From a virus (lineage: Duplodnaviria; Heunggongvirae; Uroviricota; Caudoviricetes): a DNA stretch of 44,072 nt. Where the stretch lies: IMG/VR virus record IMGVR_UViG_3300045988_043987; one strand, written 5' to 3'. Below, in pieces: positions 1 through 44,072 of the stretch. The notes beneath the pieces were generated by a model that made no database searches, was not told where the DNA came from, and was given only the letters and a program-made list of their open reading frames with translations. How positions within the stretch are numbered: the stretch's first letter is position 1; each line of letters opens with the position of its first letter. Made by a program: the position numbers and the translations under genes.

Positions 1-119
1 ATTTTTTTTATCTATTTTCTATAATGACTAGTTGACTATTATCTACGACCCTACTATATTTACTCCATCGACAACGAGAACGGAGTAGAGAGAAATGATG
101 ACTAAGATTAAGCATACCG
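1..119. repeat. terminal direct repeat, left copy (identical to 43954-44072)
   Basis: bases 1-119 recur exactly at the window end; true terminal repeat or circular-assembly overlap. Confidence 0.9.
32..60 (+). promoter_or_regulatory. sigma70-like promoter (TTGACT - 17 bp - TATATT) for the rightward small-gene cluster
   Basis: -35 TTGACT at 32-37, 17-bp spacer, -10 TATATT at 55-60; lies downstream of the 43934-43962 terminator in circular order. Confidence 0.6.
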
Positions 120-283
120 ATAACTGGGGCGATTTCATGGAGATAGAGAAGTGCCGGGACGGGACATTACTTATAACTTGTACAGACGGAGATAGCGACG
201 AATCGGTTAGTGTTAACGTGAGTATGGGTGATTTTATGATTATTGTTGAGCAAGTGGCGTCTTTTTACGGAGATGATAAATGA
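95..283 (+). CDS. hypothetical protein (62 aa)
   Basis: ORF with GGAG ribosome-binding site 9-12 nt upstream; first gene after promoter. Confidence 0.6.
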   Translation: MMTKIKHTDNWGDFMEIEKCRDGTLLITCTDGDSDESVSVNVSMGDFMIIVEQVASFYGDDK

Positions 284-429
284 AAATCACAGATACCGAA
301 GCATTTGAAGACGCACAACTGATGGCACGTATTGCCGTTAGCAACCTGGGCAGCAATATCCCGTCGGACGCGTTCTGGTCCGCGGCGATGCAGGCACTTA
401 AAGCAGCTTATGCAGGAGAGAAGAAATGA
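280..429 (+). CDS. hypothetical small protein (49 aa)
   Basis: ATGA start/stop overlap with upstream ORF; below ORF-track size cutoff. Confidence 0.35.
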   Translation: MKITDTEAFEDAQLMARIAVSNLGSNIPSDAFWSAAMQALKAAYAGEKK

Positions 430-580
430 GCTAACAAAGTCCAGCAAGCCGGCCATTACGAGTAGGCCGTAAAGTTAGTCACACCCCGTTCCCGACACGC
501 GAGGAACTGATGAAACGTAACAGTTTCCCTGGGCCGGACAAGAACAAGTATCTCAATCGCATGTGGGGAGAGCGTAAAGA

Positions 581-751
581 ATGAAAAAGTTAATTGCAGA
601 CGTTGAGCTTGGCGATGTTATCCGTATTGATGATGACTACGGCGGCTACGACGTAGTGGCGAAGCGCATCGAGTGGGATTTTATGTTGCCGTTTGTCACG
701 ATTAACCGTGAAATCATGTTCGCTAAAACTGATTGGGTAGAGGTTCGATAA
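581..751 (+). CDS. hypothetical small protein (56 aa)
   Basis: ATG ORF whose stop overlaps the next start (TAATG). Confidence 0.35.
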   Translation: MKKLIADVELGDVIRIDDDYGGYDVVAKRIEWDFMLPFVTINREIMFAKTDWVEVR

Positions 752-948
752 TGACTGACCGTGAATACGAAAAGATGATGGTAGAGGCTGTTAACGGCGG
801 TGTAGACATCGGTCACGTGATGCACGTCCTGAATACTAAAATTTCGGTAGCGGAGCAAATGGTTGAGTCGCTTTACGAGACACGCCGCGAACTGATTAAC
901 CGCTTCAACCTGAACAAAGTCTTGGGTGACGGGCATGAAAGCGCCTGA
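751..948 (+). CDS. hypothetical protein (65 aa)
   Basis: ATG at 751 in frame with track ORF 733-948; GGTAGAGG upstream. Confidence 0.55.
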   Translation: MTDREYEKMMVEAVNGGVDIGHVMHVLNTKISVAEQMVESLYETRRELINRFNLNKVLGDGHESA

Positions 949-1117
949 ACCAGTAGTTATCGATGGCGTCCTGTGGAAACCCTACTCTGTTAACCACATA
1001 GACGCTGACGGGAAGAAGTTCAGCTTCTACATTTTTGCAATTAGCCGGGAGCATGCCGCTTGTGTGGTCGACGATATCAGAGAAACGGCGTGGCTCGGTG
1101 ATGAGATAGTGGGGTAG
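935..1117 (+). CDS. hypothetical protein (60 aa)
   Basis: ATG at 935 in frame with track ORF 926-1117. Confidence 0.5.
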   Translation: MKAPEPVVIDGVLWKPYSVNHIDADGKKFSFYIFAISREHAACVVDDIRETAWLGDEIVG

Positions 1118-1119
1118 TT

Positions 1120-1290
1120 ATGTTCAGTGACATCAACGCTGCAATCGAAGAGGCGATATGGCGCCGCTACAACGGTGGGCAACAGCGGCACTTCTGCCTG
1201 GTGCAGCGCGGTAACGTGATTGCCGTGGTACAGGACCGCGATAACAAATATCCGAATGCGATGTGGACAACGAGGAATTTCTTAGGATGA
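1120..1290 (+). CDS. hypothetical small protein (56 aa)
   Basis: ATG ORF filling gap; stop overlaps next start (ATGA). Confidence 0.35.
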   Translation: MFSDINAAIEEAIWRRYNGGQQRHFCLVQRGNVIAVVQDRDNKYPNAMWTTRNFLG

Positions 1291-1523
1291 TTACCAGCAT
1301 TCCGAACCTGATTAAAGAATTTGGCACGATGGCCGAGACATGCCGACAAACCGGCATCAACGAGATGACGATTGCCAAGTACAGCAAAGACGTGGACTGT
1401 GAGCGCCACGTAATTTATAACAACCGTCTGATGACGCATGTTAAGACAAGCCCGGTGTTATTCACGCGCCGGGGCATCACTAAAACTGAGCAACGCATTG
1501 CTAAAGGGGAGAGTGGAGAATGA
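1287..1523 (+). CDS. hypothetical protein (78 aa)
   Basis: ATG at 1287 in frame with track ORF 1263-1523. Confidence 0.55.
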   Translation: MITSIPNLIKEFGTMAETCRQTGINEMTIAKYSKDVDCERHVIYNNRLMTHVKTSPVLFTRRGITKTEQRIAKGESGE

Positions 1524-1702
1524 TTGCGTTTTTGAAGGCACTTGATGCCGCAGGCAACCTGGTGTTTTGGCTGGCCTTTTTAGTTGTGCTGATAAAACAA
1601 CCGACTTTGTTTAACAGTCTTCCTAGCCATCTGTGGTGGCCTATGTTTTTAGGCATGATTGTGTCAGGAGTGGCTGGTATCCTTTTGTGGTTTTTCAAAT
1701 GA
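1520..1702 (+). CDS. small membrane protein (60 aa, 2 predicted TM helices)
   Basis: hydrophobic segments LVFWLAFLVVL and MFLGMIVSGVAGILLWFF; ATGA overlap with upstream gene. Confidence 0.6.
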   Translation: MIAFLKALDAAGNLVFWLAFLVVLIKQPTLFNSLPSHLWWPMFLGMIVSGVAGILLWFFK

Positions 1703-1804
1703 GACTACTAATCATCCCGAACGCCTGGGCTATCGCTGTAGCTAACGACCATTACGGCGGTGATGGTAAAAGAGCACCACGACACGGCCTATATAACTGA
1801 TACA

Positions 1805-1827
1805 AGCCCTCTACGGAGGGCTTTTCT
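1805..1827 (+). terminator. intrinsic terminator
   Basis: hairpin AGCCCTC-TACG-GAGGGCT followed by TTTT. Confidence 0.6.
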
Positions 1828-1921
1828 GTACATCCAGCCCAATCCCCTTATATAATCCCTTTAGACGCGTAGGGCGCGTCTGGTGCGCTCTGATGGTCAG
1901 ACGCATATGCAAGGGGATTCT

Positions 1922-2431
1922 ATGAAGCTGAAACTTAAGCAGCCATCGCCTGAGGTGGTGCAAGCTGCACATGAAGAAGCTGTTAGCGCAAACCGTCGCC
2001 GTAAACGCCCGCGCGGTAAACAGAGCCTTTATCAATCATCCCGTAATTCCGCCGCGTTGTGGGACCCGGACTATTGCGACGAACTGATTCGTTTCTTCGA
2101 CCGCACGTCGTGGGAGCTTGTGCCTACGTCTAAGGGTGGCGAACGCCCCCTTATTCAGGATAAACCGCCATCACTGGCCCGCTTCGCCTTGCACATCGGC
2201 GTCACTATTCCGATTATTAAACTATGGCTGCGCGAGATTCCCGCATTTGCAGAAGCCTATGAAACGGCGCAGGCACTGGAAGAGGCGTACTTCACTGAGA
2301 CAGGGGCCGCGGGCATCTCCGCTACGTTCGCTGCCGCTAAGTTGGGCCTGAATAAAACAGTTGTTGCTGAAGAAGTACGCGACGAGCCAATCAGCGAAGT
2401 AACAATTAAGGTGGTGTCCGGTGAACGTTAA
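1922..2431 (+). CDS. terminase small subunit (putative)
   Basis: position immediately upstream of TerL; basic N-terminus; AAGGGG ribosome-binding site before ATG at 1922. Confidence 0.55.
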   Translation: MKLKLKQPSPEVVQAAHEEAVSANRRRKRPRGKQSLYQSSRNSAALWDPDYCDELIRFFDRTSWELVPTSKGGERPLIQDKPPSLARFALHIGVTIPIIKLWLREIPAFAEAYETAQALEEAYFTETGAAGISATFAAAKLGLNKTVVAEEVRDEPISEVTIKVVSGER

Positions 2432-3692
2432 TATCACGGCGACGGAGCCACAAGGCGCATTTCTAGGTATGCATTGCAAGTTCCCGGCATTCGTGGCAGG
2501 CTTCGGCACCGGGAAGTCAGAGGTTATGTGCAACTCTGCACTACTCGACAGCATGGAAGGTGGTAGCGATTCTATCATCGCCATGTACGAGCCTACCTAT
2601 GACCTGGTGCGCCTCATCCTTGCACCGCGTATGGAAGAAAAGCTGACGGACTGGGGTATCCGATACAAATACAACAAGTCTGACAACATAATCTATACGT
2701 CATCCAGTCAATTTGGGGATTTTGTTCTGCGTACATTGGATAATCCAGCACGAATCGTAGGTTACGAGTCCTTTCGCGCAAAAATCGACGAGTTGGACAC
2801 CCTTAACATGGAACATGCTGAGCACGCGTGGAACAAAGTCATCGCCCGTAACCGCCAGTTGCCGCGGACATATAAACCTATTACGCCCAAACCGGCTAAT
2901 ACCGTTTCCGTGTTCACCACGCCGGAAGGATTCCGTTTCGTACATGACCGCTGGGTTGTTAAAAAGAATCCTGGCTACGAGATGATTCAGGCATCCACCC
3001 TGTCGAACCCGTTCCTGCCGGAAGATTATGTTCAGTCATTGCGCGATACCTACCCGGGTCAGTTGATTGACGCCTACATTAACGGCGAGTTTGTAAACCT
3101 CACGGCTGGGACGGTCTACTACGCTTACGACCGCAGGAAAAATAGTAGTCGTGAAACAATCAAGCCTGGCGAGACTCTGTATATTGGGCAGGACTTTAAC
3201 GTAGGCCACATGGCGAGCACAGTTTACGTGCAACGCGGGAAGGTGTGGCACGCTGTCGCCGAGTTGGTTGATATGTTCGATACCCCCGATGTAGTGCGGG
3301 CTATAACCGAGCGATGGAAAAGTAAGGGTCACTATATCGTTATGTACCCGGACGCCAGCGGCAAAAACCGTAAAAGCAACAACGCCAGTACCTCAGACAT
3401 CGCCCAGCTACAGCAGGCCGGTTTCGAAGTACGCGCTAAATCGACAAACCCACCGGTTAAAGACCGCGTATCTGCGATGAATAAGGCGCTTGAATCTGGT
3501 ATGGTCATGATTAACGAACAGGCTTGCCCAGTTACGGCGCGATGCCTGGAGCAGCAAGCCTACGACAAGAACGGCGAACCGGATAAATCCGGGGGCGTGG
3601 ACCACCAGAATGATGGAACCACATACCCTATCGCGTACGAAATGCCGATTCGCAAACCAGTTATTAACGTCCCGGTGACTTTCGCACTTTAA
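2421..3692 (+). CDS. terminase large subunit
   Basis: N-terminal Walker A-like GFGTGKS, C-terminal nuclease-like region; GTG start with AAGGTGG ribosome-binding site (start uncertain; first ATG at 2469). Confidence 0.8.
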   Translation: MNVNITATEPQGAFLGMHCKFPAFVAGFGTGKSEVMCNSALLDSMEGGSDSIIAMYEPTYDLVRLILAPRMEEKLTDWGIRYKYNKSDNIIYTSSSQFGDFVLRTLDNPARIVGYESFRAKIDELDTLNMEHAEHAWNKVIARNRQLPRTYKPITPKPANTVSVFTTPEGFRFVHDRWVVKKNPGYEMIQASTLSNPFLPEDYVQSLRDTYPGQLIDAYINGEFVNLTAGTVYYAYDRRKNSSRETIKPGETLYIGQDFNVGHMASTVYVQRGKVWHAVAELVDMFDTPDVVRAITERWKSKGHYIVMYPDASGKNRKSNNASTSDIAQLQQAGFEVRAKSTNPPVKDRVSAMNKALESGMVMINEQACPVTARCLEQQAYDKNGEPDKSGGVDHQNDGTTYPIAYEMPIRKPVINVPVTFAL

Positions 3693-3704
3693 GAGGATTA
3701 TTCA

Positions 3705-5186
3705 ATGTTAACTATGAACGGTCAGAATCAGGGTGTTAAGACAAAACACCTGGAATGGCTACATCACTTCGATAAATGGCAGAAGGTACGCCACGCTCTG
3801 GAAGGCGACCTCATCCGTTATCTTCGCAACGTCGGGAAGAACGAGCCGGACCCTAAATATGCAGCACAGCGCCAGGAAGAATACGAGAATGGCGCTATCT
3901 GCTACAACTTCACAAAACGTACCCTGGCGGGGATGGTCGGCAGCGTTATGCGTAAAGACCCTGAGCAAATTATCCCACCTGAAATGGAGTACCTGCTACG
4001 CAACGCGGATGGCTCAGGTGTCGGCTTGTGGCAGCACGCGCAGGACACGCTGATGGAGATTGACTCGGTGGGCCGTGGCGGTTTGCTGGTGGACGCCCCT
4101 GAGACTGCTGCTGCAACGGCGGCAGAACAGAACGCGGGGCTATTAAACCCGGTCATCGCGTTCTACACCGCGGAGAACATCATCAACTGGCGACTTACTC
4201 GCATCGGCTCAGTGAACCGCGTGACGATGGTTGTATTGCGTGAGGTATGGGAATACTCAGAACCTGGTGCAGAGTTCGAAACCAAGTTCGGTGAGCAATA
4301 CCGCGTCCTTGACCTTATTGAAGGCCGTTACCGTCAGCGCATTTACCGCTTCGATGCCGAAGGTGGTGCTCAGGATGAGGTAATCGAAATATTCCCGGAA
4401 CTCGGCGAACAGTTACGCGGCAAAATCCCCTTCACATTCATCGGGGCAAGCAACAACGATGCAACCATCGACGACGCACCTTTGCTGCCGTTGGCTGAAC
4501 TTAATATCGGACATTTCCGCAACAGCGCGGACAATGAGGAGTCCAGCTTCGTTGTAGGCCAACCTACTCTGTTCATCGCCCCGGGAGAGAACATGAGCAT
4601 GGAACAGTGGGCGGAAGCTAACCCGCACGGCGTGCGCATGGGGTCGCGTTCAGGCCATAACATCGGCTACGGCGGCAATGCGTTTCTGGTCCAGGCGGGA
4701 GAGAACAACCTTGCCAAGCAGAACATGCTGGATAAAGAGAATCAGGCAATCCAGATTGGGGCGCAGCTTATCACCCCTACGCAGCAAATCACCGCGGAAT
4801 CGGCCCGCCTGCAACGCGGCGCTGACACCTCAGTTATGGCAACAATCGCACGTAACGTAAGCATGGCGTATACCGATGCGTTGCGCTGGGTAGCGGCGAT
4901 GCTAGGGTTGCGTGAAGGCACAGAGATTGAGTTCAAACTGAACATGGAATTCTTCCTGCAACCGATGACCGCTCAGGACCGTGCACAGTGGATGGCGGAT
5001 ATTAACGCCGGTTTGCTGCCAGCTACTGCTTACTACGCGGCGTTGCGTAAGGCCGGTGTAACCGACTGGACTGACGAGGACATTCAGAACGCTATTGAGG
5101 ATGCACCTCTGCCGAATGCTACGATGGTGCAAGGAGATATTCCGGCATCGGCTAACCCGCAAGACCAACAGAACCCGCCGCAATGA
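3705..5186 (+). CDS. portal protein
   Basis: 493-aa ORF directly after TerL; size and position typical. Confidence 0.75.
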   Translation: MLTMNGQNQGVKTKHLEWLHHFDKWQKVRHALEGDLIRYLRNVGKNEPDPKYAAQRQEEYENGAICYNFTKRTLAGMVGSVMRKDPEQIIPPEMEYLLRNADGSGVGLWQHAQDTLMEIDSVGRGGLLVDAPETAAATAAEQNAGLLNPVIAFYTAENIINWRLTRIGSVNRVTMVVLREVWEYSEPGAEFETKFGEQYRVLDLIEGRYRQRIYRFDAEGGAQDEVIEIFPELGEQLRGKIPFTFIGASNNDATIDDAPLLPLAELNIGHFRNSADNEESSFVVGQPTLFIAPGENMSMEQWAEANPHGVRMGSRSGHNIGYGGNAFLVQAGENNLAKQNMLDKENQAIQIGAQLITPTQQITAESARLQRGADTSVMATIARNVSMAYTDALRWVAAMLGLREGTEIEFKLNMEFFLQPMTAQDRAQWMADINAGLLPATAYYAALRKAGVTDWTDEDIQNAIEDAPLPNATMVQGDIPASANPQDQQNPPQ

Positions 5187-5187
5187 G

Positions 5188-5210
5188 AAAGGCCCCGTGA
5201 GGGGCCTTAA
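5188..5210. terminator. bidirectional hairpin terminator (AAAGGCCCC-GTGA-GGGGCCTT)
   Basis: perfect GC-rich hairpin between convergent genes. Confidence 0.55.
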
Positions 5211-5212
5211 AT

Positions 5213-5398
5213 TTAACAAGCTGATGTTGTCCAGTAATCACCATAATCATTTACGTAAAATTTCTTCATACCAGACCACCCGAAGTTCTTACATGTCTTT
5301 TTGAATCGCTTCATTACCTGTGTTCTTGTCAGCATCAAAACACTACCGTTTCCATCTCTTGCGAAATCTCCGCCGGACTTATATGGTTTCTTTTCCAC
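5213..5398 (-). CDS. hypothetical lysine-rich small protein (61 aa), antisense to late genes
   Basis: GTG start preceded by GGGGG; conserved operator/promoter motif directly upstream at 5424-5456. Confidence 0.4.
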   Translation of the reverse strand: MEKKPYKSGGDFARDGNGSVLMLTRTQVMKRFKKTCKNFGWSGMKKFYVNDYGDYWTTSAC

Positions 5399-5423
5399 TT
5401 TTATGCCCCCTGTTTAAATTAAC

Positions 5424-5456
5424 CGAATAGTACCCTATTATATTGGTGTCTGCAAA
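5424..5456. promoter_or_regulatory. conserved dyad operator/promoter motif, copy 1
   Basis: CGAATAGTACCCTATTATATTGGTGTCTGCAAA; core AATAG-N4-CTATT with TATAAT on the minus strand. Confidence 0.6.
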
Positions 5457-5499
5457 TATTATTTTTATGCGTTACACTGGCGATACTACAGGAGGGCTT

Positions 5500-6543
5500 A
5501 TGAGCTTACTTACATCGCTAATCAGCCACCAGATATGGCTGCAACGCACCGCATCCGGCGAAGTGAAAGACCTTGCACCGTTTATTCAGGAGATGCGGGA
5601 TGAAATCAAACGGCAGGTGCTGTTATTCGGTGACGACGGGCGAAGCACAGCGCGCCTGAATAAACTGTTACGCGACCTCGAAGAAGCATTGACCGGACTT
5701 ACGGGTGACTGGCAGACAAAGCTGACAGAAGACCTTAAGGAACTGGCAGCGTATGAGGCTGAGTGGAACGTAAAGACACTTACCGCCAACGTAAATGCGG
5801 AATTTGTTACACCTACCGCCGAACAGGTGTGGGCCGCCGCCGAGTTTCAACCGCTCTCATTAAGCGACAAACCAGTTGATTTCACCAAGCTGATGTCGGG
5901 CTGGGGTGAAACAGAAGTCGCGCGCCTTGTAACCGGCGTTAAAATGGGTTTCGTACAAGGCCAAACCACACGGCAGATTGTTAAAAGCGTAGTCGGCGCT
6001 GGCGGACTGGCAGACATCTCGGAACGAAACGCAGCTACAGTAATACGTACTGCGCTGTCTCATGTGTCCAACGAAGCCCGTAACGAGACGTACCGCCAGA
6101 ACGACGACATCATTGAGAAATACGAAATAGTCGCCACACTCGACAGCCGTACATCAACAATATGCCGTAGCCTGGACAGGCAGGAATACGAAATCAGCAA
6201 AGGTCCGAGACCCCCTTTCCATCCTAACTGCAGAACGACCACTGCGCCCGTAATCAGTTCCGAGTTCGATTTCCTGGATAAAGGTGCAAAACGCGCGGCT
6301 AAGGGTGCGAACGGCGGTACTCAGGTAAGTGCGGACACCACTTACTACGAGTTCCTCAAACAACAACCGGCGTGGTTTCAGGACCAGGCCCTCGGCCCTG
6401 TTCGCGGTAAGATTTTCCGTAACAGCGGTATATCGCCGGAAGAGTTTCGCGTAATATCTGTAGATGGTTTTGGGAATCCGCTCACGCTTAAGCAGATGGC
6501 GGAACTCGATAAACGTGTCGCTGATTATCTGAAAGGGGAATAA
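5500..6543 (+). CDS. head morphogenesis protein (Mu F / SPP1 gp7-like minor head protein)
   Basis: characteristic C-terminal motif ...STICRSLD...PPFHPNCRTT; ATG at 5500 with AGGAGG. Confidence 0.85.
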   Translation: MSLLTSLISHQIWLQRTASGEVKDLAPFIQEMRDEIKRQVLLFGDDGRSTARLNKLLRDLEEALTGLTGDWQTKLTEDLKELAAYEAEWNVKTLTANVNAEFVTPTAEQVWAAAEFQPLSLSDKPVDFTKLMSGWGETEVARLVTGVKMGFVQGQTTRQIVKSVVGAGGLADISERNAATVIRTALSHVSNEARNETYRQNDDIIEKYEIVATLDSRTSTICRSLDRQEYEISKGPRPPFHPNCRTTTAPVISSEFDFLDKGAKRAAKGANGGTQVSADTTYYEFLKQQPAWFQDQALGPVRGKIFRNSGISPEEFRVISVDGFGNPLTLKQMAELDKRVADYLKGE

Positions 6544-7004
6544 TGATGGGCTTTTTCAAAGTAACTGATGTACCGTCGCGTCGCGTAGTCCAGTACGCCC
6601 GCGTGTCTGGCTCCGGCGAGAACGTAGTATTTATTGAGGATGAAAGTGTACTAGGTACACCAGTAGACGATATGCCGTTTGCGGATAAGACAGGCATCGC
6701 ACTTCCTGCGGCAGGTATGCTTTATGAGATTCCGTATCTGGCTGATGCGGGTGATGTGTATTTCTCCGAGCAACCGAAAGATGCGGAACTGGTAGACGGC
6801 AGCGCAACCCTCACTGTCGAAGTTAAAGCAGGTGAAGCGCCGTATACACTGACCTGGTACAAAGACGGTAAGGAAGTGGTAAACGCCCCGGAAGAGGCCT
6901 TGTCTCTGACGGTCAATGCAGTTGGTGAATACTTCGTTAAGGTTACTGATGCCGATGGTGTAGATGCGGTAAGTAAAGCGGCGAAGGTTACTAAGCCAGA
7001 ATGA
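6543..7004 (+). CDS. Ig-like domain protein (putative capsid decoration)
   Basis: Ig-like beta-sandwich signature TLTVEVKAGEAPYTLTWYKDGKEV. Confidence 0.6.
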   Translation: MMGFFKVTDVPSRRVVQYARVSGSGENVVFIEDESVLGTPVDDMPFADKTGIALPAAGMLYEIPYLADAGDVYFSEQPKDAELVDGSATLTVEVKAGEAPYTLTWYKDGKEVVNAPEEALSLTVNAVGEYFVKVTDADGVDAVSKAAKVTKPE

Positions 7005-7006
7005 TA

Positions 7007-7038
7007 AAAGGCCCCTTATGGGGCCTTAATTTTATTTA
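7007..7038. terminator. bidirectional intrinsic terminator
   Basis: AAAAGGCCCC-TTAT-GGGGCCTT followed by AATTTTATTT. Confidence 0.7.
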
Positions 7039-7553
7039 AATCGCGCTGGCATTAGCACCATAAATGCAGTGTTTGAAAATGATATTTTGCATCCTCTGAT
7101 TTGGTCCTGGAAATCGAAACGAGCGATTTCATTTTTGTATGCCTTAGAAATCTTGTGCGCGTCCGCCAAGTAGCGCAGGGTGAACCCTATGCTGTCAACC
7201 GCCCCCGGCGTGATGTGCGCCACACGTCTCCAGTCAGGAAACCTTCCGTCTACAACATCTACCGGAAGTGTACATATAAGCGCACGACTATCGTCATAGA
7301 AAGAAACGCTGCTGTTGTCGTGGTCTACTTCCGCGTAGTTAAATTTAGAAGGCTCTCTCCCTTTGATGTCTATGAGAACCGCATTCTCAACGTTTGTCTT
7401 AACGTTGTCGCAGAACAATCTATGACCGTCCGTAGACACTATCAATCCCTCCGGGTCTATGTAAAAAGCATTCAAATAATAGCGCACATCATTTTTAGCT
7501 CTGCATATTTTTGCCCCTACATACGCAGGGAAAGTAATTACTGTAGTAGCCAT
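7032..7553 (-). CDS. truncated beta sliding clamp (DnaN)-like protein
   Basis: segments DVRYYLNA, STDGHRLF, VDGRFPDWRRV, SIGFTLRYLADA and C-terminal MVLMPARFK match recalled enterobacterial DnaN domain II and C-terminus; GAGGAGG ribosome-binding site; own promoter motif. Confidence 0.7.
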   Translation of the reverse strand: MATTVITFPAYVGAKICRAKNDVRYYLNAFYIDPEGLIVSTDGHRLFCDNVKTNVENAVLIDIKGREPSKFNYAEVDHDNSSVSFYDDSRALICTLPVDVVDGRFPDWRRVAHITPGAVDSIGFTLRYLADAHKISKAYKNEIARFDFQDQIRGCKISFSNTAFMVLMPARFK

Positions 7554-7578
7554 TTTAACTCCTCCTCGTTTCGATAAC

Positions 7579-7611
7579 TGAATAGTACCCTATTATGTTG
7601 GGGTGTGCAAA
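7579..7611. promoter_or_regulatory. conserved dyad operator/promoter motif, copy 2
   Basis: TGAATAGTACCCTATTATGTTGGGGTGTGCAAA; minus-strand reading precedes the clamp-like gene's ribosome-binding site. Confidence 0.6.
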
Positions 7612-7661
7612 CTATTTATTAGCCTATTCCAGTTATTCCGCTCAATTGTAAATGTTGGAAT

Positions 7662-7704
7662 AAACTATTCGAATAGTTGACTTTTCACTAAAAATATGCT
7701 AAGC
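7662..7704 (+). promoter_or_regulatory. promoter of ncRNA A with upstream perfect palindrome
   Basis: palindrome AACTATTCGAATAGTT (7662-7677) overlapping -35 TTGACT (7676-7681); 17-bp spacer; -10 TAAGCT (7699-7704). Confidence 0.55.
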
Positions 7705-7710
7705 TCCACC

Positions 7711-7910
7711 TGAGCTTGTGAAGTATGAACAAGCGACCGCGGCGCGGGCAGGTAACGGAGCGGGACGTAAGTCCTGAGTGTAGTTACGCTGACGCGTTCG
7801 GAAGGGCCATACTCTATTGCTTGTGTAAAAAGTAACTGGTTTACTGAGATTACGCCGTTTCTATGTTTAAATGATAAGGACTAGCGCCCCGCTTTATGGC
7901 GGGGCTTTAC
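7711..7910 (+). ncRNA. candidate structured small RNA, paralog A
   Basis: own promoter; 5' hairpin GCUUGU-N9-ACAAGC; internal hairpin GGAC-GUAA-GUCC; conserved 3' segment UUCGGAAGGGCCAUA; terminator-like hairpin GCCCCGC-N6-GCGGGGC plus U-rich tail; paralog at 38625. Confidence 0.5.
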
Positions 7911-7929
7911 TTATCGAGAAAGGAGAAAC

Positions 7930-8316
7930 ATGAATCTTAAAGCAACTGTCGTAGCGGGAGCATGTTTCATCATCCTGGCTTACGCACACGGCATCCACCA
8001 GTATCGCAGCGGCTGGCACGAAGGCCGGGCGAATCTCGTTTCGCAGCAACAGCAGAAAGCACAAGCTGAGTTAGCGAAGAAAACACAACGGCAGCAGCAG
8101 GATGAATCAAAGGCCGCAGCCGCTGACAACGAAGGCAAGACGAAATCAGAGGTGATTACCCGTGAAGTCGTTAAGTACATTAAAACGCCTGGCCGCAGCG
8201 TGTGCACTTTTGACCCTGAGCGCGTGCAGCTCAAGTCCCGCGCCGTCGCAAACGCAAATTCCATCCCCGGATATGACGATGATGCAGCCTCCGTGCAAAC
8301 TGGCGCCGCCAAGTAG
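7930..8316 (+). CDS. i-spanin (Rz-like)
   Basis: N-terminal TM helix, Q/K-rich coiled-coil region, o-spanin gene overlapping in another frame. Confidence 0.75.
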   Translation: MNLKATVVAGACFIILAYAHGIHQYRSGWHEGRANLVSQQQQKAQAELAKKTQRQQQDESKAAAADNEGKTKSEVITREVVKYIKTPGRSVCTFDPERVQLKSRAVANANSIPGYDDDAASVQTGAAK

Positions 8317-8425
8317 CGACGCTGACGAGGATTTGGCTATCGACGTTCAGAACGCCGAATGTGTACGGCAACTGAGACTGAAAGTGTTCATGTTGCAGGA
8401 TTACGTGAGGAATATTCTGGAATAG
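8162..8425 (+). CDS. o-spanin (Rz1-like outer-membrane lipoprotein)
   Basis: signal peptide with lipobox LSAC, proline-rich mature part; GTG start with GAGGTGA; begins inside Rz and extends past its stop. Confidence 0.7.
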   Translation: MKSLSTLKRLAAACALLTLSACSSSPAPSQTQIPSPDMTMMQPPCKLAPPSSDADEDLAIDVQNAECVRQLRLKVFMLQDYVRNILE

Positions 8426-8507
8426 TTGCCTTGCATGTTGGAATAATTTATTCTTGACATGTAAATCCGGGTGGCCCGGGTTCCAACGTCCAGGGGACAT
8501 ACTGACT

Positions 8508-9209
8508 ATGAATCGTTTTTTACGTTATCCGTTCCAGGAAGAAGCTGGGGCAGAAGATAAAGCTGGTGGCGGTGACGCGCCGAAAATGTTCACCGCTGAA
8601 GAAGTTCAGGCGCTGATTGAGAAAGAAGTCGCCGGGCTTAAGGCCAATCAGGAAGCGTTGCTGGCGGAGAAGAAAGAAGCCGCTCGCAAAGCAAAAGAGG
8701 CCGAAGAAGAACGGCAGCGCGCACACCAGGAGGCGTTAAAAGCCGCTGGTAAGATGGACGAGTTCGAAAAAACGATTCGTAGCCAGTATGACCCGGTGCT
8801 AGCCGAGAAAGATGGCCGCATCTCCAGAATGGCAGAGCGCATCCTCGGCAGCGAACGTAAAGCGGTGTTAGGCTCTTTCGCAGGTGACTTCATCACCCCG
8901 GAAGCAGTGGACATCCTTGCACCGTTCGTTAAGACTGAGTTCGAAGGTGATGATGTGGTTACTAAGTTTGTCGGTGCAGATGGCAACGTAATCACGACTG
9001 ACCCGGAACAGTTCCGCAAATATCTGCGCGAACACAAAGCGTTTTCGCATTTGATTAAAGCAAATGCAGCTTCCGGCGGCGGGGCTTCCGGTGGCAAAGG
9101 CGGCGGGGCCGCACCAGCGTTTAAAGACATGAGTGAAGCGGAGCGTTTAGCTCTGTATAAATCGAACCCTGCCGAATTTGAACGGCAACTTAAAGCCCTG
9201 AGGAAATAA
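8508..9209 (+). CDS. scaffolding protein
   Basis: charged alpha-helical/coiled-coil sequence with Gly-rich C-terminal region, immediately upstream of major capsid gene. Confidence 0.6.
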   Translation: MNRFLRYPFQEEAGAEDKAGGGDAPKMFTAEEVQALIEKEVAGLKANQEALLAEKKEAARKAKEAEEERQRAHQEALKAAGKMDEFEKTIRSQYDPVLAEKDGRISRMAERILGSERKAVLGSFAGDFITPEAVDILAPFVKTEFEGDDVVTKFVGADGNVITTDPEQFRKYLREHKAFSHLIKANAASGGGASGGKGGGAAPAFKDMSEAERLALYKSNPAEFERQLKALRK

Positions 9210-9211
9210 TA

Positions 9212-10261
9212 ATGGCAATTACCACTATCGGCGATATCGTAACTAGCAACATCCCGGTCTTGGCGTCTTATATGACCGAGGACCCGGTAGAGAAAACCGC
9301 GTTCTTCCAGTCCGGTATTCTGACCCCGACTCCGTACGCCGCAGAGATTGCTCGTGGCCCTTCCAACGTCGCCAACATTCCTTTCTGGAAAGCGATTGAT
9401 GCCTCTATCGAGCCTAACTATTCGAACGACGTGTATCAGGACATCGCTACCCCGCGTAACGTGCAGACCGGTGAGATGATGGCCCGCGTTGCGTACCTGA
9501 ACGAAGGTTTCGGCCAGGCGGACCTGACTGTCGAACTGACCAGTCAGAATCCGCTGCAATCCGTGGCTTCTCGTCTGGATAACTTCTGGCAGCGCCAGGC
9601 ACAACGCCGTCTGATTGCTACCGCGCTGGGTCTGTACAACGACAACGTAGCCGCTACTGATGCTTACCACGAGAAGGATGACATGGTTATCGACGTGTCC
9701 GCTACTCTGGGCTTCGACGCGGGTGCATTCATCGACGCTACCCAGACTATGGGCGACGCTCTGATGGGCAACGGTGGTGAAGTGCTGGGCGCCATTGCTA
9801 TGCACAGCTTCGTTTATGCGCAGGCGCGTAAGCAGCAGCTTATTGACTTCATCAAAGACGCCGACAACGACACCCTGTTTGCCACCTACCAGGGCTACCG
9901 CGTGATTGTTGACGACAGCATGACCGTGGTCGGCACTGGTCCAAGCCGTAAGTTCATCTCCATCATCTTCGGCAACGGCGCTATCGGTTATGGCGAAGGC
10001 AACCCGTCCAACCCGCTGGAATATGAGCGCGAAGCGTCTCGCGGTAACGGCGGTGGCATTGAAACCCTGTGGACCCGTAAGACCTGGCTGTTGCACCCGC
10101 TGGGTTACAGCTTCACCAGCGCAGTAATCACTGGCAACGGCACCGAGACTACCCCGCGCTCTGCTTCATGGCAGGACCTGGCGAACGCCTCCAACTGGAA
10201 CCGTGTTGTTGACCGTAAGCACGTACCGATTGCCTTCCTGGTAACTGGTGTCGGTGCTTAA
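9212..10261 (+). CDS. major capsid protein
   Basis: 349-aa ORF after scaffold gene, GAGGA ribosome-binding site, followed by attenuating terminator. Confidence 0.7.
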   Translation: MAITTIGDIVTSNIPVLASYMTEDPVEKTAFFQSGILTPTPYAAEIARGPSNVANIPFWKAIDASIEPNYSNDVYQDIATPRNVQTGEMMARVAYLNEGFGQADLTVELTSQNPLQSVASRLDNFWQRQAQRRLIATALGLYNDNVAATDAYHEKDDMVIDVSATLGFDAGAFIDATQTMGDALMGNGGEVLGAIAMHSFVYAQARKQQLIDFIKDADNDTLFATYQGYRVIVDDSMTVVGTGPSRKFISIIFGNGAIGYGEGNPSNPLEYEREASRGNGGGIETLWTRKTWLLHPLGYSFTSAVITGNGTETTPRSASWQDLANASNWNRVVDRKHVPIAFLVTGVGA

Positions 10262-10277
10262 GGTTAAGCTATAATCG

Positions 10278-10304
10278 AGAGGGACTTCGGTCCCTCTTTT
10301 CATT
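10278..10304 (+). terminator. intrinsic terminator with UUCG tetraloop
   Basis: AGAGGGAC-UUCG-GUCCCUCU followed by TTTT. Confidence 0.7.
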
Positions 10305-10320
10305 TACTAAGAGGTAAATT

Positions 10321-10620
10321 ATGGCTAAGACCGGAAAAGGCTTGCCGCGCAGCCTTCAGAATGTTGACTTCGGCGACTTTGATATCCCAGTCACGCCTGC
10401 TACTACCAGCGTAGTTGGTGGCGTTAAAAAGTCAGCTACTGTAGCCGCACCAGCCGCCATTACCGCTGGTGAAGGGGCACAGTCTGCGGATGCCCCGACT
10501 AAGATCGAGTTCGACGCCCTTGTAGCGGAGTACAACAAACTCCGAACTGATGTTACCGCGCTGCGCACTACCGTAGCAAATCTATTGACTGCGCTTAAAA
10601 ACGCAGGAACTGTAAGCTAA
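10321..10620 (+). CDS. hypothetical virion protein (99 aa)
   Basis: ORF with AAGAGG ribosome-binding site within head module. Confidence 0.55.
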   Translation: MAKTGKGLPRSLQNVDFGDFDIPVTPATTSVVGGVKKSATVAAPAAITAGEGAQSADAPTKIEFDALVAEYNKLRTDVTALRTTVANLLTALKNAGTVS

Positions 10621-10632
10621 AGGAGCTTAAAA

Positions 10633-10983
10633 ATGGTTGATGTAATCAAACGTCGTATTACCGGTGTTTCTGATGATTCTCCTGCCGATGGTCAGGTTGA
10701 AATCGATATGGCGAATATCTCGCCAGCGTCTTTTTCTACCGCACTCTCGGCTACTACCGCAGTTACAGCAGGGCAGACAATGACTCTGACCGTAGCGGTA
10801 ACTGGCGGTCTGGAGCCGTATTCCTACCAGTGGTATAAGAACAACAACGCCATCGACGGAGCTACCGCAGCTACCTATGCTAAAGCGTCGACCACTACCG
10901 CCGATTCCGGTACGTATAAAGTGGTTGTTCACGATGTATATGGTAATATTATCTCCGGCAGCACTGTAGCAACTGTGTCTTAA
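10633..10983 (+). CDS. Ig-like domain protein (second putative decoration protein)
   Basis: Ig-like signature TLTVAVTGGLEPYSYQWYKNNNAIDGAT. Confidence 0.6.
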   Translation: MVDVIKRRITGVSDDSPADGQVEIDMANISPASFSTALSATTAVTAGQTMTLTVAVTGGLEPYSYQWYKNNNAIDGATAATYAKASTTTADSGTYKVVVHDVYGNIISGSTVATVS

Positions 10984-11019
10984 TACAACGGCCCTTCGGG
11001 GCCGTAATAAGGAAAGGTC

Positions 11020-11199
11020 ATGGCTGATAATTACGTAATCCGCGAAAAGTATACCCACGTTGATGTTGTTGATGGGCAGGTGATGCCGGTTCGCGGTGTT
11101 GTAGAAGCGGATGAACTGGTTGCAACGCAACCGGACAACGAAGAAGCGCACAACAACGGCGGTGGTACTAAGCGTCGTCGCCGTAAGTCAGAGGAATAA
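11020..11199 (+). CDS. hypothetical small protein (59 aa), basic C-terminus
   Basis: ATG ORF preceded by GGAAAGG; below track cutoff. Confidence 0.35.
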   Translation: MADNYVIREKYTHVDVVDGQVMPVRGVVEADELVATQPDNEEAHNNGGGTKRRRRKSEE

Positions 11200-11202
11200 T
11201 CT

Positions 11203-11715
11203 ATGCCGCTAATCGTGGAAACTGGGGCAATCGTCCCGAATGCCGACAGTTACATTAGTCTGGCTGACGCCCGCGCGTTAGCGGCTAATTATGGCCTGGA
11301 GCTGCCGGAAGACGATACCGCAGCAGAGGTGGCCTTGCGCAACGGTGCTACTTATGTCGGGCTTGCAGAGCCGCAGATGTGTGGTCGTCGGGTGTCAGCG
11401 GAACAGTCTCTGGCGTATCCACGCACCGGCGTTGCGTTAAACGGGTTCCCTGTAGCAAACAATGTTATCCCTAAGCAGGTAATTCTTGCGCAGGTAATCG
11501 CCGCCGTTACATATGGCGCAGGTACTGAGGTACGAGCTAACTCAGATGGGCGCGCGGTACAGACCGAGCGCGTAGAGGGCGCAGTAACCGTGACGTACTT
11601 CAACAACGGCAACAGTGGAGCTACAACCGCTATTACCGCCGCGGACGACGCCTTACGCCCGTTACTGTGTGGTGGTCTTAACAATGGCTTCTCGTTTAAC
11701 GTGTACCGGGGTTAA
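11203..11715 (+). CDS. head-tail connector/neck protein (putative)
   Basis: position between head and tail genes. Confidence 0.45.
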   Translation: MPLIVETGAIVPNADSYISLADARALAANYGLELPEDDTAAEVALRNGATYVGLAEPQMCGRRVSAEQSLAYPRTGVALNGFPVANNVIPKQVILAQVIAAVTYGAGTEVRANSDGRAVQTERVEGAVTVTYFNNGNSGATTAITAADDALRPLLCGGLNNGFSFNVYRG

Positions 11716-11717
11716 AA

Positions 11718-12332
11718 ATGGCGAAGACTAAAACAGAGATGTTTACCCTTATCGGTGCAAATCTTCCCGATAACACTACCGGTCTTATCACCCCAGCCGC
11801 ATTGCGCGAGGTAATGACGCAGATGGCCGACTCGCCTATTTACGCCACTCCTGGGGTGAAAGAGGTCGAAGTTCTCCGTGCCGCGTCGACCGTAACACAA
11901 GCGCCTACCGCGGTAGATACGGCGTTGCAGTTAACTTTTGGTTCCGCTCAGGGTAGCGCATCTGACCCGGTAATGATTAATGCCGCCGGGCTGGTTACAT
12001 TCAACACCGCGGGTAACTACGCCGTTCGCATCAAGTTACAAGCTGGGCGCACTGGGGCAAGCGGCACGTCTATCCTGTTATCGCGTATTCTTCTGAACGG
12101 CGCTCAGTACGGCTCGCCAGCAGCTACTAAACTGGTAAACGCTGATATTACAATCCCGATTGAGTCTCGCGTCGTTATTAACCCGACCGCAGGTCAGACG
12201 TTTGCCGTTCAGATTATGCGGGACAGCGCCGGGAGTGACTTCGGCGGAGTATACCCACAAGCAGCTACTGTAACCTCATGGGGTACTGCGCCATCTGCGC
12301 TACTGGTTATTTCGAGACTGGAGGCCGCCTGA
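11718..12332 (+). CDS. hypothetical structural protein (204 aa)
   Basis: ORF in head-tail joining region. Confidence 0.5.
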   Translation: MAKTKTEMFTLIGANLPDNTTGLITPAALREVMTQMADSPIYATPGVKEVEVLRAASTVTQAPTAVDTALQLTFGSAQGSASDPVMINAAGLVTFNTAGNYAVRIKLQAGRTGASGTSILLSRILLNGAQYGSPAATKLVNADITIPIESRVVINPTAGQTFAVQIMRDSAGSDFGGVYPQAATVTSWGTAPSALLVISRLEAA

Positions 12333-12691
12333 TGAGCACCGCTTTCAGTAAACGTATGCAAGGCGTTGGCACGCGCCTGCTAACTAAATTCGGTAGCACG
12401 GTATCTCTGGTTCGTGCTGGCTCGAAAGTGTGGGATGAAGTTCTCGGTGAATACGTCTGGTCCGCGGATGAAGTGCTGCCGTTAAAGGCCGTTCCGGTTC
12501 CTGTTAACGCGGGGCTGGTAAATGGTACGACGATTCAGGCGGGCGACATGATTGTTAAAGCCGATTGCAGTGTCGTTCCTAAGATGGAGGACAAGGTGCA
12601 ATTCGGTGGCGAGCAATGGTCTGTCGTAGCTATTGAGAAGAAGATGGTTAACGATGATGTCGTGGCATATTTTATTCAGGTGAGAAAATGA
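12332..12691 (+). CDS. head-tail adaptor (putative)
   Basis: ATG at 12332 overlapping upstream stop; in frame with track ORF 12278-12691. Confidence 0.5.
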   Translation: MSTAFSKRMQGVGTRLLTKFGSTVSLVRAGSKVWDEVLGEYVWSADEVLPLKAVPVPVNAGLVNGTTIQAGDMIVKADCSVVPKMEDKVQFGGEQWSVVAIEKKMVNDDVVAYFIQVRK

Positions 12692-13086
12692 GTTTCGCGC
12701 TTGATGTCTCTAAGTTCGTGGAAAAGGCGAAGAAGAACCCAGAGAAGGTGATGCGTCAGGTGTCTATCAAGCTGTTTTCCGCTATTATAAAGGCGAGTCC
12801 GGTAGATACGGGTCGCTTTCGTATGAACTGGATGGCGTCTGGCGGCATTCCTGCTTCGGGGATTACAGATGCTACGGATAAATCAGGAAACATAGCAATC
12901 GGAAACGCTACAGGTTTCGTACTGAAAGCCACAGACTGGCACGAGTTCACGCTGACAAATAACCTACCGTATGCCCAACGGCTGGAGTATGGCCATTGGT
13001 CGAAACAGGCCCCACAAGGCATGGTCAGGATAAATGTGTCCCGCTTCCAGCAACTCATTAACGAAGAAGCCAACAAGGTGAAATGA
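12688..13086 (+). CDS. neck/head-closure protein (putative)
   Basis: translationally coupled ORF in neck gene block. Confidence 0.5.
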   Translation: MSFALDVSKFVEKAKKNPEKVMRQVSIKLFSAIIKASPVDTGRFRMNWMASGGIPASGITDATDKSGNIAIGNATGFVLKATDWHEFTLTNNLPYAQRLEYGHWSKQAPQGMVRINVSRFQQLINEEANKVK

Positions 13087-13499
13087 TGGGCTACTTTGAG
13101 GACTTAACCAAAGCGTTCGATGTGCCACTGGTAGCCTTCGGAACCACCAACGGCATCAAGGTCGCGCTTGAAAATATCGACGCGCCAACGTCAACCAATA
13201 CCCCGTATCTGGCAAGTTACATGTTGCTGGCGGATACGGAACAGGCGGATTTGTTCTTCACGGAACAACGCGCCGGTGTTTATCAGGTAGACATTAACTA
13301 CGCATCGGTGAAAGGTAGCGCGCCAATCAATAAAATGGCAGACTTACTTAACACGGCGTTTAAAGCAGGTAAGTCATTTTCGCGTAACGACATCTGCGCC
13401 GAGGTTCAATCGGTTAGCCTGGGGCCGCTAATTGTAGAAAACGGATGGGCCAAACGACCATTGTCAATTAACTTTATTGCATTCACCAAGAGGCTGTGA
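13083..13499 (+). CDS. tail completion/terminator protein (putative)
   Basis: ORF immediately upstream of tail tube gene. Confidence 0.5.
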   Translation: MMGYFEDLTKAFDVPLVAFGTTNGIKVALENIDAPTSTNTPYLASYMLLADTEQADLFFTEQRAGVYQVDINYASVKGSAPINKMADLLNTAFKAGKSFSRNDICAEVQSVSLGPLIVENGWAKRPLSINFIAFTKRL

Positions 13500-13501
13500 A
13501 T

Positions 13502-14668
13502 ATGGCTACAACTCCTTTTAAGGGCGCGACTACCGCGCAATTCTATGTGGCAGAAGTCACCCCGGGCGTAACACCGACTAACCCGGTATGGTCGCCGTTG
13601 CGTAACACAGGTGGCGTCCCCGCTATTACCCGCGACACGCTGACCTCCAACGAGCTGGACGGCAGCCGTGAAACTACGTCCATCCGCACCGGTAACAAGC
13701 AGATTAGCGGGGAATACGCTATTGAGCTTAGCTCGAAAAGCCAGGACGACTGGCTGGCGGGGGCTTTAGGCTCTACGTGGCAATCCGGTAGATCTCTGAC
13801 AGGGCTATCAATTACCGTCGCACCGGCGGGCAAGACGTTCACACGCGCCACTGGCAGCTTCATCACTGACGGCGTTGAAGTTGGCGACCTGATCGCGTTT
13901 ACCGACTTAACAGGCGATAACGCAAAACCATTTATTGTTACTGCAGTAACGGCTACGGTTGTTACTGGTGCAGGTATCCAACACACCCTGACCACCGAGA
14001 CAAAAACCAGTAAGGCTAAAACTGGCGACACGCTGGAAACCGGCAACACGTGTAAGACGTTCTCTATCCTCACCTGGTACAAAGGCCAGTGCGGCGGTAC
14101 TGACGCGTACACGTTAACCAAAGGCGTGGAAGTTTCTGGTTTTACCATCGAACAGGCTGTTAACGCAATGGTAACGGGCAGCTTCCCGTTCATCGGGCGC
14201 AGCCAGGAGATTCTCGCGACGCCGCCGTCTGGTTCCGACTTCTCTTCCGTTACGTTTGGTGACGAGCCGTTCTCTTCGGTTGACGTTTCTGTGTTCGATG
14301 GGTCTACGCCGTTGCGTTGCGACAGCCTGACCATCACCAACGATAACAGCGCGTCTGCGCAGTTCGAACTCGGCAACACTAACGTAGCGTTTGTGGAACG
14401 TAGCCGCGCGGCTAACACCTTCTCCATCTCCGGTAAGCTGTACGACATGGCGATGATTCAGAAGTTTATCAACGAACAGCAGGTAGAGATTAACTCTATT
14501 CTGGCTGGGGTAAACGGGGCTATGTCCTTTAGTCTGAAACGTGCAGAACTTACAGCGGTTACACCAGAGATTGGCGGGCCTGAGTCAATCACTCAGTCTA
14601 TTGAAGGCCAGGCTACGGGCAACCAGTACCAGTCGTCTATTGTTATCCAGCGTATCACCTACGCATAA
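13502..14668 (+). CDS. major tail (tube) protein (putative)
   Basis: large ORF upstream of chaperone/tape-measure genes; AAGAGG ribosome-binding site; followed by strong terminator. Confidence 0.6.
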   Translation: MATTPFKGATTAQFYVAEVTPGVTPTNPVWSPLRNTGGVPAITRDTLTSNELDGSRETTSIRTGNKQISGEYAIELSSKSQDDWLAGALGSTWQSGRSLTGLSITVAPAGKTFTRATGSFITDGVEVGDLIAFTDLTGDNAKPFIVTAVTATVVTGAGIQHTLTTETKTSKAKTGDTLETGNTCKTFSILTWYKGQCGGTDAYTLTKGVEVSGFTIEQAVNAMVTGSFPFIGRSQEILATPPSGSDFSSVTFGDEPFSSVDVSVFDGSTPLRCDSLTITNDNSASAQFELGNTNVAFVERSRAANTFSISGKLYDMAMIQKFINEQQVEINSILAGVNGAMSFSLKRAELTAVTPEIGGPESITQSIEGQATGNQYQSSIVIQRITYA

Positions 14669-14672
14669 AACT

Positions 14673-14697
14673 AAGGCCCCTTTCGGGGCCTTTTTCT
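14673..14697. terminator. bidirectional intrinsic terminator
   Basis: AAGGCCCC-TTTC-GGGGCCTT plus TTTTT. Confidence 0.7.
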
Positions 14698-15251
14698 TAC
14701 AAACCTAATTTTAAAGCAATGTCTATAACGTTCGATTTAACGTCACCTGGTATGATGTAGGTGTCGTAATCTTTTACACCGCTAACATCATACAGATAAC
14801 CACGGCTGTCCCCCTCAAACGTATAGCCGTCGCGATGGAGGCGAACGATTCGCACGTCATGACCCGCGGCGACGATAGGGGCTACTTCGCTGGCGAACCC
14901 GCCGTCGGACACTACAAAAACTTCGTCGCCGTCTGGCAAGTTTTCAGCAAGATACTTACCGAAATAATCACTACCAAGTACCGGTTTAATGAATTGCTCA
15001 GATATAGCAATCATGAACTGACGCCGCGACAAGCCATTAAGGAAGCCTTCTGACTTTTCTTTCCGTGCCCGGTCGTCGTAGCCGTCGATAAACTCGTGGT
15101 AAGCATCCGGGCCTAATGCCGCCAGAGCGATATTGAACATTGGATTCTTGAAACTGGTGATTCCCTTCGCAAAGCCCATTTCTACCAGCGCCATAGCAAG
15201 TGTGTCTTTCCCGCAACCCGCCGGGCCATTAAGAATAATTACCTTAGCCAT
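14697..15251 (-). CDS. deoxynucleoside monophosphate kinase (T4 gp1-like)
   Basis: P-loop NGPAGCGKDT near N-terminus. Confidence 0.7.
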   Translation of the reverse strand: MAKVIILNGPAGCGKDTLAMALVEMGFAKGITSFKNPMFNIALAALGPDAYHEFIDGYDDRARKEKSEGFLNGLSRRQFMIAISEQFIKPVLGSDYFGKYLAENLPDGDEVFVVSDGGFASEVAPIVAAGHDVRIVRLHRDGYTFEGDSRGYLYDVSGVKDYDTYIIPGDVKSNVIDIALKLGL

Positions 15252-15739
15252 TATTTATCGCTCCCGTGTGGTTTTAAGTGTGTAGAGTTCCCGTTACAGT
15301 CGTATTCAGTAACCGCGTGAGTGGTTATACCGAGTCCGCGGAAATGCTTTATTACCGCGGGAGAGTCGTCGAATGCGCACAAGATTCTTTCCAGCCCGAT
15401 AGCACGTAACACCTCTTCTTTAATTACGATGTCTTTTCTGTTGTCGTGTTTGCTGCGCATTATCAGCGTGTCAAACTTAACGTTATTTTCTCGCAACCAT
15501 TTACGAGTCCCATCCTCAGCGTCGTCGCTTCGACCGGTAAGGATGATTACGGTCATCCCGGTATGCCACAGCGTGTTGCACAAGTGAATGTTGTCATATA
15601 TCGGCGCATCATCTTTGCACGCCATGTTAAATGGCCTCCAAGCCCATGTTTCGCCGTAGTTATCTTTCGGCAGCAGGTGCAAACGATGTGTACCATCTGC
15701 TAATGTCCCGTCTAAATCGAAAATTACAATATCTTTCAT
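15251..15739 (-). CDS. HAD-superfamily phosphatase/nucleotidase
   Basis: HAD motif I FDLDGTL at N-terminus. Confidence 0.7.
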   Translation of the reverse strand: MKDIVIFDLDGTLADGTHRLHLLPKDNYGETWAWRPFNMACKDDAPIYDNIHLCNTLWHTGMTVIILTGRSDDAEDGTRKWLRENNVKFDTLIMRSKHDNRKDIVIKEEVLRAIGLERILCAFDDSPAVIKHFRGLGITTHAVTEYDCNGNSTHLKPHGSDK

Positions 15740-16866
15740 CCCAGCATCTCCGGTGAAATAGTTAAACGCGCAACCTCGCCATATTCGGCGCTATATGTAA
15801 TTACGTTTGCACTGCGGCCTGACATCCATCCGCCGCGAGAGGCGTAGGCGTCTTTAGCCGCCAGGGTGCGGTGTTGCTCGACAATCATGTTACGACTTTC
15901 TACAATCTTCTGGTGGTGCAGGTGGCCCACGTGAGCGTAGCTGTAAACACTCTCGCCGAACGCTTTACGGAACTTGGCAATCATAACAGGTTCGATAGCG
16001 TCGAATCGCGCCTTATGGCCGTGATGAAAGAACAGAGTCGTTTTGCCGTGTCGCACCATCTTGTAAACATCCGGCGACGTATCGACGAACACACGCGGCT
16101 CGTTGTCGTACAGCGTGCTAAACATCTCAGCCAACCAAATCATTCCGCTTTCGTCGTGGTTCCCTTGCACGATAAGCAAGCGAACATTTTTATGCTTAAC
16201 AAGGGCCATATCAACAACACGGCGGACCATACGAATCATGTAGCGGACAAGTTTCTGATAACGGGTGTCAGCATCAAGAACATTACCACTCGCCGGTGTA
16301 ACGGCAACCAGACTATCGAAGTGCGCAAGGTCCCCAAGCAGGTTAATAACCCCTGTTCCCGCATCCGGTGCTTTCTGAAACGCGGCATCGAACCAGCGGG
16401 AGAACAGGTCTTCTGCAATCTTCATATCCCAGTCGTCGCCGCTTTCATCGGCCCAGGCCAGCATACCGAGATGGAAATCAGATACCGTGTAAAGATTGAG
16501 TAGTTTATCGTCGCGTTTAGCCCGAACGGCTTTAACAGGAGCAACGGGGGTAATCTCCGACTTCATCCCTTCGATTACGGCTTTCATCAACTCTACCTGA
16601 CGTTCGGCATCGGTGTCGGTCTTAACCCATTGCAGCTTAGTGTTGCCGAACTCGTCCACCAGTGACGACGTGCCTTTAATCTTGTAGCCGTCTGGTACAA
16701 GATGACTGACGTCGCGGCCGTGCCCTACGCCTTTCTTAGCCAGCTTCGCTTTACGGATACGAATAACGCGATCTGAGATGCCATATTTACGGGCTATATC
16801 GATATTCCTCAATCCGGCGTTCAATTCTTCCTGTAACTGTTCGTCGGTTATTTTCTTCCGGGCCAT
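15736..16866 (-). CDS. metallophosphoesterase (SbcD/Mre11-like motifs) with N-terminal helix-turn-helix
   Basis: motifs SDFHLG, GDLAHFD, GNHDE, GHLHH; N-terminal helix-turn-helix ARKYGISDRVIRIRKAKL. Confidence 0.65.
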   Translation of the reverse strand: MARKKITDEQLQEELNAGLRNIDIARKYGISDRVIRIRKAKLAKKGVGHGRDVSHLVPDGYKIKGTSSLVDEFGNTKLQWVKTDTDAERQVELMKAVIEGMKSEITPVAPVKAVRAKRDDKLLNLYTVSDFHLGMLAWADESGDDWDMKIAEDLFSRWFDAAFQKAPDAGTGVINLLGDLAHFDSLVAVTPASGNVLDADTRYQKLVRYMIRMVRRVVDMALVKHKNVRLLIVQGNHDESGMIWLAEMFSTLYDNEPRVFVDTSPDVYKMVRHGKTTLFFHHGHKARFDAIEPVMIAKFRKAFGESVYSYAHVGHLHHQKIVESRNMIVEQHRTLAAKDAYASRGGWMSGRSANVITYSAEYGEVARLTISPEMLG

Positions 16867-16904
16867 GCTTACGTCCTCGTGTTTAGGATTTGTCCTATAC
16901 TAGC

Positions 16905-17096
16905 TCACTTCTCGTTAACATTCGAGTTGCACGCCCAGATTAAAATAAACACCCACGGCAGCAGAACCCATCCGAGAAACAGGTTAGCCATGAATATCGC
17001 TAACTTCGCTTTATGGTTACGGAAGTATGCAACCAGGAAAGGTGCGAAATAGGCGAGCAGTGCAAACAGAATTAAGGAAACTGGTAAACTTGACAT
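16905..17096 (-). CDS. small membrane protein (about 63 aa, 2 TM helices)
   Basis: hydrophobic helices; AAGGGG before ATG at 17096; first gene of antisense operon. Confidence 0.5.
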   Translation of the reverse strand: MSSLPVSLILFALLAYFAPFLVAYFRNHKAKLAIFMANLFLGWVLLPWVFILIWACNSNVNEK

Positions 17097-17122
17097 TTTA
17101 AACCCCTTCATTGTTGGTGTAA

Positions 17123-17156
17123 GTGAATAGTACCCTATTATATTGGGGCGCGCAAG
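17123..17156. promoter_or_regulatory. conserved dyad operator/promoter motif, copy 3
   Basis: GTGAATAGTACCCTATTATATTGGGGCGCGCAAG. Confidence 0.6.
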
Positions 17157-17263
17157 TAGTGTGCTAGAATAAGTTTGCGCCTAGTGTCGCACACGAAAAG
17201 CGGGTGGTTCCCGTCTGGCGCATTTATCGTTAACCTGTAACCTCTTAACCAAAGGATTAAAGA

Positions 17264-17680
17264 ATGAAACTTTCTGATTTTTATTTCGAAGAGAAAGCAC
17301 TGGTAGGCAAGAAGATGCCGATTACGCTGCCGAATGGTGAAGACTCAGGAGAGTGGCTTAACGTTGTAAATACGGATGCGGATGCCGCCGTTAAAGCCGG
17401 GCGTGCTTTCATTATTGCGTACCGCCGTGGGTTGGCGCGTTTCGAAGAACTGGAAAAAGCCGCCAAAGAAACCGGCGACTATACTGAATATAACCTGGCG
17501 GTTAACGAACTGGCGGAAGACCTCAACCGGCAACTCGCGGCAGAAGTCGTAAACGGCTGGAGCTTTGACGAGCCATTCTCTAAGGAAGCGTTTAACAAAT
17601 TGCTCGATCAGTTCAAAGCATTAGGCACACAGGTAGCGGCGTTTCATAACGCTGAACGTAAAGCATTACAGGAAAAGTAG
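17264..17680 (+). CDS. tail assembly chaperone (gpG-like)
   Basis: acidic 138-aa ORF immediately upstream of tape measure gene. Confidence 0.65.
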   Translation: MKLSDFYFEEKALVGKKMPITLPNGEDSGEWLNVVNTDADAAVKAGRAFIIAYRRGLARFEELEKAAKETGDYTEYNLAVNELAEDLNRQLAAEVVNGWSFDEPFSKEAFNKLLDQFKALGTQVAAFHNAERKALQEK

Positions 17681-18045
17681 ACGCGCTGTACAGGTTCGCC
17701 ACCTACGAGTTCGTTGATAAGCATAAAATCAGAGAGTTTGATTCTATAGCTGACGGACACGAACAGGCGCTTATCGCGATGGGTGTAATCGATAAGAAAA
17801 AACGTGCAGCGCGACGGGGTGGGCCGGAATGCCCGCCCCTTTTTATATCCACCTTTGAGACGTATTGCGACATTAAGTTTACGCGACACGTGCGCGAGGA
17901 CGCTGTAGTATTGTTTGCAAGAGAATCCGTTACGTGGCAAGACCTGAAAGCCTATCTCGATGTTACGCAAAAGCAGCTTAGCCTGTTCGAGATAGACATT
18001 ATCATGGGCTTAGAAGCAATCTTTGAAGGTAGAAATCATGGCTGA
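17662..18045 (+). CDS. tail assembly chaperone T-frame extension (putative -1 frameshift product)
   Basis: -1 frame opens at 17662, overlaps last 6 codons of G ORF; slippery-like GGAAAAG at 17671-17677; ends overlapping tape-measure start. Confidence 0.45.
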   Translation, partial: SITGKVDALYRFATYEFVDKHKIREFDSIADGHEQALIAMGVIDKKKRAARRGGPECPPLFISTFETYCDIKFTRHVREDAVVLFARESVTWQDLKAYLDVTQKQLSLFEIDIIMGLEAIFEGRNHG

Positions 18046-20311
18046 TACCGCTAGTTTGATAGTACGAGTATCATCGACCGGCGTCGATAAAACCACATCA
18101 CAACTGAACGGGCTTACTAAGGCGGCGGGGGCCGCAGCAGCCGCCGTTGTCAGTCTGGAAACCGCTAAGCAGGTGTTCAGCGCGCTGGTGGACTCTCAGC
18201 GCAACTTCGACAAGCTAAATTCCGGACTCATCACGATGACCGGGAGCGCGGAGAACGCGGCTAAGGCTTTCAGCGTCCTGCAACAATTCGCAAAAGAAAC
18301 CCCATACGGGCTTAACCAGGCGGTGGAAGGCTTTACTAAACTTGTGGCCCTGGGCCTGAACCCCAGCAAAGAAGCGTTAATCTCCTATGGCAACACCGCC
18401 GCGGCTATGGGTAAAGACCTTAATCAAATGATTGAGGCTGTGGCGGACGCCAGTACCTTTGAGTTTGAGCGCCTAAAAGAGTTCGGCATCAAGTCCTCCC
18501 AACAGGCAGATACAGTGTCGTTCACGTTCCGCGGCGTAACGACTACTGTTAAAAAGAACTCCGAAGAGATTCAGAAATACCTTCTGAACATCGGCAACAC
18601 GGATTTCGCCGGGGCGATGGAGACGCGCTCTAAGACGTTAGACGGCCAGTTATCGAGCCTCGCTGACTCTTTCGACGGCCTTGTTCTTGCGGTAGCGCAA
18701 TCCGGTTTTGGCGACGCGGTAGGTGAACAAGCAGCAACAGCGGAAGATGCCATCACGGCGCTCACCGACGCCATTGCGTCTAATGAGATAGCAGCCACGC
18801 TGCAGGATTGGGTGACACTGTTCAATGAGTCGTTCAAGTTTATCTCCGACGCCTTGAACGACCTGGCATTTGACACCGAGGACAAATCCGCGGATATGTC
18901 CGACTCGCTGGGTACCATACCTGACGCTATCCGTGAGTGGTTGCCCGACATCCAGCAGACATTCCACGAGGTTATCGCGTGGTTCCAGCGCATTGACGAT
19001 TATGCCGTAGCGCTAGGGCAGACCCTTGCCGACGTGTTTGACCCGAGCAAAACGGCAGCGCTCACATTTAAAAACCTGACTGCAGAAGCCGACGCCGCAT
19101 ACGCCGCCAGCATAAAACGCGCAGAGGCAGAATCACAGGCCATTACCAACAGGTCTAAGCAGCGTAAGAAAGAAATTGAGGAGCAACGCAAGCAGTATAA
19201 TGAGCGCAAGAAGCAAGAGATTGACTTAGCCAGCCTTGTTAATAACAAGGGTGGAACTGGTGGGGCGGGAAACACCAACGACAAAGACGCGAAAGCTGCC
19301 GCTAAGAAAGCGGAGCAATTACGTAAACAGGCGCAGGATTACCTCGACACTTTGGCTCGTCAGAACAACGACGAGTTAAAGGCTATTGACGCTCAGGAAC
19401 AGCAGAAACTGGCTAAGGCAAAAGAGTTCTACGGCCAGGGCGCGTTGTCTCTGAAAGAATACGAACAAGCTAAAACGGCTATCGTCCTTGAAGCAGGGCA
19501 AAAACGGCAAGATGAACTGGATAAACGCCAGAAAGAAGCCCAGGAAAAGCAGCAGAAAGGCGACGACTTCATGGCCCAGATTATGGGCCAGAACGCCACT
19601 GAGCTTGAGCTTCTCGATATCCAGGAACAGCAGAAACTGGCTGTCGCCGATAAATACCGCGAACAGGGGCTGATTAAAGAGGAACAGTATCAGGCGGCAC
19701 TTAACGCTATCAATGAGCAGTATGCTACGAAGCGCGCCGACGCAACGGCAACCGCCTTTGGTAACATGGCCTCAAATATCGGGTCTGCGTTGGGCGAGGC
19801 CTCTGGTGCGTATAAGGCATTCGCTATCGTACAGGCCACTATCGCCACGTACACCGCAGCTATTGAGGCGTACAAGTCAACGGCTGCTATCCCTGTAGTT
19901 GGCCCGTTCCTGGCCCCTGTAGCCGCTGCCGCTGCCGTTGGGGCAGGTATGGCGCAGATTTCAGCTATCAGATCCGCACGTGAACAGGGTGGTCAGTTGT
20001 CCGCGGGGCAGGCTTCCACCATCACGGAACGCGATAAACCTGAGGTTATCATGCCGGCGGGTGCATCGCGTGTGCGCACCGCGCAGCAGATGAAAGAAAT
20101 TATGGGGCAAAACGGGTCTTCTTCCGGCCCGTCTAATGTTACTATCGTAAACAACACGAGTTCTCAAATCGGCAAAGTATCCACCGAACAAGATGATGAA
20201 GGCCGTTTGCGAATCATCATTGAAGAACAGGTTGCCGCGTCTTTGCAGAACAGCAACAGTAAGATTAGCAAGGCCCGCAAGGCCACAAGAAATGCGCCGG
20301 GGTTCAAATAA
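18023..20311 (+). CDS. tail tape measure protein
   Basis: 762-aa largely helical, Ala/Gln/Lys-rich protein; position. Confidence 0.85.
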   Translation: MKVEIMADTASLIVRVSSTGVDKTTSQLNGLTKAAGAAAAAVVSLETAKQVFSALVDSQRNFDKLNSGLITMTGSAENAAKAFSVLQQFAKETPYGLNQAVEGFTKLVALGLNPSKEALISYGNTAAAMGKDLNQMIEAVADASTFEFERLKEFGIKSSQQADTVSFTFRGVTTTVKKNSEEIQKYLLNIGNTDFAGAMETRSKTLDGQLSSLADSFDGLVLAVAQSGFGDAVGEQAATAEDAITALTDAIASNEIAATLQDWVTLFNESFKFISDALNDLAFDTEDKSADMSDSLGTIPDAIREWLPDIQQTFHEVIAWFQRIDDYAVALGQTLADVFDPSKTAALTFKNLTAEADAAYAASIKRAEAESQAITNRSKQRKKEIEEQRKQYNERKKQEIDLASLVNNKGGTGGAGNTNDKDAKAAAKKAEQLRKQAQDYLDTLARQNNDELKAIDAQEQQKLAKAKEFYGQGALSLKEYEQAKTAIVLEAGQKRQDELDKRQKEAQEKQQKGDDFMAQIMGQNATELELLDIQEQQKLAVADKYREQGLIKEEQYQAALNAINEQYATKRADATATAFGNMASNIGSALGEASGAYKAFAIVQATIATYTAAIEAYKSTAAIPVVGPFLAPVAAAAAVGAGMAQISAIRSAREQGGQLSAGQASTITERDKPEVIMPAGASRVRTAQQMKEIMGQNGSSSGPSNVTIVNNTSSQIGKVSTEQDDEGRLRIIIEEQVAASLQNSNSKISKARKATRNAPGFK

Positions 20312-20811
20312 TGACTGACTTATATTTCCCACGTAGCCTTAAGCCTATCGTATCAAAAGGCTACTCGATGACCAGACGCAACAACGTCTGGAGTGTCGAT
20401 TTAGCCTGCGTCGGGGTGCGTCAGGGCCGTGACACGTACTACGACGTGTTCCCGATAAGCGTAACCCTGATTACCTCAGCGCTGGGGCGGCAGGCGTTTC
20501 TATCGTTTCTCGAAAAAGTAGACGGCGGTGCGTCAAGTTTCTGGATGGCGCATGACTTCGGCATGGGTATCGAGGATTATCAAGTCACCATCACGTCCAC
20601 CATCGCGGAGTCCACAGAAGACGGCATTAACTGGACGATTACTTTCACGGCAACCGCTGAGAAATCGCCGTTCCAGGATGAGGATAACCAGTGCCTTGTT
20701 AACAATCTGCCGGATTTGTACGGTTGCTATGGTGATGTGCTGGGATGTCTCATTAAAACCTACGGCGCCGCACAATCAACGTTTCCACGAATTTGGGATC
20801 CGATGCAATGA
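20311..20811 (+). CDS. minor tail protein (gpM-like, putative)
   Basis: position directly after tape measure. Confidence 0.55.
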   Translation: MTDLYFPRSLKPIVSKGYSMTRRNNVWSVDLACVGVRQGRDTYYDVFPISVTLITSALGRQAFLSFLEKVDGGASSFWMAHDFGMGIEDYQVTITSTIAESTEDGINWTITFTATAEKSPFQDEDNQCLVNNLPDLYGCYGDVLGCLIKTYGAAQSTFPRIWDPMQ

Positions 20812-21323
20812 GTCAGGAATCAGTAGAAGCCGCCTATCGCCGTAAGCTGGCTTCAAATCCCGACGGCGAGATGGATTACATCACGTTGCAAATCAGCCAC
20901 CCGTTGCTGTCAAAGACGTATTATCTTGTGCGCGGGCTGCAGGAACTTACGGCAACACTGGAGACGGGCGAAACAATCACGTTCGAGCCGACCCCGATGG
21001 AAGCGTCGGGGGCCGCTAACAACAGCGATATGGACCAGACGACCACGTTTACTTTACCGGATATCCTCAATCAACTGGATGATGAGATGGATAAAATCCC
21101 GATGAGTAATACTGAGTTGCCAAAGTTCGTATTCCGCCGTTACGTCAGCACCGACCTGTCTTACCCGGCTGACGGCCCCGTCGTGTATGAGTTGCAGGCC
21201 ATCAACCAGGAGAAAGGTGAGTTCTCTGCAGATGTTGGTACACCTATGCTGAACCAACGAAGCACTGGTATACTGATGACACCTAAAGAGATACCGTTAT
21301 TACGCGGCCTGTTGACCACATGA
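20808..21323 (+). CDS. minor tail protein (gpL-like, putative)
   Basis: ATGA-coupled ORF in tail-tip gene block. Confidence 0.55.
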   Translation: MSQESVEAAYRRKLASNPDGEMDYITLQISHPLLSKTYYLVRGLQELTATLETGETITFEPTPMEASGAANNSDMDQTTTFTLPDILNQLDDEMDKIPMSNTELPKFVFRRYVSTDLSYPADGPVVYELQAINQEKGEFSADVGTPMLNQRSTGILMTPKEIPLLRGLLTT

Positions 21324-21685
21324 ATATTAACGACTACACGGGCATACCTTACGACTTTCGCAAACGCAATTGCTGGCATCACGTGCGCATTGTCCGCGCG
21401 GACGCCGGGTTAGACACCCCGGCGTTCGACGTCACAAGCCCTACGGCAATTAACGAAGCGTTTGACGAAGGTCATCGCAACACAAAGGGGCTTACGAAGA
21501 TTGATAAGCCTGAAAACTTCTGTGCGGTGCTTATGGGGTATCGCCGTGGTGGTCGTATCGTGTGGCACGCAGGAGTTTACTTCGACGGGATGGTGAGTCA
21601 TTGCGAGCTTGCATCCCGTCAGGTACGGCTTGACAGGCTGGCGGATCTCAGAGACACGTACACGGAGATTGAATTTTGGCGATAA
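21320..21685 (+). CDS. tail assembly protein (gpK-like, putative peptidase)
   Basis: position; conserved Cys/His (CWHHVR). Confidence 0.45.
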   Translation: MNINDYTGIPYDFRKRNCWHHVRIVRADAGLDTPAFDVTSPTAINEAFDEGHRNTKGLTKIDKPENFCAVLMGYRRGGRIVWHAGVYFDGMVSHCELASRQVRLDRLADLRDTYTEIEFWR

Positions 21686-24231
21686 TCCTGCACTACACGC
21701 GAAACGCCGACGGCGCTTTCGACCGTACAAAACACGTCGGGATGCCGATGGAGTTTGTCGTTAACCGTATTCCCGACGGCGTGCCTGCGCGAGTCTACCT
21801 CGGTGAGATTGGTGATGATACCGACGTAACCGACGACTTCGATGCGCTTAAAGACGAAGACGCGGTATACCACATTATTGAGGGTGCGGGTAGCGGGGCG
21901 CTTGGTGCCGTTAGTAAGGTGTTCGGTTTTATCCTTAAGCCAATCGCCAAGTTGTTCGGCCTGAACATGTCCGCTAACGCCAACTACACGGCGACTAACA
22001 ATCAGACAACGTCACCGAACAACAGCCTTACCGACCGCTCAAACAAACCACGCCCTTACGAGCGCTCTTATGACATCTGCGGTACTGTGCAGACAATCCC
22101 TAACGACCTTATGCAGACGTATAAGGCGTTCAACTCAACTGGTGCTTTGCTGGAGTATTCGTACTATGACGCGGGACGCGGGCATCTGCATATTGAGGCG
22201 GATGGCGTCACAGAAGGCGACACCCTTATAAGCGACATCACGGGTTCTTCTGTTGCCGTGTACGCGCCGTATACTTCCCCGAACAACACCGCATCTCCCC
22301 AACTACAAATCGGCGACGTCATTGACCAGAAACTCTATGTGACATACTCCAACGACGACGTTGACGGTATTGTACTGAAAGCACCAAACGACATCGGAGC
22401 TAACCCAAGCGCCGACGGCACCGCTAAACGTATTTCAAACACCGGCTACATTTATGACCCGTCAGGCGACTCTGCTTTTTCTGAGTTTCTTAGCGTCGGT
22501 GATGTCGCGGTGCTGAGCAACTTTGACGTTGCTGATGTCACTAACCTGAACGGCTCGTTTGAGGTTTTATACGTTGACGACTTCGAAGTAAGATTAGCCG
22601 TAAACGGTGCGTCTAACTGGACGGCGTTGACCAGCGGACAGACGTACACCCTAACAGAGCGTTCAGATACGTTTATTGGCCCGAGCAACACCTATGACGT
22701 ATCCCTGACAGACTGGTATTACATGGTGCGCGGAGAGGTTGACCGTGTGCTCGCTAACGTAGCCGGGCAGAACGGCCTATACAAATACGACGGCGGCTAT
22801 AACCGCACCAGCGTAACCGTAGAACTCCAGTACCAGATGATTGACTCTCAGCGCAACCCGTTGAGTGATATTTACACGGTACAGGCTACAATTACAGGCA
22901 ACAATACGGATTACGTCGGTACGTCTATCTACGGACAGTTGCCGACAGCATCTCGTTTCCGCGCCCGTATGCGCCGTGTAACTAATTTTGACAAGGGCTA
23001 CGACGGAACGGTAAGTGACGAGATAACCTTCATCAACCTGTACGGGCAGTCGCTGGACACAACCCCACACTACGGCAACCGAACTACCGTGCATTGCGCA
23101 CGTAAACAGACGCCGCGCGCCGCCAGTATCGACAACCCGGAACTACGCATGATTGCTACCGAGATGTGCTACAAATACCTCGGCAATGGGGTGTTCGATA
23201 CGGTAATGACTCCGAACACTCAGGCAGTGCAGTCGCTAATCCGACTGGCCCGAGACCCAGCGGTTGGTAATCTGAAACTGACAACGGTAAACATGGATAA
23301 GTTGCTTGCTGTGCAGGAAGAAATTGAGTCGTATTTCGGAAGTGAATTAGCGGGGCAATTCTGCTACACGTTCGACGACTACGACACCACGATGCAGGAC
23401 ATTGTTCAGACCATAGCGGAAGCCGTTTTCTGTACCGCATACCGTAAAGGCGCGGATATTATGTTGCGGTTTGACCGTCCGGTTGCGGGGCCTGAAATGG
23501 TGTTCACCCACCGCAGCAAAACTACCGGTACGGAGAAATGGACCCGCACGTTCAACGATTCTACGACCTACGATAGCCTGTCGTTCTCGTACATCGACCC
23601 GGATACGAATGTACAGGAAACGATTTATATCCCGGAAGAACTCGGTGCAAATACGGAGGAGTACGAATCGAAGGGCGTGCGCAACTACCAACAGGCATAT
23701 TGGCTGGCGTGGCGTCGCTATCAGCGCAACACGTTAAGTAAAGTTGTCGTAGAGTTCGAAGCTACGGAAGAAGGCGCTCTCGCTACCCCAGGCGGCGTAA
23801 TTAGTGTAGTTAAAGGTTCACGTATTGCACCACAGGACGGCTATATTGTTGCCGTTAATGGGCTTACACTTACGTTATCCCAGCCTGTTACGTTTACTCC
23901 TGGCGATGACCACTCCATCATTCTTAAGAAGCGCGATGGCTCGGTGCAGAGTATCTCCGTTATCAAAGGAAGCCACGACCGCGAAGTGATTATGCTCTCT
24001 GCGCCGGAGGAGGCAATCTACACAGGGAATAGTGCGCTAAAAACTGAGTTTTCATTCGGCAACGAAGCAAGGCATAATGCTCAGAAGATAGTTGTTTCTT
24101 CAATCGACCCGGGCGACGACCGCACGGTCAAGATTACGGGCTACAACTATGATGACGGATTCTATAAATACGACGGCGTCGCGCCATACGGCAGCGGTTT
24201 CTCCGACGGATTCAGCAATGGTTTTAATTAA
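21676..24231 (+). CDS. tail tip / central fibre protein (gpJ-like)
   Basis: 851-aa ORF after gpK-like gene; start uncertain (TTG 21676 or ATG 21742). Confidence 0.7.
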   Translation: MAIILHYTRNADGAFDRTKHVGMPMEFVVNRIPDGVPARVYLGEIGDDTDVTDDFDALKDEDAVYHIIEGAGSGALGAVSKVFGFILKPIAKLFGLNMSANANYTATNNQTTSPNNSLTDRSNKPRPYERSYDICGTVQTIPNDLMQTYKAFNSTGALLEYSYYDAGRGHLHIEADGVTEGDTLISDITGSSVAVYAPYTSPNNTASPQLQIGDVIDQKLYVTYSNDDVDGIVLKAPNDIGANPSADGTAKRISNTGYIYDPSGDSAFSEFLSVGDVAVLSNFDVADVTNLNGSFEVLYVDDFEVRLAVNGASNWTALTSGQTYTLTERSDTFIGPSNTYDVSLTDWYYMVRGEVDRVLANVAGQNGLYKYDGGYNRTSVTVELQYQMIDSQRNPLSDIYTVQATITGNNTDYVGTSIYGQLPTASRFRARMRRVTNFDKGYDGTVSDEITFINLYGQSLDTTPHYGNRTTVHCARKQTPRAASIDNPELRMIATEMCYKYLGNGVFDTVMTPNTQAVQSLIRLARDPAVGNLKLTTVNMDKLLAVQEEIESYFGSELAGQFCYTFDDYDTTMQDIVQTIAEAVFCTAYRKGADIMLRFDRPVAGPEMVFTHRSKTTGTEKWTRTFNDSTTYDSLSFSYIDPDTNVQETIYIPEELGANTEEYESKGVRNYQQAYWLAWRRYQRNTLSKVVVEFEATEEGALATPGGVISVVKGSRIAPQDGYIVAVNGLTLTLSQPVTFTPGDDHSIILKKRDGSVQSISVIKGSHDREVIMLSAPEEAIYTGNSALKTEFSFGNEARHNAQKIVVSSIDPGDDRTVKITGYNYDDGFYKYDGVAPYGSGFSDGFSNGFN

Positions 24232-24243
24232 AGAGGACTCTAT

Positions 24244-26238
24244 ATGTCAAGCGGATGCGGTGACGTTTTAAGCCTGGCGGATTTACAAACCGCCAAGAAA
24301 CACCAGATTTTTGAAGCTGAGGTTATCACCGGCAAGTCCGGCGGTGTCGCTGGCGGTGCTGATATTGATTATGCGACCAATGCGGTTACAGGGCAGACCC
24401 AAAAGACACTACCTGCCGTGTTACGTGACGTGGGCTTCCGCCCGGCGGCATTTACGTTCGCCACTGGAGGTACGCTGGGTGTTAATGACGCAGATTTAGC
24501 GGTTTTATGGCCTATTTCCGATGGTGGCGATGGTAACTATTACGCGTGGAAAGGCGCGCTGCCGAAGGTTGTGCCTGCGGCGTCGACCCCTCTAACCACC
24601 GGCGGCGTTTCCGATGAGGCTTGGATGCCTGTGACAGAGGCCGCCTTACGTAGTGATTTAGCTTCCAGTAGTGGGGCTGGTATGATAGGGACTACCTCAG
24701 GCGCTACGGTGCAAGATACTATTAATCAAACAGGAACCCAGCAAAAGGATTTACATCCATTTGTACCAACAGGTTCTTTCGGTTCTGGTGCTTCTTTCAC
24801 TTCTACACTTCAAGTATTCGAACATAATGGCGAATATTATTCATACAAAGGACCAATTTCACCAGGTTCTACAGTCCCGGCAACACCATCATCCGATGCA
24901 AACTGGAAAAAAGAACCCGTGTCTGACTATATTGAAAATTACGGCGGCGGCGTGCATGTTGCCGACCAAACACCCGCGATATTAAAAGCTATAGATGCTG
25001 GTGTACGACGCATTGTTCTACCCAAGGGTGAGCTTAGGATGTCACCTTGTACCATACCGGGATACACCCAAGGGCTAACTTTTGTAGGTCAAGGTGCTAA
25101 CCAGGCGTACTCAGGTACTACAGTAATAAAACCGTTGAACGATGGTCAGAACTATATTTTTGGCTCTGGTGACACTAATGATGGGCAAGATAGTATTAAG
25201 TTTGAAAACATCCAGTTCGACGGTGAGTGGCGGTGCAACCACGCCATACTGCATACTCGTGGTGCCGGTTGGTACTACGAGAAGTTAACTGGCAAGAGAT
25301 TCAATACGTGGTTTATCTACGACGGTCAAGGACTTGCCAGATTTAGAGATATTTATTGCGAAGCCACTGATGCATCAGATATCTCAATCCGTGCAACGGG
25401 GGGTGGCATACGGGTGTATAGCGACTCTGTCCTGGACACTGTGGAAGTGTACGGAGGAAGCTGCCCATTAAGGTTATCAGCCGGTGGCAATCGAGCTAGC
25501 AATATCTTTTGTAATGGAGGGTATGATATCGGCGCTATAGCTTTAGAGCCACAAGATACTTCAACAAATCATATAAACACGGCGTTAAGTAATATATATA
25601 TAGGTGAGAGTACTAATACATCAGGTGTAGCTATCCCAATTTTAGCACTGTATGGAAACTCCGTAAGAAAAGTAGAATCTGTGCAAATATCTAACGCTCA
25701 TTTTGTTCATGCATCAACCACATTGAATACTAACATGACAGTTATAAGGGCTGATAAAGTTAATGGTTTTGTTATGTCTTCTTTTGATGCACTTGCCATG
25801 GGAGAATACAGCACATCTAGCCGACGTACATATAACTTCCTTAATGCAACTAATTCTACATCTATGTTATTTTCTGCTGGCAGTATTAGAGGCGTAAATA
25901 ATAATCCAATAGTATTGGGTGATGGATGCTCATTGAGCATAGATGCAGTTGAGTTTAATGGCTGGGGTACAAACTCTGATTCTGGCACTGAAAACAAAGC
26001 CGCTATCAGAACCACATCCTCCGATGCAAGGTGCGTGATAGGCTCATCATGTAACTTTACCGCAAGTCAAACAGACTCATACGCCGTTTGTGCTTATAAT
26101 GAGTTTACGGTTAGCGCATCGATACTTAACATAAACTATAGTAGTTCTACAATATTCTACCCTGCTAACGTTAATTACAGTTACATATATAAACGTCCCG
26201 GTGGTAAGATAACTTTAGTTAACACTTTTAGTGCGTAG
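24244..26238 (+). CDS. tailspike / receptor-binding protein (putative beta-helix)
   Basis: 664-aa ORF at end of tail module; N/S/T/G-rich repetitive C-terminal region. Confidence 0.7.
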   Translation: MSSGCGDVLSLADLQTAKKHQIFEAEVITGKSGGVAGGADIDYATNAVTGQTQKTLPAVLRDVGFRPAAFTFATGGTLGVNDADLAVLWPISDGGDGNYYAWKGALPKVVPAASTPLTTGGVSDEAWMPVTEAALRSDLASSSGAGMIGTTSGATVQDTINQTGTQQKDLHPFVPTGSFGSGASFTSTLQVFEHNGEYYSYKGPISPGSTVPATPSSDANWKKEPVSDYIENYGGGVHVADQTPAILKAIDAGVRRIVLPKGELRMSPCTIPGYTQGLTFVGQGANQAYSGTTVIKPLNDGQNYIFGSGDTNDGQDSIKFENIQFDGEWRCNHAILHTRGAGWYYEKLTGKRFNTWFIYDGQGLARFRDIYCEATDASDISIRATGGGIRVYSDSVLDTVEVYGGSCPLRLSAGGNRASNIFCNGGYDIGAIALEPQDTSTNHINTALSNIYIGESTNTSGVAIPILALYGNSVRKVESVQISNAHFVHASTTLNTNMTVIRADKVNGFVMSSFDALAMGEYSTSSRRTYNFLNATNSTSMLFSAGSIRGVNNNPIVLGDGCSLSIDAVEFNGWGTNSDSGTENKAAIRTTSSDARCVIGSSCNFTASQTDSYAVCAYNEFTVSASILNINYSSSTIFYPANVNYSYIYKRPGGKITLVNTFSA

Positions 26239-26242
26239 AAAT

Positions 26243-26268
26243 AAGGCCCCGAAAGGGGCCTTTTCTCT
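26243..26268. terminator. bidirectional intrinsic terminator
   Basis: AAGGCCCC-GAAA-GGGGCCTT plus TTTT. Confidence 0.7.
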
Positions 26269-26404
26269 ACTCTTCTGATACCTTCTCCAGTACAAACGCC
26301 AGTTGCGCATTAGCGGCATCTCTTTGCTGCCGTAGTCGTAGAACCTCTTCTTCAAGTTCCTTGATACGTTTTTGTAATGCCGGAATCGGGGCTATGATGT
26401 TCAT
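26267..26404 (-). CDS. hypothetical coiled-coil micro-protein (45 aa)
   Basis: ATGA coupling to stop of Toprim gene; below track cutoff. Confidence 0.3.
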   Translation of the reverse strand: MNIIAPIPALQKRIKELEEEVLRLRQQRDAANAQLAFVLEKVSEE

Positions 26405-26916
26405 CTGGTAAATTTCCTCGCAAGATACGTTATTTCTTCTTCACAAAGTTCATCAAGGTCATTTGACACAAATCCTCTGGTGAATGTTTTGCTGAACTTT
26501 AAGCCCGCTTTATCATTGTCACCGGCGCACACCCATTCATACGGCAAAAGTGACATTTGCTGCCGTAAGTCCGCTGGTATGTTCGACCCCAATGCGCTAA
26601 CTGCATTAAACCCGCAATTCATCAAAGCAACAGCTTTAAATATGCTTTCGGTAACAAATACCACCCCGCTACTCGGCAAATACTCAAGTCCCCATAAACA
26701 CGGCCTTGTTGTTCGGGTATAGTACCGCGCGTCTTTATGGTTCTTGCAGTTCTTTTCGGCGTGTGGTTTGTAGTGCTGGTACCCGCGAAGCCTACCGTCA
26801 AATCCCCACAGGTAAAACGTAGCTACTCCAGGGCCTAAGACTACACGTAAACGGTCCGCGTCAAAACCTCGTGACAGCAGATGTGCCTTAAGTAGTAACT
26901 CCTCGCTGCCCATCAT
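26401..26916 (-). CDS. Toprim-domain protein (putative)
   Basis: VTESIFKAVAL (Toprim Glu) and CAGDNDKAG (DxD) motifs. Confidence 0.5.
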   Translation of the reverse strand: MMGSEELLLKAHLLSRGFDADRLRVVLGPGVATFYLWGFDGRLRGYQHYKPHAEKNCKNHKDARYYTRTTRPCLWGLEYLPSSGVVFVTESIFKAVALMNCGFNAVSALGSNIPADLRQQMSLLPYEWVCAGDNDKAGLKFSKTFTRGFVSNDLDELCEEEITYLARKFTR

Positions 26917-28337
26917 TTCTTACCTCGTCTCTTCATGTAGTTAAGCAACTCTTCCTGCACCGATTTCTTCTCATCAGTACGCGCGGCAACAACCTCGTCA
27001 AGAGTGTCTTTGGCAACGATATGATAGAGGAACACCGGGCGCTCGTGGCCTGCCTGTTTCTGGCGGACTGGGCCTATGCGCTCGACAACCTGCAAATAGT
27101 GCTCAAGGTTCCACCCTGGCGAAATAAACGCCAGATGATGCCCGCCGTCCTGTAAATTGAGGCCGTGGCCCGCCGACGCAGGATGCACGCATAAGATTTC
27201 GATTTCGCCGCGGTTCCACGCTTCCATCTGCTTATTACCCTTAGCGCCTTTGGCGAACGCCTGCGCCTGCGGGAATCGTTTAAGGATGCGCTCCAGTTCA
27301 TGCTTGAACTGATAGGCGACTAGCAACGGTGCACCCTGCAACTCTTCCACAATGGACTCCAGTGCGTCCAGTTTCGTGTCGTGCACTTTCTCCCAGTCTT
27401 TCGTTGCTTCGCCGTCCGGCCCTGACACATACACGGCACCGGATGCAATCTGAAGGCACTTAGATGTCTTCGCCGCCGCGTTAGCCGCTTCAACTTCCCC
27501 GCTCTCCAGCTCCGCGAATAGCTTCTCCTCCATATCGATGTACGCCTGACGTGCTTTCTTCGGCAGGTCGATTTCAACCGGTACGATAATCGGCGCTTCA
27601 CATCCGAACCACTCGGCGGCGTCAATCGTGAGACTAATGTCCTTCATCTTCTGGTGAATCTCGGTATCCGCCCCCGGGCGGGCATGGTACTCGCGTGCCA
27701 TCGCCGACTTACCTTTCTGTACCGAGTTAAACCAGCGGTCTGTGAATGCCGTGTATGAAGACCCCAAGCGCTCTCCTGCGTCGATAAACCAGTTCTGGCC
27801 CCACAAGTCCTTGAGGCCGTTCGGTGATGGTGTGCCAGTCAGGTTGATAAAACGCTTAACCTTACCGAAAGCAACCTTGCTAAGAGCCTTTGCGCGCTTG
27901 CTTCCACCTGAACGGCTGCGGAACGATTTAAGCTTCGTGCTTTCATCGGCAACGATAACCGTAAAAGGCCAGTCGTCTTTGCCGTAGTAGTCAATCAGCC
28001 ACTCGATAACTTCGTAGTTTGTGCACACCACGTTAGCGTCTGACTCCAGTGCCGCGATGCGACGCCTCTCGCTACCTGTTGCATCTACGACACTCAGGCA
28101 TGGAAATCGCCATTTCTCTTGTTCTGCGGGCCATGTGCCGGATGCGACGCGCAACGGAGCGAGGATTAACACGCGGTCGTCGTCCGTAAGCTGCCCGTTG
28201 CGGAACAGTCTGTTTAACGTCCACAGTACGCTGCCAGTCTTCCCGGCACCCATGCTTGCCCATATGTTGCAGCGATGGTGCCGCAACATGAACGAGGTAA
28301 TGAGCTTCTGGTACTCGCGCCTTTGAAACTTACTCAT
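26913..28337 (-). CDS. SF2 DNA helicase (SNF2/DEAD-like)
   Basis: Walker A MGAGKTG, Walker B/DExx VIVADEST, helicase C-terminal region. Confidence 0.85.
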   Translation of the reverse strand: MSKFQRREYQKLITSFMLRHHRCNIWASMGAGKTGSVLWTLNRLFRNGQLTDDDRVLILAPLRVASGTWPAEQEKWRFPCLSVVDATGSERRRIAALESDANVVCTNYEVIEWLIDYYGKDDWPFTVIVADESTKLKSFRSRSGGSKRAKALSKVAFGKVKRFINLTGTPSPNGLKDLWGQNWFIDAGERLGSSYTAFTDRWFNSVQKGKSAMAREYHARPGADTEIHQKMKDISLTIDAAEWFGCEAPIIVPVEIDLPKKARQAYIDMEEKLFAELESGEVEAANAAAKTSKCLQIASGAVYVSGPDGEATKDWEKVHDTKLDALESIVEELQGAPLLVAYQFKHELERILKRFPQAQAFAKGAKGNKQMEAWNRGEIEILCVHPASAGHGLNLQDGGHHLAFISPGWNLEHYLQVVERIGPVRQKQAGHERPVFLYHIVAKDTLDEVVAARTDEKKSVQEELLNYMKRRGKK

Positions 28338-29254
28338 TTACAGCCCCCATGAACGCCTTTATAAATTCAGCGGCTACTTGCGGGACGATGGCATTGCCGT
28401 AACCGCGCAATCGTCCCACTCTGGCGGGTATCCCATTAGCCAGCGGGAATGTGCCGGGTTCAACTGGCCGGAACTTTCCATCCCTGCATCCGAGCCAGTC
28501 AGCATCCGACCAGAAGCTGCGATTCGGATTGCCCCCACGAGGTAGCATTGATTGTGCAGATTGTTCGGGTCTCTTTTTGTTTCCGCCTCGCTGTAGCTGC
28601 CGTGACGCGAATTCTGAACCGTCGGCGTCCCCCATGCCGCTTTCAGTCCCTGCTCTGTTGAGTAGTCCAGCCTGTCGAATGTTCTGTCCTTCCCGTCCTT
28701 GCGAATCACTGTCTCTCCGCTCCCTTTGTGATCGTTCGCTGTCGGTGTCGGCCAGTTGGTACGCACCAAAGAAGAGTCGTTCTCTTTTATGCGGAGCGCC
28801 GACGCTACAAGCTGGGAGTACGGCAAACCCGACGGCGTAGTCTTCTCCTTCCAGGTGAGTTTGTAAATCGCACATCCACGATTTTGCAATTGCTGGCGCA
28901 ACCTGTTCCCCAAAGAGGACTGGAGGGTGGCACTCGCTGATGAGGTCGAGGAAGACTGGCGCGAGGTGTCTCGGGTCGAACTGTCCGAGTTGTTTTCCTG
29001 CCGCGCTAAACGGTTGGCAAGGCGGGCTTCCCGTCCAGAGAGGCGTATCTTCCGAAACTCCCGCAAGTCTGAGCGCGAGAGGCCAGCCGCCGATGCCAGC
29101 GAAAAAAATGACACTGGGTGAACCCGTCAAGGTCTTCTGGCTTAACTTCGGTAATGCTTCTTTCATCTACAACTCCAAAAGGTATGTGACCCTGTTTTAT
29201 TAATTCACGCAGCCACGCGGCTGCACCTTTATCCCATTCATTGTAATAGTTCAT
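28330..29254 (-). CDS. DNA cytosine-5 methyltransferase, reading frame interrupted at a homopolymer
   Basis: motifs NEWDK, FFAGIGGW, PCQPFSAAGK, GEQV, GNAIVPQVA; N-terminal 82-aa ORF (29254-29006) and catalytic ORF (29166-28330) differ by one base at the A7 run 29102-29108. Confidence 0.75.
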
Positions 29255-29442
29255 TTGGCCACCAGAACTAACTCTTTACGCCCGAACGCCGTAACGTTAC
29301 CTGTTACGTCTTCGATAACCAGTTTGCCGTTCGACTCTACGAACACTGTATCAACGGCAACAGGACGACGGGTCTTAACGTTGAAAATCATGTCGCCCGG
29401 TACGATGTCACGTGCTGGTTTGCGGTCATATTCGTGTTTCAT
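29251..29442 (-). CDS. hypothetical protein (63 aa)
   Basis: AAGGA ribosome-binding site; stop overlaps methyltransferase start (ATGA). Confidence 0.55.
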   Translation of the reverse strand: MKHEYDRKPARDIVPGDMIFNVKTRRPVAVDTVFVESNGKLVIEDVTGNVTAFGRKELVLVAK

Positions 29443-29461
29443 TTCTCAATTCCTTATATTG

Positions 29462-29492
29462 TTGGTGTAGGACTAACTATAGTAGTTCGCTA
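29462..29492 (-). promoter_or_regulatory. sigma70-like promoter (TTGACG-17-TATAGT) with dyad operator in spacer
   Basis: minus-strand TTGACG, 17-bp spacer containing AATAGCGAACTACTAT, -10 TATAGT. Confidence 0.5.
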
Positions 29493-29757
29493 TTAGGTCG
29501 TCAACCTGTTTGAACGAACCAACGACAAAAACATTTGCACCACGTTTGCGCATCCGCTCGTGCTCTCGTAACTGGTGCGGGTCAGGCTTCGTGCTTTCGT
29601 CTTTCTTAACCTCGACGAACCAGATGATGCCGCCGGGGAGAATTACCAGCAGGTCAGGAGCGCCGGAGCGCCCCTCGTAGGAAAGTTTACGAACGAGGCC
29701 ACCAATGGCCTCGAATCGCTCTTTTGCGTATTTCTGTATTTTTCCTTCCGGGGTCAC
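29473..29757 (-). CDS. VRR-NUC domain nuclease
   Basis: PD-(D/E)XK-like pattern GAPDLLVILPGGIIWFVEVKK ... HQLREHERMRKRGANVFVV. Confidence 0.65.
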   Translation of the reverse strand: MTPEGKIQKYAKERFEAIGGLVRKLSYEGRSGAPDLLVILPGGIIWFVEVKKDESTKPDPHQLREHERMRKRGANVFVVGSFKQVDDLIANYYS

Positions 29758-29948
29758 AGCAAAGGCTCCGCATCCGGGTTACGCAGGAAGTACGCTTGAT
29801 AGATGTCGTGTTCTGAATAGTAAACGCCTTTGTGCGTACACCCGGCACAAACGTCACTAAAGAACCCATCACCCATTACCATGATAAATTCCCATTCTGG
29901 CATATCCACCAACGCAGCTAGTTTCTTACTAAATGGTTTGTTGCTCAT
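29754..29948 (-). CDS. hypothetical protein (64 aa)
   Basis: ATG at 29948 preceded by GAGGGG. Confidence 0.5.
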   Translation of the reverse strand: MSNKPFSKKLAALVDMPEWEFIMVMGDGFFSDVCAGCTHKGVYYSEHDIYQAYFLRNPDAEPLL

Positions 29949-30030
29949 AATACGCACCCCTCTCGTTTTGTATGCTCAATACCACAGCGCGGACAGATTC
30001 GGCAGTCTTCTTCATAAAACCAGTAAATTT

Positions 30031-30162
30031 TCATTCCAGCACCCACAGATAAATTGCGATGAACATGCCCAGTACGGCGACAATCATGCCGTATTGGCCC
30101 TCGTGACAGTAGACACCGGCGGCAAATCCCGCCAGTACCGCGATAATCAGTTTACTTAGCAT
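30031..30162 (-). CDS. hypothetical membrane micro-protein (43 aa)
   Basis: ATG overlaps last codons of DNA polymerase gene; single hydrophobic helix pair; below track cutoff. Confidence 0.3.
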   Translation of the reverse strand: MLSKLIIAVLAGFAAGVYCHEGQYGMIVAVLGMFIAIYLWVLE

Positions 30163-32335
30163 AGCGCTTCATCTCCGCACCTTCCGCCACAAGAGGGAAC
30201 CCCTCTGCCCACTCCGGTAATTCGCACATCAACCGCTCAAGCTCTGCAACATTGTATTCCGGTAAATCTGGCGTCTCGCAGATAATCTCATCGTGAACAT
30301 GAAGTACAATCGGGTAGCCGTTTGCCTCTACGTTCAGCAGCGCATTAGCCAGCAAATCACGGCACAGCGCCTGCGTGCAGTTTTCCACCAGTTTACCGGA
30401 GTAGGTGTACTGAAAGCCCCACTGACGGGTTAGCTGATTTTCACCCTGATACTTGATGCGGACGTTAGTAGACACTTTTCCATCTTCGTCTGTCTCTTTC
30501 GACACGCTTAACCCAACACCCGGATAAGACATAACACGACCCGACGGCAGCGTCATACGCAACCACCAACCGGCGACTTTGTTGCCGTTGTTGTCTGTCT
30601 CCACGTTACGCGAAAACTTAACTCCCCGCGGCCCTGCGGTGAACTCTTTACCTGGATTGCGAATAGCTGCCATAGCCGCATCTTCAATATCTCGCCAGAA
30701 AGCTACGGTTTCCGGGTGGGACTCACGCCACATGCGTTTGATAGCGTCACAGGTACGCCACACTTTCTTATCAAGAATATATGATGGTCGGTCATCTTTT
30801 TCACCTGGCCGCGGAGGCCGCTTGGCTTCCTGAATACGCGCCCACTCATATCCACGCGCGGTAGCGGCCCAGATGTGGTCGGGGAAAGTACCGTCCATTG
30901 TTTTAGCCATATCAACAAGGTCAAGGCCGAGGTTCTTAGCAAACTGAACGAAAGCACCTACACCGCCTGCGTAGCCGAGGCCCAATTCGCAGGCTTTACC
31001 AATCTGCCGTAAGTCTTTACGTTCTTTCTTAATGTAATCCGGCTCCATGCCAAACATCTTACCTGCGGTTACGCAGTAAATATCCAGCCCAGCACGGAAC
31101 GTATCTAACGCGGTTTCTTCCCCCGCCAGCCACGCGAGACCGCGGCCTTCAACGTTAGAGTAATCGGCAACGACAAACTTATGCCCGGCTTCCGGGATAA
31201 TGCAGCTACGAACCGTCGATGCCGTCAGCTTGGCTACATCGAAACGGCGGTGCGCGCGGCCCTTAAGTAACGCTGAAATGCCTTTATCCAGTTCATCATC
31301 ATCATGGTAATACCCGCGCGCCAGGTTCTGCGGCTGGAAGCCTTTACCCGCAAACCGTAACGTACGCTTTGCCCCACCGTACTGGATGCAACCGCGGCGT
31401 CGGTCGTCAGAAGAGCGGCCTAACAGCAGCGGGTTATATTTCGTTGACGCCGTGGACGCGGCCCCGAGGCGCATTTCGATAATCGTGCGGGCGTCGTCCG
31501 GTAAATCATCATCCGCCAGCAGGTCATTCAGCGTCGACTTCTGCGCATTGTGGATGCGGTGCGCGGGTGCGAGTTCACGCAGAATCGGAAGGAAGTCTTT
31601 ACCGGTAAGCGAGCCGCCGTATTTGCGCTGTGCTTCTTCCTGTAACTGCGCTTTATGTTTCTCCACGGCTTCAATCGCGGCTTCCGCCAGCGCGACGTCA
31701 ACCTTAAACCCTCGGTCATTGATTAACTGGTCCAGTTCCAGTACGCGGTCCTCGAACTCAGAGTTACCCCACCGCGGTAGCTTATGGAAAACTTCACGCA
31801 TCGCAGTGATGTCGCTCACGGCGTACTTGATGAATAGCGCCCACTCGTCCGGGTGTGTTTCGGCGGTGTAACGGCGGATTTTGTAGTTCTTCGGCGTAGG
31901 TTTAGAAAAACGCTGAATCAGTGCCTTGCCGCGTTTATCTTTCGCGTTGTCCGCGGATACGCCCAGCACTTCGCACAGCGCATCGAGAGAACCCGGCAGC
32001 GCGTGACGAAACGCCCAAATCATCGTATCAATGGTGTTGCTTACCGGAATATCAAAGCCCCAGCAGTGCTTCATGATGAGCCTATCGAAAAGTCCACCGT
32101 TGTGCCACACCATCTTAATTCGGCTGTTTGGCTTCACCAGACGGCGTAACACGCGGTGCAAATCCCCCGGCATGTCGCTGCCGTCCGTGCAATCCCACAC
32201 CTGCACAGGCTCGTCATCGAAAGCATAGGTACAGATTAACACTTCGGTTGACGGGTGTTCGGCGTAAGCGTAGGAACCGACTTTCTTTAAATCGGCTTCG
32301 GAGAATGTTTCAAAGTCTAAGAACAGGTAACTCAT
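30152..32335 (-). CDS. DNA polymerase, family A, with 3'-5' exonuclease domain
   Basis: N-terminal Exo I motif LFLDFETFS; 727 aa; polymerase-domain pattern. Confidence 0.9.
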   Translation of the reverse strand: MSYLFLDFETFSEADLKKVGSYAYAEHPSTEVLICTYAFDDEPVQVWDCTDGSDMPGDLHRVLRRLVKPNSRIKMVWHNGGLFDRLIMKHCWGFDIPVSNTIDTMIWAFRHALPGSLDALCEVLGVSADNAKDKRGKALIQRFSKPTPKNYKIRRYTAETHPDEWALFIKYAVSDITAMREVFHKLPRWGNSEFEDRVLELDQLINDRGFKVDVALAEAAIEAVEKHKAQLQEEAQRKYGGSLTGKDFLPILRELAPAHRIHNAQKSTLNDLLADDDLPDDARTIIEMRLGAASTASTKYNPLLLGRSSDDRRRGCIQYGGAKRTLRFAGKGFQPQNLARGYYHDDDELDKGISALLKGRAHRRFDVAKLTASTVRSCIIPEAGHKFVVADYSNVEGRGLAWLAGEETALDTFRAGLDIYCVTAGKMFGMEPDYIKKERKDLRQIGKACELGLGYAGGVGAFVQFAKNLGLDLVDMAKTMDGTFPDHIWAATARGYEWARIQEAKRPPRPGEKDDRPSYILDKKVWRTCDAIKRMWRESHPETVAFWRDIEDAAMAAIRNPGKEFTAGPRGVKFSRNVETDNNGNKVAGWWLRMTLPSGRVMSYPGVGLSVSKETDEDGKVSTNVRIKYQGENQLTRQWGFQYTYSGKLVENCTQALCRDLLANALLNVEANGYPIVLHVHDEIICETPDLPEYNVAELERLMCELPEWAEGFPLVAEGAEMKRYAK

Positions 32336-32352
32336 TATTTTCGACCCTTAGT

Positions 32353-32377
32353 AAAAAGGCCCAATGAAGGGCCTTAG
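32353..32377 (-). terminator. intrinsic terminator/attenuator between SSB and polymerase genes
   Basis: minus-strand hairpin GGCCC-N6-GGGCC followed by TTTTTA. Confidence 0.55.
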
Positions 32378-32394
32378 TTAAATTGATTCAGATA

Positions 32395-33024
32395 TTAACG
32401 GCGACGACGTTCGCGACGTGGTGCGTCATCTTCTTCGTCGTCTTCAAGGTCGTCGGTGCTCGCTACTACACTGGAGCCTCCGAAGCGTTTACCTTCTCCC
32501 ATATACTTGATACCAAGGATGGTAGCGCACAGGTTTTTCCAATCTTTGTGCCACCATAATTCTACAGATACGTTTGCTACACAACCGCTATAAACCTGCT
32601 CCCCTTCTACTTCCTTCCCGTCGATGTTGAAATCAGGCTCGGTTTGTTTTTCACCTTTAGCCGATGTCATAATCACCGGTTGGCGGTTGTTAGTAGCACG
32701 GAAGTACAGACCTTCTTCAAAATCCTCAATCGGATTGTCGCGCATTGCCAGGTCGCGGACGCAGCATTTGTCTGCGTGGTGGTCTGCACCGTAGTTGGCC
32801 TTCATCCATTTCTCAGCAGCAGCAGCCCCGATTGCCTCTGTTACAACTTCCATAGCGGTATCGTAAAGCGCATCAATTTGAGGATGGTCCGGCTGCATAA
32901 GAACAGTAACCTGATATTTACCCTTAATCAGTTTACCGGTTTTCTTGTCCTCAGAGTCGGCAGCACGTTCAAATACATTAACCCATGCAGTGTTTACTTT
33001 ACGCAGATTCAGCTTAATACCCAT
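32395..33024 (-). CDS. single-stranded DNA-binding protein (T7 gp2.5-like, putative)
   Basis: overall pattern and acidic C-terminal stretch DDLEDDEEDD, here followed by RRERRRR. Confidence 0.5.
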   Translation of the reverse strand: MGIKLNLRKVNTAWVNVFERAADSEDKKTGKLIKGKYQVTVLMQPDHPQIDALYDTAMEVVTEAIGAAAAEKWMKANYGADHHADKCCVRDLAMRDNPIEDFEEGLYFRATNNRQPVIMTSAKGEKQTEPDFNIDGKEVEGEQVYSGCVANVSVELWWHKDWKNLCATILGIKYMGEGKRFGGSSVVASTDDLEDDEEDDAPRRERRRR

Positions 33025-33074
33025 CTTGATTTCTCGCTTTTAAGTTTCGTTTACTCCGGGAACTGCCCGGCCAG

Positions 33075-33106
33075 TGGTTAGAAATATAATAGCTAACTAT
33101 TCAGGT
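33075..33106 (-). promoter_or_regulatory. sigma70-like promoter (TTGACA-17-TATATT) with dyad operator in spacer
   Basis: minus-strand GTGTTGACA, 17-bp spacer containing TGAATAGTTAGCTATT, -10 TATATT; upstream of SSB gene. Confidence 0.6.
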
Positions 33107-33115
33107 GTCAACACT

Positions 33116-34378
33116 TTATTCCAAATCTTCTTCACTAACCCGATTCCACTCAGGCCGTTTGTCGTCGGCTGTTGCGACGCATGGCGCCCCCCGCTTGCGT
33201 GTGATGAAGTCTTTCAGTTCTTCTTCCGGTATTACTTTAACCGCTTCGGTCGGTGTCATGAGCACTACCTTTTGCAGCATAGTACCGTACTTCTCGAATA
33301 CTGCATCGGCATCTTTCCACGCACGATTACCTGGGCGGCCCTCGACCAGCTTGTACCCCGGCACTTTCTTACCGGAATGCAACGCGACCGCCATAGCTTT
33401 CTCAACCTTGTCGATGTGCTGGCGCAACAACGGCAACTTCTCGTACTCAGATACGAGTTGCTCTGGTGTCAGTTCCAGTGCAAAGTCGTCTTCCAGTTCT
33501 TCCGCCAGTACCGCGTTAACTGTTTTTGTACGCGCGGCGCACTGTTCAGAGAAACGACACCACTGACAACCATCGACCGACGGCTTGAAGTCCGACGCTT
33601 TCAGGTTCTTCTTGCCACGGAAATACGCATCAAGAGCCAACAGCGCGCGTTTTTGTGCGAACTTAGCGAACAGTTCCAGACCTTCAACCGAGATATCCCA
33701 CTCCGACGCACCTCCGGCATACGGCTGGAAGATGGCCAGACGAACCATGGTGATGTTATAGCGTCTCTTGAGTCGGCGATAAACACCGAGAGCGTAAAGC
33801 ATAAGCTGCTTGTTTTCTTTCGCTTCGACGCGATGTCTCCCGGTTTTAAGGTCGCCGATAATGAGCATTGCTGAGTTACTTTCACCCGTAAAGCCTTCTA
33901 TAACCGCCACTAAGTCGGCGGTTCCGAACGTCTCAACACCTTCATAGCCCGGATGCAATACCTCAGTAAGATTGACGCGCATTTCCAGCTTAGCGTAAGT
34001 CGCTACATCGATAATAGCTTTGCAGTAGTCGGTGTACTTGCGCACCTGCTCAATCATGTCAGCTGTAATCAGTACCGCGCCTTTCATCGGACTGATTAGC
34101 GCCTTAATATGGCCTTTACCATCATCCAGAACATACGCACCTACTTCACGCTCTAACGGCAGCGCAGTTCCGCGAATATAGGCGTTGAGATGTACCTCAG
34201 CTATGGTGTGGCACGCGGTCCCTGTAACGGCGGCTTTACCCGACGTGTTAGGAATATCTTTTTCACAGGCTAGCGATGCACTGCACGTCAGCCACTTCTT
34301 AGCACCTGACGGCGACAGTAGGGCGTGCACATCGTTATTACCACCGCGTTCTTTTAGAATCATACTCTGCTCTCCCAC
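33116..34378 (-). CDS. PD-(D/E)XK exonuclease, RecB/Cas4-like with Cys cluster
   Basis: nuclease core IIGDLKTG...EAKE...QLMLYALG; N-terminal Cys and C-terminal CQWCRFSEQC. Confidence 0.65.
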   Translation of the reverse strand: MGEQSMILKERGGNNDVHALLSPSGAKKWLTCSASLACEKDIPNTSGKAAVTGTACHTIAEVHLNAYIRGTALPLEREVGAYVLDDGKGHIKALISPMKGAVLITADMIEQVRKYTDYCKAIIDVATYAKLEMRVNLTEVLHPGYEGVETFGTADLVAVIEGFTGESNSAMLIIGDLKTGRHRVEAKENKQLMLYALGVYRRLKRRYNITMVRLAIFQPYAGGASEWDISVEGLELFAKFAQKRALLALDAYFRGKKNLKASDFKPSVDGCQWCRFSEQCAARTKTVNAVLAEELEDDFALELTPEQLVSEYEKLPLLRQHIDKVEKAMAVALHSGKKVPGYKLVEGRPGNRAWKDADAVFEKYGTMLQKVVLMTPTEAVKVIPEEELKDFITRKRGAPCVATADDKRPEWNRVSEEDLE

Positions 34379-34632
34379 TGGTCAATTAAATGTCGCGTCT
34401 TATGGTCGCAGTGCATCGCCCACCCGTACATCGACTCGAAGACATAAAAGTCAGGTTTGGCGAAAGTCGTGCGTTTAATCTGCGACACATGACGGCCTAT
34501 ATCTTTATGCCGTGGTACTTTGCCTAAGTATGCCATCTCTTCCATCTGGTGCGCACCTGACGTCGCACGCAATAGCCACAACGCCTCGGTGTTATCCCGC
34601 CTGTCTACGGCGCGGTAGAGTTGGTAAATCAT
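34360..34632 (-). CDS. hypothetical protein (90 aa)
   Basis: ORF in replication module. Confidence 0.5.
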   Translation of the reverse strand: MIYQLYRAVDRRDNTEALWLLRATSGAHQMEEMAYLGKVPRHKDIGRHVSQIKRTTFAKPDFYVFESMYGWAMHCDHKTRHLIDQWESRV

Positions 34633-34675
34633 AATTCCGACCCTCAGTTAAAGCGGCCCGAAGGCCGCGAGATAG

Positions 34676-35146
34676 TTATTCTTCTTCGAAATACTTGTTC
34701 TTGATTGCTGTCAAGCGTTCCAGGTATTCAGCCAGGTCTTCGTCTTTAATCGCAGCAATCTTCATCTTCTTGCCGGTGAACTCTTCCAGCAGTTCATCTG
34801 AATCATCGCACGCGGCATCGCTAGGACCTTCGTTAATAGCATCGTCGATAGCCTGAATCTGGTCACGCAGAGACTGGTAATCTACCTCTTCCTTCTCTTC
34901 TTCCGGCTCTGGCGTTGGTTCCTCTACTTTAGCTTTACGCGGCTTGCGTTTCGGCTTCTCTTCTTCTGCCGGTTTAGTGTCGACGATGTCTTCACCTTCG
35001 ACCGGGATTTCTTTTGTTGCTTCTTTTACAACATTAGGCTCAATTGTTGCGGTTTCAGCAACGACAACTTGTTTCGCACTGTTCGCAGCAATCAGTTCAT
35101 GTGCAACTACGAAACGTTCCAGTAATACTAAGAATTTCTCTAACAT
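34676..35146 (-). CDS. hypothetical acidic protein (156 aa)
   Basis: Glu/Asp-rich ORF; GAGAGGAGAGA before start. Confidence 0.55.
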   Translation of the reverse strand: MLEKFLVLLERFVVAHELIAANSAKQVVVAETATIEPNVVKEATKEIPVEGEDIVDTKPAEEEKPKRKPRKAKVEEPTPEPEEEKEEVDYQSLRDQIQAIDDAINEGPSDAACDDSDELLEEFTGKKMKIAAIKDEDLAEYLERLTAIKNKYFEEE

Positions 35147-35167
35147 TTGTTTCTCTCCTCTCGTTTG

Positions 35168-35200
35168 GTATGCACTAACTATAATAGCTAACTATTCATT
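35168..35200 (+). promoter_or_regulatory. dyad operator/promoter motif, copy upstream of helix-turn-helix gene (site 1)
   Basis: ATGCAC-TAAC-TATAAT-AGCTAACTATTCA. Confidence 0.55.
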
Positions 35201-35221
35201 ATGTCAATGGGCTTTTCTAAA

Positions 35222-35250
35222 ATAATTAATATGGTACTATTCACATATCA
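35222..35250 (+). promoter_or_regulatory. dyad operator/promoter motif, site 2, about 20 nt before ribosome-binding site of helix-turn-helix gene
   Basis: TAATATGGTACTATTCACAT, one mismatch from canonical copies. Confidence 0.55.
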
Positions 35251-35271
35251 ACTGACTAAGGAGTAATTGAC

Positions 35272-35487
35272 ATGCAACCATCTGAACTAGGCATCCGTGT
35301 AGAACAACGCCGTAAAGAACTCGGTATCTCCCAGCGCCGTCTGGCGGTCCTGGCCGGTGTTTCCCAGGGCGCGATTAACCAGCTGGCACTTGGAGTAACT
35401 CAGGACGTCCGCCCGGCGACGCTGTTCAAGCTGGCGGAAGTGCTGGAAGTAGACGCCAAGTGGCTGGCGTTCGGTGAAGGGGCTTAA
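35272..35487 (+). CDS. XRE-family (Cro/CI-like) helix-turn-helix transcriptional regulator
   Basis: helix-turn-helix signature ISQRRLAVLAGVSQGAINQL; AAGGAG ribosome-binding site; lone plus-strand gene in minus-strand module. Confidence 0.75.
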   Translation: MQPSELGIRVEQRRKELGISQRRLAVLAGVSQGAINQLALGVTQDVRPATLFKLAEVLEVDAKWLAFGEGA

Positions 35488-35503
35488 CGCCCCTTTCTTT
35501 TCA
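35477..35503 (+). terminator. intrinsic terminator
   Basis: GGGGC-TTAAC-GCCCC followed by TTTCTTTTC. Confidence 0.6.
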
Positions 35504-35527
35504 TTCCTCTACGGCTTTCTCGCATAA

Positions 35528-35638
35528 TCACTCGAGAAACGAAACAAGACCGCAGATTAAATCCTCAGAAACAATAAATTGGCCGTCATCTTCCTGTTCG
35601 CACTGCTTCAACTCAGCAATTAACTGTTCAGCGTTCAT
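35528..35638 (-). CDS. hypothetical acidic micro-protein (36 aa)
   Basis: ATGA coupling to primase stop; below track cutoff. Confidence 0.25.
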   Translation of the reverse strand: MNAEQLIAELKQCEQEDDGQFIVSEDLICGLVSFLE

Positions 35639-37896
35639 TCCAAATCCTCATCTGTCACCACCAGCATTTCATTCGGTTCGTATATTGTCTTCGGAATTTT
35701 GTTGTCGTTTATACCCCACGGCAGCCGGTACTGCTTAGGTATAGGTCTGTTGTTGCCATCCAGACCTGAGACGATAACCCCAGCCTCGTGCATCTCTTCC
35801 AGTTTCTTTCTAAGGTCGTTATTGGCGTTAATTGGTACGCCATAACTATCTTCTTTCGCGGCTTTGACGATAGCCGACATAGAGAACCCTCGCTTATCGT
35901 CGCCCTGCTCCTGCAATTTACCCAATGCGTAAATAACCGTAGCCTCTTTGGTGTCCAGTTTCTCGAACTGGCCTACCTTTTCTTTAACGGCTTCCTTCTG
36001 TTCGTCGGTCATACCTTCTACTTTCTTCACGAAGACAGAGAAGGCGTTAAAGTTAACAAAGACATCGATGTGCGGGTTTCCTGCGTCAAAATCGCGGACA
36101 TCATCACTACTGTACCCTTCCGGAAGACCCATGAAGTTGTGAGTTGGCTCTTTCTTTTTCGGTGGCTCCGCTATCTGAATCTTCTGTATTACAAATCCTC
36201 TGGCTTTCTGCCGTTCTCCGTTTCGGTTCTTTATGTGATACAGGTTTATCCCTAAGTTATTGTCGTTGTCAGGCTTATGCAGGAACATCCCGTTATCGAT
36301 GGAGTTGTGAAAGTCACTTCCACCCTTCGGCATCATGCCGTTTTCCGACGGTACTGTTTCGTCGATGTTTTTAGTCGGGTGCACCATAGCACCTACCGCG
36401 GCGTTAAGCGTCGACGCTATTTCGTTAAGTGCCTGCGCCGCTTCTTTCATTGACCTGTTGTCGTTTTCGTCAAAGCCAGGTATGCAAGTTTGCAGGGTAT
36501 CAAACGTAACCTTTACAATTTTCTCTTCACCGGCAACACGGCGCATCATTCTCACCACCTGACGTCGCCATGCTTCGTCGAGTAAGTTACATCCCTCCGC
36601 AACACAATCGATAATGTGCAAGCGGTCCAAGTTATCGCCGAGGGCAATCTGCAAAGATTTTTTATGTCGCTCGAACGACCGCACACCTTCACCCGCAAAA
36701 ATAAACGCATGACCTTCCGCTACCTCAGCCCCGCCGAACGCATATCTTTTTTCGGCAGCAATAGCGGCGTCAATCGCCATACTAAATGTTGACTTACCGG
36801 TATGCGACTTTGCACAAATGTAGAATGATTCGTTAGTCTGCATAAGACCATCTACGACGGAGTATGCAGGTTCTTTTTCTAATTCCGGCTCGTCTTCAAG
36901 GTCTTCCAGCGTGCAAGTTACAGGTTCCTCGTTCTCTGTGCGGTGCAGTTCTTCAATCTCTTCATCAGGTAAATCAGGCAGAGCCGCGCGAATGCTGTTA
37001 ACGCTGATAGGTTGCTTGTCTACGTTAAGCTCGTCAGGTAGACCACACATACGCAGGGCCAAATGCTGCCTACGGTTAAGCTCGGTGCAAGCGCCGTTGT
37101 TTGTATGCTGGCAGACAAAGCGCACTTCTTTACCGTCTAGCATGATGCTGGTGGAGCCTTTGCCTGTGTGCAGATGTTCGTTAGGGCATGGCACTTCGTA
37201 CCCGCGCCCGGAAGATAAAGCATCAAGCCCAAGCTCGGCTTCGCAGAAATGCGCTATATCTGCGTTAAGCCCATGCTCATCGGCAGCAAGTGTCTTGGCT
37301 TCGCGTTTACGCAACCCCATCTCTTCGGCTTTCTTGATGTACCGCTCGGCACGGATAACACGCCCCTCTGTAACCGTTATCTTCGACTCTTTATGCGGCA
37401 GGTAGATAAGGCGGTTGCCATCTTCTGTGCAGTGGTCACGCAGCGATTCATCTATTTCTAACTCTGCACAAATAGCCCGTTGCACCATCCACGCATCGTT
37501 AGAGTTAAACGGAGTGCGAGCCGGAACCAGAACGCGGAATGCGTAATCCCCGTTTTTACACGCGTGCTGATGCGATGCCGTTGTGTGCAGAATATTGAAG
37601 AACGGCGCGTTCTTGAATTTGCGTGTCAGGTCGCGGTACTGAGTACGGTTGAGATGGTCGAAGTCGAACTTAACCACACTGTCTTCCAGAATCGCATTCT
37701 TACGGCGACCGCCAACAGGAGCAATAGCCTTCTGCTTAATCTTAGCCGCGTCGTATTCTTCCTTAGTCCACGACGGGTCCACGGACAAACGCTTCGATGT
37801 ATCGCAGACGTACTCTACAAACTGCTCCAGCGGCATTTCACGTGCTACAGGGTTTTTATCGAATGTGTTACGCAGCGTTGCAAAAACAATATTCAT
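35635..37896 (-). CDS. DNA primase / P-loop ATPase (primase-helicase-like replication protein)
   Basis: Cys/His zinc-binding cluster, Walker A SHTGKST, 753 aa. Confidence 0.75.
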   Translation of the reverse strand: MNIVFATLRNTFDKNPVAREMPLEQFVEYVCDTSKRLSVDPSWTKEEYDAAKIKQKAIAPVGGRRKNAILEDSVVKFDFDHLNRTQYRDLTRKFKNAPFFNILHTTASHQHACKNGDYAFRVLVPARTPFNSNDAWMVQRAICAELEIDESLRDHCTEDGNRLIYLPHKESKITVTEGRVIRAERYIKKAEEMGLRKREAKTLAADEHGLNADIAHFCEAELGLDALSSGRGYEVPCPNEHLHTGKGSTSIMLDGKEVRFVCQHTNNGACTELNRRQHLALRMCGLPDELNVDKQPISVNSIRAALPDLPDEEIEELHRTENEEPVTCTLEDLEDEPELEKEPAYSVVDGLMQTNESFYICAKSHTGKSTFSMAIDAAIAAEKRYAFGGAEVAEGHAFIFAGEGVRSFERHKKSLQIALGDNLDRLHIIDCVAEGCNLLDEAWRRQVVRMMRRVAGEEKIVKVTFDTLQTCIPGFDENDNRSMKEAAQALNEIASTLNAAVGAMVHPTKNIDETVPSENGMMPKGGSDFHNSIDNGMFLHKPDNDNNLGINLYHIKNRNGERQKARGFVIQKIQIAEPPKKKEPTHNFMGLPEGYSSDDVRDFDAGNPHIDVFVNFNAFSVFVKKVEGMTDEQKEAVKEKVGQFEKLDTKEATVIYALGKLQEQGDDKRGFSMSAIVKAAKEDSYGVPINANNDLRKKLEEMHEAGVIVSGLDGNNRPIPKQYRLPWGINDNKIPKTIYEPNEMLVVTDEDLE

Positions 37897-38021
37897 TTCT
37901 TTTTCTCCGCACGTTCTAAGGCTTCCTGCATACGACGCATTGCGCGGTTCATCTTTACCGGTGCGAAGAAATCAGCGCCGTGTTTCTGGCGGCGTAGCTG
38001 TGGAACTATTAACTTCGTCAT
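37893..38021 (-). CDS. hypothetical basic micro-protein (42 aa)
   Basis: AAGGA ribosome-binding site; stop overlaps primase ATG (ATGA); below track cutoff. Confidence 0.3.
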   Translation of the reverse strand: MTKLIVPQLRRQKHGADFFAPVKMNRAMRRMQEALERAEKKK

Positions 38022-38089
38022 TGTATAATCCTTGTGCTTACTTTGATGATTTGTACTTTAACCCCGACGTTCTGGCGTTGGGGTTTCTT

Positions 38090-38302
38090 TTATTTATCGC
38101 CTGCAAACCACGCGTGCGCAGAATCATAGAAACGACATTTACTTAACATGTCTACCGGCATCTTAATAATGCGCGTCGGTTCCGACAAATGATTAGGTTT
38201 ACATATTTCTGCATAGAATCCGCTGTCGGTAATTTCTGACGCAAACTTAAACCAGTATTTAACTTTACCGTTCTCAAAGTAACAACCCATACGCCCAATC
38301 AT
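38090..38302 (-). CDS. hypothetical protein (70 aa)
   Basis: ORF coupled to upstream helix-turn-helix gene. Confidence 0.5.
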   Translation of the reverse strand: MIGRMGCYFENGKVKYWFKFASEITDSGFYAEICKPNHLSEPTRIIKMPVDMLSKCRFYDSAHAWFAGDK

Positions 38303-38481
38303 TTCACGTTCTCCTTAATCCACGCTTCAACTTTATTACGGTCAAATGTTCCAGGTAAACGGCGGCCCATAACCTTAATACAACAGTCGGGGAATTTACC
38401 ACTGCGTAACCAGTTATTAATTGTCTGACGTGTCACCCCAATACGTTCTGCTACTTCATTCTGGGTCATGTAATGTTGCAT
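38299..38481 (-). CDS. helix-turn-helix DNA-binding protein (AlpA/excisionase-like fold)
   Basis: MTQNEVAERIGVTRQTINNWLRSGKFP; AGGAG before ATG at 38481 (track ORF extends to 38553). Confidence 0.65.
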   Translation of the reverse strand: MQHYMTQNEVAERIGVTRQTINNWLRSGKFPDCCIKVMGRRLPGTFDRNKVEAWIKENVK

Positions 38482-38589
38482 TTTTATATCTCCTGTTTGT
38501 TTAGTGAAGCCAAGTATAGGATAGCGTGAATGTAAAAGCAACCAAAACACCACACAAAGTTACTAAGATACAAAAGATGCTACTGGTAT

Positions 38590-38618
38590 TGACTTTTACT
38601 AAGAAATATGCTAAGCTC
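38590..38618 (+). promoter_or_regulatory. promoter of ncRNA B (TTGACT - 17 bp - TAAGCT)
   Basis: same hexamers and spacing as ncRNA A promoter. Confidence 0.55.
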
Positions 38619-38624
38619 GTCCTG

Positions 38625-38836
38625 AGCTTGTGAAGTATGAACAAGCGACCGCGGTGCGCGGCAGGCGAAACGAGCACGTCTCGACGTGTGGAGTGAGTCT
38701 CGCTGGCGCATTCGGAAGGGCCATAGTCTATTGTTATTCCCGCCTAAGTATCTAAGTTACTGATTTGACGTAGGTTAGAACCGCAAGCTCACTCACTCAC
38801 TCTTGGTGCCTTCGGCACCCCGTTCGTTTCGTTTCG
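38625..38836 (+). ncRNA. candidate structured small RNA, paralog B
   Basis: shares 5' 37 nt and 3' UUCGGAAGGGCCAUA segment with paralog A; internal hairpin CACGU-CUCG-ACGUG; terminator-like GGUGCC-UUCG-GCACC plus U-rich tail. Confidence 0.5.
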
Positions 38837-38885
38837 CTCGCTACCCTATTACACGAAAGAATCACAACGGCAACGTAACTATTCT

Positions 38886-38919
38886 CTTGCACACCCCAAT
38901 ATAATAGGATACTATTCAC
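38886..38919 (+). promoter_or_regulatory. conserved dyad operator/promoter motif, copy 4 (TTGCAC-N7-TATAAT-AGGATACTATTCAC)
   Basis: perfect TATAAT at 38900-38905; about 30 nt upstream of ribosome-binding site of 38950 gene. Confidence 0.6.
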
Positions 38920-38949
38920 TTATCGAAACGAGACAGAGGAGTGAGGGTT

Positions 38950-39141
38950 ATGTTTAAAAAGGGTCAGTTGGTTAAATGCGCCGACGGTAAACACGGTGTG
39001 ATTGAATTAAAATCCGCTTTATTTCCGGGAGAGTACGTAGTTACTGTGCAAAAGGTGAGAGGAGTAAATTCGGTGGTATACGTAGCGGAAGAGAATTTAA
39101 AGCTAATCGGCAACAATTTTAAATTCAAAGGGGCGAAGTGA
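38950..39141 (+). CDS. hypothetical protein (63 aa)
   Basis: GAGGAG ribosome-binding site; first gene of rightward early cluster. Confidence 0.6.
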   Translation: MFKKGQLVKCADGKHGVIELKSALFPGEYVVTVQKVRGVNSVVYVAEENLKLIGNNFKFKGAK

Positions 39142-39347
39142 TGGACGAATTATTCGAAGAACTGAAACATCATAAACTGGAGAAAGTGCATTTCCAGGTA
39201 AACAGATACGAGGTTATTTTATTCGACGGCCCAACTATTTCTTCCGGGGTATGGAAGGACCTGCTAAAAGTTTTACGTGCGCTACGAACGGCATCGAATC
39301 ATGATGCCAGTGCCGACGACTCTGAGGGAGTTGCCGTTAATGAATAA
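39138..39347 (+). CDS. hypothetical protein (69 aa)
   Basis: ATGA-coupled ORF. Confidence 0.55.
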   Translation: MMDELFEELKHHKLEKVHFQVNRYEVILFDGPTISSGVWKDLLKVLRALRTASNHDASADDSEGVAVNE

Positions 39348-39606
39348 CGCTGAACTGGAAAAAGTCTCCGACACTCTTCATAAGGTACGGGTCATGCGTC
39401 GGGGTGCTGGGCTGGAGCAGTTTTATAACATGTGGCGCACCGCGACGCGCGACCATGAGTTTCTGCGAACAGGTTATTATTTCACTAAAGGCATTATCCC
39501 GATTCGCGCACGCGGGGATTACGGATGGGTTCGCGAGACACCTAATCTTATGTGGTGCTGGTACTGCGGTGAGTTCTGGGTGCACGTTAAAGAGAAGATG
39601 GGGTGA
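39340..39606 (+). CDS. hypothetical protein (88 aa)
   Basis: ATG at 39340 overlapping upstream stop. Confidence 0.5.
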   Translation: MNNAELEKVSDTLHKVRVMRRGAGLEQFYNMWRTATRDHEFLRTGYYFTKGIIPIRARGDYGWVRETPNLMWCWYCGEFWVHVKEKMG

Positions 39607-39609
39607 GTT

Positions 39610-39864
39610 ATGAGAGAAGCATTCGAACGGTGGGCCGTCGTCGATGGTCTGCCGGTTAACAAGGGTTCGAAGAAAGAGTACCTGAACGTTAAGACGCGTC
39701 TCGCGTGGCGGGCGTGGAAAGCTGGTGTGCAGTACAAATCTCGTGCTGACGAAGTGCTGCTCTCGCGTTCATACAAGAATCAGACACATGAAGCGTTAAA
39801 ATGCGATTCTCCGAAGTCTGATGAATCGATCTTAGATATGCTATCTACTTACTCAGAAAGGTAA
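39610..39864 (+). CDS. hypothetical protein (84 aa)
   Basis: ORF with GGGTGAG upstream. Confidence 0.5.
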   Translation: MREAFERWAVVDGLPVNKGSKKEYLNVKTRLAWRAWKAGVQYKSRADEVLLSRSYKNQTHEALKCDSPKSDESILDMLSTYSER

Positions 39865-39907
39865 GTGGAAAGCTGGTGTGTTGTTTATCGCGAATCAGAG
39901 GTGAGAT

Positions 39908-40111
39908 ATGGGTAAGTGGATTAAGTGTAGTGAGCGGATGCCAGACCATGGCCAGCCAGTTTTGGTTGTCAGTAGTATGGGTGGTGTGGTCCAGAACAAT
40001 GTGTACGAGTGGGATGGGGTAACTTGGTGTGATTTCCGGGCGGACTACGGGGAACACGTGCAGGAAGTGTTTTCTCACTGGATGCCATTACCTGAGCCAC
40101 CAGAAGTGTGA
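39908..40111 (+). CDS. DUF551-like protein
   Basis: W-x-KCSERMP ... HWMPLPEPP pattern typical of DUF551. Confidence 0.55.
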   Translation: MGKWIKCSERMPDHGQPVLVVSSMGGVVQNNVYEWDGVTWCDFRADYGEHVQEVFSHWMPLPEPPEV

Positions 40112-40143
40112 TGTTCAATAGTTTGGGATTTTACTGAGTGACT

Positions 40144-40176
40144 TACGCTGCTACACAGCAGCGTATCATTTTTCTC
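40144..40176 (+). terminator. intrinsic terminator
   Basis: TACGCTGC-N6-GCAGCGTA followed by T-rich tract. Confidence 0.6.
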
Positions 40177-40235
40177 ATTTTTGTTCTATTTCACCAAACG
40201 CAACAATCGAAGCGACTATTGAAGGAGATGCAACA

Positions 40236-40406
40236 ATGAAACTTAATGACATCGTAACCTGGACCGGTAGAAACGGAGAAAAGCGATTCGGGCTTATTGT
40301 TGCATCAAACGGCAACAAGTACCGTGTTATGCGATGGCGTCAGTGGGCGCGACGCCCGAGGCACTACTGGATTAGTAGCGAACGATTATCTTTAAAACAC
40401 CAATAA
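40236..40406 (+). CDS. hypothetical basic small protein (56 aa)
   Basis: strong AAGGAG ribosome-binding site; below track cutoff. Confidence 0.4.
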   Translation: MKLNDIVTWTGRNGEKRFGLIVASNGNKYRVMRWRQWARRPRHYWISSERLSLKHQ

Positions 40407-40412
40407 AATTTA

Positions 40413-40447
40413 CTTGCACGCTAAGATAGAATAGGCTACTATTCACT
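40413..40447 (+). promoter_or_regulatory. conserved dyad operator/promoter motif, copy 5 (TTGCAC-N7-TAGAAT-AGGCTACTATTCAC)
   Basis: same architecture and leader (CACAAACGAGAGGAG) as copy 4. Confidence 0.55.
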
Positions 40448-40473
40448 TACACAAACGAGAGGAGAGACAGAAT

Positions 40474-40614
40474 ATGATTCCCGCAGCAACTTGGATGGAA
40501 GGGTATAGGTCCTGGACTTTAGGCGAACTGGTTGATGCTTACGAGATACTAGGCAGCACTTCGGTGTGTAACGGCGACACGAAAGTGATAACAATGGGGT
40601 TTGATGATGAGTAA
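40474..40614 (+). CDS. hypothetical small protein (46 aa)
   Basis: GAGAGGAG ribosome-binding site; below track cutoff. Confidence 0.4.
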   Translation: MIPAATWMEGYRSWTLGELVDAYEILGSTSVCNGDTKVITMGFDDE

Positions 40615-41275
40615 CAAAAACGAAGTATTCGAGTACCTGATTGACCAGCTACGGCAGCAGCTACCTGTCGTAGATGTAATGGGTGAGATTGAACGGTGGA
40701 GTATCGACCGTAGTATTGCTGGCCGCGGTAACTATACCGACGAGGAAAACGTCATAATCGATGCTTACATCGGCCTGGAGCACAACACATACAAGCAACA
40801 GTGCGAAGACCTGGCACAAGAGGTACAGTCACTCAAGAATCAGTTACGTGATGCGTCTGCACAGATTAAGGAGTTGCAGGAAGACAACATTAGGAAATCC
40901 GAGCACATATCACATATGACCGGGCAATCGTCCGCATATCGTAATGACGCGTTGCGCTTTCAAGCGCAAGTTGATGACCTGGTAAAACGACTGGCTACCG
41001 CTACCGGTGACGTGGAGGCGTACAAACTTATCCGCAAAGGCGGCTACATTTCTGGTGGTCAGCGATACGTAGTAGGTGAACACGGACCTGAGCAATCTGG
41101 TTGCCGCAAAGAAGATACACAAGAATGCAACCATACCTGGAGATTCGTTAATGGTAAGGCTCCCGCCGTTTGTATTAATTGCGGCGTGACTAAATCCAGC
41201 GAGTGTGAACACGAATGGCAATTTTACGGAGTAGGGTTTCCGTGTATGTGCATTAAATGCGGGCTGAAGAAATGA
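40604..41275 (+). CDS. hypothetical protein with coiled-coil and C-terminal Cys-rich zinc-ribbon-like region
   Basis: four CxxC-type pairs near C-terminus. Confidence 0.55.
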   Translation: MMSNKNEVFEYLIDQLRQQLPVVDVMGEIERWSIDRSIAGRGNYTDEENVIIDAYIGLEHNTYKQQCEDLAQEVQSLKNQLRDASAQIKELQEDNIRKSEHISHMTGQSSAYRNDALRFQAQVDDLVKRLATATGDVEAYKLIRKGGYISGGQRYVVGEHGPEQSGCRKEDTQECNHTWRFVNGKAPAVCINCGVTKSSECEHEWQFYGVGFPCMCIKCGLKK

Positions 41276-41475
41276 CCAGCGTCTTATTCATCTGGGTACT
41301 GTCCGCAGGCCAGATGCAACTGGCGGCATCAGAAACGTTCTATTCGATGGAGGCGTGCCAGTCAGCGGCACGCGCCGCAGAGAACGCGCACTTTCTGTTT
41401 CAGGGCGACAAGCCCATCGATTCAGAGGTACGCGCTATCTGCTCACCTAAGCGACTTGGTAAACAGGAGAAGTGA
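41272..41475 (+). CDS. hypothetical small protein with N-terminal signal-peptide-like segment
   Basis: ATGA-coupled; hydrophobic N-terminus MTSVLFIWVLSAG. Confidence 0.45.
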   Translation: MTSVLFIWVLSAGQMQLAASETFYSMEACQSAARAAENAHFLFQGDKPIDSEVRAICSPKRLGKQEK

Positions 41476-41684
41476 TTATGGTGCAGAGATATTTATTACA
41501 AGGCGGTTTAATTGGACCGCACGATGCAGGTGATTGGGTTGGCTATGAAGATTACGCAAAACTTGAGGCCGCCGTTATCGCATTACTTGCGGACATAAAC
41601 CGACGCTACCCTGGAGAAGGGTTTAAGTGTCCGTTAATACTTAAACTCGCGGAGATTGTGGAACATGTGGAAGGGGTGGAGTGA
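41472..41684 (+). CDS. hypothetical protein (paralog 1 of tandem pair)
   Basis: shares MVQRY...YEDYAKLEA pattern with next gene. Confidence 0.5.
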   Translation: MIMVQRYLLQGGLIGPHDAGDWVGYEDYAKLEAAVIALLADINRRYPGEGFKCPLILKLAEIVEHVEGVE

Positions 41685-41878
41685 TGGTACAGAGGTACGA
41701 GGCAAACGCGTGGGGTCTGCCGGAGCCTGAGATGGCTGAGTACGCGTACGGCGATTACGTAGAATATGACGCTTATCTGAAACTCGAAGCAAAGTTACGT
41801 GAATTCGCTGAACAGGTAATGTACGCACCTTGTTCGAAAGTTACAGAAGAAATGGCCCGCGAGATTCTCGGAATATGA
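41681..41878 (+). CDS. hypothetical protein (paralog 2 of tandem pair)
   Basis: MMVQRY...YDAYLKLEA. Confidence 0.5.
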   Translation: MMVQRYEANAWGLPEPEMAEYAYGDYVEYDAYLKLEAKLREFAEQVMYAPCSKVTEEMAREILGI

Positions 41879-42015
41879 GCCTCGCAACTGACATCCTGAA
41901 ACGAAGCGGCCTCGCTCCGCTGTCTCCGAGAGCGAAGACCCGGATACACAAGCGCCGCCGTAACGCGCTGTTCCCGGAGATACAAGAACGCCGTAAAGCT
42001 ATCCGCGCCTGTTGA
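41875..42015 (+). CDS. hypothetical arginine-rich small protein (46 aa)
   Basis: ATGA-coupled ATG in frame with track ORF 41830-42015. Confidence 0.4.
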   Translation: MSLATDILKRSGLAPLSPRAKTRIHKRRRNALFPEIQERRKAIRAC

Positions 42016-42033
42016 TTCCAGAACGGGAAGGCC

Positions 42034-42168
42034 GTGAATCTTGGTGAGTTTAAAACACAGGAACGCGCAGCTATCGCTAATCGACTATTTAACTACTGGA
42101 AATCGCTGGGGTACGAGGATATTCCGACGAAACCTCAGAGACGACAATACATCTGGAGACACAAATGA
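42034..42168 (+). CDS. hypothetical small protein (44 aa, GTG start)
   Basis: gap-filling ORF whose stop overlaps next ATG. Confidence 0.25.
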   Translation: MNLGEFKTQERAAIANRLFNYWKSLGYEDIPTKPQRRQYIWRHK

Positions 42169-42605
42169 CGACTATCGCGTTCGACGGAAAGACAATGGCA
42201 TGTGACACGCGTGTTGTGTGCGGGAGTAACTGTTACAACACAGACACAAAGATATACGAGAATGATTTTGCTGTTATCGGGGTGGCTGGCGATGCCGGAG
42301 TCGGAACTATGCTTATCGATTGTCCGTATATCCTCCAGGCCAGACACTATGACTTCGATTTCGAAGCCCTGGTGTTCGTGAAAGATACAGAAAAAGTGTA
42401 TAAAGTCGCGTTTTATAAATCGTGGGATTGTGCACTAAGTTCGGTTATCCCTGTTGCCGATAGCTTTGCCGCCGTTGGTTCCGGTTCTCCTTATGCACTG
42501 GCGGCCATGGAATGTGGATATTCAGCACATGGAGGTGTGGCCGTTGCCTCGAAGTTCGACACTAACACGGGCGGCAAGATTATTACCAAACAACTATTAG
42601 GATAA
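42165..42605 (+). CDS. HslV/proteasome-beta-like Ntn-hydrolase peptidase (putative)
   Basis: N-terminal MTTIAF (Thr after Met) and GSGSPYALAA motif, as in HslV TTIV... and GSGGPYAQAA. Confidence 0.55.
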   Translation: MTTIAFDGKTMACDTRVVCGSNCYNTDTKIYENDFAVIGVAGDAGVGTMLIDCPYILQARHYDFDFEALVFVKDTEKVYKVAFYKSWDCALSSVIPVADSFAAVGSGSPYALAAMECGYSAHGGVAVASKFDTNTGGKIITKQLLG

Positions 42606-42664
42606 ATCCTACCCGTGGTATCCTCCAGTTACTGCATACTTAATACGCACCTGGAGGATTCATC

Positions 42665-42973
42665 TTGGATAAATTTACCGAAACAGTGACAGGCTGGCTT
42701 CTCGCTGCCGCACTCGCCGGAGGGGTCATCGGACTACGACAACATAAGTCCGTTATTTCTGGCCCTATCGACGGCTTCTGCTTTATCGCAACCGGCTTCA
42801 CTTGCGCCGTATTTGGTGCGCCTCTTGCCGCCCAATGGTTTGGCATTACCGGGGAGCGTGAAATCGCTGGCCTCGGATTTATCATCGCTGTCCTCTGGAT
42901 GCCCATCTATTCCCGCCTTTCTGGCATCGTCGCCGGAGAATACATCGCACGTCGAGGAGGCTCGGATGAATGA
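42665..42973 (+). CDS. holin (putative, 3 TM helices)
   Basis: three hydrophobic helices, charged C-terminus; TTG start with GGAGGA; upstream of endolysin. Confidence 0.55.
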   Translation: MDKFTETVTGWLLAAALAGGVIGLRQHKSVISGPIDGFCFIATGFTCAVFGAPLAAQWFGITGEREIAGLGFIIAVLWMPIYSRLSGIVAGEYIARRGGSDE

Positions 42974-43238
42974 GCTATTCTGGTTCGGCGGTATGCTGGC
43001 AATCGGTGGCGCATCGCTGTTTAATGTGTATCATCCCAGCGTTGACGACGGGTTATTTGGTCGGGTGCTCTATATCCTGACCGCTATTGTCTGCGCCGCC
43101 GGGTGTATCCACCTGTTACAGGGCAGCATGTCACCTACGTTGCCCGAGACGTTAATCACATTAGTCGCGCTGCGTCAGATTCGTCAGGCGTGGCTGTCGT
43201 ACGGAGGACATAAGCGTGTCTCGAAATATTTCAGATAA
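42966..43238 (+). CDS. second lysis-cassette membrane protein (2 TM helices; holin/antiholin-like)
   Basis: ATG at 42966 with GAGGAGG; overlaps holin stop and endolysin start. Confidence 0.45.
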   Translation: MNELFWFGGMLAIGGASLFNVYHPSVDDGLFGRVLYILTAIVCAAGCIHLLQGSMSPTLPETLITLVALRQIRQAWLSYGGHKRVSKYFR

Positions 43239-43719
43239 TGGATTGCAGTTCAAAAAAGCGTGGGAAAAGTTTCGCGGAACTGCGTACAAAGCAACAAAGA
43301 ACGAAAAATACTGGACTATAGGCTGGGGCCATACCGGGCCTGATGTGTACGAAGGGCAGAAGATTACCGAAGGCCAGGGACTTCTGTTACTGAACCGTGA
43401 TATGCAGTGGGCGGTGAAAGCAGTCGATGACGTCGCACATCCCTCCCTGACCCAAGCCCAGTTTGATGCCGTCGTTGACCTGGTGTTCAACGCAGGGACT
43501 GGCGTGATTGCGGCTACGACAGGGACGGGTAAGGCACTACAGCGGGGAGACATCCCTACCCTACGGCACAAGATGAGTCAGTTCATTAACCAGCGCAACC
43601 CTAAGACCGGTAAACTTGAACCTGTTCTGGGCCTGCGCCGTCGCGTAGCGGGTCGTCTGGCGCTGTTCGACGGTAAACCGTGGCGGGAGGCAGAGGCTAT
43701 CGGGAGGGCTGTTAAATGA
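43216..43719 (+). CDS. endolysin, T4-lysozyme-like (GH24)
   Basis: AYKATKNEKYWTIGWGH lysozyme signature with upstream catalytic Glu; GTG start with GGAGGA. Confidence 0.8.
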   Translation: MSRNISDNGLQFKKAWEKFRGTAYKATKNEKYWTIGWGHTGPDVYEGQKITEGQGLLLLNRDMQWAVKAVDDVAHPSLTQAQFDAVVDLVFNAGTGVIAATTGTGKALQRGDIPTLRHKMSQFINQRNPKTGKLEPVLGLRRRVAGRLALFDGKPWREAEAIGRAVK

Positions 43720-43933
43720 TGGACGAATACGAAGGTGTTTAGTATTCTGGTTAGGCCAAGTTTTTCGTATTTGCTAATGGAGGCCGATATGGCACTGCAA
43801 GAGTTCACCAACCCTGTTAAATCGCGCGACGATATTGACGAGTCTGTCGGTTACGGCGAAGGTTGACACCTAAGACTAATCCGACGATACTTAAATCACC
43901 TCCTGTTCCATCCCTCTACTCTCCAGTTTTATC

Positions 43934-43962
43934 CCGGCCCTGACCTAGCCGGGATTTTTTTT
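43934..43962 (+). terminator. intrinsic terminator
   Basis: CCCGGC-N9-GCCGGG followed by T8. Confidence 0.7.
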
Positions 43963-44072
43963 ATCTATTTTCTATAATGACTAGTTGACTATTATCTACG
44001 ACCCTACTATATTTACTCCATCGACAACGAGAACGGAGTAGAGAGAAATGATGACTAAGATTAAGCATACCG
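43954..44072. repeat. terminal direct repeat, right copy (identical to 1-119)
   Basis: exact 119-bp repetition of the window start. Confidence 0.9.

Follow-up and report, generated by a model that had tools for sequence, protein, structure and literature searches.

The closest described systems are the pac-type packagers of the Guernseyvirinae. PhageTerm assigned headful packaging to the Kagunavirus relatives Shashou, Sciku, Schulenberg, and Snoke as well as to Jerseyvirus SeF1, and it returned no call for two relatives. For Jerseyvirus K47, which belongs to the MT1 group, as does Kenya-K48, PhageTerm indicates P1-like headful packaging, the EcoRV pattern corresponds to a circular map, and the PFGE band is broad. 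Phage fEg-Eco19 was assigned to headful packaging of the P1 type, starting at a pac site, with its end mapped by PhageTerm and restriction analysis; its digests agree with a linear map, and both left-end and right-end restriction fragments were reported (PMC9038960). Headful packaging with circular permutation, the state that the original prediction had set against its own reading, is the literature's account of close relatives.

Identical ends are also left by assemblers, which produce an end overlap of maxK (metaSPAdes and MEGAHIT) or maxK − 1 (IDBA_UD); the k-list of MEGAHIT (21, 29, 39, 59, 79, 99, 119, and 141) includes 119 (PMC10914622). For phage genomes that are circularly permuted, the identical ends left by SPAdes measured 77 bp (PMC9409062).

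The window analyzed here, a stretch of 44,072 nucleotides, contains an ordinary new member of the Kagunavirus-like siphoviruses (Guernseyvirinae) from human gut metagenomes. Related isolates are Escherichia coli phages of the genus Kagunavirus with ∼90% nucleotide identity and a similar genome size and synteny, and its tailspike protein is identical to NCBI DAJ10483.1, a “MAG TPA” entry that may derive from the CHVD catalogue, which was assembled with MEGAHIT. A T7-like identity, suggested by size and repeat, was discarded at the first similarity search. The window contains no tRNAs. The genes relevant to packaging and to the ends of the record are as follows.

1883-2431, + strand: small terminase subunit, TerS (phrog_3064 terminase, E 2e-75)
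2421-3692, + strand: large terminase subunit, TerL, of the Jerseyvirus/RP180 type (Pfam Terminase_6N and 6C)
3705-5186, + strand: portal protein, DUF4055 (Pfam; annotated as portal in relatives)
5443-6543, + strand: head morphogenesis protein, Mu F/SPP1 gp7-like (Pfam Phage_Mu_F)
43216-43719, + strand: endolysin, last gene ahead of the junction (Pfam Phage_lysozyme, E 2e-24; synteny with Shashou and Ivi)
95-283, + strand: 62-amino acid ORF, first gene past the junction (called in independent contigs too)

The two ends of the window carry the same sequence, as the original prediction had stated. Bases 1-119 equal bases 43954-44072 at all 119 positions, which is the longest exact prefix that is also a suffix of the window, and the 119-mer is found at both ends only, with no third copy. 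Chance cannot account for an exact match of this length in a 44-kb sequence. Subtracting one copy leaves a genome unit of 43,953 bp, in which the full set of expected phage modules is present. The same unit length was obtained in two independent assemblies, in support of the claim that the window represents one complete genome plus an overlap. The positions at which the assemblies of this phage close or open are as follows.

1-119, no strand: assembly overlap, copy 1 (exact identity to 43954-44072; single copy in independent junction-crossing contigs)
43954-44072, no strand: assembly overlap, copy 2 (exact identity to 1-119)
12906-12960, no strand: 55-bp end overlap of ENA ERZ28646732 scaffold_130, inside the ORF 12688-13086, a structural gene
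9369, no strand: break point of ENA ERZ28649176 scaffold_105, inside the 349-amino acid ORF 9212-10261, by its position the putative major capsid gene

Scaffold_130 is 44,008 bp long and differs from the window by one mismatch in 21,995 bp, with 100% identity over a further 9 kb. Its own ends overlap by exactly 55 bp, a stretch that we located in the window through the ORFs 13502-14668 and 11718-12332. Because 44,008 − 55 and 44,072 − 119 both give 43,953, the unit is constant between assemblies, and the repeat changes from 119 to 55 bp. Scaffold_105 represents the same phage, with 100% identity in the parts compared, has the same length of 44,008 bp (43,953 + 55), and is opened at window position 9369; the 55-bp overlap was demonstrated directly in scaffold_130, one of these two scaffolds. 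Independent assemblies of one phage thus place the break at the junction of the window, at 12906-12960, or at 9369.

Two further contigs, Logan SRR8090798_2805 and ENA ERZ28648226 scaffold_424, span the junction with 100% identity and contain the 119-mer once. Exact 40-mers of the window had no match among IMG/VR viral contigs and JGI metagenome contigs. A 116-nucleotide query spanning the junction matched 121 phage records, in 120 of which it lies uninterrupted and within the record, none of these 120 being opened there; five aligned relatives are likewise continuous here. Because the repeat varies in length and position from one assembly to another and the unit stays constant, the 119-bp repeat is an assembly artefact rather than a physical terminal repeat. 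The original prediction had left an assembler overlap and a physical repeat side by side as not decidable from sequence; independent assemblies and relatives do decide the matter, and the assembler overlap is the only one of the two to survive.

The repeat resembles the circular-path overlap of de Bruijn graphs that Cenote-Taker 2, CheckV, and similar tools flag as “DTR” when calling viral genomes complete. The prefix is an exact copy of the suffix, the lengths of 119 bp here and 55 bp in the ENA scaffolds are commonly used k values, and the arbitrary, assembly-specific position and the constant unit are found here as well, with nothing different in kind. Besides occurring in the MEGAHIT list, 119 also equals the IDBA_UD maxk of 120 minus 1. 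The assembler is inferred from the number 119, and equating 119 with k is a fit rather than a demonstration.

We consider it highly probable that the record is such an overlap on a 43,953-bp unit that exists as permuted headful virion DNA and/or replicating forms, with a pac site near window position 40,190. A de Bruijn-graph assembler would circle the closed cycle and rewrite the first k-mer at its end, leaving the 119-bp overlap. Reads would cover every position including the junction, originating from permuted virion DNA, from replicating forms in the metagenomic DNA, or from both. The virion DNA would be circularly permuted and terminally redundant, a population of molecules produced from concatemers by headful cutting, with packaging starting at the pac site and then proceeding by headfuls in a P1-like manner. 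Given such a start and successive headfuls, the molecules would lack unique ends, at position 1 as elsewhere. The artefact by itself is no proof of headful packaging, because circular assemblies are also obtained for phages that have genuine short terminal repeats.

The packaging part of this explanation draws on the terminases. TerL gave no meaningful match to PDB sequences in a phmmer search, and in Pfam it falls into the broad Terminase_6 family alone, membership of which does not reveal the packaging type; we therefore judged the packaging type by orthology to characterized phages and not by a reference TerL tree. TerL shares 99.5% identity with RP180, 88.7% with SeF1, Kenya-K48, and Ent1, and 54.5% with K1ind2, and its identity to the fEg-Eco19/K1G type is 54%. 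It is thus orthologous to the TerL of headful-packaging phages, at 88.7% identity to Kenya-K48 and SeF1. TerS is 87% identical to fEg-Eco19 TerS overall and nearly identical in residues 14-150, and the conservation with fEg-Eco19 extends from this recognition part to the region of the pac end. The end of the fEg-Eco19 record aligns to 40076-40190 of the window and its start to 40191-40237; the two alignments are contiguous, with flanks of 90-94% identity, and define the following site.

40190-40191, + strand: site homologous to the fEg-Eco19 pac end, predicted start of the packaging series (record-end alignment; PMC9038960)

Similar to the pac-type packagers of the Guernseyvirinae in size, synteny, the N-terminal part of TerS, and the pac-end region, the phage differs from them in carrying a TerL of the Jerseyvirus/RP180 type on a Kagunavirus backbone, and it is known from sequence alone. 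Judged by these relatives, headful packaging from a pac site at this position is most likely.

An artefactual overlap could also come from a phage with essentially fixed ends, either cos or a terminal repeat, near 40,190. Such ends would accommodate the fEg-Eco19 digests, which fit a linear map with left-end and right-end fragments, and genomes with collapsed terminal repeats likewise assemble as circles. Against this reading, the gene set comprises TerS, a Terminase_6 TerL, a portal protein, and a Mu F-like protein, a combination associated with pac phages. The restriction pattern of K47 corresponds to a circular map and its PFGE band is broad, five further relatives are called headful, and the very paper that reports the fEg-Eco19 digests, together with PhageTerm, calls headful packaging of the P1 type with a pac site as its start (PMC9038960). 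We regard essentially fixed ends as improbable.

Were the window the virion chromosome, with a short direct terminal repeat at its physical ends, this would explain the exact identity of prefix and suffix and the location of the repeat in regulatory, non-coding DNA that includes a promoter, and 119 bp falls within the length range of known short terminal repeats. The likeness to T7/SP6-type repeats is one of looks only, namely an exact repeat of ∼100-250 bp at the ends of a ∼40-kb record with promoters nearby. In contrast to that type, the repeat is fixed neither in position nor in length, and it belongs to a siphovirus with a terminase of another clade, for which there is experimental evidence of headful packaging in relatives. 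The same phage elsewhere shows the 55-bp repeat or the break at 9369 on an equal unit, the 120 deposited relatives run through the junction unopened, and the mapped end of fEg-Eco19 is not homologous to the junction but lies ∼3.8 kb away. In addition, the boundary of the repeat splits a terminator hairpin and a codon. A physical repeat at these coordinates is contradicted by the independent assemblies and has hardly any probability left.

A physically circular replicon, plasmid-like or a replicative form, in the sampled cells would fit the closing of the circle in three data sets and the origin of the related assemblies from bulk metagenomes, which sample intracellular replicating DNA, yet integrase, partition, and plasmid replication genes were not seen among the called genes, the relatives are described as strictly lytic, and such a circle is compatible with permuted headful DNA anyway because that DNA circularizes upon injection, so that we give this reading next to no weight.

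For curation, one 119-bp copy should be trimmed and the record treated as a circular map of the complete 43,953-bp genome, and the “DTR” label is not to be taken as a packaging mechanism. More generally, no reads are needed to distinguish an assembler overlap from a physical terminal repeat if independent assemblies of the same virus are compared and relatives with mapped ends are used.

The junction itself, between a holin-holin-endolysin cassette closed by the endolysin and the terminase genes, contains the following elements.

43863-43891, + strand: promoter-like site TTGACA-17-GATACT (hexamers invariant in relatives)
43931-43962, + strand: intrinsic terminator, hairpin plus U8, 3′ of the lysis cassette (fold; stem invariant in five relatives)
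32-60, again at 43985-44013, + strand: promoter-like site TTGACT-17-TATATT (10 of 12 consensus positions)

The terminator hairpin (43931-43955) has an 8-bp GC-rich stem with a dG of −13.8 kcal/mol and a z of −2.9, is followed by a U-run at 43955-43962, and carries a terminator annotation in Shashou and Snoke. The original prediction had rightly recognized a terminator, placed at 43934-43962, but had put the repeat just downstream of it. In fact, window position 1 corresponds to base 7 of the 3′ stem arm, so that the boundary of the repeat cuts the hairpin. At its other end, the repeat stops in mid-codon, eight codons and one base into the ORF 95-283.

The TTGACT-17-TATATT promoter claimed for the repeat is present as a promoter-like site, of which the hexamers are invariant and the spacer is variable in five relatives; it may serve the gene block of the small ORF and the terminases. 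The ORF 95-283 does start inside the repeat. Its designation as the first early gene is unsupported, because the start point of the record is arbitrary, the ORF matches no Pfam or PHROG family, and it is flanked by the lysis cassette on one side and by the terminase genes on the other.

The upstream promoter-like site (43863-43891) is followed by a C/U-rich stretch of ∼65 nucleotides that runs up to the terminator, and this block of promoter, C/U-rich stretch, and terminator is 94-98% identical across 120 records. The window gave no Rfam match at gathering thresholds. A conserved sRNA-like unit can be discerned at the junction. It is conceivable, although on balance unlikely, that the junction block is a real regulatory device, either a small phage RNA gene or a read-through switch, perhaps working with a leader RNA encoded elsewhere in the genome. 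Such a device may be ordered as promoter (43863-43891), anti-Shine-Dalgarno-like RNA of ∼65 nucleotides, terminator (43931-43962), and second promoter (32-60), and a switch of this kind may operate where the lysis cassette gives way to the packaging genes.

The structured leader RNA is duplicated in the window, at 7706-7815 and 38618-38730, and might render RNA polymerase resistant to termination.

The first 119 nt of the window recur at its end (1–119 = 43954–44072). This is the longest exact prefix of the 44,072-bp sequence that is also a suffix, so that the exact terminal repetition of the original prediction was confirmed by prefix/suffix comparison. Because the 119-mer is present as these two end copies and absent elsewhere in the window, the unit is 43,953 bp long, and we refer to the point at which this circular unit was opened (window 43953|1) as the junction. 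The following features lie at the junction.

32–60 and again 43985–44013, plus strand: promoter-like TTGACT-17-TATATT within the 119-bp repeat
95–283, plus strand: 62-codon ORF, its first 25 bases within the repeat
43931–43955, plus strand: terminator hairpin, from folding
43955–43962, plus strand: U-run of the terminator, from folding

Given the extents of hairpin and U-run, window position 1 falls within the 3′ arm of the stem. The terminator, taken before to lie just upstream of the repeat, is thus cut by the repeat boundary. The designation of ORF 95–283 as the first early gene is not supported, as the ORF had no family match in family searches and the start point of the record is arbitrary.

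Other assemblies of the same phage were located via the tailspike protein. ENA assembly ERZ28646732 scaffold_130 is 44,008 bp long and differs from the window at one base in 21,995 and at none in a further 9 kb. Its ends, both of which were retrieved, share an overlap of exactly 55 bp that corresponds to window 12906–12960, inside ORF 12688–13086, and the unit lengths agree (44,008 − 55 = 44,072 − 119 = 43,953). ERZ28649176 scaffold_105, also 44,008 bp long and 100% identical to the window over 13.7 kb, ends at window 9369, inside ORF 9212–10261 at the major-capsid position. Two shorter contigs, Logan SRR8090798_2805 and ENA ERZ28648226 scaffold_424, cross the junction at 100% identity and contain the 119-mer once. 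What varies by assembly is thus how long the "terminal repeat" is and where it lies, while the unit is constant. This pattern is characteristic of a circular path whose first k-mer has been written out a second time. Physical repeat and assembler overlap, held by the original prediction to be indistinguishable from sequence, can thus be told apart from it: the complete genome unit stands, the physical terminal repeat falls with the differing repeats of the other assemblies, and the 119-bp repeat is not a real biological feature.

Runs or assemblies containing the same strain (99.98–100% identity) number at least seven (loci L006–L016), namely ENA ERZ28646732, ERZ28649176, ERZ28649923, and ERZ28648226 and Logan SRR4305298, SRR4305073, and SRR8090798. 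Run and assembly names bear the codes VATT16 and VATA19, possibly denoting infant-gut cohorts; the recurring strain may be persistent or shared, or the same subjects may have been sampled repeatedly.

With short reads, SPAdes by default goes up to a k of 55. The end overlap left on circular contigs equals maxK for metaSPAdes and MEGAHIT and maxK−1 for IDBA_UD, and the MEGAHIT k-list runs 21, 29, 39, 59, 79, 99, 119, 141 (COBRA paper, PMC10914622). SPAdes contigs of circularly permuted phage genomes have been described with identical 77-bp ends (PMC9409062), and in the CHVD catalogue contigs bearing repeats were "arbitrarily assumed" to be circular (PMC8201803). NCBI entry DAJ10483.1 ("MAG TPA") is identical to the tailspike protein of the window, and our guess is that it stems from the MEGAHIT-assembled CHVD catalogue.

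In megablast against deposited phage genomes, both halves of the window matched at ∼90% identity over 70–86% of the query. The best matches were Escherichia coli siphoviruses of the genus Kagunavirus (Guernseyvirinae), namely BUCT825, ST20, JSSK01, phiWAO78-1, fEg-Eco19, Golestan, and K1G/K1ind, followed by several hundred weaker matches to Salmonella Jerseyviruses. A T7-like identity was rejected on these matches to Kagunavirus siphoviruses. The gene set is complete for a phage of the Guernseyvirinae type.

1883–2431, plus strand: small terminase subunit (TerS)
2421–3692, plus strand: large terminase subunit (TerL)
structural block: portal, Mu F-like head protein, scaffold, ORF at the major-capsid position, tail tube, tape measure
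24244–26238, plus strand: tailspike
minus strand: replication block with, among others, SNF2 helicase, methylase, family A DNA polymerase, and an AAA_25 protein (helicase-primase in relatives)
ending at 43719: holin-holin-endolysin cassette

With the lysis cassette ending at 43719 and the terminase genes starting at 1883, the junction lies between the lysis cassette and the run of small ORFs leading to the terminase genes. Shashou and Ivi have the same order of lysis cassette, small ORFs, and terminase.

Among the deposited genomes listed, a junction query matches one site in the interior of the record, and those records were opened at many different positions. Of 121 records matching the 116-nt junction-spanning query, 120 match it without interruption (94–98% identity), and the match is always internal among those listed. 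An alignment of five relatives shows the terminator stem, the U-run, and both pairs of promoter hexamers unbroken and without variation. Nine metagenomic contigs of related phages, all close to full length (42.6–44.9 kb), have the start of the scaffold gene at record positions between 4.5 and 37.3 kb, on one strand or the other, indicating that break points in related phages are arbitrary.

The break cuts a conserved plus-strand unit (43863–43962 and 1–60) comprising a promoter-like TTGACA-17-GATACT, a C/U-rich stretch of ∼65 nt with the anti-Shine-Dalgarno-like motifs CACCUCCUG and CCCUCU, the terminator, and the second promoter. The unit is more conserved than its diverging flanks (94–98% identity in 120 phage records). 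Rfam matches to RF02278 (25.3 bits, cut-off 50) and RF02837, both of which we take to be families of C/U-rich sRNAs, were sub-threshold. The unit is a candidate for an sRNA gene or, alternatively, for a read-through switch.

Genomes with true terminal repeats also assemble as circles, so the artefact shows only that the 119-bp repeat is not physical, and we infer the packaging mode of the phage from its relatives. PhageTerm assigned headful or pac packaging to the Kagunaviruses Shashou, Sciku, Schulenberg, and Snoke and to Jerseyvirus SeF1 and made no call for two other relatives. Jerseyvirus K47 is P1-like headful by PhageTerm, with an EcoRV pattern that fits a circular map, a broad PFGE band of undigested DNA, and a TerL grouping with that of P1 (PMC10783031). 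K47 and K48 are both members of the MT1 group, in which proteins are >90% identical save three named exceptions. The packaging module of the window (1883–3692, plus strand) is mosaic, its TerL being of the Jerseyvirus/RP180 type (99.5% identical to Raoultella phage RP180, 88.7% to SeF1 and Kenya-K48, ∼89% to Salmonella phages), whereas identity to the K1ind2-type Kagunavirus TerL is only 54.5% and to the K1G/fEg-Eco19 type only 54%.

For fEg-Eco19, the PhageTerm call was headful packaging of the P1 type, starting at a pac site; the record was opened at the pac end, and restriction digests agree (PMC9038960). Aligned with the window, the closing bases of that record fall at 40076–40190 and its opening bases at 40191–40237, which places the mapped pac end at window 40190|40191, ∼3.76 kb upstream of the junction and directly after a terminator-like hairpin (ACGCTGCT-ACAC-AGCAGCGT) with a T-rich run. 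The TerS proteins of the window and of fEg-Eco19 hardly differ in their N-terminal ∼150 residues, and the C-terminal tail diverges in step with the TerL type. Use of the same pac region therefore seems reasonable, and 40190|40191 is the predicted packaging start. Left-end and right-end restriction fragments are both listed for fEg-Eco19 (PMC9038960), a pattern to some extent compatible with rather sharply defined ends near 40.19 kb.

A non-coding element of 174 nt (7677–7850, plus strand) is 95–100% identical in 181 Kagunavirus and Salmonella Jerseyvirus records and has a paralogue at 38589–38733/38766 (plus strand; ∼43 records, 77–98% identity). Both copies begin with TTGACT-17-TAAGCT. The ∼110-nt RNA predicted to follow folds into a hairpin and a long helix with a variable hairpin cap, in three sequence types. 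Alignment cells are 98% paired versus 30–42% with slid partners, and three compensatory pairs are changed on both sides. The element had no Rfam match, and its layout presumably resembles the put RNAs of HK022; the element may act in cis as an antitermination (put-like) RNA.

The GC content is low in the patch that contains the tailspike gene (0.44–0.46). Only the N-terminal ∼160 amino acids of the protein match known tailspikes; for the part of the gene from ∼25001 to its end at 26238, megablast gave no match to isolates. At the position of this gene BUCT825 has an endosialidase. The tailspike looks like a receptor-binding module swap.

The palindrome TATAATAG-N4-CTATTCA occurs in 12 copies in the window at ≤3 mismatches versus 0.79 expected. 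Seven copies are strong (5424, 7579, and 17124, minus strand; 33085, 35180, 38900, and 40427, plus strand), and weak copies include 25–43, 7669, 29478, and 35225. Most strong copies overlap promoter-like sites of the TTGCAC-17-TACTAT type, which on visual inspection face the adjacent gene or block; the weak copy at 25–43 overlaps the −35 of the junction promoter, and two copies lie upstream of an HTH_3 gene (35272–35487). Most probably the motif serves a phage regulator as its operator. Within the plus-strand structural block, two ORFs run on the minus strand (7032–7553 and 5213–5398), and a promoter-like site of the operator type lies just upstream of each. The larger ORF, 7032–7553, ends at a bidirectional terminator (7003–7034), and some relatives carry a Phage_P22_Y8K6 gene in its place, which makes this a moron-like variable slot.

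Follow-up and report, generated by a model that had tools for sequence, protein, structure and literature searches.

The question raised by this genome is what reads the mirror-symmetric 14-bp dyad AATAG-N4-CTATT that recurs along it. The window, the whole stretch of 44,072 nucleotides that was analysed, was found to be a complete Kagunavirus genome (Guernseyvirinae). A preliminary description had listed nine such elements, and all nine were present where it had placed them. The exact dyad was found at seven sites against 0.06 expected from shuffles, and a window scan allowing up to one mismatch returned 12 hits against 1.03 expected. These hits represent 11 distinct sites, namely the nine listed before together with sites 27 and 7672 (Table 1), as site 27 is the same as site 43980 because window positions 1-119 duplicate 43954-44072. 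The one-mismatch sites 29481 and 35228 were found to read AGTAGTTCGCTATT and AATATGGTACTATT, respectively. No excess was found in the two-mismatch class, in which only one of the 12 sites in the same genome was intergenic, as at chance level. The enrichment in intergenic DNA was borne out by the quantitative scan: such DNA makes up 6.6% of the genome and contains 10 of the 11 distinct sites (binomial P = 1.6e-11). The eleventh, site 29481, overlaps the final codons of an upstream gene. The motif is real and conserved.

Table 1. Dyad sites and candidate regulator genes in the window
Feature	Coordinates	Strand	Dyad	Register	Promoter	Downstream or remark
Site 27	27..40	+	ACTAGTTGACTATT, 1 mismatch	over -35	TTGACT-17-TATATT (32-60)	small-gene, terminase and structural (packaging) operon
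Site 27 copy	43980-43993					assembly overlap duplicate
Site 5426	5426..5439	-	class I, exact, AATAGGGTACTATT in gene orientation	over -10	TTGCAG/TTTGCA, right half = -10 TACTAT (5427-5455)	61-aa gene 5213-5398
Site 7581	7581..7594	-	class I, exact	over -10	TTGCAC-17-TACTAT (7582-7610)	173-aa gene 7032-7553
Site 7672	7672..7685	+	AATAGTTGACTTTT, 1 mismatch	over -35	TTGACT-17-TAAGCT (7677-7705)	candidate structured non-coding RNA (small-RNA-like locus)
Site 17126	17126..17139	-	class I, exact	over -10	TTGCGC-17-TACTAT (17127-17155)	superinfection-immunity gene 16905-17096, exonuclease/kinase operon down to 14697
Site 29481	29481..29494	-	class II, AATAGCGAACTACT, 1 mismatch	spacer, abutting -10	TTGACG-17-TATAGT (29476-29504)	29251-29442 and methylase/helicase operon
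Site 33088	33088..33101	-	class II, exact	spacer, abutting -10	TTGACA-17-TATATT (33083-33111)	DUF2815 gene and DNA polymerase operon
Site 35183	35183..35196	-	class II, exact	spacer, abutting -10	TTGACA-18-TATAGT (35178-35207)	34676-35146 and exonuclease operon; divergent from cro-like gene
Site 35228	35228..35241	+	AATATGGTACTATT, 1 mismatch	over -10	-10 TACTAT of cro-like gene's own promoter	cro-like gene
Site 38903	38903..38916	+	class I, exact	over -10	TTGCAC-17-TACTAT (38887-38915)	rightward small-gene operon starting 38950
Site 40430	40430..40443	+	class I, exact	over -10	TTGCAC-17-TACTAT (40414-40442)	40474 onward
XRE/434-Cro-like helix-turn-helix gene, 71 aa	35272..35487	+				monocistronic; terminator 35476-35496
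HTH_17 (excisionase/MerR-like) gene, 60 aa	38299..38487	-				alternative candidate regulator

The link between the motif family and promoters, proposed earlier, was upheld, and the dyad was always found to overlap a predicted sigma70-type core promoter. It does so in three registers, with its centre near -33.5, -18.5 or -12.5 depending on the promoter. Essentially all recognisable promoters of this lytic E. coli phage have the dyad on their core, and the four best intergenic sigma70 matches were all found to carry it. The class-II and -35-overlap promoters 33111, 35207, 29504 and 32/43985 matched the sigma70 consensus at 10-11 of 12 positions, followed by 8 of 12 at the ncRNA promoter 7677. 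The candidate class-I promoter TTGCAC-17-TACTAT is a poor match (about 7 of 12) for which an automatic scan finds alternative pairings, and the cro-like gene's own promoter was found to contain a very weak -35. The class-I geometry is conserved as TTGCAC-17-TACTAT, with TTGACG/TTGGCA-18-TACTAT in Jerseyvirus; TACTAT and TTG were invariant in the class-I and own-promoter sites of the relatives, the Jerseyvirus -35 being TTGACG.

The promoters TTGACG-17-TATAGT (29504) and TTGACA-17-TATATT (33111) named in the preliminary description were confirmed, and 35207 was found to be TTGACA-18-TATAGT. Its class-I string TTGC(A/G)C-N7-TATAAT-AGGNTACTATTCACTTA was exact at 38886 and 17123 whereas the three other copies deviate by 1-2 bases (TAGAAT at 40413; CATAAT and CAGTTA at 7579; TTGCAG and CGGTTA at 5424). 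TTGCAC-N7-TATAAT is untenable as a sigma70 promoter because its spacer is only 7 bp, and TACTAT at 17 bp fits instead. It follows from this geometry that the class-I dyad covers the spacer and the -10, not the -10/+1 region as had been suggested. The class-I copies were found to have about 45 bp in common, leader included, and a distance of 27-33 nt from the dyad end to the start codon. The putative regulon was found to be wider than described earlier, with the promoter of the packaging/structural operon (27) and the small-RNA-like locus (7672) added. The moron-like genes, also described before, were found as leftward units antisense inside the late/structural operon (5213-5398, 7032-7553 and 14697-17096), each with its own class-I promoter and its own hairpin terminator (5190, 7008-7027 and 14673-14692). 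At these loci the promoter is kept and the cargo differs among close relatives, as at 7032-7553, where the cargo differs from Golestan gp05/06.

The footprint set contained 16-33 distinct orthologous sequences per site for six sites, taken from Kagunavirus and Jerseyvirus loci. The half-sites were found to have an entropy of 0.00-0.06 bit and were as invariant as the -35/-10 hexamers across both genera, whereas the 4-bp centre drifts (0.43-1.05 bit for five of the sites; the sixth, 35228 in the cro-like gene's own promoter, gave 0.08). As many as seven different centres were found per site, and the spacer bases flanking the dyad also vary. The alignments indicate strong purifying selection on the half-sites in two genera, with drift in the centre and flanks. 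In every Guernseyvirinae lineage sampled, the orthologous promoters were found to carry dyads with this geometry, the half-sites being specific to the lineage. AATAC-N4-GTATT occurs at 4 sites in L034, where 0.28 would be expected; L036-38 have AATA(C/G/T); and Cornellvirus VSiP has AATA/ATTA-N6-TAAT at 9 sites, the expectation being 2.6. The conserved half-sites, the drifting centre and the three registers fit the earlier proposal of a single regulator, the element behaving like the operator of a dimeric protein. Three registers relative to the -35/-10 fit occlusion by a repressor and not recognition by RNA polymerase; a variable register is what is expected of a steric repressor but not of a phase-dependent activator or of contact with polymerase.

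The 71-aa XRE protein stands out as the best candidate for binding the dyad. It was found to match PF01381 HTH_3 (E = 2.3e-12; 47 bits, the cutoff being 23), and among PDB entries it is closest to 434 Cro (E = 5.4e-7, residues 6-68 of 71). The 434 Cro protein binds 14-bp dyads in which the outer bases are conserved and the centre is free. Lambdoid homologues of 39-41% identity adjoin three 14-bp operators, ACAG-N6-CTGT, whose geometry matches that of the present dyad, and a cro-like protein was found in every Guernseyvirinae lineage sampled. The 125-bp divergent promoter region of the cro-like gene contains two dyads 45 bp apart, an arrangement that reads as an autoregulation signature, and site 35228 is presumed to be the autoregulatory operator of the gene. 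The gene on the other side encodes an acidic 156-aa protein for which no Pfam hit was found. In RNA-seq of Kagunavirus K1B4 an HTH-domain gene was among only four earliest genes (PMC12645636), which lends weak support to the Cro-like regulator, the time course being coarse and the identity of that HTH gene uncertain. The recognition helix reads SQGAINQ in Kagunavirus and SQSLITH in Jerseyvirus although both genera use AATAG, whereas Jerseyvirus and Cornellvirus have Q-S-...-H in common at the 434-equivalent contact positions and differ in their half-sites; these mismatches mean that no simple residue-to-base code backs the Cro-like assignment. On these comparisons, we give about an even chance to the reading in which a dimeric helix-turn-helix repressor encoded by the phage, most likely the 71-aa 434-Cro-like protein, uses the dyad as its operator.

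The lower conservation of the Cro-like recognition helix compared with the motif also favours an operator bound by another phage protein, either the 60-aa HTH_17 protein or some small early protein that has gone unrecognised. In Kagunavirus and Jerseyvirus, the two genera with the exact AATAG-N4-CTATT, the HTH_17 sequences are 82-100% identical to each other; no HTH_17 could be detected in the complete genome of Cornellvirus, which is itself without the exact motif. However, AATA-N6-TATT dyads are enriched in L034 and L036-38, yet no HTH_17 gene was found in the 13-20 kb examined, and upstream of the HTH_17 gene itself there is no full dyad but only a TATAG half-site. The protein has no close solved homologue, and winged helices of the excisionase type generally bind as monomers to direct repeats and not to 14-bp dyads, which also counts against it. 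Such a binder is considered rather improbable. A host DNA-binding protein would account for the conservation of the motif between Escherichia and Salmonella phages. The geometry resembles the operator of E. coli TrpR, ACTAG-N4-CTAGT, and the dyad at site 27, ACTAGTTGACTATT in Kagunavirus and AATAGTTGACTAGT in Jerseyvirus, has one half that is TrpR-like in either genus. Nearly all half-sites are nevertheless AATAG and not ACTAG; Salmonella is the host of both Jerseyvirus and Cornellvirus, whose half-sites differ; and the lineage-specific variants follow phage clades and not hosts, so that a host factor appears very improbable.

It is also unlikely that the dyad has no dedicated regulator and is either an intrinsic promoter feature (extra -10-like elements or a spacer signal for host RNA polymerase) or the mark of paralogous promoter-leader cassettes spread with morons. 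AATAG and CTATT do resemble pieces of -10 hexamers (TATAAT, TACTAT, TATTAT), and weak promoter-like hexamers are readable on the opposite strand of two copies. The sigma70 holoenzyme is not known to make base-specific contacts at about -25 to -21, where class-II promoters have an invariant left half-site although the adjacent spacer bases differ; the three different registers, and the symmetry kept where half-sites are altered, as in AATAC...GTATT, also speak against an intrinsic feature. The extended 45-bp block means that the likeness of the class-I copies may partly reflect common descent of promoter cassettes, but such descent does not explain the class-II and -35-overlap sites, which have only the dyad in common with class I. 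Next to no credence is left for promoters of a phage-encoded RNA polymerase, the label given to seven orthologous sites of fBC-Eco01 ('Phage RNAP promoter' PP1-PP7) by PHIRE (PMC9825357), whose output is repeated motifs and not polymerase specificity. Homology mapping to a RefSeq relative and a Pfam scan of all large ORFs found no RNA polymerase gene, the large ORFs all being accounted for (terminase, portal, tape measure, tail proteins, family-A DNA polymerase, helicase-primase, SNF2 helicase and nucleases), and this gene content refutes the label.

Without a phage RNA polymerase, all 11 promoters must depend on host sigma70 RNA polymerase for transcription initiation. Under the preferred reading, a Cro-like repressor, each of these would carry one operator overlapping its core. 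The accumulating protein would occupy the operators and block RNA polymerase, which would reduce transcription from the early, replication and moron promoters and limit the protein's own synthesis. Imperfect operators were found at four sites, 27 (late-operon promoter), 35228 (own promoter), 7672 and 29481, which may be repressed later or less strongly. Binding by the Cro-like protein, its repressive effect and a graded affinity are inferred from the sequence. It counts against this best explanation that one protein repressing every promoter, the late one included, would leave sustained late expression without explanation.

The same motif was found at orthologous positions in earlier work on sister phages. 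The fBC-Eco01 sites PP1-PP7 have the PHIRE consensus tgAATAGTa-ccTATTat-T (PMC9825357 Table S2), and PHIRE phage-specific promoters or regulatory elements were also reported for Golestan and SGP-C among Kagunavirus/Jerseyvirus genomes (PMC7203180, PMC8790156). Those papers list the repeats only and credit them to a non-existent phage RNA polymerase; they do not contain the dyad as operator, the three registers, the class-II replication-operon sites or the link to the Cro-like gene. The moron-like units resemble lambdoid-phage morons as promoter-gene-terminator units within late operons, but they carry the phage's own operator and so appear wired into the lytic programme, not prophage-expressed as lambdoid morons are. 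The CobraSix-type lambdoid prophage Cro (39-41% identical) is homologous to the 71-aa protein and its gene also adjoins 14-bp dyads of the same geometry, ACAG-N6-CTGT three times between cI and cro; unlike the phage here, those phages are temperate, with a classical immunity region and another half-site, and no genome-wide regulon was evident in them. A lambdoid cI-cro immunity region is not what was found here, as there is no divergent cI and there are no lysogeny functions.

Compared with 434, whose Cro and repressor use 14-bp operators ACAA-N6-TTGT, this strictly lytic phage is without a cI partner and an OR1-OR3 triplet, and no cI, integrase or excision module was present in its gene content. 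There are two sites at the regulator's own region in place of the classical three tandem ones, and the putative operators are dispersed over 11 promoters of the whole genome, unlike the two clusters of 434. The half-site is AATAG instead of ACAA, with an operator role predicted from sequence. As in 434, the 71-aa protein is a single XRE-type helix-turn-helix domain, and the inverted repeat is 14 bp long, its outer bases conserved and its centre free in sequence. The putative operators likewise overlap promoter cores, with two in the regulator's own divergent promoter region. The motif was already in the sister-phage papers, mislabelled, and the presumed switch is of the classical kind.

The window was found to be the complete genome of a Kagunavirus-type siphophage (Guernseyvirinae) of 44,072 bp. 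Bases 1-119 were found to be an exact repeat of 43954-44072; this terminal 119-bp duplication comes from overlap in the assembly of a genome that is circular or circularly permuted, which leaves 43,953 bp of unique sequence and makes the motif matches at 27 and 43980 one site. Escherichia phage Golestan showed about 89% nucleotide identity (79% aligning) to the right-hand 18 kb of the window, the part searched, and the two genomes were found to be collinear gene for gene throughout. The structural genes and the small early genes from 38.9 kb are read rightward, and the replication genes, between about 38.5 and 26.3 kb, are read leftward.

The dyad AATAG-N4-CTATT was found in seven exact copies against 0.06 expected, and the 12 matches with at most one mismatch (1.03 expected) were found to represent 11 distinct sites. 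All nine sites listed in the preliminary description were recovered among them, together with two further sites, 27 (= 43980) and 7672. The matches with exactly two mismatches (12 sites, one of them intergenic) were at the chance level, so the family is sharply bounded. The enrichment in intergenic DNA, which makes up 6.6% of the genome, was confirmed, as 10 of the 11 sites lie there (P = 1.6e-11). When every inverted repeat of 5-mers was counted blind, the dyad ranked first in the window as well as in Golestan, with a terminator hairpin family behind it.

Each dyad was found to overlap a sigma70-type core promoter, a putative one in class I, in one of three registers, over the -10 (class I), in the spacer (class II) or over the -35. 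The class-II promoters are the best consensus matches of the genome, and in class I the right half-site forms part of the putative -10. Class I had been described as TTGCAC with a TATAAT -10; that gap is only 7 bp, which is impossible for sigma70, and TATAAT is also without a conserved -35 at 17 bp upstream. In the relatives, TACTAT was found to be invariant and the T nucleotides of TATAAT to vary, and the Jerseyvirus class-I copies contained TTGACG/TTGGCA-18-TACTAT. From these sequences we infer TTGCAC-17-TACTAT as the class-I promoter; its hexamers are weak (about 7/12) and alternative pairings were given by the automatic scan. The dyad would overlap the polymerase footprint with either -10 assignment, and repression is predicted with both. 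Opposite-strand divergent promoters were readable in two of the five class-I copies only and are not a property of the family.

Features of the window and of Cornellvirus VSiP; dyads are named by their start
Feature	Coordinates	Strand	Sequence	Remark
Class I, dyad over -10	5426, 7581, 17126, 38903, 40430		putative TTGCAC-17-TACTAT	dyad centre about -12.5
Class I, weaker form	35228			cro-like gene's own promoter; centre about -12.5
Class II, dyad in spacer	33088		TTGACA-17-TATATT	dyad centre about -18.5
Class II, dyad in spacer	35183		TTGACA-18-TATAGT	dyad centre about -18.5
Class II, dyad in spacer	29481		TTGACG-17-TATAGT	dyad centre about -18.5
Dyad over -35	27, 7672		TTGACT	dyad centre and right half form the -35 hexamer; centre about -33.5
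Everted palindrome	7665-7676		CTATTCGAATAG
Cro-like gene	35272-35487	+		71 aa
HTH_17 gene	38299-38487	-		60 aa
HTH_17 operon promoter	38488-38560	-	apparently TTGCTT-17-TATACT
Non-coding element, full extent	7677-7910, 38589-38830	+
Non-coding element, structured core	7706-7821, 38618-38735	+
Non-coding element, hairpin terminators	7886-7905, 38805-38819
Class-I moron gene	7032-7553	-		173 aa
G+C-rich hairpins	5190-5212, 7008-7027, 14673-14692, 26244-26266, 32357-32380		AAGGCCCC-N4-GGGGCCTT	where transcription units converge
Leader	35147-35170, 38917-38940, 40444-40465, 7555-7580		(C/A)AAACGAG(A)GGAG	just 5' of start codons
Shifted dyads, VSiP (L003)	7675, 14870, 27444, 31230, 34369, 37447, 38063, 40952			at orthologous promoters

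The leader was found to be common to the genes of class-I and class-II promoters and is kept across relatives; a role as an extended ribosome-binding element or as a translation enhancer is possible. The promoter of the leftward operon of HTH_17, an excisionase/MerR-like protein, contained a single TATAG half-site only. Few promoter-like sites lack a full dyad as this one does; another is the promoter at 38590, that of the second copy of the non-coding RNA. The five near-identical G+C-rich hairpins, with T-runs on both strands, are probably bidirectional terminators, and the same hairpin was also found in Golestan, SE2 and VSiP. The class-I moron gene showed a sub-threshold Pfam match to the central domain of the DNA polymerase III beta subunit (sliding clamp; E = 0.005), and two unrelated small genes were found behind the orthologous promoter in Golestan.

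Two paralogous copies of a non-coding element with a structured core of about 120 nt, 82% identical over about 145 nt, were found to adjoin two class-I copies. The element starts with an invariant promoter-like TTGACT-17-TAAGCT and ends in hairpin terminators, and it is kept in the Kagunavirus loci at 77-98% identity. RNAalifold gave a long-range helix with compensatory changes at 6 of 26 pairs, which supports the structure, and a covariance model matched the orthologous position of Jerseyvirus SE2 (L002, 23101-23202; E = 2.8e-9). At gathering thresholds the window gave no match to Rfam, which also has no family for this repeat and returned no meaningful match to it; the repeat is a candidate phage small RNA. 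The perfect palindrome directly upstream of the RNA promoter and the 7672 dyad, both of which it overlaps, contained both operator half-sites in everted order.

Conservation was followed in four annotated genomes and in 80 loci that surround genes homologous to that of the 71-aa HTH protein. Every Kagunavirus-like or Jerseyvirus-like locus contained the exact dyad, at 1-4 copies per 10 kb; it was absent from nearly all the remaining loci, with one exact copy each in two loci of the L036-38 lineage. At six orthologous promoters, with 16-33 distinct sequences each, the entropy of the half-sites was 0.00-0.06 bit and thus no higher than that of the -35 and -10 hexamers, whereas the 4-bp centre showed 0.43-1.05 bit at five of the six sites, with up to seven variants per site, and the spacer bases beside the dyad were also variable. 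At the sixth, 35228 in the promoter of the cro-like gene itself, the centre was nearly invariant too (0.08 bit). Sigma70 holoenzyme makes no base-specific contact at the position of the class-II left half-site, so selection there points to another protein. At the methylase/helicase operon promoter (29481-29494) the operator of the window was found to contain CTACT, and all 21 other distinct orthologous sequences contained CTATT.

Four sites contained one mismatch, namely 27 (before the packaging/structural operon), 35228, 7672 and 29481. The mismatch of site 27 is kept within each genus, as ACTAG in Kagunavirus and as CTAGT in the opposite half in Jerseyvirus, and that of 35228 (AATAT) was found in 16 of 16 Kagunavirus variants; this conservation suggests that these may be deliberately weaker operators. 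At orthologous promoters, the L034 lineage contained AATAC-N4-GTATT (four sites against 0.28 expected), the L036-38 lineage contained AATA(C/G/T)...TATT in the same dyad geometry, and the Salmonella phage VSiP contained 14-bp dyads AATA/ATTA-N6-TAAT (nine sites, 2.6 expected), one of them orthologous to site 27. The Cornellvirus half-sites suggest that operator specificity may have diverged within the subfamily.

In the close relative fBC-Eco01 the same sites were named "Phage RNAP promoter" PP1-PP7, with the consensus tgAATAGTa-ccTATTat-T (PMC9825357, Table S2), seven PHIRE promoters were listed for Golestan (PMC7203180), and TAATAGTACCCTATTATGTT of Salmonella phage SGP-C was called a "phage-specific regulatory element" (PMC8790156). 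In these three papers the dyad is not read as an operator, the class-II sites of the replication operons are absent, and no connection with the Cro-like gene is made. Promoters of a phage RNA polymerase are ruled out by gene content, as the window contains no RNA polymerase gene, and the polymerase attribution of these sites is wrong; a recurring annotation error in genomes without such a polymerase is thereby corrected. Direct reading of the sequence likewise rejected sigma54 promoters (TGGCAC-N5-TTGCA) and an analogy with T4 MotA/late promoters, the spacing and upstream elements of both being absent.

Near the early region lie the genes of two small HTH proteins, the Cro-like protein and HTH_17. 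The Cro-like protein showed a PF01381 match, and its closest solved relative is 434 Cro (residues 6-68 aligned, E = 5e-7); its gene forms a monocistronic unit closed by a separate terminator, and the 125-bp divergent promoter region contained two dyads 45 bp apart. The phylogenetic profile of HTH_17, which is highly conserved between Kagunavirus and Jerseyvirus and missing from Cornellvirus, first looked better than that of the Cro-like protein, but variant dyads were found in Cro-like lineages (L034, L036-38, VSiP) without an HTH_17 gene in the DNA examined, which weakens HTH_17 as the binder. The dyad resembles the operator of host TrpR; the pattern of hosts and lineages disfavours TrpR, and a host factor in general is opposed by the different half-sites of Jerseyvirus and Cornellvirus, which share a host genus. 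Against the Cro-like protein counts its recognition helix, which differs between Jerseyvirus and Kagunavirus despite the same motif; covariation of helix and half-site gave no readable residue-to-base code and was uninformative.

With the Cro-like protein as the predicted binder, host RNA polymerase would fire all promoters on entry, and the Cro-like dimer would build up, fill the operators and occlude the polymerase. Expression of the early and replication operons and of the antisense moron units would thereby fall, and the protein would limit its own synthesis. Literature searches on Guernseyvirinae found no study of transcription starts or regulators, but only reports of genomes and a single RNA-seq time course of coarse resolution; in that poorly resolved series, from Kagunavirus K1B4, an HTH-domain gene was among the four earliest genes (PMC12645636). 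The interpretation in the preliminary description was partly supported: it was right in spirit, with its motif confirmed and extended and its class-I -10 in error, and binding of a single regulator to the dyad is a prediction. The full joint claim is rather unlikely to hold in all its parts: that one 434-Cro-like master regulator acts at all 11 sigma70 promoters (early genes, replication operons, antisense morons, small-RNA locus, late operon and its own gene), that graded operators, perfect at early promoters and conserved but imperfect at late and autoregulated ones, give the whole temporal programme, and that half-sites and protein have evolved together in the different genera of Guernseyvirinae.

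Kagunavirus and Jerseyvirus phages are common candidates for therapy and biocontrol and are now in the BASEL collection. If the switch consists of the Cro-like protein and the operator, early, replication and moron control would be explained by one small protein with its 14-bp site, and engineers of these 41-44 kb phages would gain a compact and portable repressor/operator pair. The proposed mechanism, in which sigma70 promoters are occluded by a Cro-type repressor, is familiar, and the gain lies in the understanding of this phage group and not in a new principle. The lambdoid homologues of the Cro-like protein (39-41% identity) are encoded between cI and cII and adjoin three ACAG-N6-CTGT operators, with the same 14-bp geometry as the dyad of the window; on predicted binding, the system would be a classical Cro-type repressor/operator redeployed genome-wide in a lytic phage.

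Follow-up and report, generated by a model that had tools for sequence, protein, structure and literature searches.

A phage-encoded short homologue of the beta sliding clamp that keeps the partner-docking pocket and lacks the ring interface

The mini-clamp locus

The stretch of DNA analysed here (the window, 44,072 nt) is the complete or nearly complete genome of a Kagunavirus-type siphophage (Guernseyvirinae). Over the 2 kb surrounding the gene of interest it is 91–93% identical to Escherichia phages 26, fFiEco03, XY2, Ivi and others. Its replication genes encode a family A polymerase (PolA), a primase-helicase, an SNF2 helicase, an Enc34-type SSB and a DUF2800 nuclease. The gene of interest (7032..7553, minus strand) encodes a 173-aa protein that we term the mini-clamp; residues 1–115 correspond to domain II of the bacterial beta clamp, DnaN, and residues 116–173 to the C-terminal half of domain III. 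As the initial annotation of this region had stated, the gene runs opposite to the head and lysis genes that flank it, namely a Hoc-like head-decoration gene (6543..7004, plus strand) on one side and spanin, scaffold and capsid genes (from 7930, plus strand) on the other. Comparison with the orthologue in phage Ivi gave a dN/dS of 0.13 at a dS of 0.30, evidence that the gene is protein-coding and under purifying selection. A plus-strand ORF overlapping it (7101..7577) is a shadow of the mini-clamp gene. The PADLOC catalogue of defence and anti-defence systems yielded no match, nor did Rfam in the non-coding regions flanking the gene.

The expression signals proposed in that annotation were also found. 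The strong ribosome-binding site is a Shine-Dalgarno sequence, GAGGAGGA, read off the sequence at 7560..7567 (minus strand), 6 nt from the ATG. Farther to the 5' side lies the conserved promoter/operator-like motif (7575..7611, minus strand), about 37 nt long, with the sequence TAAC-TGAATAGTACCCTATTAT-GTTGGGGTGTGCAA. Read toward the mini-clamp it contains TTGCAC-17 nt-TACTAT, which across genes becomes TTGCAN-17 nt-TACTAT, and an inverted repeat, AATAG(N4)CTATT, lies inside it. The motif recurs at two further sites and partly at a third. The second copy (5420..5456, minus strand) is directly upstream of a 61-aa ORF (5398..5213, minus strand), and the third (17120..17156, minus strand) is directly upstream of the ORF for a 68-aa membrane protein (17111..16905, minus strand), which heads an opposite-strand exonuclease island. 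The partial fourth copy, comprising the core only (35227..35242, plus strand), is 30 nt upstream of a gene for a 71-aa XRE-type helix-turn-helix regulator (35272..35487, plus strand). All four copies have the same orientation to a start codon 20–30 nt off. The motif is conserved in Ivi and in phage Bas70, where a different gene comes after it. Its hexamers match the promoter consensus only moderately, and a consensus scan did not report the 7575–7611 site. It may reasonably be read as a shared promoter with an operator for the XRE-type regulator.

The gene had further been described as bracketed by terminators, and there is a hairpin on either side. At its 3' end is a bidirectional terminator hairpin (7008..7027, both strands) with an 8-bp stem, six GC pairs and T-runs on both strands, common to the mini-clamp and the convergent Hoc-like gene. 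Upstream of the mini-clamp motif is a terminator-like hairpin (7701..7717, minus strand), identified by consensus match only, which would insulate the mini-clamp from antisense read-through.

Clamp homology and architecture

A phmmer search against PDB sequences matched approximately 30 beta clamps. The best was that of E. coli (E 3.9e-7), with query residues 16–117 aligned to DnaN 144–253; a second stretch, aligning 116–171 to DnaN 311–365, is too weak to count by itself. When an alignment of 31 family members was compared with E. coli DnaN, the match rose to a probability of 99.6% (E 2.7e-24) and spanned DnaN 142 to 366 continuously, with approximately 254–312 deleted. The DnaN motifs cited in the initial annotation are correct. 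Domain I of DnaN has no counterpart in the mini-clamp, nor do residues ∼254–312, which include I272 and L273. What is retained of domain III is about half, one helix and three strands. The junction VDGRFPDWRRV-short linker-IGFN..YLADA is common to all 31 aligned members, among which the start codon is invariant.

Structure prediction, proposed earlier as a check, agreed with the sequence comparisons. The AlphaFold2 model built on the 31-member alignment is compact (pLDDT 95.6, pTM 0.91) and has three beta-alpha-beta-type units, the second of which is without its helix, the second helix of domain II. The best 50 Foldseek matches in the PDB were all beta clamps, identifying the clamp (processivity) fold. 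The mini-clamp is a truncated DnaN homologue consisting of domain II and the C-terminal half of domain III. Where the initial annotation had placed domain II together with only the last strands of domain III, the assignment of domain II and the absence of domain I stand, whereas the share of domain III must be enlarged to roughly half. The half that is kept lies packed on domain II and contributes to the partner pocket.

Curated family models recognise the protein below their thresholds. The sole Pfam match in a scan at E up to 10 was PF02767, with 17.6 bits against a cut-off of 27, and TIGR00663 scored 18.1 bits against a cut-off of 137.65. Because these DnaN thresholds were missed, we file the mini-clamp as a derivative and not as DnaN itself. 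Its pI is 7.7, and most family members have a neutral to basic pI.

Could the mini-clamp nonetheless be a true sliding clamp, several subunits of which form a closed or C-shaped ring and confer processivity on the phage PolA or on host polymerases? The clamp fold would suit such a role, as would the depositors' labels of sliding clamp or processivity factor, and a shorter form of E. coli beta made up of domains II–III, beta*, has been reported to act as a clamp. We nevertheless judge a ring decidedly improbable. The canonical head-to-tail interface, in which domain I meets the domain III helix bearing I272 and L273, is deleted on both halves and, since the kept half of domain III packs against domain II, no natural interface for ring closure would be left; the loss of the second helix of domain II in the window protein also tells against it. 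In addition, PolA bears no canonical clamp-binding motif, and Bas70 replicates with a nearly identical PolA and no mini-clamp (see below). The absence of both ring-interface halves also makes co-assembly with host beta rings unlikely.

Retention and conservation of the partner-binding pocket

According to a 2024 review, 18 residues make up subsites I and II of the clamp peptide pocket. All 18 positions fall within the segments that the mini-clamp retains, and 15 are identical to E. coli DnaN (mini-clamp residue first): R24=R152, L27=L155, T41=T172, G43=G174, H44=H175, R45=R176, L46=L177, P106=P242, R110=R246, V111=V247, Y128=Y323, V166=V360, M168=M362, P169=P363 and R171=R365. The substitutions, from E. 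coli to mini-clamp, are N320T, V344I and M364A. The earlier suggestion that part of the pocket survives was therefore right as to the pocket and too cautious as to its extent, with essentially the whole pocket kept.

Among 244 relatives, mean conservation was 0.80 at pocket positions and 0.35 elsewhere (Mann-Whitney p 9e-9). Pocket residues account for 12 of the 21 positions conserved in at least 80% of these members (hypergeometric p 4e-9). The rest lie beside the pocket, in the same loops, except for K134, a family-specific lysine in the last helix. Judged by this conservation, the docking pocket is under strong selection across the family. Lys or Arg is conserved at family positions 12, 20, 134, 137 and 140; of these, positions 20, 134, 137 and 140 would lie on the helices expected to face DNA, a hint of DNA contact.

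A pocket separated from the ring has an engineered counterpart. I272 and L273 are dimer-interface residues on a domain III helix, and beta carrying I272A/L273A is monomeric, keeps partner binding, and binds the clamp-loader subunit delta approximately 50-fold tighter than the dimer does; it still binds DNA, but does not tether Pol III for processive synthesis (2024 review).

Family size, distribution and existing labels

With tblastn we found the mini-clamp in 226 phage records, from hosts of the genera Escherichia, Salmonella, Klebsiella, Vibrio, Proteus, Aeromonas, Shewanella and Serratia. The family profile, run against 1.84 billion cluster representatives, gave 30,675 matches, 9,514 of them at E ≤ 1e-10. 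The best 150 of the 30,675 were all 141–246 aa long, and nearly all aligned to the profile end to end. BFVD likewise holds many short (163–266 aa) phage clamp-like models beside full-length phage clamps, including short ones from phages of Burkholderia, Bacillus, Rhodococcus and Gordonia.

The initial annotation knew of no described phage mini-clamp, a claim that has to be withdrawn. This gene family is already in databases and is not newly discovered: the family is large, GenBank, UniProt and PHROGs label its members as the beta subunit of DNA polymerase III, as a sliding clamp or as a beta clamp domain protein, and one genome paper names an orthologue 'DNA polymerase III sliding clamp', with no functional test. 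Our literature searches turned up no functional work on phage clamps of this short kind. What appears to be undescribed is the architecture of a pocket without a ring, the size of the family, and its swappable, polymerase-independent genetics.

A different label, 'RusA-like Holliday junction resolvase', is attached to PHROG 3007, whose profile matches residues 13–172 of the mini-clamp (E 3.5e-37), and to many Pharokka-annotated GenBank records. The idea that the protein is such a resolvase derives from the PHROG 3007 label, and we find it barely credible. The Pfam scan described above detected the DnaN central domain and no RusA domain, all significant sequence and structure matches are to sliding clamps, and in relatives it is another small gene that is annotated as resolvase-type.

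It could also be asked whether the mini-clamp is a decaying, functionless remnant of a full-length phage or host dnaN, as its shortness relative to DnaN and its scores below the curated family thresholds might suggest. We hold this to be very improbable, given the low dN/dS, the invariant start codon, the conserved pocket and the confident, compact predicted structure. The architecture, moreover, is kept end to end in the best 150 representatives and across many phage groups.

Accessory status and genomic context

Phage Bas70 has the same replication module as the window, with a PolA 98.2% identical, and has no mini-clamp anywhere in its genome. Between identical flanks, its slot holds an unrelated 67-aa gene. 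Close homologues of the mini-clamp (>60% identity) occur in 27 phage records, as against 181 for the adjacent conserved leader. The GC content of the gene is 44.8%, that of the genome 50.7%. The mini-clamp gene behaves as accessory cargo. In a gene-content comparison limited to three genomes (the window and Ivi against Bas70), only the mini-clamp, the 68-aa membrane protein and a 146-aa protein co-vary, in a sample too small for any conclusion about a co-inherited partner.

The converse arrangement was observed in phages swi2 and Serratia Eta, which have a mini-clamp and neither a PolA homologue nor any annotated polymerase; a Pfam scan of the large non-structural ORFs of swi2 detected no polymerase domain. 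Bas70 thus has PolA without a mini-clamp, and swi2 and Eta a mini-clamp without PolA, from which we conclude that there is no obligate partnership with a phage polymerase.

We examined 70 IMG/VR loci, representing 22 mini-clamp groups. Neighbours were early or replication genes (DUF2800 nuclease, helicases, PolA, primase-helicase, ParB-like), with CI-like repressors nearby. Two lambdoid arrangements were seen, CI / cro-like-CII-miniclamp-O-DnaB and CI / CII-like-miniclamp-x-DnaC-like, while the order in Serratia Eta is SSB-ParB-miniclamp-helicase. In several unrelated siphophage and myophage groups, the mini-clamp is an opposite-strand island in the structural region.

Lambda-type phages replicate with host Pol III and its clamp. 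The presence of the mini-clamp in phages that lack a polymerase, and presumably need host Pol III and the clamp, argues against a general Pol III poison, and its occurrence in phages both with and without their own polymerase points to a ligand on the host side. The initial annotation had offered, as one option, that the protein poisons host clamp function. That option fares poorly, since the halves of the ring interface are absent and family members reside in polymerase-less swi2 and Eta and in lambdoid operons.

Search for a phage partner

A strict search for the clamp-binding motif in all window ORFs returned one match only, QLSLF in ORF 17779..18045. It is not conserved in Ivi, where the sequence is QNIGMF, and is consistent with chance. 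The window PolA, helicases, SSB and nuclease contained no clamp-binding motif, even with loose patterns. Across the 70 IMG/VR loci, the sole recurrent motif among neighbours was QMHLSL, in the ParB-like protein of a single clade; it sits in a helix of the helix-turn-helix and is probably a structural coincidence.

These results weigh on the proposal that the pocket serves a module internal to the phage, binding a motif in a second phage protein; a link between replication and late transcription would be one such use. Clamps are known to drive late transcription in phages, as in T4 gp45 and in Mu C with host beta. In Kagunavirus, Cornellvirus and Dhillonvirus the gene is divergent from, or beside, the start of the spanin-scaffold-capsid late unit, and the regulatory motif is common to three other genes, including the HTH regulator. 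Even so, we rate the proposal as improbable: the window proteins yielded no conserved clamp-binding motif, the enrichment among neighbours came only from the ParB helix of one clade, the gene is nowhere near late promoters in other phages, and Bas70 keeps the late region without the mini-clamp.

A further possibility looks to host enzymes instead. The mini-clamp might be a docking platform, held on phage DNA by its basic helices or on a phage replisome protein, that recruits motif-bearing host enzymes; Pol III, Pol I and ligase would be brought to phage replication or recombination intermediates independently of the clamp loader. Consistent with this are the conserved pocket, the Lys/Arg at positions 12, 20, 134, 137 and 140 with the mostly neutral to basic pI, and the persistence of DNA binding in monomeric beta. 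So too are the recurrence of the gene in early or replication modules (lambdoid cII-miniclamp-O-DnaB/DnaC, and Eta) and its occurrence in phages that encode no polymerase and have to recruit host Pol III. Yet the gene is dispensable in a Kagunavirus with the same replisome and is patchy among close relatives; the window has it in a swappable slot away from the replication module; monomeric beta is unable to tether Pol III for processive synthesis; and neither the window ORFs nor the 70 IMG/VR loci revealed a phage partner or motif. On balance we regard a platform as less likely than not, and as the main rival to the reading preferred below.

Discussion

The reading that we tentatively prefer, while placing it somewhat short of an even bet, is that the mini-clamp is an off-ring receptor for clamp-binding motifs and acts as a competitive sink. 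As the product of an accessory gene with a putative promoter of its own, it would present a free-standing partner-docking pocket on an arc of one and a half domains that would be monomeric and unable to close into a ring. This pocket would bind the QLxLF-type motif of host replication and repair proteins in competition with the DNA-loaded host ring. Because the mini-clamp has one pocket, off the ring, a soluble excess of it would chiefly draw away clients with a single motif, such as translesion polymerases, Hda, MutS/MutL, ligase and Pol I, and the multiply tethered Pol III replicase would be much less affected; this selectivity is argued from avidity. The outcome would be altered access of host proteins to clamps without a block to replication. 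A sink that has little effect on the replicase would reconcile the presence of the gene in phages that encode a polymerase with its presence in phages that depend on Pol III. The decoy idea of the initial annotation is plausible in kind, and the data accord about as well with a part in docking or recruitment.

Some observations sit less comfortably with a sink. The conserved basic residues 20, 134, 137 and 140 would be needless for a protein that does nothing other than sequester peptides. Frequent placement in replication modules is no less compatible with a replication helper. For a phage with its own PolA, the advantage of titrating host clamp clients is not obvious.

The tighter binding of delta by monomeric beta suggests clamp-loader capture as a specific sub-hypothesis. 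Such capture would conflict with the existence of mini-clamps in Pol III-dependent phages.

More broadly, mini-clamps may be a widespread and unstudied type of phage protein that mimics the docking site of the central replication and repair hub of the host rather than blocking the hub, and that rewires the action of host factors during infection, a generalisation that we see as possible while leaning against it. If it is true, soluble pockets in their thousands, or a landing pad on phage DNA that needs no loader, would alter the set of host proteins able to act, from polymerases and repair factors to regulators (Hda, MutS/L, translesion polymerases, delta). The patchy, cassette-like distribution would then reflect host-specific conflicts, and one possible use would be to neutralise motif-bearing toxins or defence effectors aimed at the clamp.

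The beta clamp is the hub that gives bacterial polymerases access to DNA, and likewise the systems for mismatch repair, translesion synthesis and the control of initiation; its pocket is a target of antibiotics. A natural, stable 173-aa fragment with the pocket and without the ring would be a new phage strategy, in which a phage competes for the clients of the hub rather than inhibiting the hub. It would also be a ready-made minimal scaffold for the study and screening of pocket ligands, and would explain a very large family whose members are now mis-annotated, either as RusA resolvases or as subunits of a replicative clamp. The effect of the mini-clamp is directly testable by genetics, because the slot swaps among near-identical phages, as between the window and Bas70.

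Comparison with known systems

T4 gp45, and Mu C with host beta, show a clamp used outside replication, in late transcription. The window mini-clamp is beside the start of the late unit, yet this adjacency is not conserved across the family and no evidence for a transcription partner was found.

As a docking platform, the mini-clamp would be comparable to the non-ring processivity factors of herpesviruses (HSV UL42, HCMV UL44, KSHV PF-8 and EBV BMRF1). Those factors differ: each contains two complete PCNA-like domains, is of eukaryotic lineage and engages the viral polymerase in a dedicated interaction. Unlike the UL42/UL44 type, the mini-clamp has no polymerase motif that we could find to pair with it, and its gene is dispensable for the phage PolA.

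Phage interference with the clamp hub early in infection is likewise exemplified by Gp168 of Staphylococcus phage Twort (PDB 7EVP), which targets host beta. [quoted passage not shown] Gp168 and gp8 bind and block a host protein, whereas the mini-clamp would copy the docking site and compete for its clients.

Full-length phage beta clamps are also DnaN homologues, among them gp35 of mycobacteriophage Adephagia (402 aa) and the clamp of Ralstonia phage Heva (354 aa). They differ from the mini-clamp in having three domains and presumably forming rings. Expression of Adephagia gp35 is highly toxic to the host, which, for a full-length protein of 402 aa, is a loose precedent only.

Among natural clamps truncated at the N terminus is E. 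coli beta*, a shorter, UV-inducible dnaN product that starts around domain II. It has a complete domain III and reportedly functions as an oligomeric clamp, whereas the half of that domain which forms the interface is absent from the phage protein.

Relative to bacterial DnaN itself, the mini-clamp is much shorter (173 aa against 366), is phage-encoded and accessory, and falls below DnaN thresholds; it is without domain I and the N-terminal half of domain III, and in this phage domain II has also lost its second helix. It is like DnaN in its homologous sequence and fold and in having the same peptide pocket between domains II and III. With engineered monomeric beta I272A/L273A it shares a pocket that is kept where a working ring interface is absent.

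Variable gene content at the mini-clamp position

Downstream of the Hoc-like gene lies a slot for exchangeable cargo. In the window it carries the mini-clamp gene (7032-7553), which encodes the truncated DnaN homolog, whereas in the related phage Bas70 (locus L013, 2035-2238) the same slot, with identical flanks, holds an unrelated 67-aa ORF (MYAICEVVQEFDEEF...). Yet another small gene lies downstream of the Hoc-like gene in Serratia phage Eta. In lambdoid contigs the mini-clamp gene is inserted in the rightward early operon, with cII before it and replication genes after it. The latter encode replication protein O and a DnaB-like helicase in one contig (L036, 7593-10856), and a 292-aa protein and a DnaC/IstB-like loader in another (L054, 7459-10260).

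Two protein families of the PHROG collection, 3007 and 12598, match the mini-clamp protein, and both are labeled as RusA-like Holliday junction resolvases. For the mini-clamp family we reject the label of PHROG 3007 as wrong; it is now entering new GenBank phage annotations.

An insertion of ∼280 bp (5187-5466), flanked by the portal gene on one side and a head-morphogenesis gene on the other, is missing from both Bas70 and Ivi, a related phage that has a mini-clamp ortholog. It holds a 61-aa ORF (5213-5398, minus strand) that is low in GC (39%) and for which a family search returned no match, together with one copy of the regulatory motif described below. Neither Ivi nor Bas70 has counterparts of the genes at 14697-15739 and 26401-26916 (both minus strand). 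Their products are a 184-aa protein, a PNKP-type HAD phosphatase (162 aa) whose gene adjoins a metallophosphatase/exonuclease gene, and a Toprim-like protein (171 aa) encoded downstream of an SNF2 helicase.

Clamp-binding-type motifs

A ParB-like protein with ParB HTH/KorB domains is encoded on the mini-clamp strand, at a distance of one to four genes upstream, in 17 loci from T1-like phages and Serratia Eta. Examples are in phage swi2 (L010, 16090-16899), in Eta (L012, 4882-5703) and in the IMG/VR loci of mini-clamp group 7. Its peptide QMHLSL fits the hexameric clamp-binding pattern; because this peptide falls inside the HTH helix and is confined to one clade, the match is probably a coincidence. 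The sole strict clamp-binding-type pentapeptide in the window is QLSLF, in an ORF (17779-18045, plus strand) between the tail assembly chaperone and tape measure genes that is probably a frameshift extension of the chaperone. The corresponding sequence in Ivi is QNIGMF, so we took QLSLF to be a chance match.

Candidate regulatory elements

Four copies of a regulatory motif were found, each 20–30 nt upstream of a gene oriented opposite to its surroundings. The genes concerned are that for the 61-aa ORF (motif at 5420-5456), the mini-clamp gene (7575-7611), a gene for a 68-aa membrane protein that heads the exonuclease island (17120-17156) and a gene for an XRE-type HTH regulator (35227-35242). 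This arrangement suggests a small regulon that contains its own regulator.

A 16-bp perfect palindrome, AACTATTCGAATAGTT (7663-7678), occurs once in the window and overlaps the −35 element of the putative plus-strand promoter. Further AATAG/CTATT half-sites lie nearby, at 7581, 7591, 7612 and 7624. Lying between divergent transcription units, the palindrome is a candidate operator.

A non-coding module of extreme conservation

A plus-strand non-coding module (7677-7910) opens with a promoter-like element (TTGACT-17 nt-TAAGCT, with a TG upstream), continues as a structured RNA of ∼200 nt and ends in a terminator hairpin (7886-7905), directly after which the spanin-scaffold-capsid genes begin. 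Its 239 nt were found at ≥95% identity in 179 of 181 records of Escherichia and Salmonella phages; for comparison, the neighboring mini-clamp gene shows a synonymous divergence of 0.30. A paralogous copy (38589-38825, plus strand) stands ahead of the other plus-strand gene block in the window, and has its own terminator (38805-38819). It shares the promoter and the conserved TTCGGAAGGGCCATA block, and its first ∼45 nt are identical to those of the first copy. The central hairpin varies between the two copies and also in a Cornellvirus, with some of the changes compensatory. A 36-aa ORF within the first copy is frameshifted in the second. An Rfam search with the module gave no match. In layout the module is similar to the lambda pR'-6S RNA-tR' region or to the put-type antitermination sites of HK022.

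Follow-up and report, generated by a model that had tools for sequence, protein, structure and literature searches.

The DNA just ahead of the spanin genes Rz and Rz1 raises the question of whether a stretch of about 200 nt makes a discrete small RNA from its own promoter, as an earlier note had proposed, or serves as the leader of the genes that follow it. The stretch lies in a window of 44,072 nt, which we found to be a complete Kagunavirus genome of 43,953 bp (Guernseyvirinae; a K1G/K1ind-like E. coli siphophage), the terminal 119 nt of the window duplicating its opening 119 nt and the gene order agreeing with that of annotated relatives. Rightward (+) unit 1 has its origin in the divergent control region near 38.6 kb, contains small early genes, the holin and endolysin genes, further small genes and the terminase, portal and head-morphogenesis genes, and stops at a bidirectional terminator (7008-7027); + unit 2 opens at ~7.7 kb with Rz/Rz1, the scaffold gene and the gene for the major capsid protein, and the minus strand carries several inserted genes along with those for replication. 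The genes for holin and endolysin sit apart from the Rz/Rz1 leader locus. Strong internal terminators of the + strand are found at 10277, 14673, 17816, 40144 and 43934, with promoters downstream of most of them (38887, 40414, 43985, about 8426 and about 17143), and a search of the window for tRNA and tmRNA found none.

Two promoters and two copies of an RNA core

We found two near-identical sigma-70 promoters, P(A) and P(B), each ahead of an RNA core of ~108 nt (copies A and B). The two loci comprise the following features, in coordinates of the window.

7658-7677, no strand assigned: inverted repeat GGAATAAACTATTC (7658-7670) overlapping the palindrome CTATTCGAATAG (7666-7677), centred at about -48 of P(A)
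7677-7705, + strand: promoter P(A), with -35 TTGACT (7677-7682), a 17-nt spacer and the extended -10 TGcTAAGCT (7697-7705; TAAGCT at 7700-7705)
7714-7734, + strand: P1, a 6-bp hairpin (GCUUGU/ACAAGC) with a 9-nt loop at the extreme 5' end (+3), from minimum-energy folds
7737-7801, + strand: P2, a long irregular stem, from RNAalifold and covariance-model alignments
7802-7819, + strand: conserved 3' tail AAGGGCCAUACUCUAUUG, from variant comparison
7820-7885, + strand: A-specific, AU-rich 3' half of the leader, which aligns partly with type J (see below) and not with copy B
7886-7913, + strand: GC-rich hairpin GCCCCGC-UUUA-UGGCGGGGC (7886-7905) followed by UUUACUUA; -16.5 kcal/mol, terminator-like, 24 nt ahead of the Rz AUG
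7914-8425, + strand: ribosome-binding site (AAAGGAG), Rz (7930-8316) and the embedded Rz1 (in the ORF 8162-8425), annotated as i-spanin and o-spanin in phage Shashou
38589-38617, + strand: promoter P(B), with TTGACT (38589-38594), a 17-nt spacer and TGcTAAGCT (38609-38617)
38624-38733, + strand: core of copy B, with the P1 of copy A, a different P2 interior and apical hairpin, and the tail AAGGGCCAUAGUCUAUUG
38734-38836, + strand: B-specific 3' half, with a CUCA repeat and the hairpin GGUGCC-UUC-GGCACC (38805-38819), then CCGUUCGUUUCG, a poor U-tract
38887-38940, + strand: second promoter (TTGCAC, 17 nt, TACTAT, with an AATAG..CTATT palindrome) and 5' untranslated region of the first early gene (38941); a different promoter family, downstream of RNA B

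The TTGACT-17-TAAGCT promoter described in the earlier note is present at its place and in addition carries the TG of an extended -10; transcription from it would start at about 7712. A generic promoter scan overlooked P(A) because TAAGCT matches at only three of six positions. Specifically, the A and B loci share 89% identity over 70 nt (-35 to +35), a 31-mer of the transcribed region is present exactly twice in the window (none expected from shuffles), and both copies also have TTCGGAAGGGCCATA in common. The second copy that had been placed at 38590-38836 under the same promoter is therefore genuine for the promoter and the first ~108 nt, but the 3' halves of A and B differ. The repeat and palindrome at 7658-7677, a putative regulator site, are missing ahead of P(B), and the motif ATGTTGGAATAAnnTATTC recurs at 8435-8453 (0.18 expected).

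Variants were gathered from phage genomes, IMG/VR and metagenomes, and a covariance model, R1, was built on type A-like sequences. R1 recognised copy B with 76.9 bits (E = 9e-17), and copy B showed the same architecture when folded. Within Kagunavirus, copy B falls into at least four sub-types, and sequence comparison gives good support to a duplication, in this genus, of the promoter and the first ~108 nt to the head of the rightward early operon. The core was absent from the early region of the two Jerseyvirus genomes (S100 and Shelanagig) and the one Cornellvirus genome examined; in S100 and Shelanagig the early leader is different and shows a marginal resemblance to a segment of the 3' half of the late leader in the same genome (score 37 versus 22 +/- 3.4 for shuffled sequences). 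In the Kagunavirus genome, the TTGCAC-17-TACTAT promoter supplies the early genes with a separate short 5' untranslated region.

Fold, coding potential and allelic forms of the core

Three allelic forms were found upstream of the spanin genes, namely type A (181 phage records, Kagunavirus together with 65 Salmonella phages), type J (269 records; the allele of most Jerseyviruses, at the same locus) and a rearranged Cornellvirus form. In type J, P1 is wholly replaced and the interior of P2 is different, but the base of P2, the tail UUCGGAAGGGCC, the motif CUAUAYUGCUU, the GC hairpin and the ribosome-binding site are kept; R1 scores for type J were 37-39 bits. Types A and J differ at about 40% of positions with the fold retained, and on this comparison they are natural functional equivalents. 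The Cornellvirus form (SP-031) gives no R1 score and retains a 5' hairpin, a shortened P2 and GACCGCG / CGGAAGGGUC. The homologous promoters read TAGACT-17-TGyTACGCT in type J and TGaTAACCT in Cornellvirus, and GGAATAnnnTATTC is retained upstream of them in both Jerseyvirus and Cornellvirus. The -10 sequence is repeated in the initial transcript of type J (TACGCT twice, at about +1 to +6), imperfectly repeated in type A (TGAGCT) and not repeated in Cornellvirus.

Together, the A, J and Cornellvirus forms cover essentially all of the ~464 records in which the capsid protein reaches 80% identity or more, beyond which the nearest capsid proteins stand at 42%. Across about 2.3 Mb of candidate loci, R1 had no match outside Guernseyvirinae; viral contigs scanned twice with exact patterns and filtered with R1 yielded solely Guernseyvirinae-type copies, and a metagenome scan with a loose, gapped pattern, also filtered with R1, returned only such copies among the matches listed. 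Among those matches, the RNA family thus appears to be confined to Guernseyvirinae.

The consensus core of ~108 nt consists of P1, a 2-nt linker, P2 and the unpaired tail AAGGGCCAUAnUCUAUUG. Both the 5' hairpin of 6 bp (GCUUGU/ACAAGC) and the GC-rich helix claimed for the transcript were found. P1 keeps its location at +3 while its sequence is entirely exchanged between types, being UACGCU/AGCGUA in type J and showing U.G or extended pairing in the Ivi-type, with four of six pairs altered on both sides. P2 has a base of the form CCG-C-GG-NGC ... GCN-UU-CGG, a middle of the form CAG-GUAAC / GUUAC-G-CUG, an asymmetric internal loop with a conserved 3' side, GAGUG(U)A, and an apical hairpin at 7762-7775 in which all five pairs covary; one base pair of P2 occurs as C-G, U-A and A-U. 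The internal hairpin with a GNRA loop is present as GGGAC-GUAA-GUCC, but its loop is not conserved (GUAA, GUUA, GUCA, GUUAA, AUUA, AUCA and CACA). Similarly, a conserved stretch thought to be single-stranded is there, but CCGCGG in the basal part of P2 is the predicted partner of its UUCGG part, so that only AAGGGCCAUAnUCUAUUG stays unpaired. At the level of primary sequence, conservation over types A, B and J and the Cornellvirus variant is highest in GGAAGGG(C/U)C, and the invariant nucleotides lie at the P1/P2 junction, the P2 base, the GAGUG side of the internal loop and the GGAAGGGYC tail.

In an alignment of 28 distinct sequences that was guided by R1, and hence biased towards structure, 94% of cells held standard pairs compared with 80.2 +/- 0.7% after shuffling, and 17 of the 29 pairs had changed on both sides, a figure matched by none of 500 shuffles; these are the compensatory changes in homologs whose absence, according to the earlier note, would have spoken against the RNA. 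Pairing fell to 31-48% when partners were slid by one to three columns. Two analyses free of that bias agreed, in that RNAalifold on a MAFFT-based alignment recovered the same fold, and the same fold was the minimum-energy structure in six independent variants folded singly; for the two type J variants, the homologous fold came within 0.3 kcal/mol and 3 kcal/mol, respectively, of the minimum. The fold is specific to the + strand because of two G.U pairs that never vary, in agreement with the orientation of the promoter. Folding energies were modestly better than those of shuffled sequences (z = -1.9 for the 201-nt RNA A, -1.0 for the 225-nt RNA B and -1.2 to -3.9 for variants of the ~108-nt core), so that the evidence for structure rests on covariation. 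The core is thus a well-supported, lineage-specific, non-coding, structured RNA at the 5' end of transcripts from a strong sigma-70 promoter.

Two further pairings were considered and rejected. A pseudoknot joining AGUAUG of the P1 loop to CAUACU of the tail lacks support, given a tail position that varies among C, G, A and U while the loop is fixed, and given the Ivi and Golestan variants, which break the pairing; a long-range pairing between the 5' end and the segment before the Shine-Dalgarno sequence, proposed by RNAalifold, was no better than in shuffles (p = 0.12-0.69). Searches of the whole window against Rfam 15 at gathering thresholds gave no match, and permissive searches (E <= 1-10) with copy A, copy B and type J gave at best 14-23 bits against cut-offs of 35-92. 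A host-derived RNA or a mimic of one was also rejected, as no match was found in 5,426 E. coli genomes, a search in which short seeds would escape detection.

Several GenBank records, including those of Shashou and Shelanagig, annotate a hypothetical protein here, and a product of 36-41 aa with the shared C-terminus AFGRAI(L/V)YC was accordingly weighed as an alternative to the RNA. Many variants allow an ORF of 34-41 codons, which reaches the tail in the AFGRA frame in 7 of 11, but start codons and the frames of homologous nucleotides differ, and the ORF is truncated or frame-shifted in the other four (L014, L025, the Ivi-type and the Golestan-type). ATG is missing altogether from the Ivi-type core; type J has ATGs only far downstream (8-aa ORFs), and its tail-frame ORF begins at GTG. 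Insertions and deletions are not multiples of three while base pairing persists, and no Shine-Dalgarno sequence was seen for the ORF of the core. The earlier note had dismissed a 17-codon MNKRPR frame lacking a ribosome-binding site; the frame, from the ATG at 7725, has 36 codons, but the judgement that nothing convincing is encoded holds, there being neither a conserved frame nor a Shine-Dalgarno sequence. We regard the hypothetical-protein annotation as an artefact, and a small protein as the least probable of the explanations weighed here.

The leader hairpin and transcription of Rz/Rz1

The terminator-like hairpin that had been noticed just before the Rz ribosome-binding site is present (7886-7905). 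Across types, a GC-rich hairpin starts 65-85 nt past the core with a folding strength of -12 to -17 kcal/mol, and it is under selection, its stem showing compensatory variants (CCCCGC, CCCTGC and CCCAGC in type A; CCCGGC and CCCGAC in type J). The sequences that follow it are more variable. Specifically, the U-tract of type A (UUUACUUA) is adequate, whereas those of type J (UUAGCGUA), Cornellvirus (UGUUACGA) and copy B (CCGUUCGU) are poor, with no more than three consecutive U after the hairpins. The fold of the GC hairpin and its spacing of ~24 nt to the Rz AUG are kept with or without a U-tract.

Upstream of P(A), this genome has the strong bidirectional terminator at 7008-7027 and a convergent inserted gene, and no promoter was found in the 13 nt from the leader hairpin to the Rz ribosome-binding site; therefore, Rz/Rz1 must be transcribed through leader A, which agrees with the suggestion that read-through places the RNA in the leader of these genes. 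That copy A is the obligatory 5' leader of the late Rz/Rz1-scaffold-capsid operon in all Guernseyvirinae is well supported by this arrangement. The proposal of a discrete small RNA gene of ~200 nt survives in part: the RNA is non-coding and structured, has its own promoter and has a true paralog, but an end at 200 nt is doubtful, given that the U-tract is adequate only in type A. In most members the hairpin would be unable to act as an efficient intrinsic terminator, which weakens the case for a discrete 200-nt product. Because of these poor U-tracts outside type A and the lack of a standout trans target in the phage, the RNA is, in most members, more probably a cis-acting leader than a terminated small RNA.

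Comparisons between genera suggest that the leader is also mobile. Relative to Salmonella phage S100, positions 7635-7994 of the window are 97-100% identical and the flanks, including the capsid gene, 62-95%; between S100 and Shelanagig the pattern is reversed, with flanks at 82-100% and the leader at 38-65%. From these opposite patterns, we infer that a single unit, made up of promoter, leader and the first ~65-100 nt of Rz, is transferred between genera, and that two alleles coexist in Jerseyvirus. Extreme purifying selection was considered for the S100 island of 97-100% identity and set aside, a laterally exchanged cassette fitting the reversed pattern of S100 and Shelanagig better.

Possible modes of action and their meaning

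The RNA probably controls the expression of the genes downstream. The reading that we rank first, tentatively, is that the core acts in cis on elongation or termination, like the put and nut RNAs. The two-hairpin core would fold on emerging from RNA polymerase and act in cis on its own complex or transcript; P1, at +3, may guard the 5' end against 5'-end-dependent decay, from which 5'-terminal stem-loops protect E. coli mRNAs; and the P1/P2 junction, the P2 base and the GGAAGGGYC tail would form a candidate binding surface for RNA polymerase or an elongation factor (compare HK022 put and lambda nut). Polymerases from P(A) and P(B) may thereby pass the GC hairpin of the leader and the operon-internal terminators at 10277, 40144 and 43934. 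The distribution of the invariant nucleotides is what would be expected where a protein or RNA polymerase binds, and not that of a seed for base pairing.

Several observations are consistent with such elongation control. The two conserved copies, each between a promoter and a GC hairpin, head both rightward operons, following the logic of putL/putR and nutL/nutR; strong + strand terminators lie inside these operons; the invariant nucleotides gather at the junction of two stems, as in put; and compensatory changes preserve the leader hairpin. In addition, neither the early proteins nor two relatives with careful annotation revealed a protein resembling N or Q: the scanned early proteins gave no match to an N-like protein, ten scanned proteins gave none to the Q family, and no Q is annotated in Shashou or Shelanagig. 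A KOW-like antiterminator, guessed from sequence to be the first early gene, had no Pfam support and was dropped. On the other side, the core has no detectable homology to put, and promoters follow most of the internal terminators, so that a need for read-through is not demonstrable. With poor U-tracts in type J, Cornellvirus and copy B, most members may have no real terminator to overcome, and the two Jerseyviruses examined lack the core at the early operon.

The closest known parallel is found in phage HK022, where putL and putR are cis-acting, factor-independent antiterminator RNAs that bind the zinc-binding domain of the beta' subunit of RNA polymerase (PMC9378689). Like put, the core is present in two paralogous copies per genome of a phage with an enterobacterial host; each copy lies at the head of an operon, with a sigma-70 promoter just upstream and a terminator-like hairpin downstream, and has two adjacent stem-loops 1-2 nt apart with conserved nucleotides at their junction. 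The differences are as clear. The two stem-loops here span about 90 nt of the ~108-nt core with a 2-nt linker, compared with ~70 nt and one unpaired base in put; R1 had no match in HK022 (E <= 1), and the putL extracted from it has different helices, with a short GC-rich resemblance in helices that have other partners; and the core occurs in virulent siphophages, with one copy heading the late operon. Rfam holds no put model (it found nothing in HK022), so that its silence is no test against put.

The nut sites of lambda consist of boxA and a boxB hairpin bound by N and Nus factors, and boxA antitermination leaders are also known from rrn and CRISPR operons (PMC7665894). The core resembles nutL/nutR as a pair of promoter-proximal RNA signals at two operons, with a hairpin and a short conserved single-stranded motif; however, its apical loops vary freely, leaving no boxB-like recognition loop, and the tail (CUCUAUUG or GCUAUAUUG) agrees with the boxA consensus, GCUCUUUAAC, at only about 6 of 10 positions. 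We thus found neither a boxA, nor a boxB with a conserved loop, nor, among the scanned proteins, an N encoded downstream, as a lambda-type nut would have. EAR of the Bacillus eps operon and conAn2 of conjugative plasmids are processive-antitermination RNAs (PMC8191782), and, like them, the core is a structured RNA that opens a long operon with internal terminators, but hosts and sequences are unrelated, and no Rfam family matched the Guernseyvirinae core. EAR itself is an Rfam family.

The late leader of lambdoid phages offers another comparison. There, PR' gives a short '6S' transcript ending at tR' before the lysis genes, with read-through under Q, and in Shiga-toxin phages the short transcript is reported to serve also as the small RNA StxS (PMC7547250). 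The locus studied here likewise combines a constitutive-looking promoter, a geneless leader of ~200 nt and a hairpin or terminator directly ahead of lysis and late structural genes, and the -10 repeat of type J lies at about +1 to +6, the place of the lambdoid sigma-dependent pause signal. By contrast, the holin and endolysin genes of Kagunavirus lie elsewhere, a second copy stands at the early operon, and in the Guernseyvirinae leader the RNA fold itself is selected; selection on the fold is not known for the late leader of lambda.

A stronger form of elongation control can be envisaged, in which the core would be a second, structurally unrelated and independently evolved class of RNA polymerase-binding antiterminator or antipausing RNA, marking polymerases from dedicated promoters and traded between genera as a promoter-plus-leader cassette of ~350 bp. 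We consider this stronger form rather improbable.

Almost as likely as elongation control in general is a post-transcriptional role, which we take as a real possibility, in which the leader would set the stability, processing or translation of the message of Rz/Rz1 and the genes downstream. P1 may then be a 5' stabiliser, P2 a site for RNase III or a protein, the GC hairpin a processing or stability element, and the GGA motifs, for example, CsrA sites; such motifs occur at 7757, 7800 and 7877 and in the Shine-Dalgarno sequence. The constancy of P1 at +3 despite full replacement of its sequence suits a stabiliser, and this role also suits a GC hairpin whose fold and distance to the Rz AUG are independent of the U-tract, as well as the exchange of the leader between genera jointly with the first ~65-100 nt of Rz. 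It fits less well with copy B, which is followed by a separate promoter and would thus be dispensable as a leader of the early genes, and the pairing of the 5' end with the pre-Shine-Dalgarno segment, at the level of shuffles, lends it no help.

Ranked third, and in our view doubtful, is a role in trans, in which RNA A (~200 nt) and RNA B (~200-220 nt) would end at their hairpins and act on host or phage targets or on proteins, with read-through into Rz being incidental. Copy B is indeed laid out as an independent gene (promoter, hairpin, separate next promoter), the type A hairpin with its U-tract is a plausible partial terminator, the ~200 nt of type A show little variation over 179 records, and StxS provides a precedent (PMC7547250). 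However, what the paralogs have in common is the heavily base-paired core and not an open seed, no match was found in the E. coli genomes (where short seeds are undetectable), and the best complementarity within the phage genome (z about -4 of 5,854 windows) was the extreme expected by chance. Hfq-binding small RNAs typically carry a long 3' U tail, whereas types J, Cornellvirus and B have poor U-tracts; neither RNA A nor RNA B combines a terminator having a long U tail with an accessible conserved seed.

Unlikely, as is the small protein, is a riboswitch or attenuator, in which the core would be an aptamer sensing a ligand or factor and the downstream hairpin its expression platform: the order of promoter, structured domain, variable spacer, hairpin and gene recalls transcriptional riboswitches, but no alternative pairing between the 3' part of the core and the 5' arm of the hairpin is common to A and B (GGGC/GCCC is possible in A, with nothing comparable in B), the U-tracts of most types are poor, and no Rfam family matched.

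The element is an undescribed RNA family of about 450 related phages, although its general kind, a promoter-proximal regulatory leader of a phage, is familiar. We found no description of it in the literature, the one transcriptome paper on Guernseyvirinae covering genes only, and no description of the timing of transcription in this subfamily. Guernseyvirinae (Jersey-, K1G- and SETP3-like phages) belong to the phages isolated most frequently for therapy and biocontrol of Salmonella and E. coli, and hundreds of their GenBank records leave a conserved RNA at the entry to the late operon unannotated, or mis-annotate it as a hypothetical protein of 36-39 aa; Rfam does not contain it. If the core does modify RNA polymerase, it would join a single other phage RNA known to act in this way without a dedicated protein, and its three natural alleles would be a ready-made mutational series; membership of the put class, as a new variant, would follow only if binding to RNA polymerase holds. 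If it instead acts as a leader for stability or translation, or as a small RNA, it would still be an obvious handle on spanin and capsid expression and for phage engineering.

Promoter-leader cassettes ahead of Rz

Sequence comparison indicates that Kagunavirus and Jerseyvirus exchange the late promoter, its leader RNA and the initial ~65-100 nt of Rz as a single mosaic cassette. Positions 7635-7994 of the window are 97-100% identical to Salmonella phage S100, with flanks at 62-95%, whereas the leaders of two Jerseyviruses, S100 and Shelanagig, differ by 35-62% between flanks that are 82-100% identical. Between the two leader alleles, type A and type J, the 5' arm of the first hairpin, P1, co-varies with the -10 hexamer (window 7700-7719; Shelanagig 5820-5845). 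Specifically, type A has the -10 TAAGCT followed by TGAGCT in the P1 5' arm, and type J has TACGCT in both places and so carries a -10-like repeat at roughly +1 to +6. In lambdoid late promoters, a sigma-70-dependent pause signal is located at about +1 to +6, the position that the type J repeat also occupies. Several GenBank records of relatives label the leader as a "hypothetical protein" of 36-39 aa (e.g. MK931440 5621-5731; NC_073195 5859-5978); these annotations are probably false gene calls, because their reading frames vary from allele to allele.

Candidate signals separating late and early leaders

An inverted repeat, GGAATAnnnTATTC, is found at the following positions:

Window 7658-7670: about -48 of P(A), the promoter of the late leader
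Window 8441-8453: immediately 5' of the scaffold gene
Shelanagig 5767-5790 (Jerseyvirus) and SP-031 25435-25455 (Cornellvirus): kept 5' of the homologous promoter

P(B), the promoter of the early copy, lacks this repeat, which is probably the target of a phage regulator that tells the late copy from the early one. In their early control regions (S100 39070-39590; Shelanagig 36115-36490), Jerseyviruses have a different, non-coding leader of ~280 nt, with the promoter TTGACA-17-TAAGTT, the 5' hairpin GUAACUU-C-AAGUUAC and a segment, CUUCCUUCC, complementary to GGAAGG of the late-leader tail; in S100 it also contains a strong terminator, GGGCAGGC-UUAA-GCCUGCCC-UUU.

Other candidate RNAs and genome ends

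Two further non-coding features were located in the window:

43863-43962 (+): candidate small RNA gene with promoter TTGACA-17-GATACT, ORF-free stretch and terminator
17143-17263 (+): possible promoter and candidate structured leader of ~90 nt directly 5' of the tail-chaperone gene

The first resembles a small RNA gene in its own right: the ~65 nt after its promoter contain no ORF and include AAAUCACCUCCUGUU, a 10-nt match to the 3' end of 16S rRNA (anti-Shine-Dalgarno AUCACCUCCU), and the stretch is closed by a strong terminator, CCCGGC...GCCGGG plus nine T, with the next promoter, TTGACT-17-TATATT, at 43985. The second, with a possible promoter TTGGGG-16-TAGAAT, and a long hairpin, UGCGCC...GGCGCA plus UUUAUCGUU, is predicted to be a further structured leader where rightward transcription restarts past a minus-strand gene cluster.

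The two ends of the window carry an exact 119-nt duplication (1-119 = 43954-44072), which is either a terminal repeat or, for a circularly permuted genome, an overlap left by assembly. In SP-031, G-rich repeats with GGGGGAGA-type iterons lie 3' of the helicase-primase gene (13750-13990), possibly representing a replication origin.

A second promoter family

Promoters of the form TTGCAC-N17-TACTAT are present at:

5424-5455 (-), 7579-7610 (-) and 17124-17155 (-)
38887-38918 (+) and 40408-40460 (+)
33082-33103 and 35177-35198

They share the 5' UTR ACTTATCGAAACGAG and a palindrome, AATAG-N-CTATT, overlapping the -10. The early genes and every inserted minus-strand gene are predicted to be under these promoters, and the family is probably under repressor control.

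Follow-up and report, generated by a model that had tools for sequence, protein, structure and literature searches.

A candidate operator palindrome at the promoter-side end of a TATTC/GAATA array upstream of the RNA A promoter in a Kagunavirus-type phage genome

The window, that is, the whole stretch of 44,072 nucleotides analysed here (IMGVR_UViG_3300045988_043987), begins and ends with the same 119 bases, positions 1-119 and 43954-44072 being identical to each other, and it therefore represents one genome of 43,953 bp with its start repeated (circularly closed or permuted). Megablast searches with positions 7000-8400 matched Kagunavirus (Guernseyvirinae) phages at 92-94% identity, namely fFiEco03, XY2, Schulenburg and the BASEL phages Bas70-76, and on these matches the window is assigned to a Kagunavirus-type siphophage genome. 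Members of the Guernseyvirinae (Kagunavirus, Jerseyvirus) are common therapy and biocontrol phages, and they do not carry an RNA polymerase of their own. In the literature on Guernseyvirinae, Kagunavirus, Jerseyvirinae and Jerseyvirus, regulatory, transcript-start, binding or expression data were not found. The gene map was compiled from the annotation of relatives, the list of open reading frames and Pfam, and the features around the palindrome studied here are the following:

end at 7004: head-decoration gene (relatives' annotation, open reading frames, Pfam)
7032-7553, minus strand: variable gene
7625-7639, plus strand: direct repeat TATTCC-AGT-TATTCC, upstream end of the half-site cluster
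7657-7670: dyad GGAATA-AAC-TATTC (centre 7664, about -48), whose right arm doubles as the left arm of the palindrome
7663-7678: perfect 16-bp palindrome AACTATTCGAATAGTT, composed of AACTATTC and GAATAGTT, centre 7670.5, about -41.5 from the predicted start
7677-7682, plus strand: -35 hexamer TTGACT of the RNA A promoter
7697-7705, plus strand: extended -10 element TG-c-TAAGCT, after a 17-bp spacer
7712-7905, plus strand: RNA A, a structured leader with its core at about 7706-7815 (start predicted)
7886-7905, plus strand: intrinsic terminator of RNA A, from the terminator scan
7930-8425: i- and o-spanin genes, downstream of the intergenic region
8409-8454, plus strand: second TATTC/GAATA cluster, with GGAATATTC, GGAATAG and GGAATA-ATT-TATTC(T)
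8426-8454, plus strand: predicted scaffold/capsid promoter, TTGCCT (8426-8431)-N17-TATTCT (8449-8454)
8464-8482, plus strand: 5' hairpin after the scaffold promoter
8509: ATG of the scaffold gene
9212-10261: major capsid gene, followed by the tail genes

The intergenic region bearing the palindrome sits after the minus-strand gene at 7032-7553. In phages fEg-Eco19 and vB_VIPECOMC04, an HNH homing-endonuclease gene of approximately 570 bp is inserted between that gene and the intergenic region, upstream of the position equivalent to 7600 in the window.

The RNA A promoter, P_A, has the layout TTGACT-N17-TGc-TAAGCT of a sigma-70 promoter with an extended -10 element. Across three genera the spacer differs, yet T-GA of the -35 hexamer, the TG dinucleotide and TA..CT of the -10 hexamer never change; the base after TG is freely variable (C, A or G), and positions 7679-7682 show no variation in 37 distinct Kagunavirus-type modules. 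Invariant core elements around a varying spacer are the footprint of a real sigma-70 promoter, and P_A can be credibly regarded as a convincing, strong predicted promoter of this class, although a consensus promoter scan misses it, as TAAGCT agrees with TATAAT at 3/6 positions only. Its predicted output is, in order, a structured leader RNA, a terminator, and then the spanin, scaffold, capsid and tail genes. A consensus fold of RNA A obtained with RNAalifold from 11 variants contains 28 pairs, 5 of them with compensatory double changes, and the terminator carries a compensatory change as well (CCCCGC/GCGGGG to CCCTGC/GCAGGG in loci L002 and L010). The conserved core of this RNA is present in 40 IMG/VR loci, and Rfam returned no RNA family, either in the whole window at gathering thresholds or in 7600-7940 at E<=10. 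A 36-aa open reading frame annotated within RNA A in relatives (window 7725-7835; Schulenberg_008, Bas70_0007) is probably a spurious call, since 1-nt indels among the variants break its frame.

We then focused on the palindrome itself. AACTATTCGAATAGTT is an 8+8 inverted repeat with no spacer and 8/8 symmetric pairs, as the first-pass annotation had described it; its coordinates, given there as 7662-7677, are off by one base and become 7663-7678. Relative to the predicted start at about 7712, it spans -49 to -34, and its 3' TT (7677-7678) constitutes the first two bases of the -35 element, so that the proposed overlap with TTGACT is borne out over 2 bp. Its arms contain the pentamers TATTC (7666-7670) and GAATA (7671-7675) in everted orientation, CTATT-CG-AATAG. 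It occurs once in the window and is the sole perfect 16-bp palindrome in the 43,953-bp genome; no further copy was detected in the window with up to three mismatches allowed. In IMG/VR, the exact 16-mer is found only in the RNA A module and in four unrelated, apparently chance contexts, and thus it is not a widespread operator. Moreover, dinucleotide-preserving shuffles of the genome yielded 0.83 perfect 16-bp palindromes per genome, with at least one in 53% of the shuffles; perfect symmetry by itself is therefore no evidence of function. An intrinsic terminator or RNA hairpin at this position was also considered and rejected, as the terminator scan is silent here, and the most that the sequence could form is a short A+T-rich stem (6 bp, closed by a loop of 4 nt), with no T run.

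The sequence context of the palindrome is more informative than its symmetry. Five TATTC/GAATA pentamers are found within 7625-7675, and the palindrome forms the promoter-side end of this cluster. Such clusters exist in two places in the genome only, 7625-7675 and 8410-8453, with five copies each, and among 150 genomes simulated with a first-order Markov model none (0/150) reached even four pentamers in 56 bp. As the clustering is absent from the simulations, the palindrome is non-random by context, and not by symmetry alone. The neighbouring GGAATA/TATTCC repeats are true relatives of its half-sites, and both of its arms are pentamers lying in a cluster beside a promoter upstream of lysis/structural genes, which is how an array was defined in this analysis. 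Elsewhere in the window, matches to GGAATA-N3-TATTCC are weaker and at chance level only; one of them, a dyad match with one mismatch at 11193, was discarded because it consists of a stop codon plus the ribosome-binding site before a gene.

Conservation was evaluated within the Kagunavirus-type lineage and across genera. Within the lineage, the palindrome is perfect in 32 of the 37 distinct modules, and the other five are asymmetric, uncompensated singletons; one of these (L058, a divergent module) retains 6/8 symmetric pairs and has the dyad with N4 spacing. Symmetric compensating substitutions were found in none of the five variants. Nucleotide diversity over the 37 modules is 0.020 in the palindrome, 0.129 in the upstream linker and 0.092 in the promoter spacer, that is, 4-6 times lower in the palindrome than in the adjacent segments, with no common polymorphism. 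Moreover, in 157 of the 181 GenBank phage records containing the module, at least 28 consecutive nt of 7655-7686 are matched exactly. Judged by these values, the palindrome is under purifying selection within the Kagunavirus-type module. Nevertheless, the whole module of approximately 300 bp (331 bp) is 95-99% identical and is found on different backbones. In Salmonella phages (LSPA1, S102, and the ER and Kenya series), the non-coding A module (7600-7930) is 95-97% identical, as compared to only about 82% for the spanin and scaffold genes of the same phages (7930-9209), and LSPA1 pairs a Kagunavirus-type site 1 (the array at P_A) with a Jersey-type site 2 (the array at the scaffold promoter). 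These contrasts indicate that the module is both constrained and exchanged between backbones, and for that reason conservation discriminates poorly and carries less weight as support for the palindrome itself.

The layout of the window, comprising promoter, homologous RNA, terminator and spanin genes, recurs in Jerseyvirus 5sent1 and Cornellvirus FSL SP-031. Counted from the -35, the upstream regions of both can be aligned with the window ungapped:

window: TGTTGGAATAAACTATTCGAATAG, followed by -35 TTGACT
5sent1 (Jerseyvirus): TTCAGGAATACTTTATTCCAAAAA, followed by -35 TAGACT
SP-031 (Cornellvirus): AATAGGAATAAATTATTCAAAAAG, followed by -35 TGGATT

GGAATA and TATTC of the 7657-7670 dyad are invariant, with constant ungapped spacing to the -35, in the modules of three genera (Kagunavirus, Jerseyvirus and Cornellvirus) that differ in linker and spacer sequence, and some Cornellvirus-type loci have the perfect dyad GGAATAA-A-TTATTCC. 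The direct repeat at 7625-7639 is likewise invariant, in sequence and in distance from the -35, in the three lineages as TATTCCA-TTATTC, and opens the conserved block in all A-type loci. Of the palindrome, Jerseyvirus and Cornellvirus keep the left half only, the right half being an A-tract (AAAAAG or CAAAAA). The substitutions that create the palindrome (TTATTCC to CTATTCG, spacer AAC) slightly degrade the older dyad. Hence the conserved unit is the larger array, consisting of the 7625-7639 repeat and the 7657-7670 dyad, and not the 16-bp palindrome, which is a lineage-specific extension of a deeper-conserved element.

These observations bear on the main rival to an operator, according to which the palindrome has no separate function. 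The segment would be generic promoter-upstream DNA (UP-like, AT-rich, serving alpha-CTD contact or curvature), and its symmetry would be a by-product of a few lineage-specific substitutions in a conserved module recently spread by recombination. The chance rate given above fits this reading, and so does the finding that sister lineages lacking the palindrome carry an A-tract at -41 to -37, from which the right half differs at two positions only. The proximal UP subsite, with the consensus AAAAAARNR, is an alpha-CTD site at -46 to -38, and we take the sister-lineage A-tract to resemble it. The near-identity of the mosaic module everywhere, together with the missing compensatory changes, points in the same direction. 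On the other hand, the right half is a further exact GAATA with four other pentamers within 50 bp, a clustering that none of the simulated genomes showed; going from the 3-4 of 8 symmetric pairs in Jerseyvirus and Cornellvirus to 8/8 takes 4-5 directed changes; diversity is depressed relative to linker and spacer; and GAATAG breaks up, rather than improves, the UP-like A-tract. Overall, we regard incidental symmetry as unlikely, yet as an explanation to be taken seriously.

The second array accompanies the scaffold/capsid promoter. There, the dyad overlaps the -10 hexamer TATTCT; the -35 and -10 are invariant across lineages, and the upstream spacer varies. Although sigma-70 requires no specific sequence in a promoter spacer, the GGAATA arm located in this one is kept in 7/8 lineage representatives, whereas the rest of the spacer varies. 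The site-1 and site-2 dyads are found together in 45 loci and are both missing in one lineage (L094/L097), a co-occurrence that is confounded by phylogeny. Downstream, the hairpin at 8464-8482 shows compensatory stem changes between lineages (AATCCGGG/CCCGGATT, ACACCGGG/CCCGGTGT and AGCCGGG/CCCGGCT), and may be a 5'-stabilising or processing hairpin. It is followed by an invariant ribosome-binding-site region ahead of the scaffold gene (window 8426-8510).

In more distant relatives, the -10 of the scaffold promoter carries another palindrome, GTTATAAC or GTTAT-N3-ATAAC, and some of these relatives repeat it in the spacer of a promoter approximately 1.35 kb upstream. A like two-site layout with a different half-site is as expected for lineage-specific pairs of regulator and operator. 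Clusters of GTTAT/ATAAC upstream were not found in the distant lineages, which have single palindromes at the two promoters only. The scaffold -10 palindromes of L100-L104 (about 2092-2202), L095/L096 and L092/L098/L105/L106 read GTTAT-GAT-ATAAC, GTTAT-GGT-ATAAC or GTTATAAC. They resemble the enterobacterial Zur box core, TGTTATA-N-TATAACA, a similarity that may be a coincidence of AT-rich -10 symmetry.

A further alternative is a role at the DNA level apart from transcription initiation: the palindrome might mark a site of recombination or a module border beside the RNA A-spanin cassette, extrude a cruciform, or be cut by an endonuclease. Direct repeats of 19 bp that are nearly identical, ATGTTGGAATAAnnTATTC, do flank the cassette at 7652-7670 and 8435-8453, the A module has been exchanged between backbones, and HNH endonuclease genes lie nearby in some relatives. 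Yet none of the relatives examined has the cassette deleted between the repeats, the fixed distance from dyad to -35 across genera points to coupling with the promoter, and a hairpin would be weak, with an AT-rich 6-bp stem. As the HNH insertions in relatives are located upstream of 7600 and not at the palindrome, a homing-endonuclease target at the palindrome was rejected, and a DNA-level role in general seems very improbable.

To place the palindrome in relation to the second RNA of the genome, locus A was compared with its paralog, whose promoter is the following:

38589-38617, plus strand: RNA B promoter TTGACT-N17-TAAGCT, paralog of P_A

Paralogy to locus A covers the promoter and approximately 110 nt downstream, from 38589 on. 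RNAs A (7706-7905) and B (38618-38820) are paralogous and structured, have no Rfam match and stand behind near-identical strong promoters. Both head rightward operons that follow a hairpin/terminator, spanin-scaffold-capsid-tail for A and small genes-holin-endolysin-terminase-portal for B. The homologues of these RNAs in Jerseyvirus and Cornellvirus have different first hairpins, and just downstream of RNA B a (CTCA)n microsatellite (38788-38802) has three units here and six in L006.

Neither the palindrome nor a TATTC/GAATA repeat was found upstream of the B promoters in any phage examined, in agreement with the first-pass annotation, which had reported the palindrome as absent from the B promoter of this genome. 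Four loci (L016, L021, L035 and L041) are B loci with an A-like promoter and RNA, and they still lack the palindrome; the array therefore belongs to the locus before the spanin and structural genes, and not to the RNA type. Read from the sequence, locus A has a cis-element input that locus B lacks, which makes differential control of the two loci plausible. The earlier proposal that the palindrome differentially regulates two RNA paralogs is thus retained in part: the promoter is credible, and the palindrome touches its -35 and is absent at B. As worded, it needs revision, since the conserved unit is larger than the palindrome, the element tracks the locus rather than the paralog, and a sister array lies at the scaffold -10.

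A further proposal was that the palindrome is built from the half-sites of a dyad family in the window, AATAG-N4-CTATT, which has seven sites of 14 bp each with inward-facing arms:

5426-5439, 7581-7594, 17126-17139, 33088-33101, 35183-35196, 38903-38916 and 40430-40443: AATAG-N4-CTATT dyads

Five of these sites cover the TACTAT -10 in promoters of the TTGCnn-N17-TACTAT type; three of them belong to minus-strand promoters (-10 ending at 5427, 7582 and 17127), the other two to plus-strand promoters (starting at 38887 and 40414). The site at 35183-35196 lies in the spacer beside the -10 (TATAGT) of a minus-strand promoter. The proposal holds only loosely: the palindrome shares with the family no more than the 7-mer ACTATTC/GAATAGT and the character of an AT-rich dyad at a promoter. 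Arm orientation, spacing, and promoter position and class are different, as its arms face outward with 2 bp between the pentamers and no spacer between the halves, and it lies at -49 to -34, upstream of the -35. Similarity to these sites is also what might suggest a cryptic promoter element, in which the palindrome would supply a -10-like hexamer on one or both strands for divergent transcription: the 7-mer ACTATTC is common to the palindrome and the TACTATTC -10 regions of the TTGCnn-N17-TACTAT promoters, and TTAGCA-N18-AACTAT can be read on the minus strand. However, the palindrome contains no TAnnnT hexamer on either strand, no acceptable plus-strand -35 exists at 16-18 bp, and the promoter scan is silent, so that we rejected a cryptic -10 or divergent promoter as barely credible.

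Two phage proteins with predicted helix-turn-helix domains are candidates for binding the array:

35272-35487: HTH_3 protein, 71 aa (Pfam), candidate binder
38299-38553: HTH_17 protein, 84 aa (Pfam), candidate binder

Both occur throughout the subfamily. The Cro-like HTH_3 protein is a natural candidate repressor of the TTGCnn-N17-TACTAT class, because a family dyad lies in the divergent promoter region beside its gene. Palindrome-bearing modules coexist with versions of the two proteins that are 52-99% identical (52% for HTH_3 in ER17, 62.5% for HTH_17 in ER23). Accordingly, a tie between the palindrome and either protein by co-occurrence was rejected, as there is no covariation and strongly diverged versions coexist with the palindrome. 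The binder might also be a host protein that Escherichia and Salmonella share. In its most specific form, this alternative holds that the palindrome is a host transcription factor site at the classic class II position of -41.5, for instance for a dimer of the LacI/GalR or DeoR type, coupling the late genes to host physiology. The operators of the LacI/GalR family and DeoR have as their general architecture a spacer-less 16-bp palindrome with a central CpG. The centre at about -41.5 and the 16-bp, spacer-less symmetry around a CpG fit such a site, as does the near-identity of the module among phages of Escherichia and Salmonella with HTH proteins diverged to 52-62% identity. It is nevertheless rather improbable, given that the half-site is not known to match any E. 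coli operator consensus (CRP, FNR, PurR, FruR, GalR, DeoR, TrpR, ArgR, Fur, Zur), that the core promoter is already strong and needs no activation, that sister lineages on the same hosts do without the palindrome, and that in IMG/VR the exact 16-mer is confined to the module and its four apparently chance contexts.

The sequence and position of the palindrome, its conservation, the half-site arrays and their absence from locus B are direct observations, and the reading that we prefer is that the palindrome is an operator-type protein-binding site at the promoter-proximal end of a half-site array of about 55 bp. Our confidence in this interpretation is evenly balanced. In favour of it, the palindrome borders on and reaches into the -35 of a phylogenetically footprinted promoter, has dyad symmetry, and is conserved above its neutral flanks within the Kagunavirus-type module only. 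Against an operator stand the lack of symmetric substitutions and of recurrence elsewhere, as only the pentamer core recurs, and in a different arrangement. In addition, its half-sites are everted (TATTC|GAATA) as compared to the deeper dyad (GAATA-N3-TATTC), so that one dimer could not bind both alike, and Jerseyvirus and Cornellvirus modules evidently function without the right half of the palindrome.

From these features we infer protein binding, the kind of binder and the sign of its effect as follows. A sequence-specific, probably dimeric DNA-binding protein, for which a helix-turn-helix protein of the phage and a factor present in both Escherichia and Salmonella hosts are the candidates, would recognise GAATA/TATTC half-sites at the P_A array. 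The same protein would bind the second array approximately 780 bp downstream, where the dyad lies over the scaffold/capsid -10. The Kagunavirus-type palindrome would represent an extra, lineage-specific half-site replacing the UP-like A-tract of the sister lineages. With the palindrome occupied, access of sigma region 4 and alpha-CTD would most likely be impeded, and the firing of P_A would in this way be lowered or timed, providing a control input for A and not for B. A negative or timing effect is the most likely one because the P_A core is already near-consensus and strong.

Taken alone, the palindrome is a routine candidate operator, an element of a familiar kind. Its interest may lie in its use as a handle or probe for a late-gene regulator, as it marks arrays at the promoters of the spanin and of the scaffold/capsid genes and sets locus A apart from its paralog B. 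A far-reaching extension, which we regard as a long shot, is that the arrays and the palindrome are the DNA sites of an unrecognised late-gene switch of the Guernseyvirinae. One regulator would act at P_A and at the scaffold -10, and the leader RNAs A and B would act in cis on host RNA polymerase, in a put-like or nut-like manner, for terminator read-through, with the palindrome timing the release of the A, but not the B, operon.

Comparison with known systems places the preferred reading, an operator at the end of an array, closest to familiar phage operators. In lambda (OR/OL with CI and Cro), 434 and P22, short palindromes likewise abut or overlap one of the core hexamers of strong sigma-70 promoters of the early type, related sites occur in groups within one regulatory region, and small HTH proteins are encoded by the phage. 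Unlike those operators, the candidate site described here is tied to neither HTH protein of its phage, its exact sequence is present in a single copy, its half-sites are spacer-less and everted relative to the neighbouring conserved dyad, and the phage, which lacks a lysogeny module, is lytic. DeoR and LacI/GalR operators resemble it as perfect, spacer-less 16-bp palindromes with a central CpG, and the looping deo, gal and lac systems also have a related site hundreds of bp away, the distance between dyad centres here being 783 bp. Differently from these, the half-site is not known to fit any of the consensus operators, and the distal site is a 5-N3-5 dyad, arranged in another way; with LacI/GalR in particular, length and central CG agree, but the half-site CTATTC does not appear to resemble the TGnAAnC-type consensus. 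The palindrome occupies the same position as a proximal UP-element subsite, with an A-tract there in sister lineages; in contrast to UP elements, GAATAG interrupts the A-tract, and exact dyad symmetry is no property of such elements.

At the level of the whole locus, lambda PR'-qut-6S RNA-tR' and HK022 putL/putR are the nearest counterparts. No Q-like or N-like gene was identified in the window and there is no sequence or Rfam similarity to these systems; moreover, unlike in them, the B paralog here has no DNA element, which makes a shared DNA-loading mechanism unlikely. Nevertheless, the arrangement itself is alike: as in lambda, a strong constitutive promoter, a short structured transcript and a terminator precede the late lysis and structural genes, and, as in HK022, two paralogous leader RNAs head two long operons.

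Follow-up and report, generated by a model that had tools for sequence, protein, structure and literature searches.

Introduction

When the spanin genes of a phage sit among its head genes instead of beside its holin and endolysin, are the lysis functions really divided between separate transcription units, and is such a division unusual? This question is raised by a stretch of viral DNA of 44,072 nucleotides (IMG/VR record IMGVR_UViG_3300045988_043987; Caudoviricetes), hereafter called the window, in which an overlapping pair of Rz/Rz1-type genes adjoins a putative structured RNA, and the holin, a second membrane protein and the endolysin are found near the other end of the linear map. An earlier note, made from the letters of the window, had described the spanin genes as lying far from the holin-endolysin cassette, and the lysis functions as split between two transcription units and possibly two temporal classes.

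Spanin pairs of this kind have been described before. In the 2018 census of spanins, a 'Jersey' family with overlapped architecture was defined, and its members include Jersey, SETP3, SE2, K1G, K1H, K1ind1-3, HK578, EP23 and JL1 (Kongari et al., 2018; PMC6139136); Salmonella phages of the Jersey type are thus grouped there with the Kagunavirus phages K1G, K1H and K1ind1-3. In Jersey the overlap measures 155 bp and the o-spanin carries the constant residues Cys45 and Cys67, and the i-spanin of the family is described as having two helices joined by a beta-containing linker (PMC6139136). The same census records that the spanin genes of T4 are not near its holin and endolysin genes (PMC6139136). 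In the paper on Golestan, a Kagunavirus, the holins are ORF66 and ORF67, the endolysin is ORF68 and the spanins are ORF7 and ORF8, and in GenBank spanins are annotated at the same position in RP180, Bas70-76, phiWAO78-1, AG11 and many others. The census, the Golestan paper and the public records therefore already contain the gene pair as well as its separation from holin and endolysin.

The reading favoured here, to which a probability of about 0.85 is given, is that of an ordinary 'Jersey'-family spanin pair at its ancestral position in the Kagunavirus head-gene block, transcribed apart from the holin and the endolysin. The features on which the argument draws are collected in Table 1, ordered from the holin across the junction of the closed genome to the capsid gene.

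Table 1. Genes, predicted transcription signals and RNA elements of the two lysis loci and the region between them (positions in the window)
Feature	Position	Strand	Details
Stem-loop ATCCUCCAG...CUGGAGGAU	42620-42654	+	3' arm holds the holin Shine-Dalgarno, 10 nt before the TTG start
Holin, 102 aa	42665-42973	+	phrog_2359; TTG start
Second holin-family membrane protein, 90 aa	42966-43238	+	phrog_2508
Endolysin, 167 aa	43216-43719	+	Pfam Phage_lysozyme 2.2e-24; no signal, membrane or SAR segment
Predicted strong intrinsic terminator	43934-43965	+	8-bp stem, 9-nt loop, U8, dG -13.8; closes the holin-endolysin unit; conserved in Bas70 and AG11
Terminator-like hairpin with U-tract	1805-1822	+	just 5' of the small terminase gene; conserved in Bas70 and AG11
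Hairpin with poor U-tract	5188-5215	+	after the portal gene
Head-morphogenesis gene	5500-6543	+	
Hoc-like decoration gene	6543-7004	+	
Predicted bidirectional terminator	7008-7027	both	closes the head-morphogenesis/Hoc-like unit (+) and the 7553-7032 gene (-)
Minus-strand gene	7553-7032	-	
Sigma-70-like promoter, TTGACT-17-TAAGCT, TGn extended -10	7677-7705	+	only promoter-like site placed to feed Rz/Rz1; putative function
ncRNA A, a structured non-coding RNA or the 5' leader of the spanin mRNA	7712-7905	+	start placed from the promoter-like site
Terminal hairpin of the RNA, 8 bp, dG -17.9, then UUUACUUAU	7886-7905	+	24 nt before the Rz ATG
Rz-type i-spanin gene, 128 aa	7930-8316	+	ATG start; N-terminal transmembrane domain; one periplasmic Cys, residue 92
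Rz1-type o-spanin gene, 87 aa	8162-8425	+	GTG start; +1 frame; lipobox LSAC, Cys22; Cys45 and Cys67
Conserved Rz1-scaffold intergenic block	8435-8480	+	repeat ATGTTGGAATAA..TATTC..TTGAC plus hairpin CCGGGTGGCCCGG
Head scaffolding gene	8508-9209	+	3' of the spanins, no terminator in between
Major head protein gene	9212-10261	+	3' of the spanins, no terminator in between
First strong terminator on the + strand 3' of the spanin genes (predicted)	10277-10298	+	beyond the scaffold and capsid genes

The spanin gene pair and its products

The two genes overlap by 155 nt, and Rz1 extends 109 nt beyond the stop of Rz. Each gene has a Shine-Dalgarno sequence of its own, AAGGAG 5' of 7930 for Rz and GAGGTG 7 nt 5' of 8162 for Rz1. 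In Rz the hydrophobic peak comprises residues 5-19, with the segment 1-23 above threshold, and the protein outside this N-terminal helix is polar, charged and rich in Gln (16 K+R, 13 D+E, 11 Q). Rz1 begins with the signal peptide MKSLSTLKRLAAACALLTLSA, which ends directly before Cys22 of the lipobox LSAC and is followed by Ser, and not Asp, at position +2; the mature protein is rich in Pro and carries Cys45 and Cys67, both of which are conserved across the related loci. Together with Cys92 of Rz, these residues could serve for disulfide bonds between molecules in the periplasm. Judged from these features, Rz is anchored in the membrane and Rz1 is a lipoprotein. In a scan of the whole genome no other credible lipoprotein reading frame was found besides Rz1, and none adjoins the endolysin.

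Profile searches agree with this assignment. Against the PHROG collection, Rz matched a Rz-like spanin family over its full length (phrog_2536, 4.5e-56), and Rz1 matched Rz-like spanin families with values of 4.4e-30 and 8.6e-21; in Pfam, a match to DUF2514 was obtained for the spanins below threshold only. By tblastn, Rz shares 64-98% identity with Jersey-like and K1-type phages, and a homologue is carried by 665 records. The earlier note had called an Rz/Rz1-like pair in which Rz1 starts at a GTG inside Rz and runs past its stop, and this description proved accurate to the nucleotide, with the transmembrane domain, the lipobox and the PHROG matches all in line with it. Thus, Rz and Rz1 are confirmed as genuine two-component spanin genes, for which a role in disrupting the outer membrane may be assigned by analogy with lambda.

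With the Jersey family the pair shares the same proteins, the 155-bp overlap, Cys45 and Cys67 and the Pro-rich linker, without any difference of substance; it is a further Jersey member, with 92-98% protein identity to many sequenced Kagunavirus isolates. The likeness to lambda Rz/Rz1 is more distant. Both systems combine a type II inner-membrane protein with an outer-membrane lipoprotein in the +1 frame, and a weak similarity is seen at the level of PHROG and Pfam DUF2514 profiles, whereas no close sequence similarity of Rz to lambda Rz was detectable. In lambda, moreover, Rz1 is embedded in Rz, whereas here the two genes are overlapped and lie 8.2 kb 3' of the holin-endolysin genes, behind the packaging and early head genes.

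Selection on the overlapping frame

The reality of the second gene was examined in related loci, of which 47 were fetched from IMG/VR; 46 sequences, 44 of them unique, were compared, namely the window and 45 loci. None of the 46 sequences interrupts the +1 frame before the shared stop. A lipobox was found by the scan in 36, and in the other 10 the translated +1 frame contains LLNGC or LLSGC. Where the sequence ...TLSAC is changed to ...MLASC, the lipobox moves by one residue, from LSAC with Cys22 to LASC with Cys23. In the segment that belongs to Rz1 alone, pN/pS was 0.11 in the Rz1 frame versus 2.5 in the Rz frame. For Rz, pN/pS came to 0.33 outside the overlap and 0.44 inside it, with off-frame controls of 1.0-2.5. 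Inside the overlap, which in the Rz1 frame covers the signal peptide and the linker, pN/pS of that frame was about 0.9, that is, nearly neutral.

That last value speaks for a reading in which the +1 frame is a chance frame or a mis-call and only Rz is real, or neither gene is a spanin, and so do the many GenBank records that annotate only a 47-aa fragment from Met41, or no o-spanin. However, the comparison of the 46 sequences refutes such a chance origin: the Rz1-only segment is under strong constraint, the frame reaches the same stop throughout, the lipobox is found or visible in every sequence with its position restored in the variants, and Rz1 matches o-spanin families strongly. We consider a chance or mis-called frame to be almost certainly wrong. 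On this comparison both frames are kept by selection, and the overlapping pair lies far beyond what chance would produce.

The genome and the distance between the two lysis loci

By sequence identity the source genome is a complete Kagunavirus (Guernseyvirinae), 97% identical to RP180 and Bas70. Over the 1 kb that surrounds the spanin genes, identity to Raoultella phage RP180, the BASEL phages Bas70-76 and many other Kagunavirus isolates amounts to 96-97%, and a match to the spanin locus is present in 336 phage records. The window opens and closes with the same 119 bases. From this we infer that the genome is complete and closed, measures about 43,953 bp and was opened at an arbitrary position, the 119-nt overlap of the ends being most probably an assembly sign of circular closure and not a biological terminal repeat.

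The closure changes the picture of the distance between the loci. With the identical ends joined, about 8.2 kb separates the stop of the endolysin from the start of Rz across the junction, both loci being on one strand, so that the 34 kb seen on the linear map is an artefact. The description of the spanin genes as 'far from' the holin-endolysin cassette was thus overstated. The cassette itself, placed at 42665-43719 by the earlier note, is as it was described there, on PHROG and Pfam matches: holin, second holin and endolysin form a tight overlapping group, and the endolysin is predicted to be soluble. The stretch from endolysin to Rz contains small genes, those of the terminase subunits and the portal, the head-morphogenesis gene, the Hoc-like gene and one minus-strand gene.

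The same gene order is found in Bas70, in the Jerseyvirus AG11 and in the Dhillonvirus BMA1; the gap measures 7.6 kb in AG11 and 6.3 kb in BMA1. Across Kagunavirus, Jerseyvirus and Dhillonvirus the shared order on one strand runs from holin, holin and endolysin, through terminase, portal and head morphogenesis, to Rz/Rz1, scaffold and capsid. In view of this gene order the split layout is old and stable, and the novelty that the earlier note had implied for it falls away, the arrangement being conserved in Guernseyvirinae and Dhillonvirus and already annotated and published. A further comparison is offered by Klebsiella phage 2b LV-2017, in which an Rz of 38% identity is part of a canonical cassette of Q, S, lysozyme (R) and spanin; the protein family is therefore used for lysis in both arrangements. 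The pseT.3/pseT.2 pair of T4 likewise lies away from the holin and endolysin genes. In T4, however, the two spanin genes are separated and all lysis genes are scattered, whereas here the spanin genes overlap and the genes for the two holins and the endolysin stay tightly together.

Predicted transcription signals between the endolysin and the capsid

A contiguous lysis cassette of the lambda type is not what was found here, since the spanin genes are separated from the holin-endolysin genes by 8.2 kb of DNA with five terminator-like hairpins. An equivalent of the bidirectional terminator at 7008-7027 follows the Hoc-like gene in Jerseyvirus also. The last of these signals before the spanins, the hairpin at 7886-7905, shows compensatory changes in its stem across the loci and a weaker U-tract in Jerseyvirus. 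Because only 24 nt, including the Shine-Dalgarno sequence, separate this hairpin from the Rz ATG, any Rz transcript must pass it, and it is likely to be a leaky intrinsic terminator. The promoter-like site upstream of it is conserved as TTGACT/TAGACT ... TGnTA(A/C)GCT in the Kagunavirus and Jerseyvirus loci and is duplicated at 38589.

Taken as a whole, the consensus scans for promoters and terminators showed no enrichment over shuffles, so the case for separate units rests on individual sites that are strong and conserved. On these sites, the spanin and the holin-endolysin loci are well supported as separate predicted transcription units. The earlier claim of a split into two units is accordingly borne out as far as signals in the DNA can carry it, by the five terminator-like hairpins between the loci and the promoter-like site at 7677-7705 before Rz.

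Downstream of Rz1, no terminator with a U-tract was found on the + strand before 10277-10298, and transcription therefore probably runs on into the scaffold and capsid genes. The most economical unit, as predicted from these signals, would comprise the promoter, the structured leader, the leaky terminator, Rz/Rz1 and probably scaffold and capsid. The intergenic block at 8435-8480, in which neither a U-tract nor a recognisable -10 was found, may serve as an additional promoter or as a processing site, and in that case Rz/Rz1 would stand as a separate unit. The repeat at 8435-8459 recurs at 7652-7682, so that the two copies flank the module of RNA, Rz and Rz1.

Two candidates for additional signals were set aside. 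The motif GGAATAANNTATTC was considered as a genome-wide mark of late promoters, and exact copies were found only at 7657 and 8440, where they flank the RNA-Rz-Rz1 module. A sigma-70 promoter for the scaffold gene at 8454 (TTGACA) has no usable -10, and its -35 is not conserved in Jerseyvirus.

A structured RNA before Rz

That the spanin genes adjoin a structured RNA, as the earlier note had it, was found to be correct, with the terminal hairpin of ncRNA A ending 24 nt before the Rz ATG. In every sampled Guernseyvirinae locus with the RNA motif, promoter, RNA and hairpin stand at a fixed distance 5' of Rz. Indels of 11, 13 and 1-2 nt distinguish the Kagunavirus version of ncRNA A from that of Jerseyvirus, so that it contains no conserved reading frame; the ATG of a 36-aa reading frame annotated in some records is deleted in the Jerseyvirus version. 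By this comparison ncRNA A is non-coding. In GenBank relatives it is mis-annotated as a small CDS.

Structure is preserved where sequence is not. One internal hairpin keeps its pairing despite a full change of sequence (GGGAC/GUCCU, CACG/CGUG, GGGCG/CGCCC and GGUGC/GCACU), with double changes at 4 of its 6 pairs, and compensatory changes occur as well in the terminator stem and in one long-range helix. The minimum-free-energy fold of the single sequence, projected onto 35 sequences, was not retained as a whole, as clear support was obtained only for one internal hairpin and the terminator stem. No credible match for ncRNA A was found in Rfam, either with the whole window at gathering thresholds or with 7550-7950 at E values up to 5, and no description of it was found in the literature searched.

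A second copy of the RNA, ncRNA B, lies at 38589-38820 and is 89% identical over the first 70 nt. It occurs in a minority of relatives only (224 places in 181 records), and the proposal that paralogous RNA modules provide a general link between the two lysis loci was dropped on that account.

One late transcript or two temporal classes

Could all lysis genes nevertheless be expressed from one long late transcript, produced by lambda-like antitermination through all terminators and across the genome junction? The holin, endolysin, packaging, head and spanin genes are co-directional, and holin and endolysin stand just 5' of the terminase, as in lambda. The promoter, the RNA of about 190 nt and the terminator before lysis genes also resemble PR', 6S RNA and tR' of lambda, which stand just 5' of the late and lysis genes, an arrangement that is present here, and the second RNA copy precedes the cluster whose last genes are holin and endolysin. 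However, that copy is restricted to a minority of relatives, and neither the annotations of Bas70 and AG11 nor a comparison of 20 small + strand proteins with the PHROGs yielded an antiterminator resembling Q or N; most of these proteins fell into families of unknown function, the rest giving no match. Promoter-like sites following several of the terminators (43985, 1827 and 7677) fit re-initiation and not read-through. The resemblance to PR'-6S and to the StxS RNA of Shiga phages has its limits too, as the RNA here shows covarying internal structure and a weak terminator U-tract, and no Q-like protein was found among the 20 compared. Altogether, a single late transcript appears distinctly unlikely, and separate units are preferred.

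Separate units may, in turn, belong to separate temporal classes, with holin and endolysin expressed together with early or middle rightward genes and the spanins with the late head genes. The + strand cluster at 38941-43719 is headed by sigma-70-like promoters with operators, of the form TTGCAC-17-TACTAT (38887 and 40414), that contain the palindrome AATAGT-N3-CTATT. This palindrome is common to nine promoter-like sites, versus 0.1 expected by chance, which read, when oriented, TTGCAC-17-TACTAT or TTGACA-17-TATA(T/G)T. Promoters with the palindrome also head the replication genes and minus-strand inserts, and the Rz promoter does not have it. No recognisable promoter was found directly 5' of the holin, and in Dhillonvirus an 8-nt overlap of Rz with the end of the head-morphogenesis gene suggests that Rz is expressed late, with the structural genes.

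Against a simply early holin stands the strong hairpin at 42620-42654 (dG -20.6, z -3.3), in which the holin ribosome-binding site is buried. In the Jerseyvirus AG11 and the Dhillonvirus BMA1, terminator-like hairpins of different sequence with U-tracts are found directly 5' of the holin, ending 0-6 nt before its start. Such hairpins would shield the holin cassette from the genes upstream. In the time-course of K1B4, lysozyme, a Mu-F-like head protein and the capsid fall together in the 'middle' class, which is weak evidence either way. This transcriptome, the only Kagunavirus time-course found, uses coarse classes, was sampled to 120 min and places DNA polymerase in the 'late' class; the spanin reading frames of K1B4 are genes 030 and 031, and the per-gene time data cover neither of them. 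The two temporal classes suggested by the earlier note are therefore held here as a tentative possibility, and a less probable one than their absence.

Discussion

The preferred reading, an ordinary Jersey-family pair in a unit apart from holin and endolysin, suggests the following working of the locus. Polymerase would start at the promoter-like site at 7677-7705 and transcribe a structured leader of about 190 nt, ncRNA A. Some polymerases would stop at the hairpin at 7886-7905 and the rest would read through into Rz/Rz1, from which transcription would probably continue into the scaffold and capsid genes. Rz1 would be translated from its own GTG and Shine-Dalgarno sequence.

In lambda, Rz in the inner membrane and the lipid-anchored Rz1 in the outer membrane form a complex that spans the periplasm. 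An intact cell wall keeps this complex inactive; only after the holin has fired and the endolysin has degraded the wall does it disrupt or fuse the membranes. The Rz and Rz1 proteins described here would act in the same manner, at the last step of lysis, with the outer membrane destroyed after holin and endolysin have done their work. As the holin alone sets the timing of lysis, spanins need no co-regulation with it, and their genes are free to sit in another transcription unit, as in T4, which would explain why the layout is tolerated and stable.

A bolder proposal is that the lysis genes of Guernseyvirinae are gated by RNA hairpins, and not by operon membership, through the leader before Rz and the hairpin at the holin ribosome-binding site. 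The promoter, the RNA of about 190 nt and the hairpin may constitute a cis-regulatory leader, either an attenuator or a factor-dependent or factor-independent antitermination element, which would set the amount of spanin, scaffold and capsid mRNA. The terminated form of the leader could also act in trans, like the StxS sRNA of Shiga phages, for which the published report describes that a terminated leader can itself be a stable RNA (PMC7547250). On the other side, the hairpin that buries the holin ribosome-binding site, terminator-like in Jerseyvirus and Dhillonvirus, could set the dosage of holin. This proposal is speculative, and we regard it as rather doubtful.

Taken as it stands, the observation that spanins lie away from holin and endolysin matters little, being known from T4, from public annotations and from the 2018 census. 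There is a value for annotation, in that many relatives carry a truncated 47-aa o-spanin call without signal peptide, or no o-spanin call. The points of remaining interest are the RNA leader before Rz, the hairpin at the holin ribosome-binding site and the repeat that flanks the RNA-Rz-Rz1 module. Kagunavirus phages are now part of the BASEL collection and are genetically tractable, and the RNA leader together with the holin hairpin may be of modest interest for the way in which small virulent siphophages that use only the host polymerase schedule their late genes.

Spanin gene start and arrangement in relatives

The correct start of the o-spanin gene is the GTG at 8162. In many public records this protein is either unannotated or called at 47-48 aa from an internal Met (residue 41 in the window), and the products so called are devoid of the signal peptide and lipobox. 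A variant architecture was found in one IMG/VR relative (locus L041), where Rz has 118 aa and Rz1 begins at an ATG, overlapping Rz by only 14 nt, with a different signal peptide and an ITGC lipobox. This arrangement corresponds to the one that Kongari et al. (PMC6139136) discuss for FSL SP-031.

Coordinates of the features described (window positions unless a relative is named)
Feature	Position	Strand	Details
Promoter and hairpin	5188-5458		Minus-strand promoter of TTGCAC-17-TACTAT type; hairpin 5188-5215
173-aa gene	7032-7553	-	Between Hoc-like gene and structured RNA
Direct repeat ATGTTGGAATAA..TATTC..TTGAC	7652-7682; 8435-8459		Flanks RNA-Rz-Rz1 module
Structured RNA (~190 nt)	7677-7905		With promoter and terminal hairpin, directly 5' of Rz
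Conserved hairpin CCGGGTGGCCCGG	8468-8480		3' of downstream repeat copy
Second copy of structured RNA	38589-38820		Same genome
HslV-family peptidase-like gene	42165-42605		Match to phrog_1040 at 1.5e-34; Pfam Proteasome narrowly misses its threshold
Strong stem-loop	42620-42654		dG -20.6, z -3.3; 3' arm holds holin Shine-Dalgarno
AATAGT-N3-CTATT promoter-like sites	5420-5458; 7575-7613; 17120-17158; 29476-29507; 33083-33114; 35178-35249; 38881-38933; 40408-40460
Short o-spanin call	5839-5982 of L001 (locus with Bas70 gene tags)		Bas70_0009; also K1B4 gene 031; phrog_5672
"Separated" version of Jersey spanin family	3001-3589 of L041		One IMG/VR relative

Structured RNA and flanking repeat

In all Guernseyvirinae sampled, Rz is directly preceded by the structured RNA, whose hairpins show covariation between lineages and for which, as read from the sequence, a sigma-70-like promoter of its own and a terminal hairpin can be recognized. 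No match to this RNA was returned by Rfam, and the records of relatives present it as a hypothetical small CDS (Bas70_0007, AG11_07). The second copy is carried by only a minority of relatives. Exact copies of GGAATAANNTATTC occur solely at the two sites of the direct repeat, and conservation of the downstream copy reaches Jerseyvirus. The repeat may represent a duplicated promoter region or a remnant of the origin of the RNA-Rz-Rz1 module.

A variable insertion slot, a possible emptied one and a palindrome shared by promoter-like sites

The 173-aa gene is preceded by its own promoter (7613 to 7575) and shares a bidirectional terminator at 7008-7027; its product matches phrog_3007 (3.5e-37), labelled as a RusA-like resolvase, and bears weak similarity to a sliding-clamp domain. 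Since its place is occupied by a different 67-aa gene in Bas70 and by none in AG11, this is a variable insertion slot. Between the promoter and hairpin of the 5188-5458 region no convincing gene was found, and AG11 has a minus-strand amidase gene at the equivalent place; the region could be an insertion slot that has since lost its gene, or it could encode a short antisense RNA.

The palindrome AATAGT-N3-CTATT recurs in a set of related promoter-like sites, with 9 matches where 0.1 were expected. These sites take the form of either TTGCAC-17-TACTAT with a conserved leader or TTGACA-17-TATA(T/G)T, and they stand ahead of replication genes, inserts on the minus strand and the cluster of small genes that runs rightward. 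The palindrome has the appearance of an operator shared by these sites and recognized by a regulator of the phage or the host.

Window ends and the region upstream of the holin

Positions 1-119 and 43954-44072 overlap exactly over 119 nt, most likely a sign that the assembly closes into a circle, so map distances across the window ends are artificial. On its upstream side the holin gene is adjoined by the HslV-family peptidase-like gene, as it is in AG11. The strong stem-loop lies 10 nt 5' of the holin TTG start, and at the equivalent position Jerseyvirus AG11 and Dhillonvirus BMA1 carry U-tract hairpins of other sequence. Together with the buried Shine-Dalgarno, these differing hairpins suggest, at the level of sequence, that the holin is gated by a hairpin at translation or transcription.
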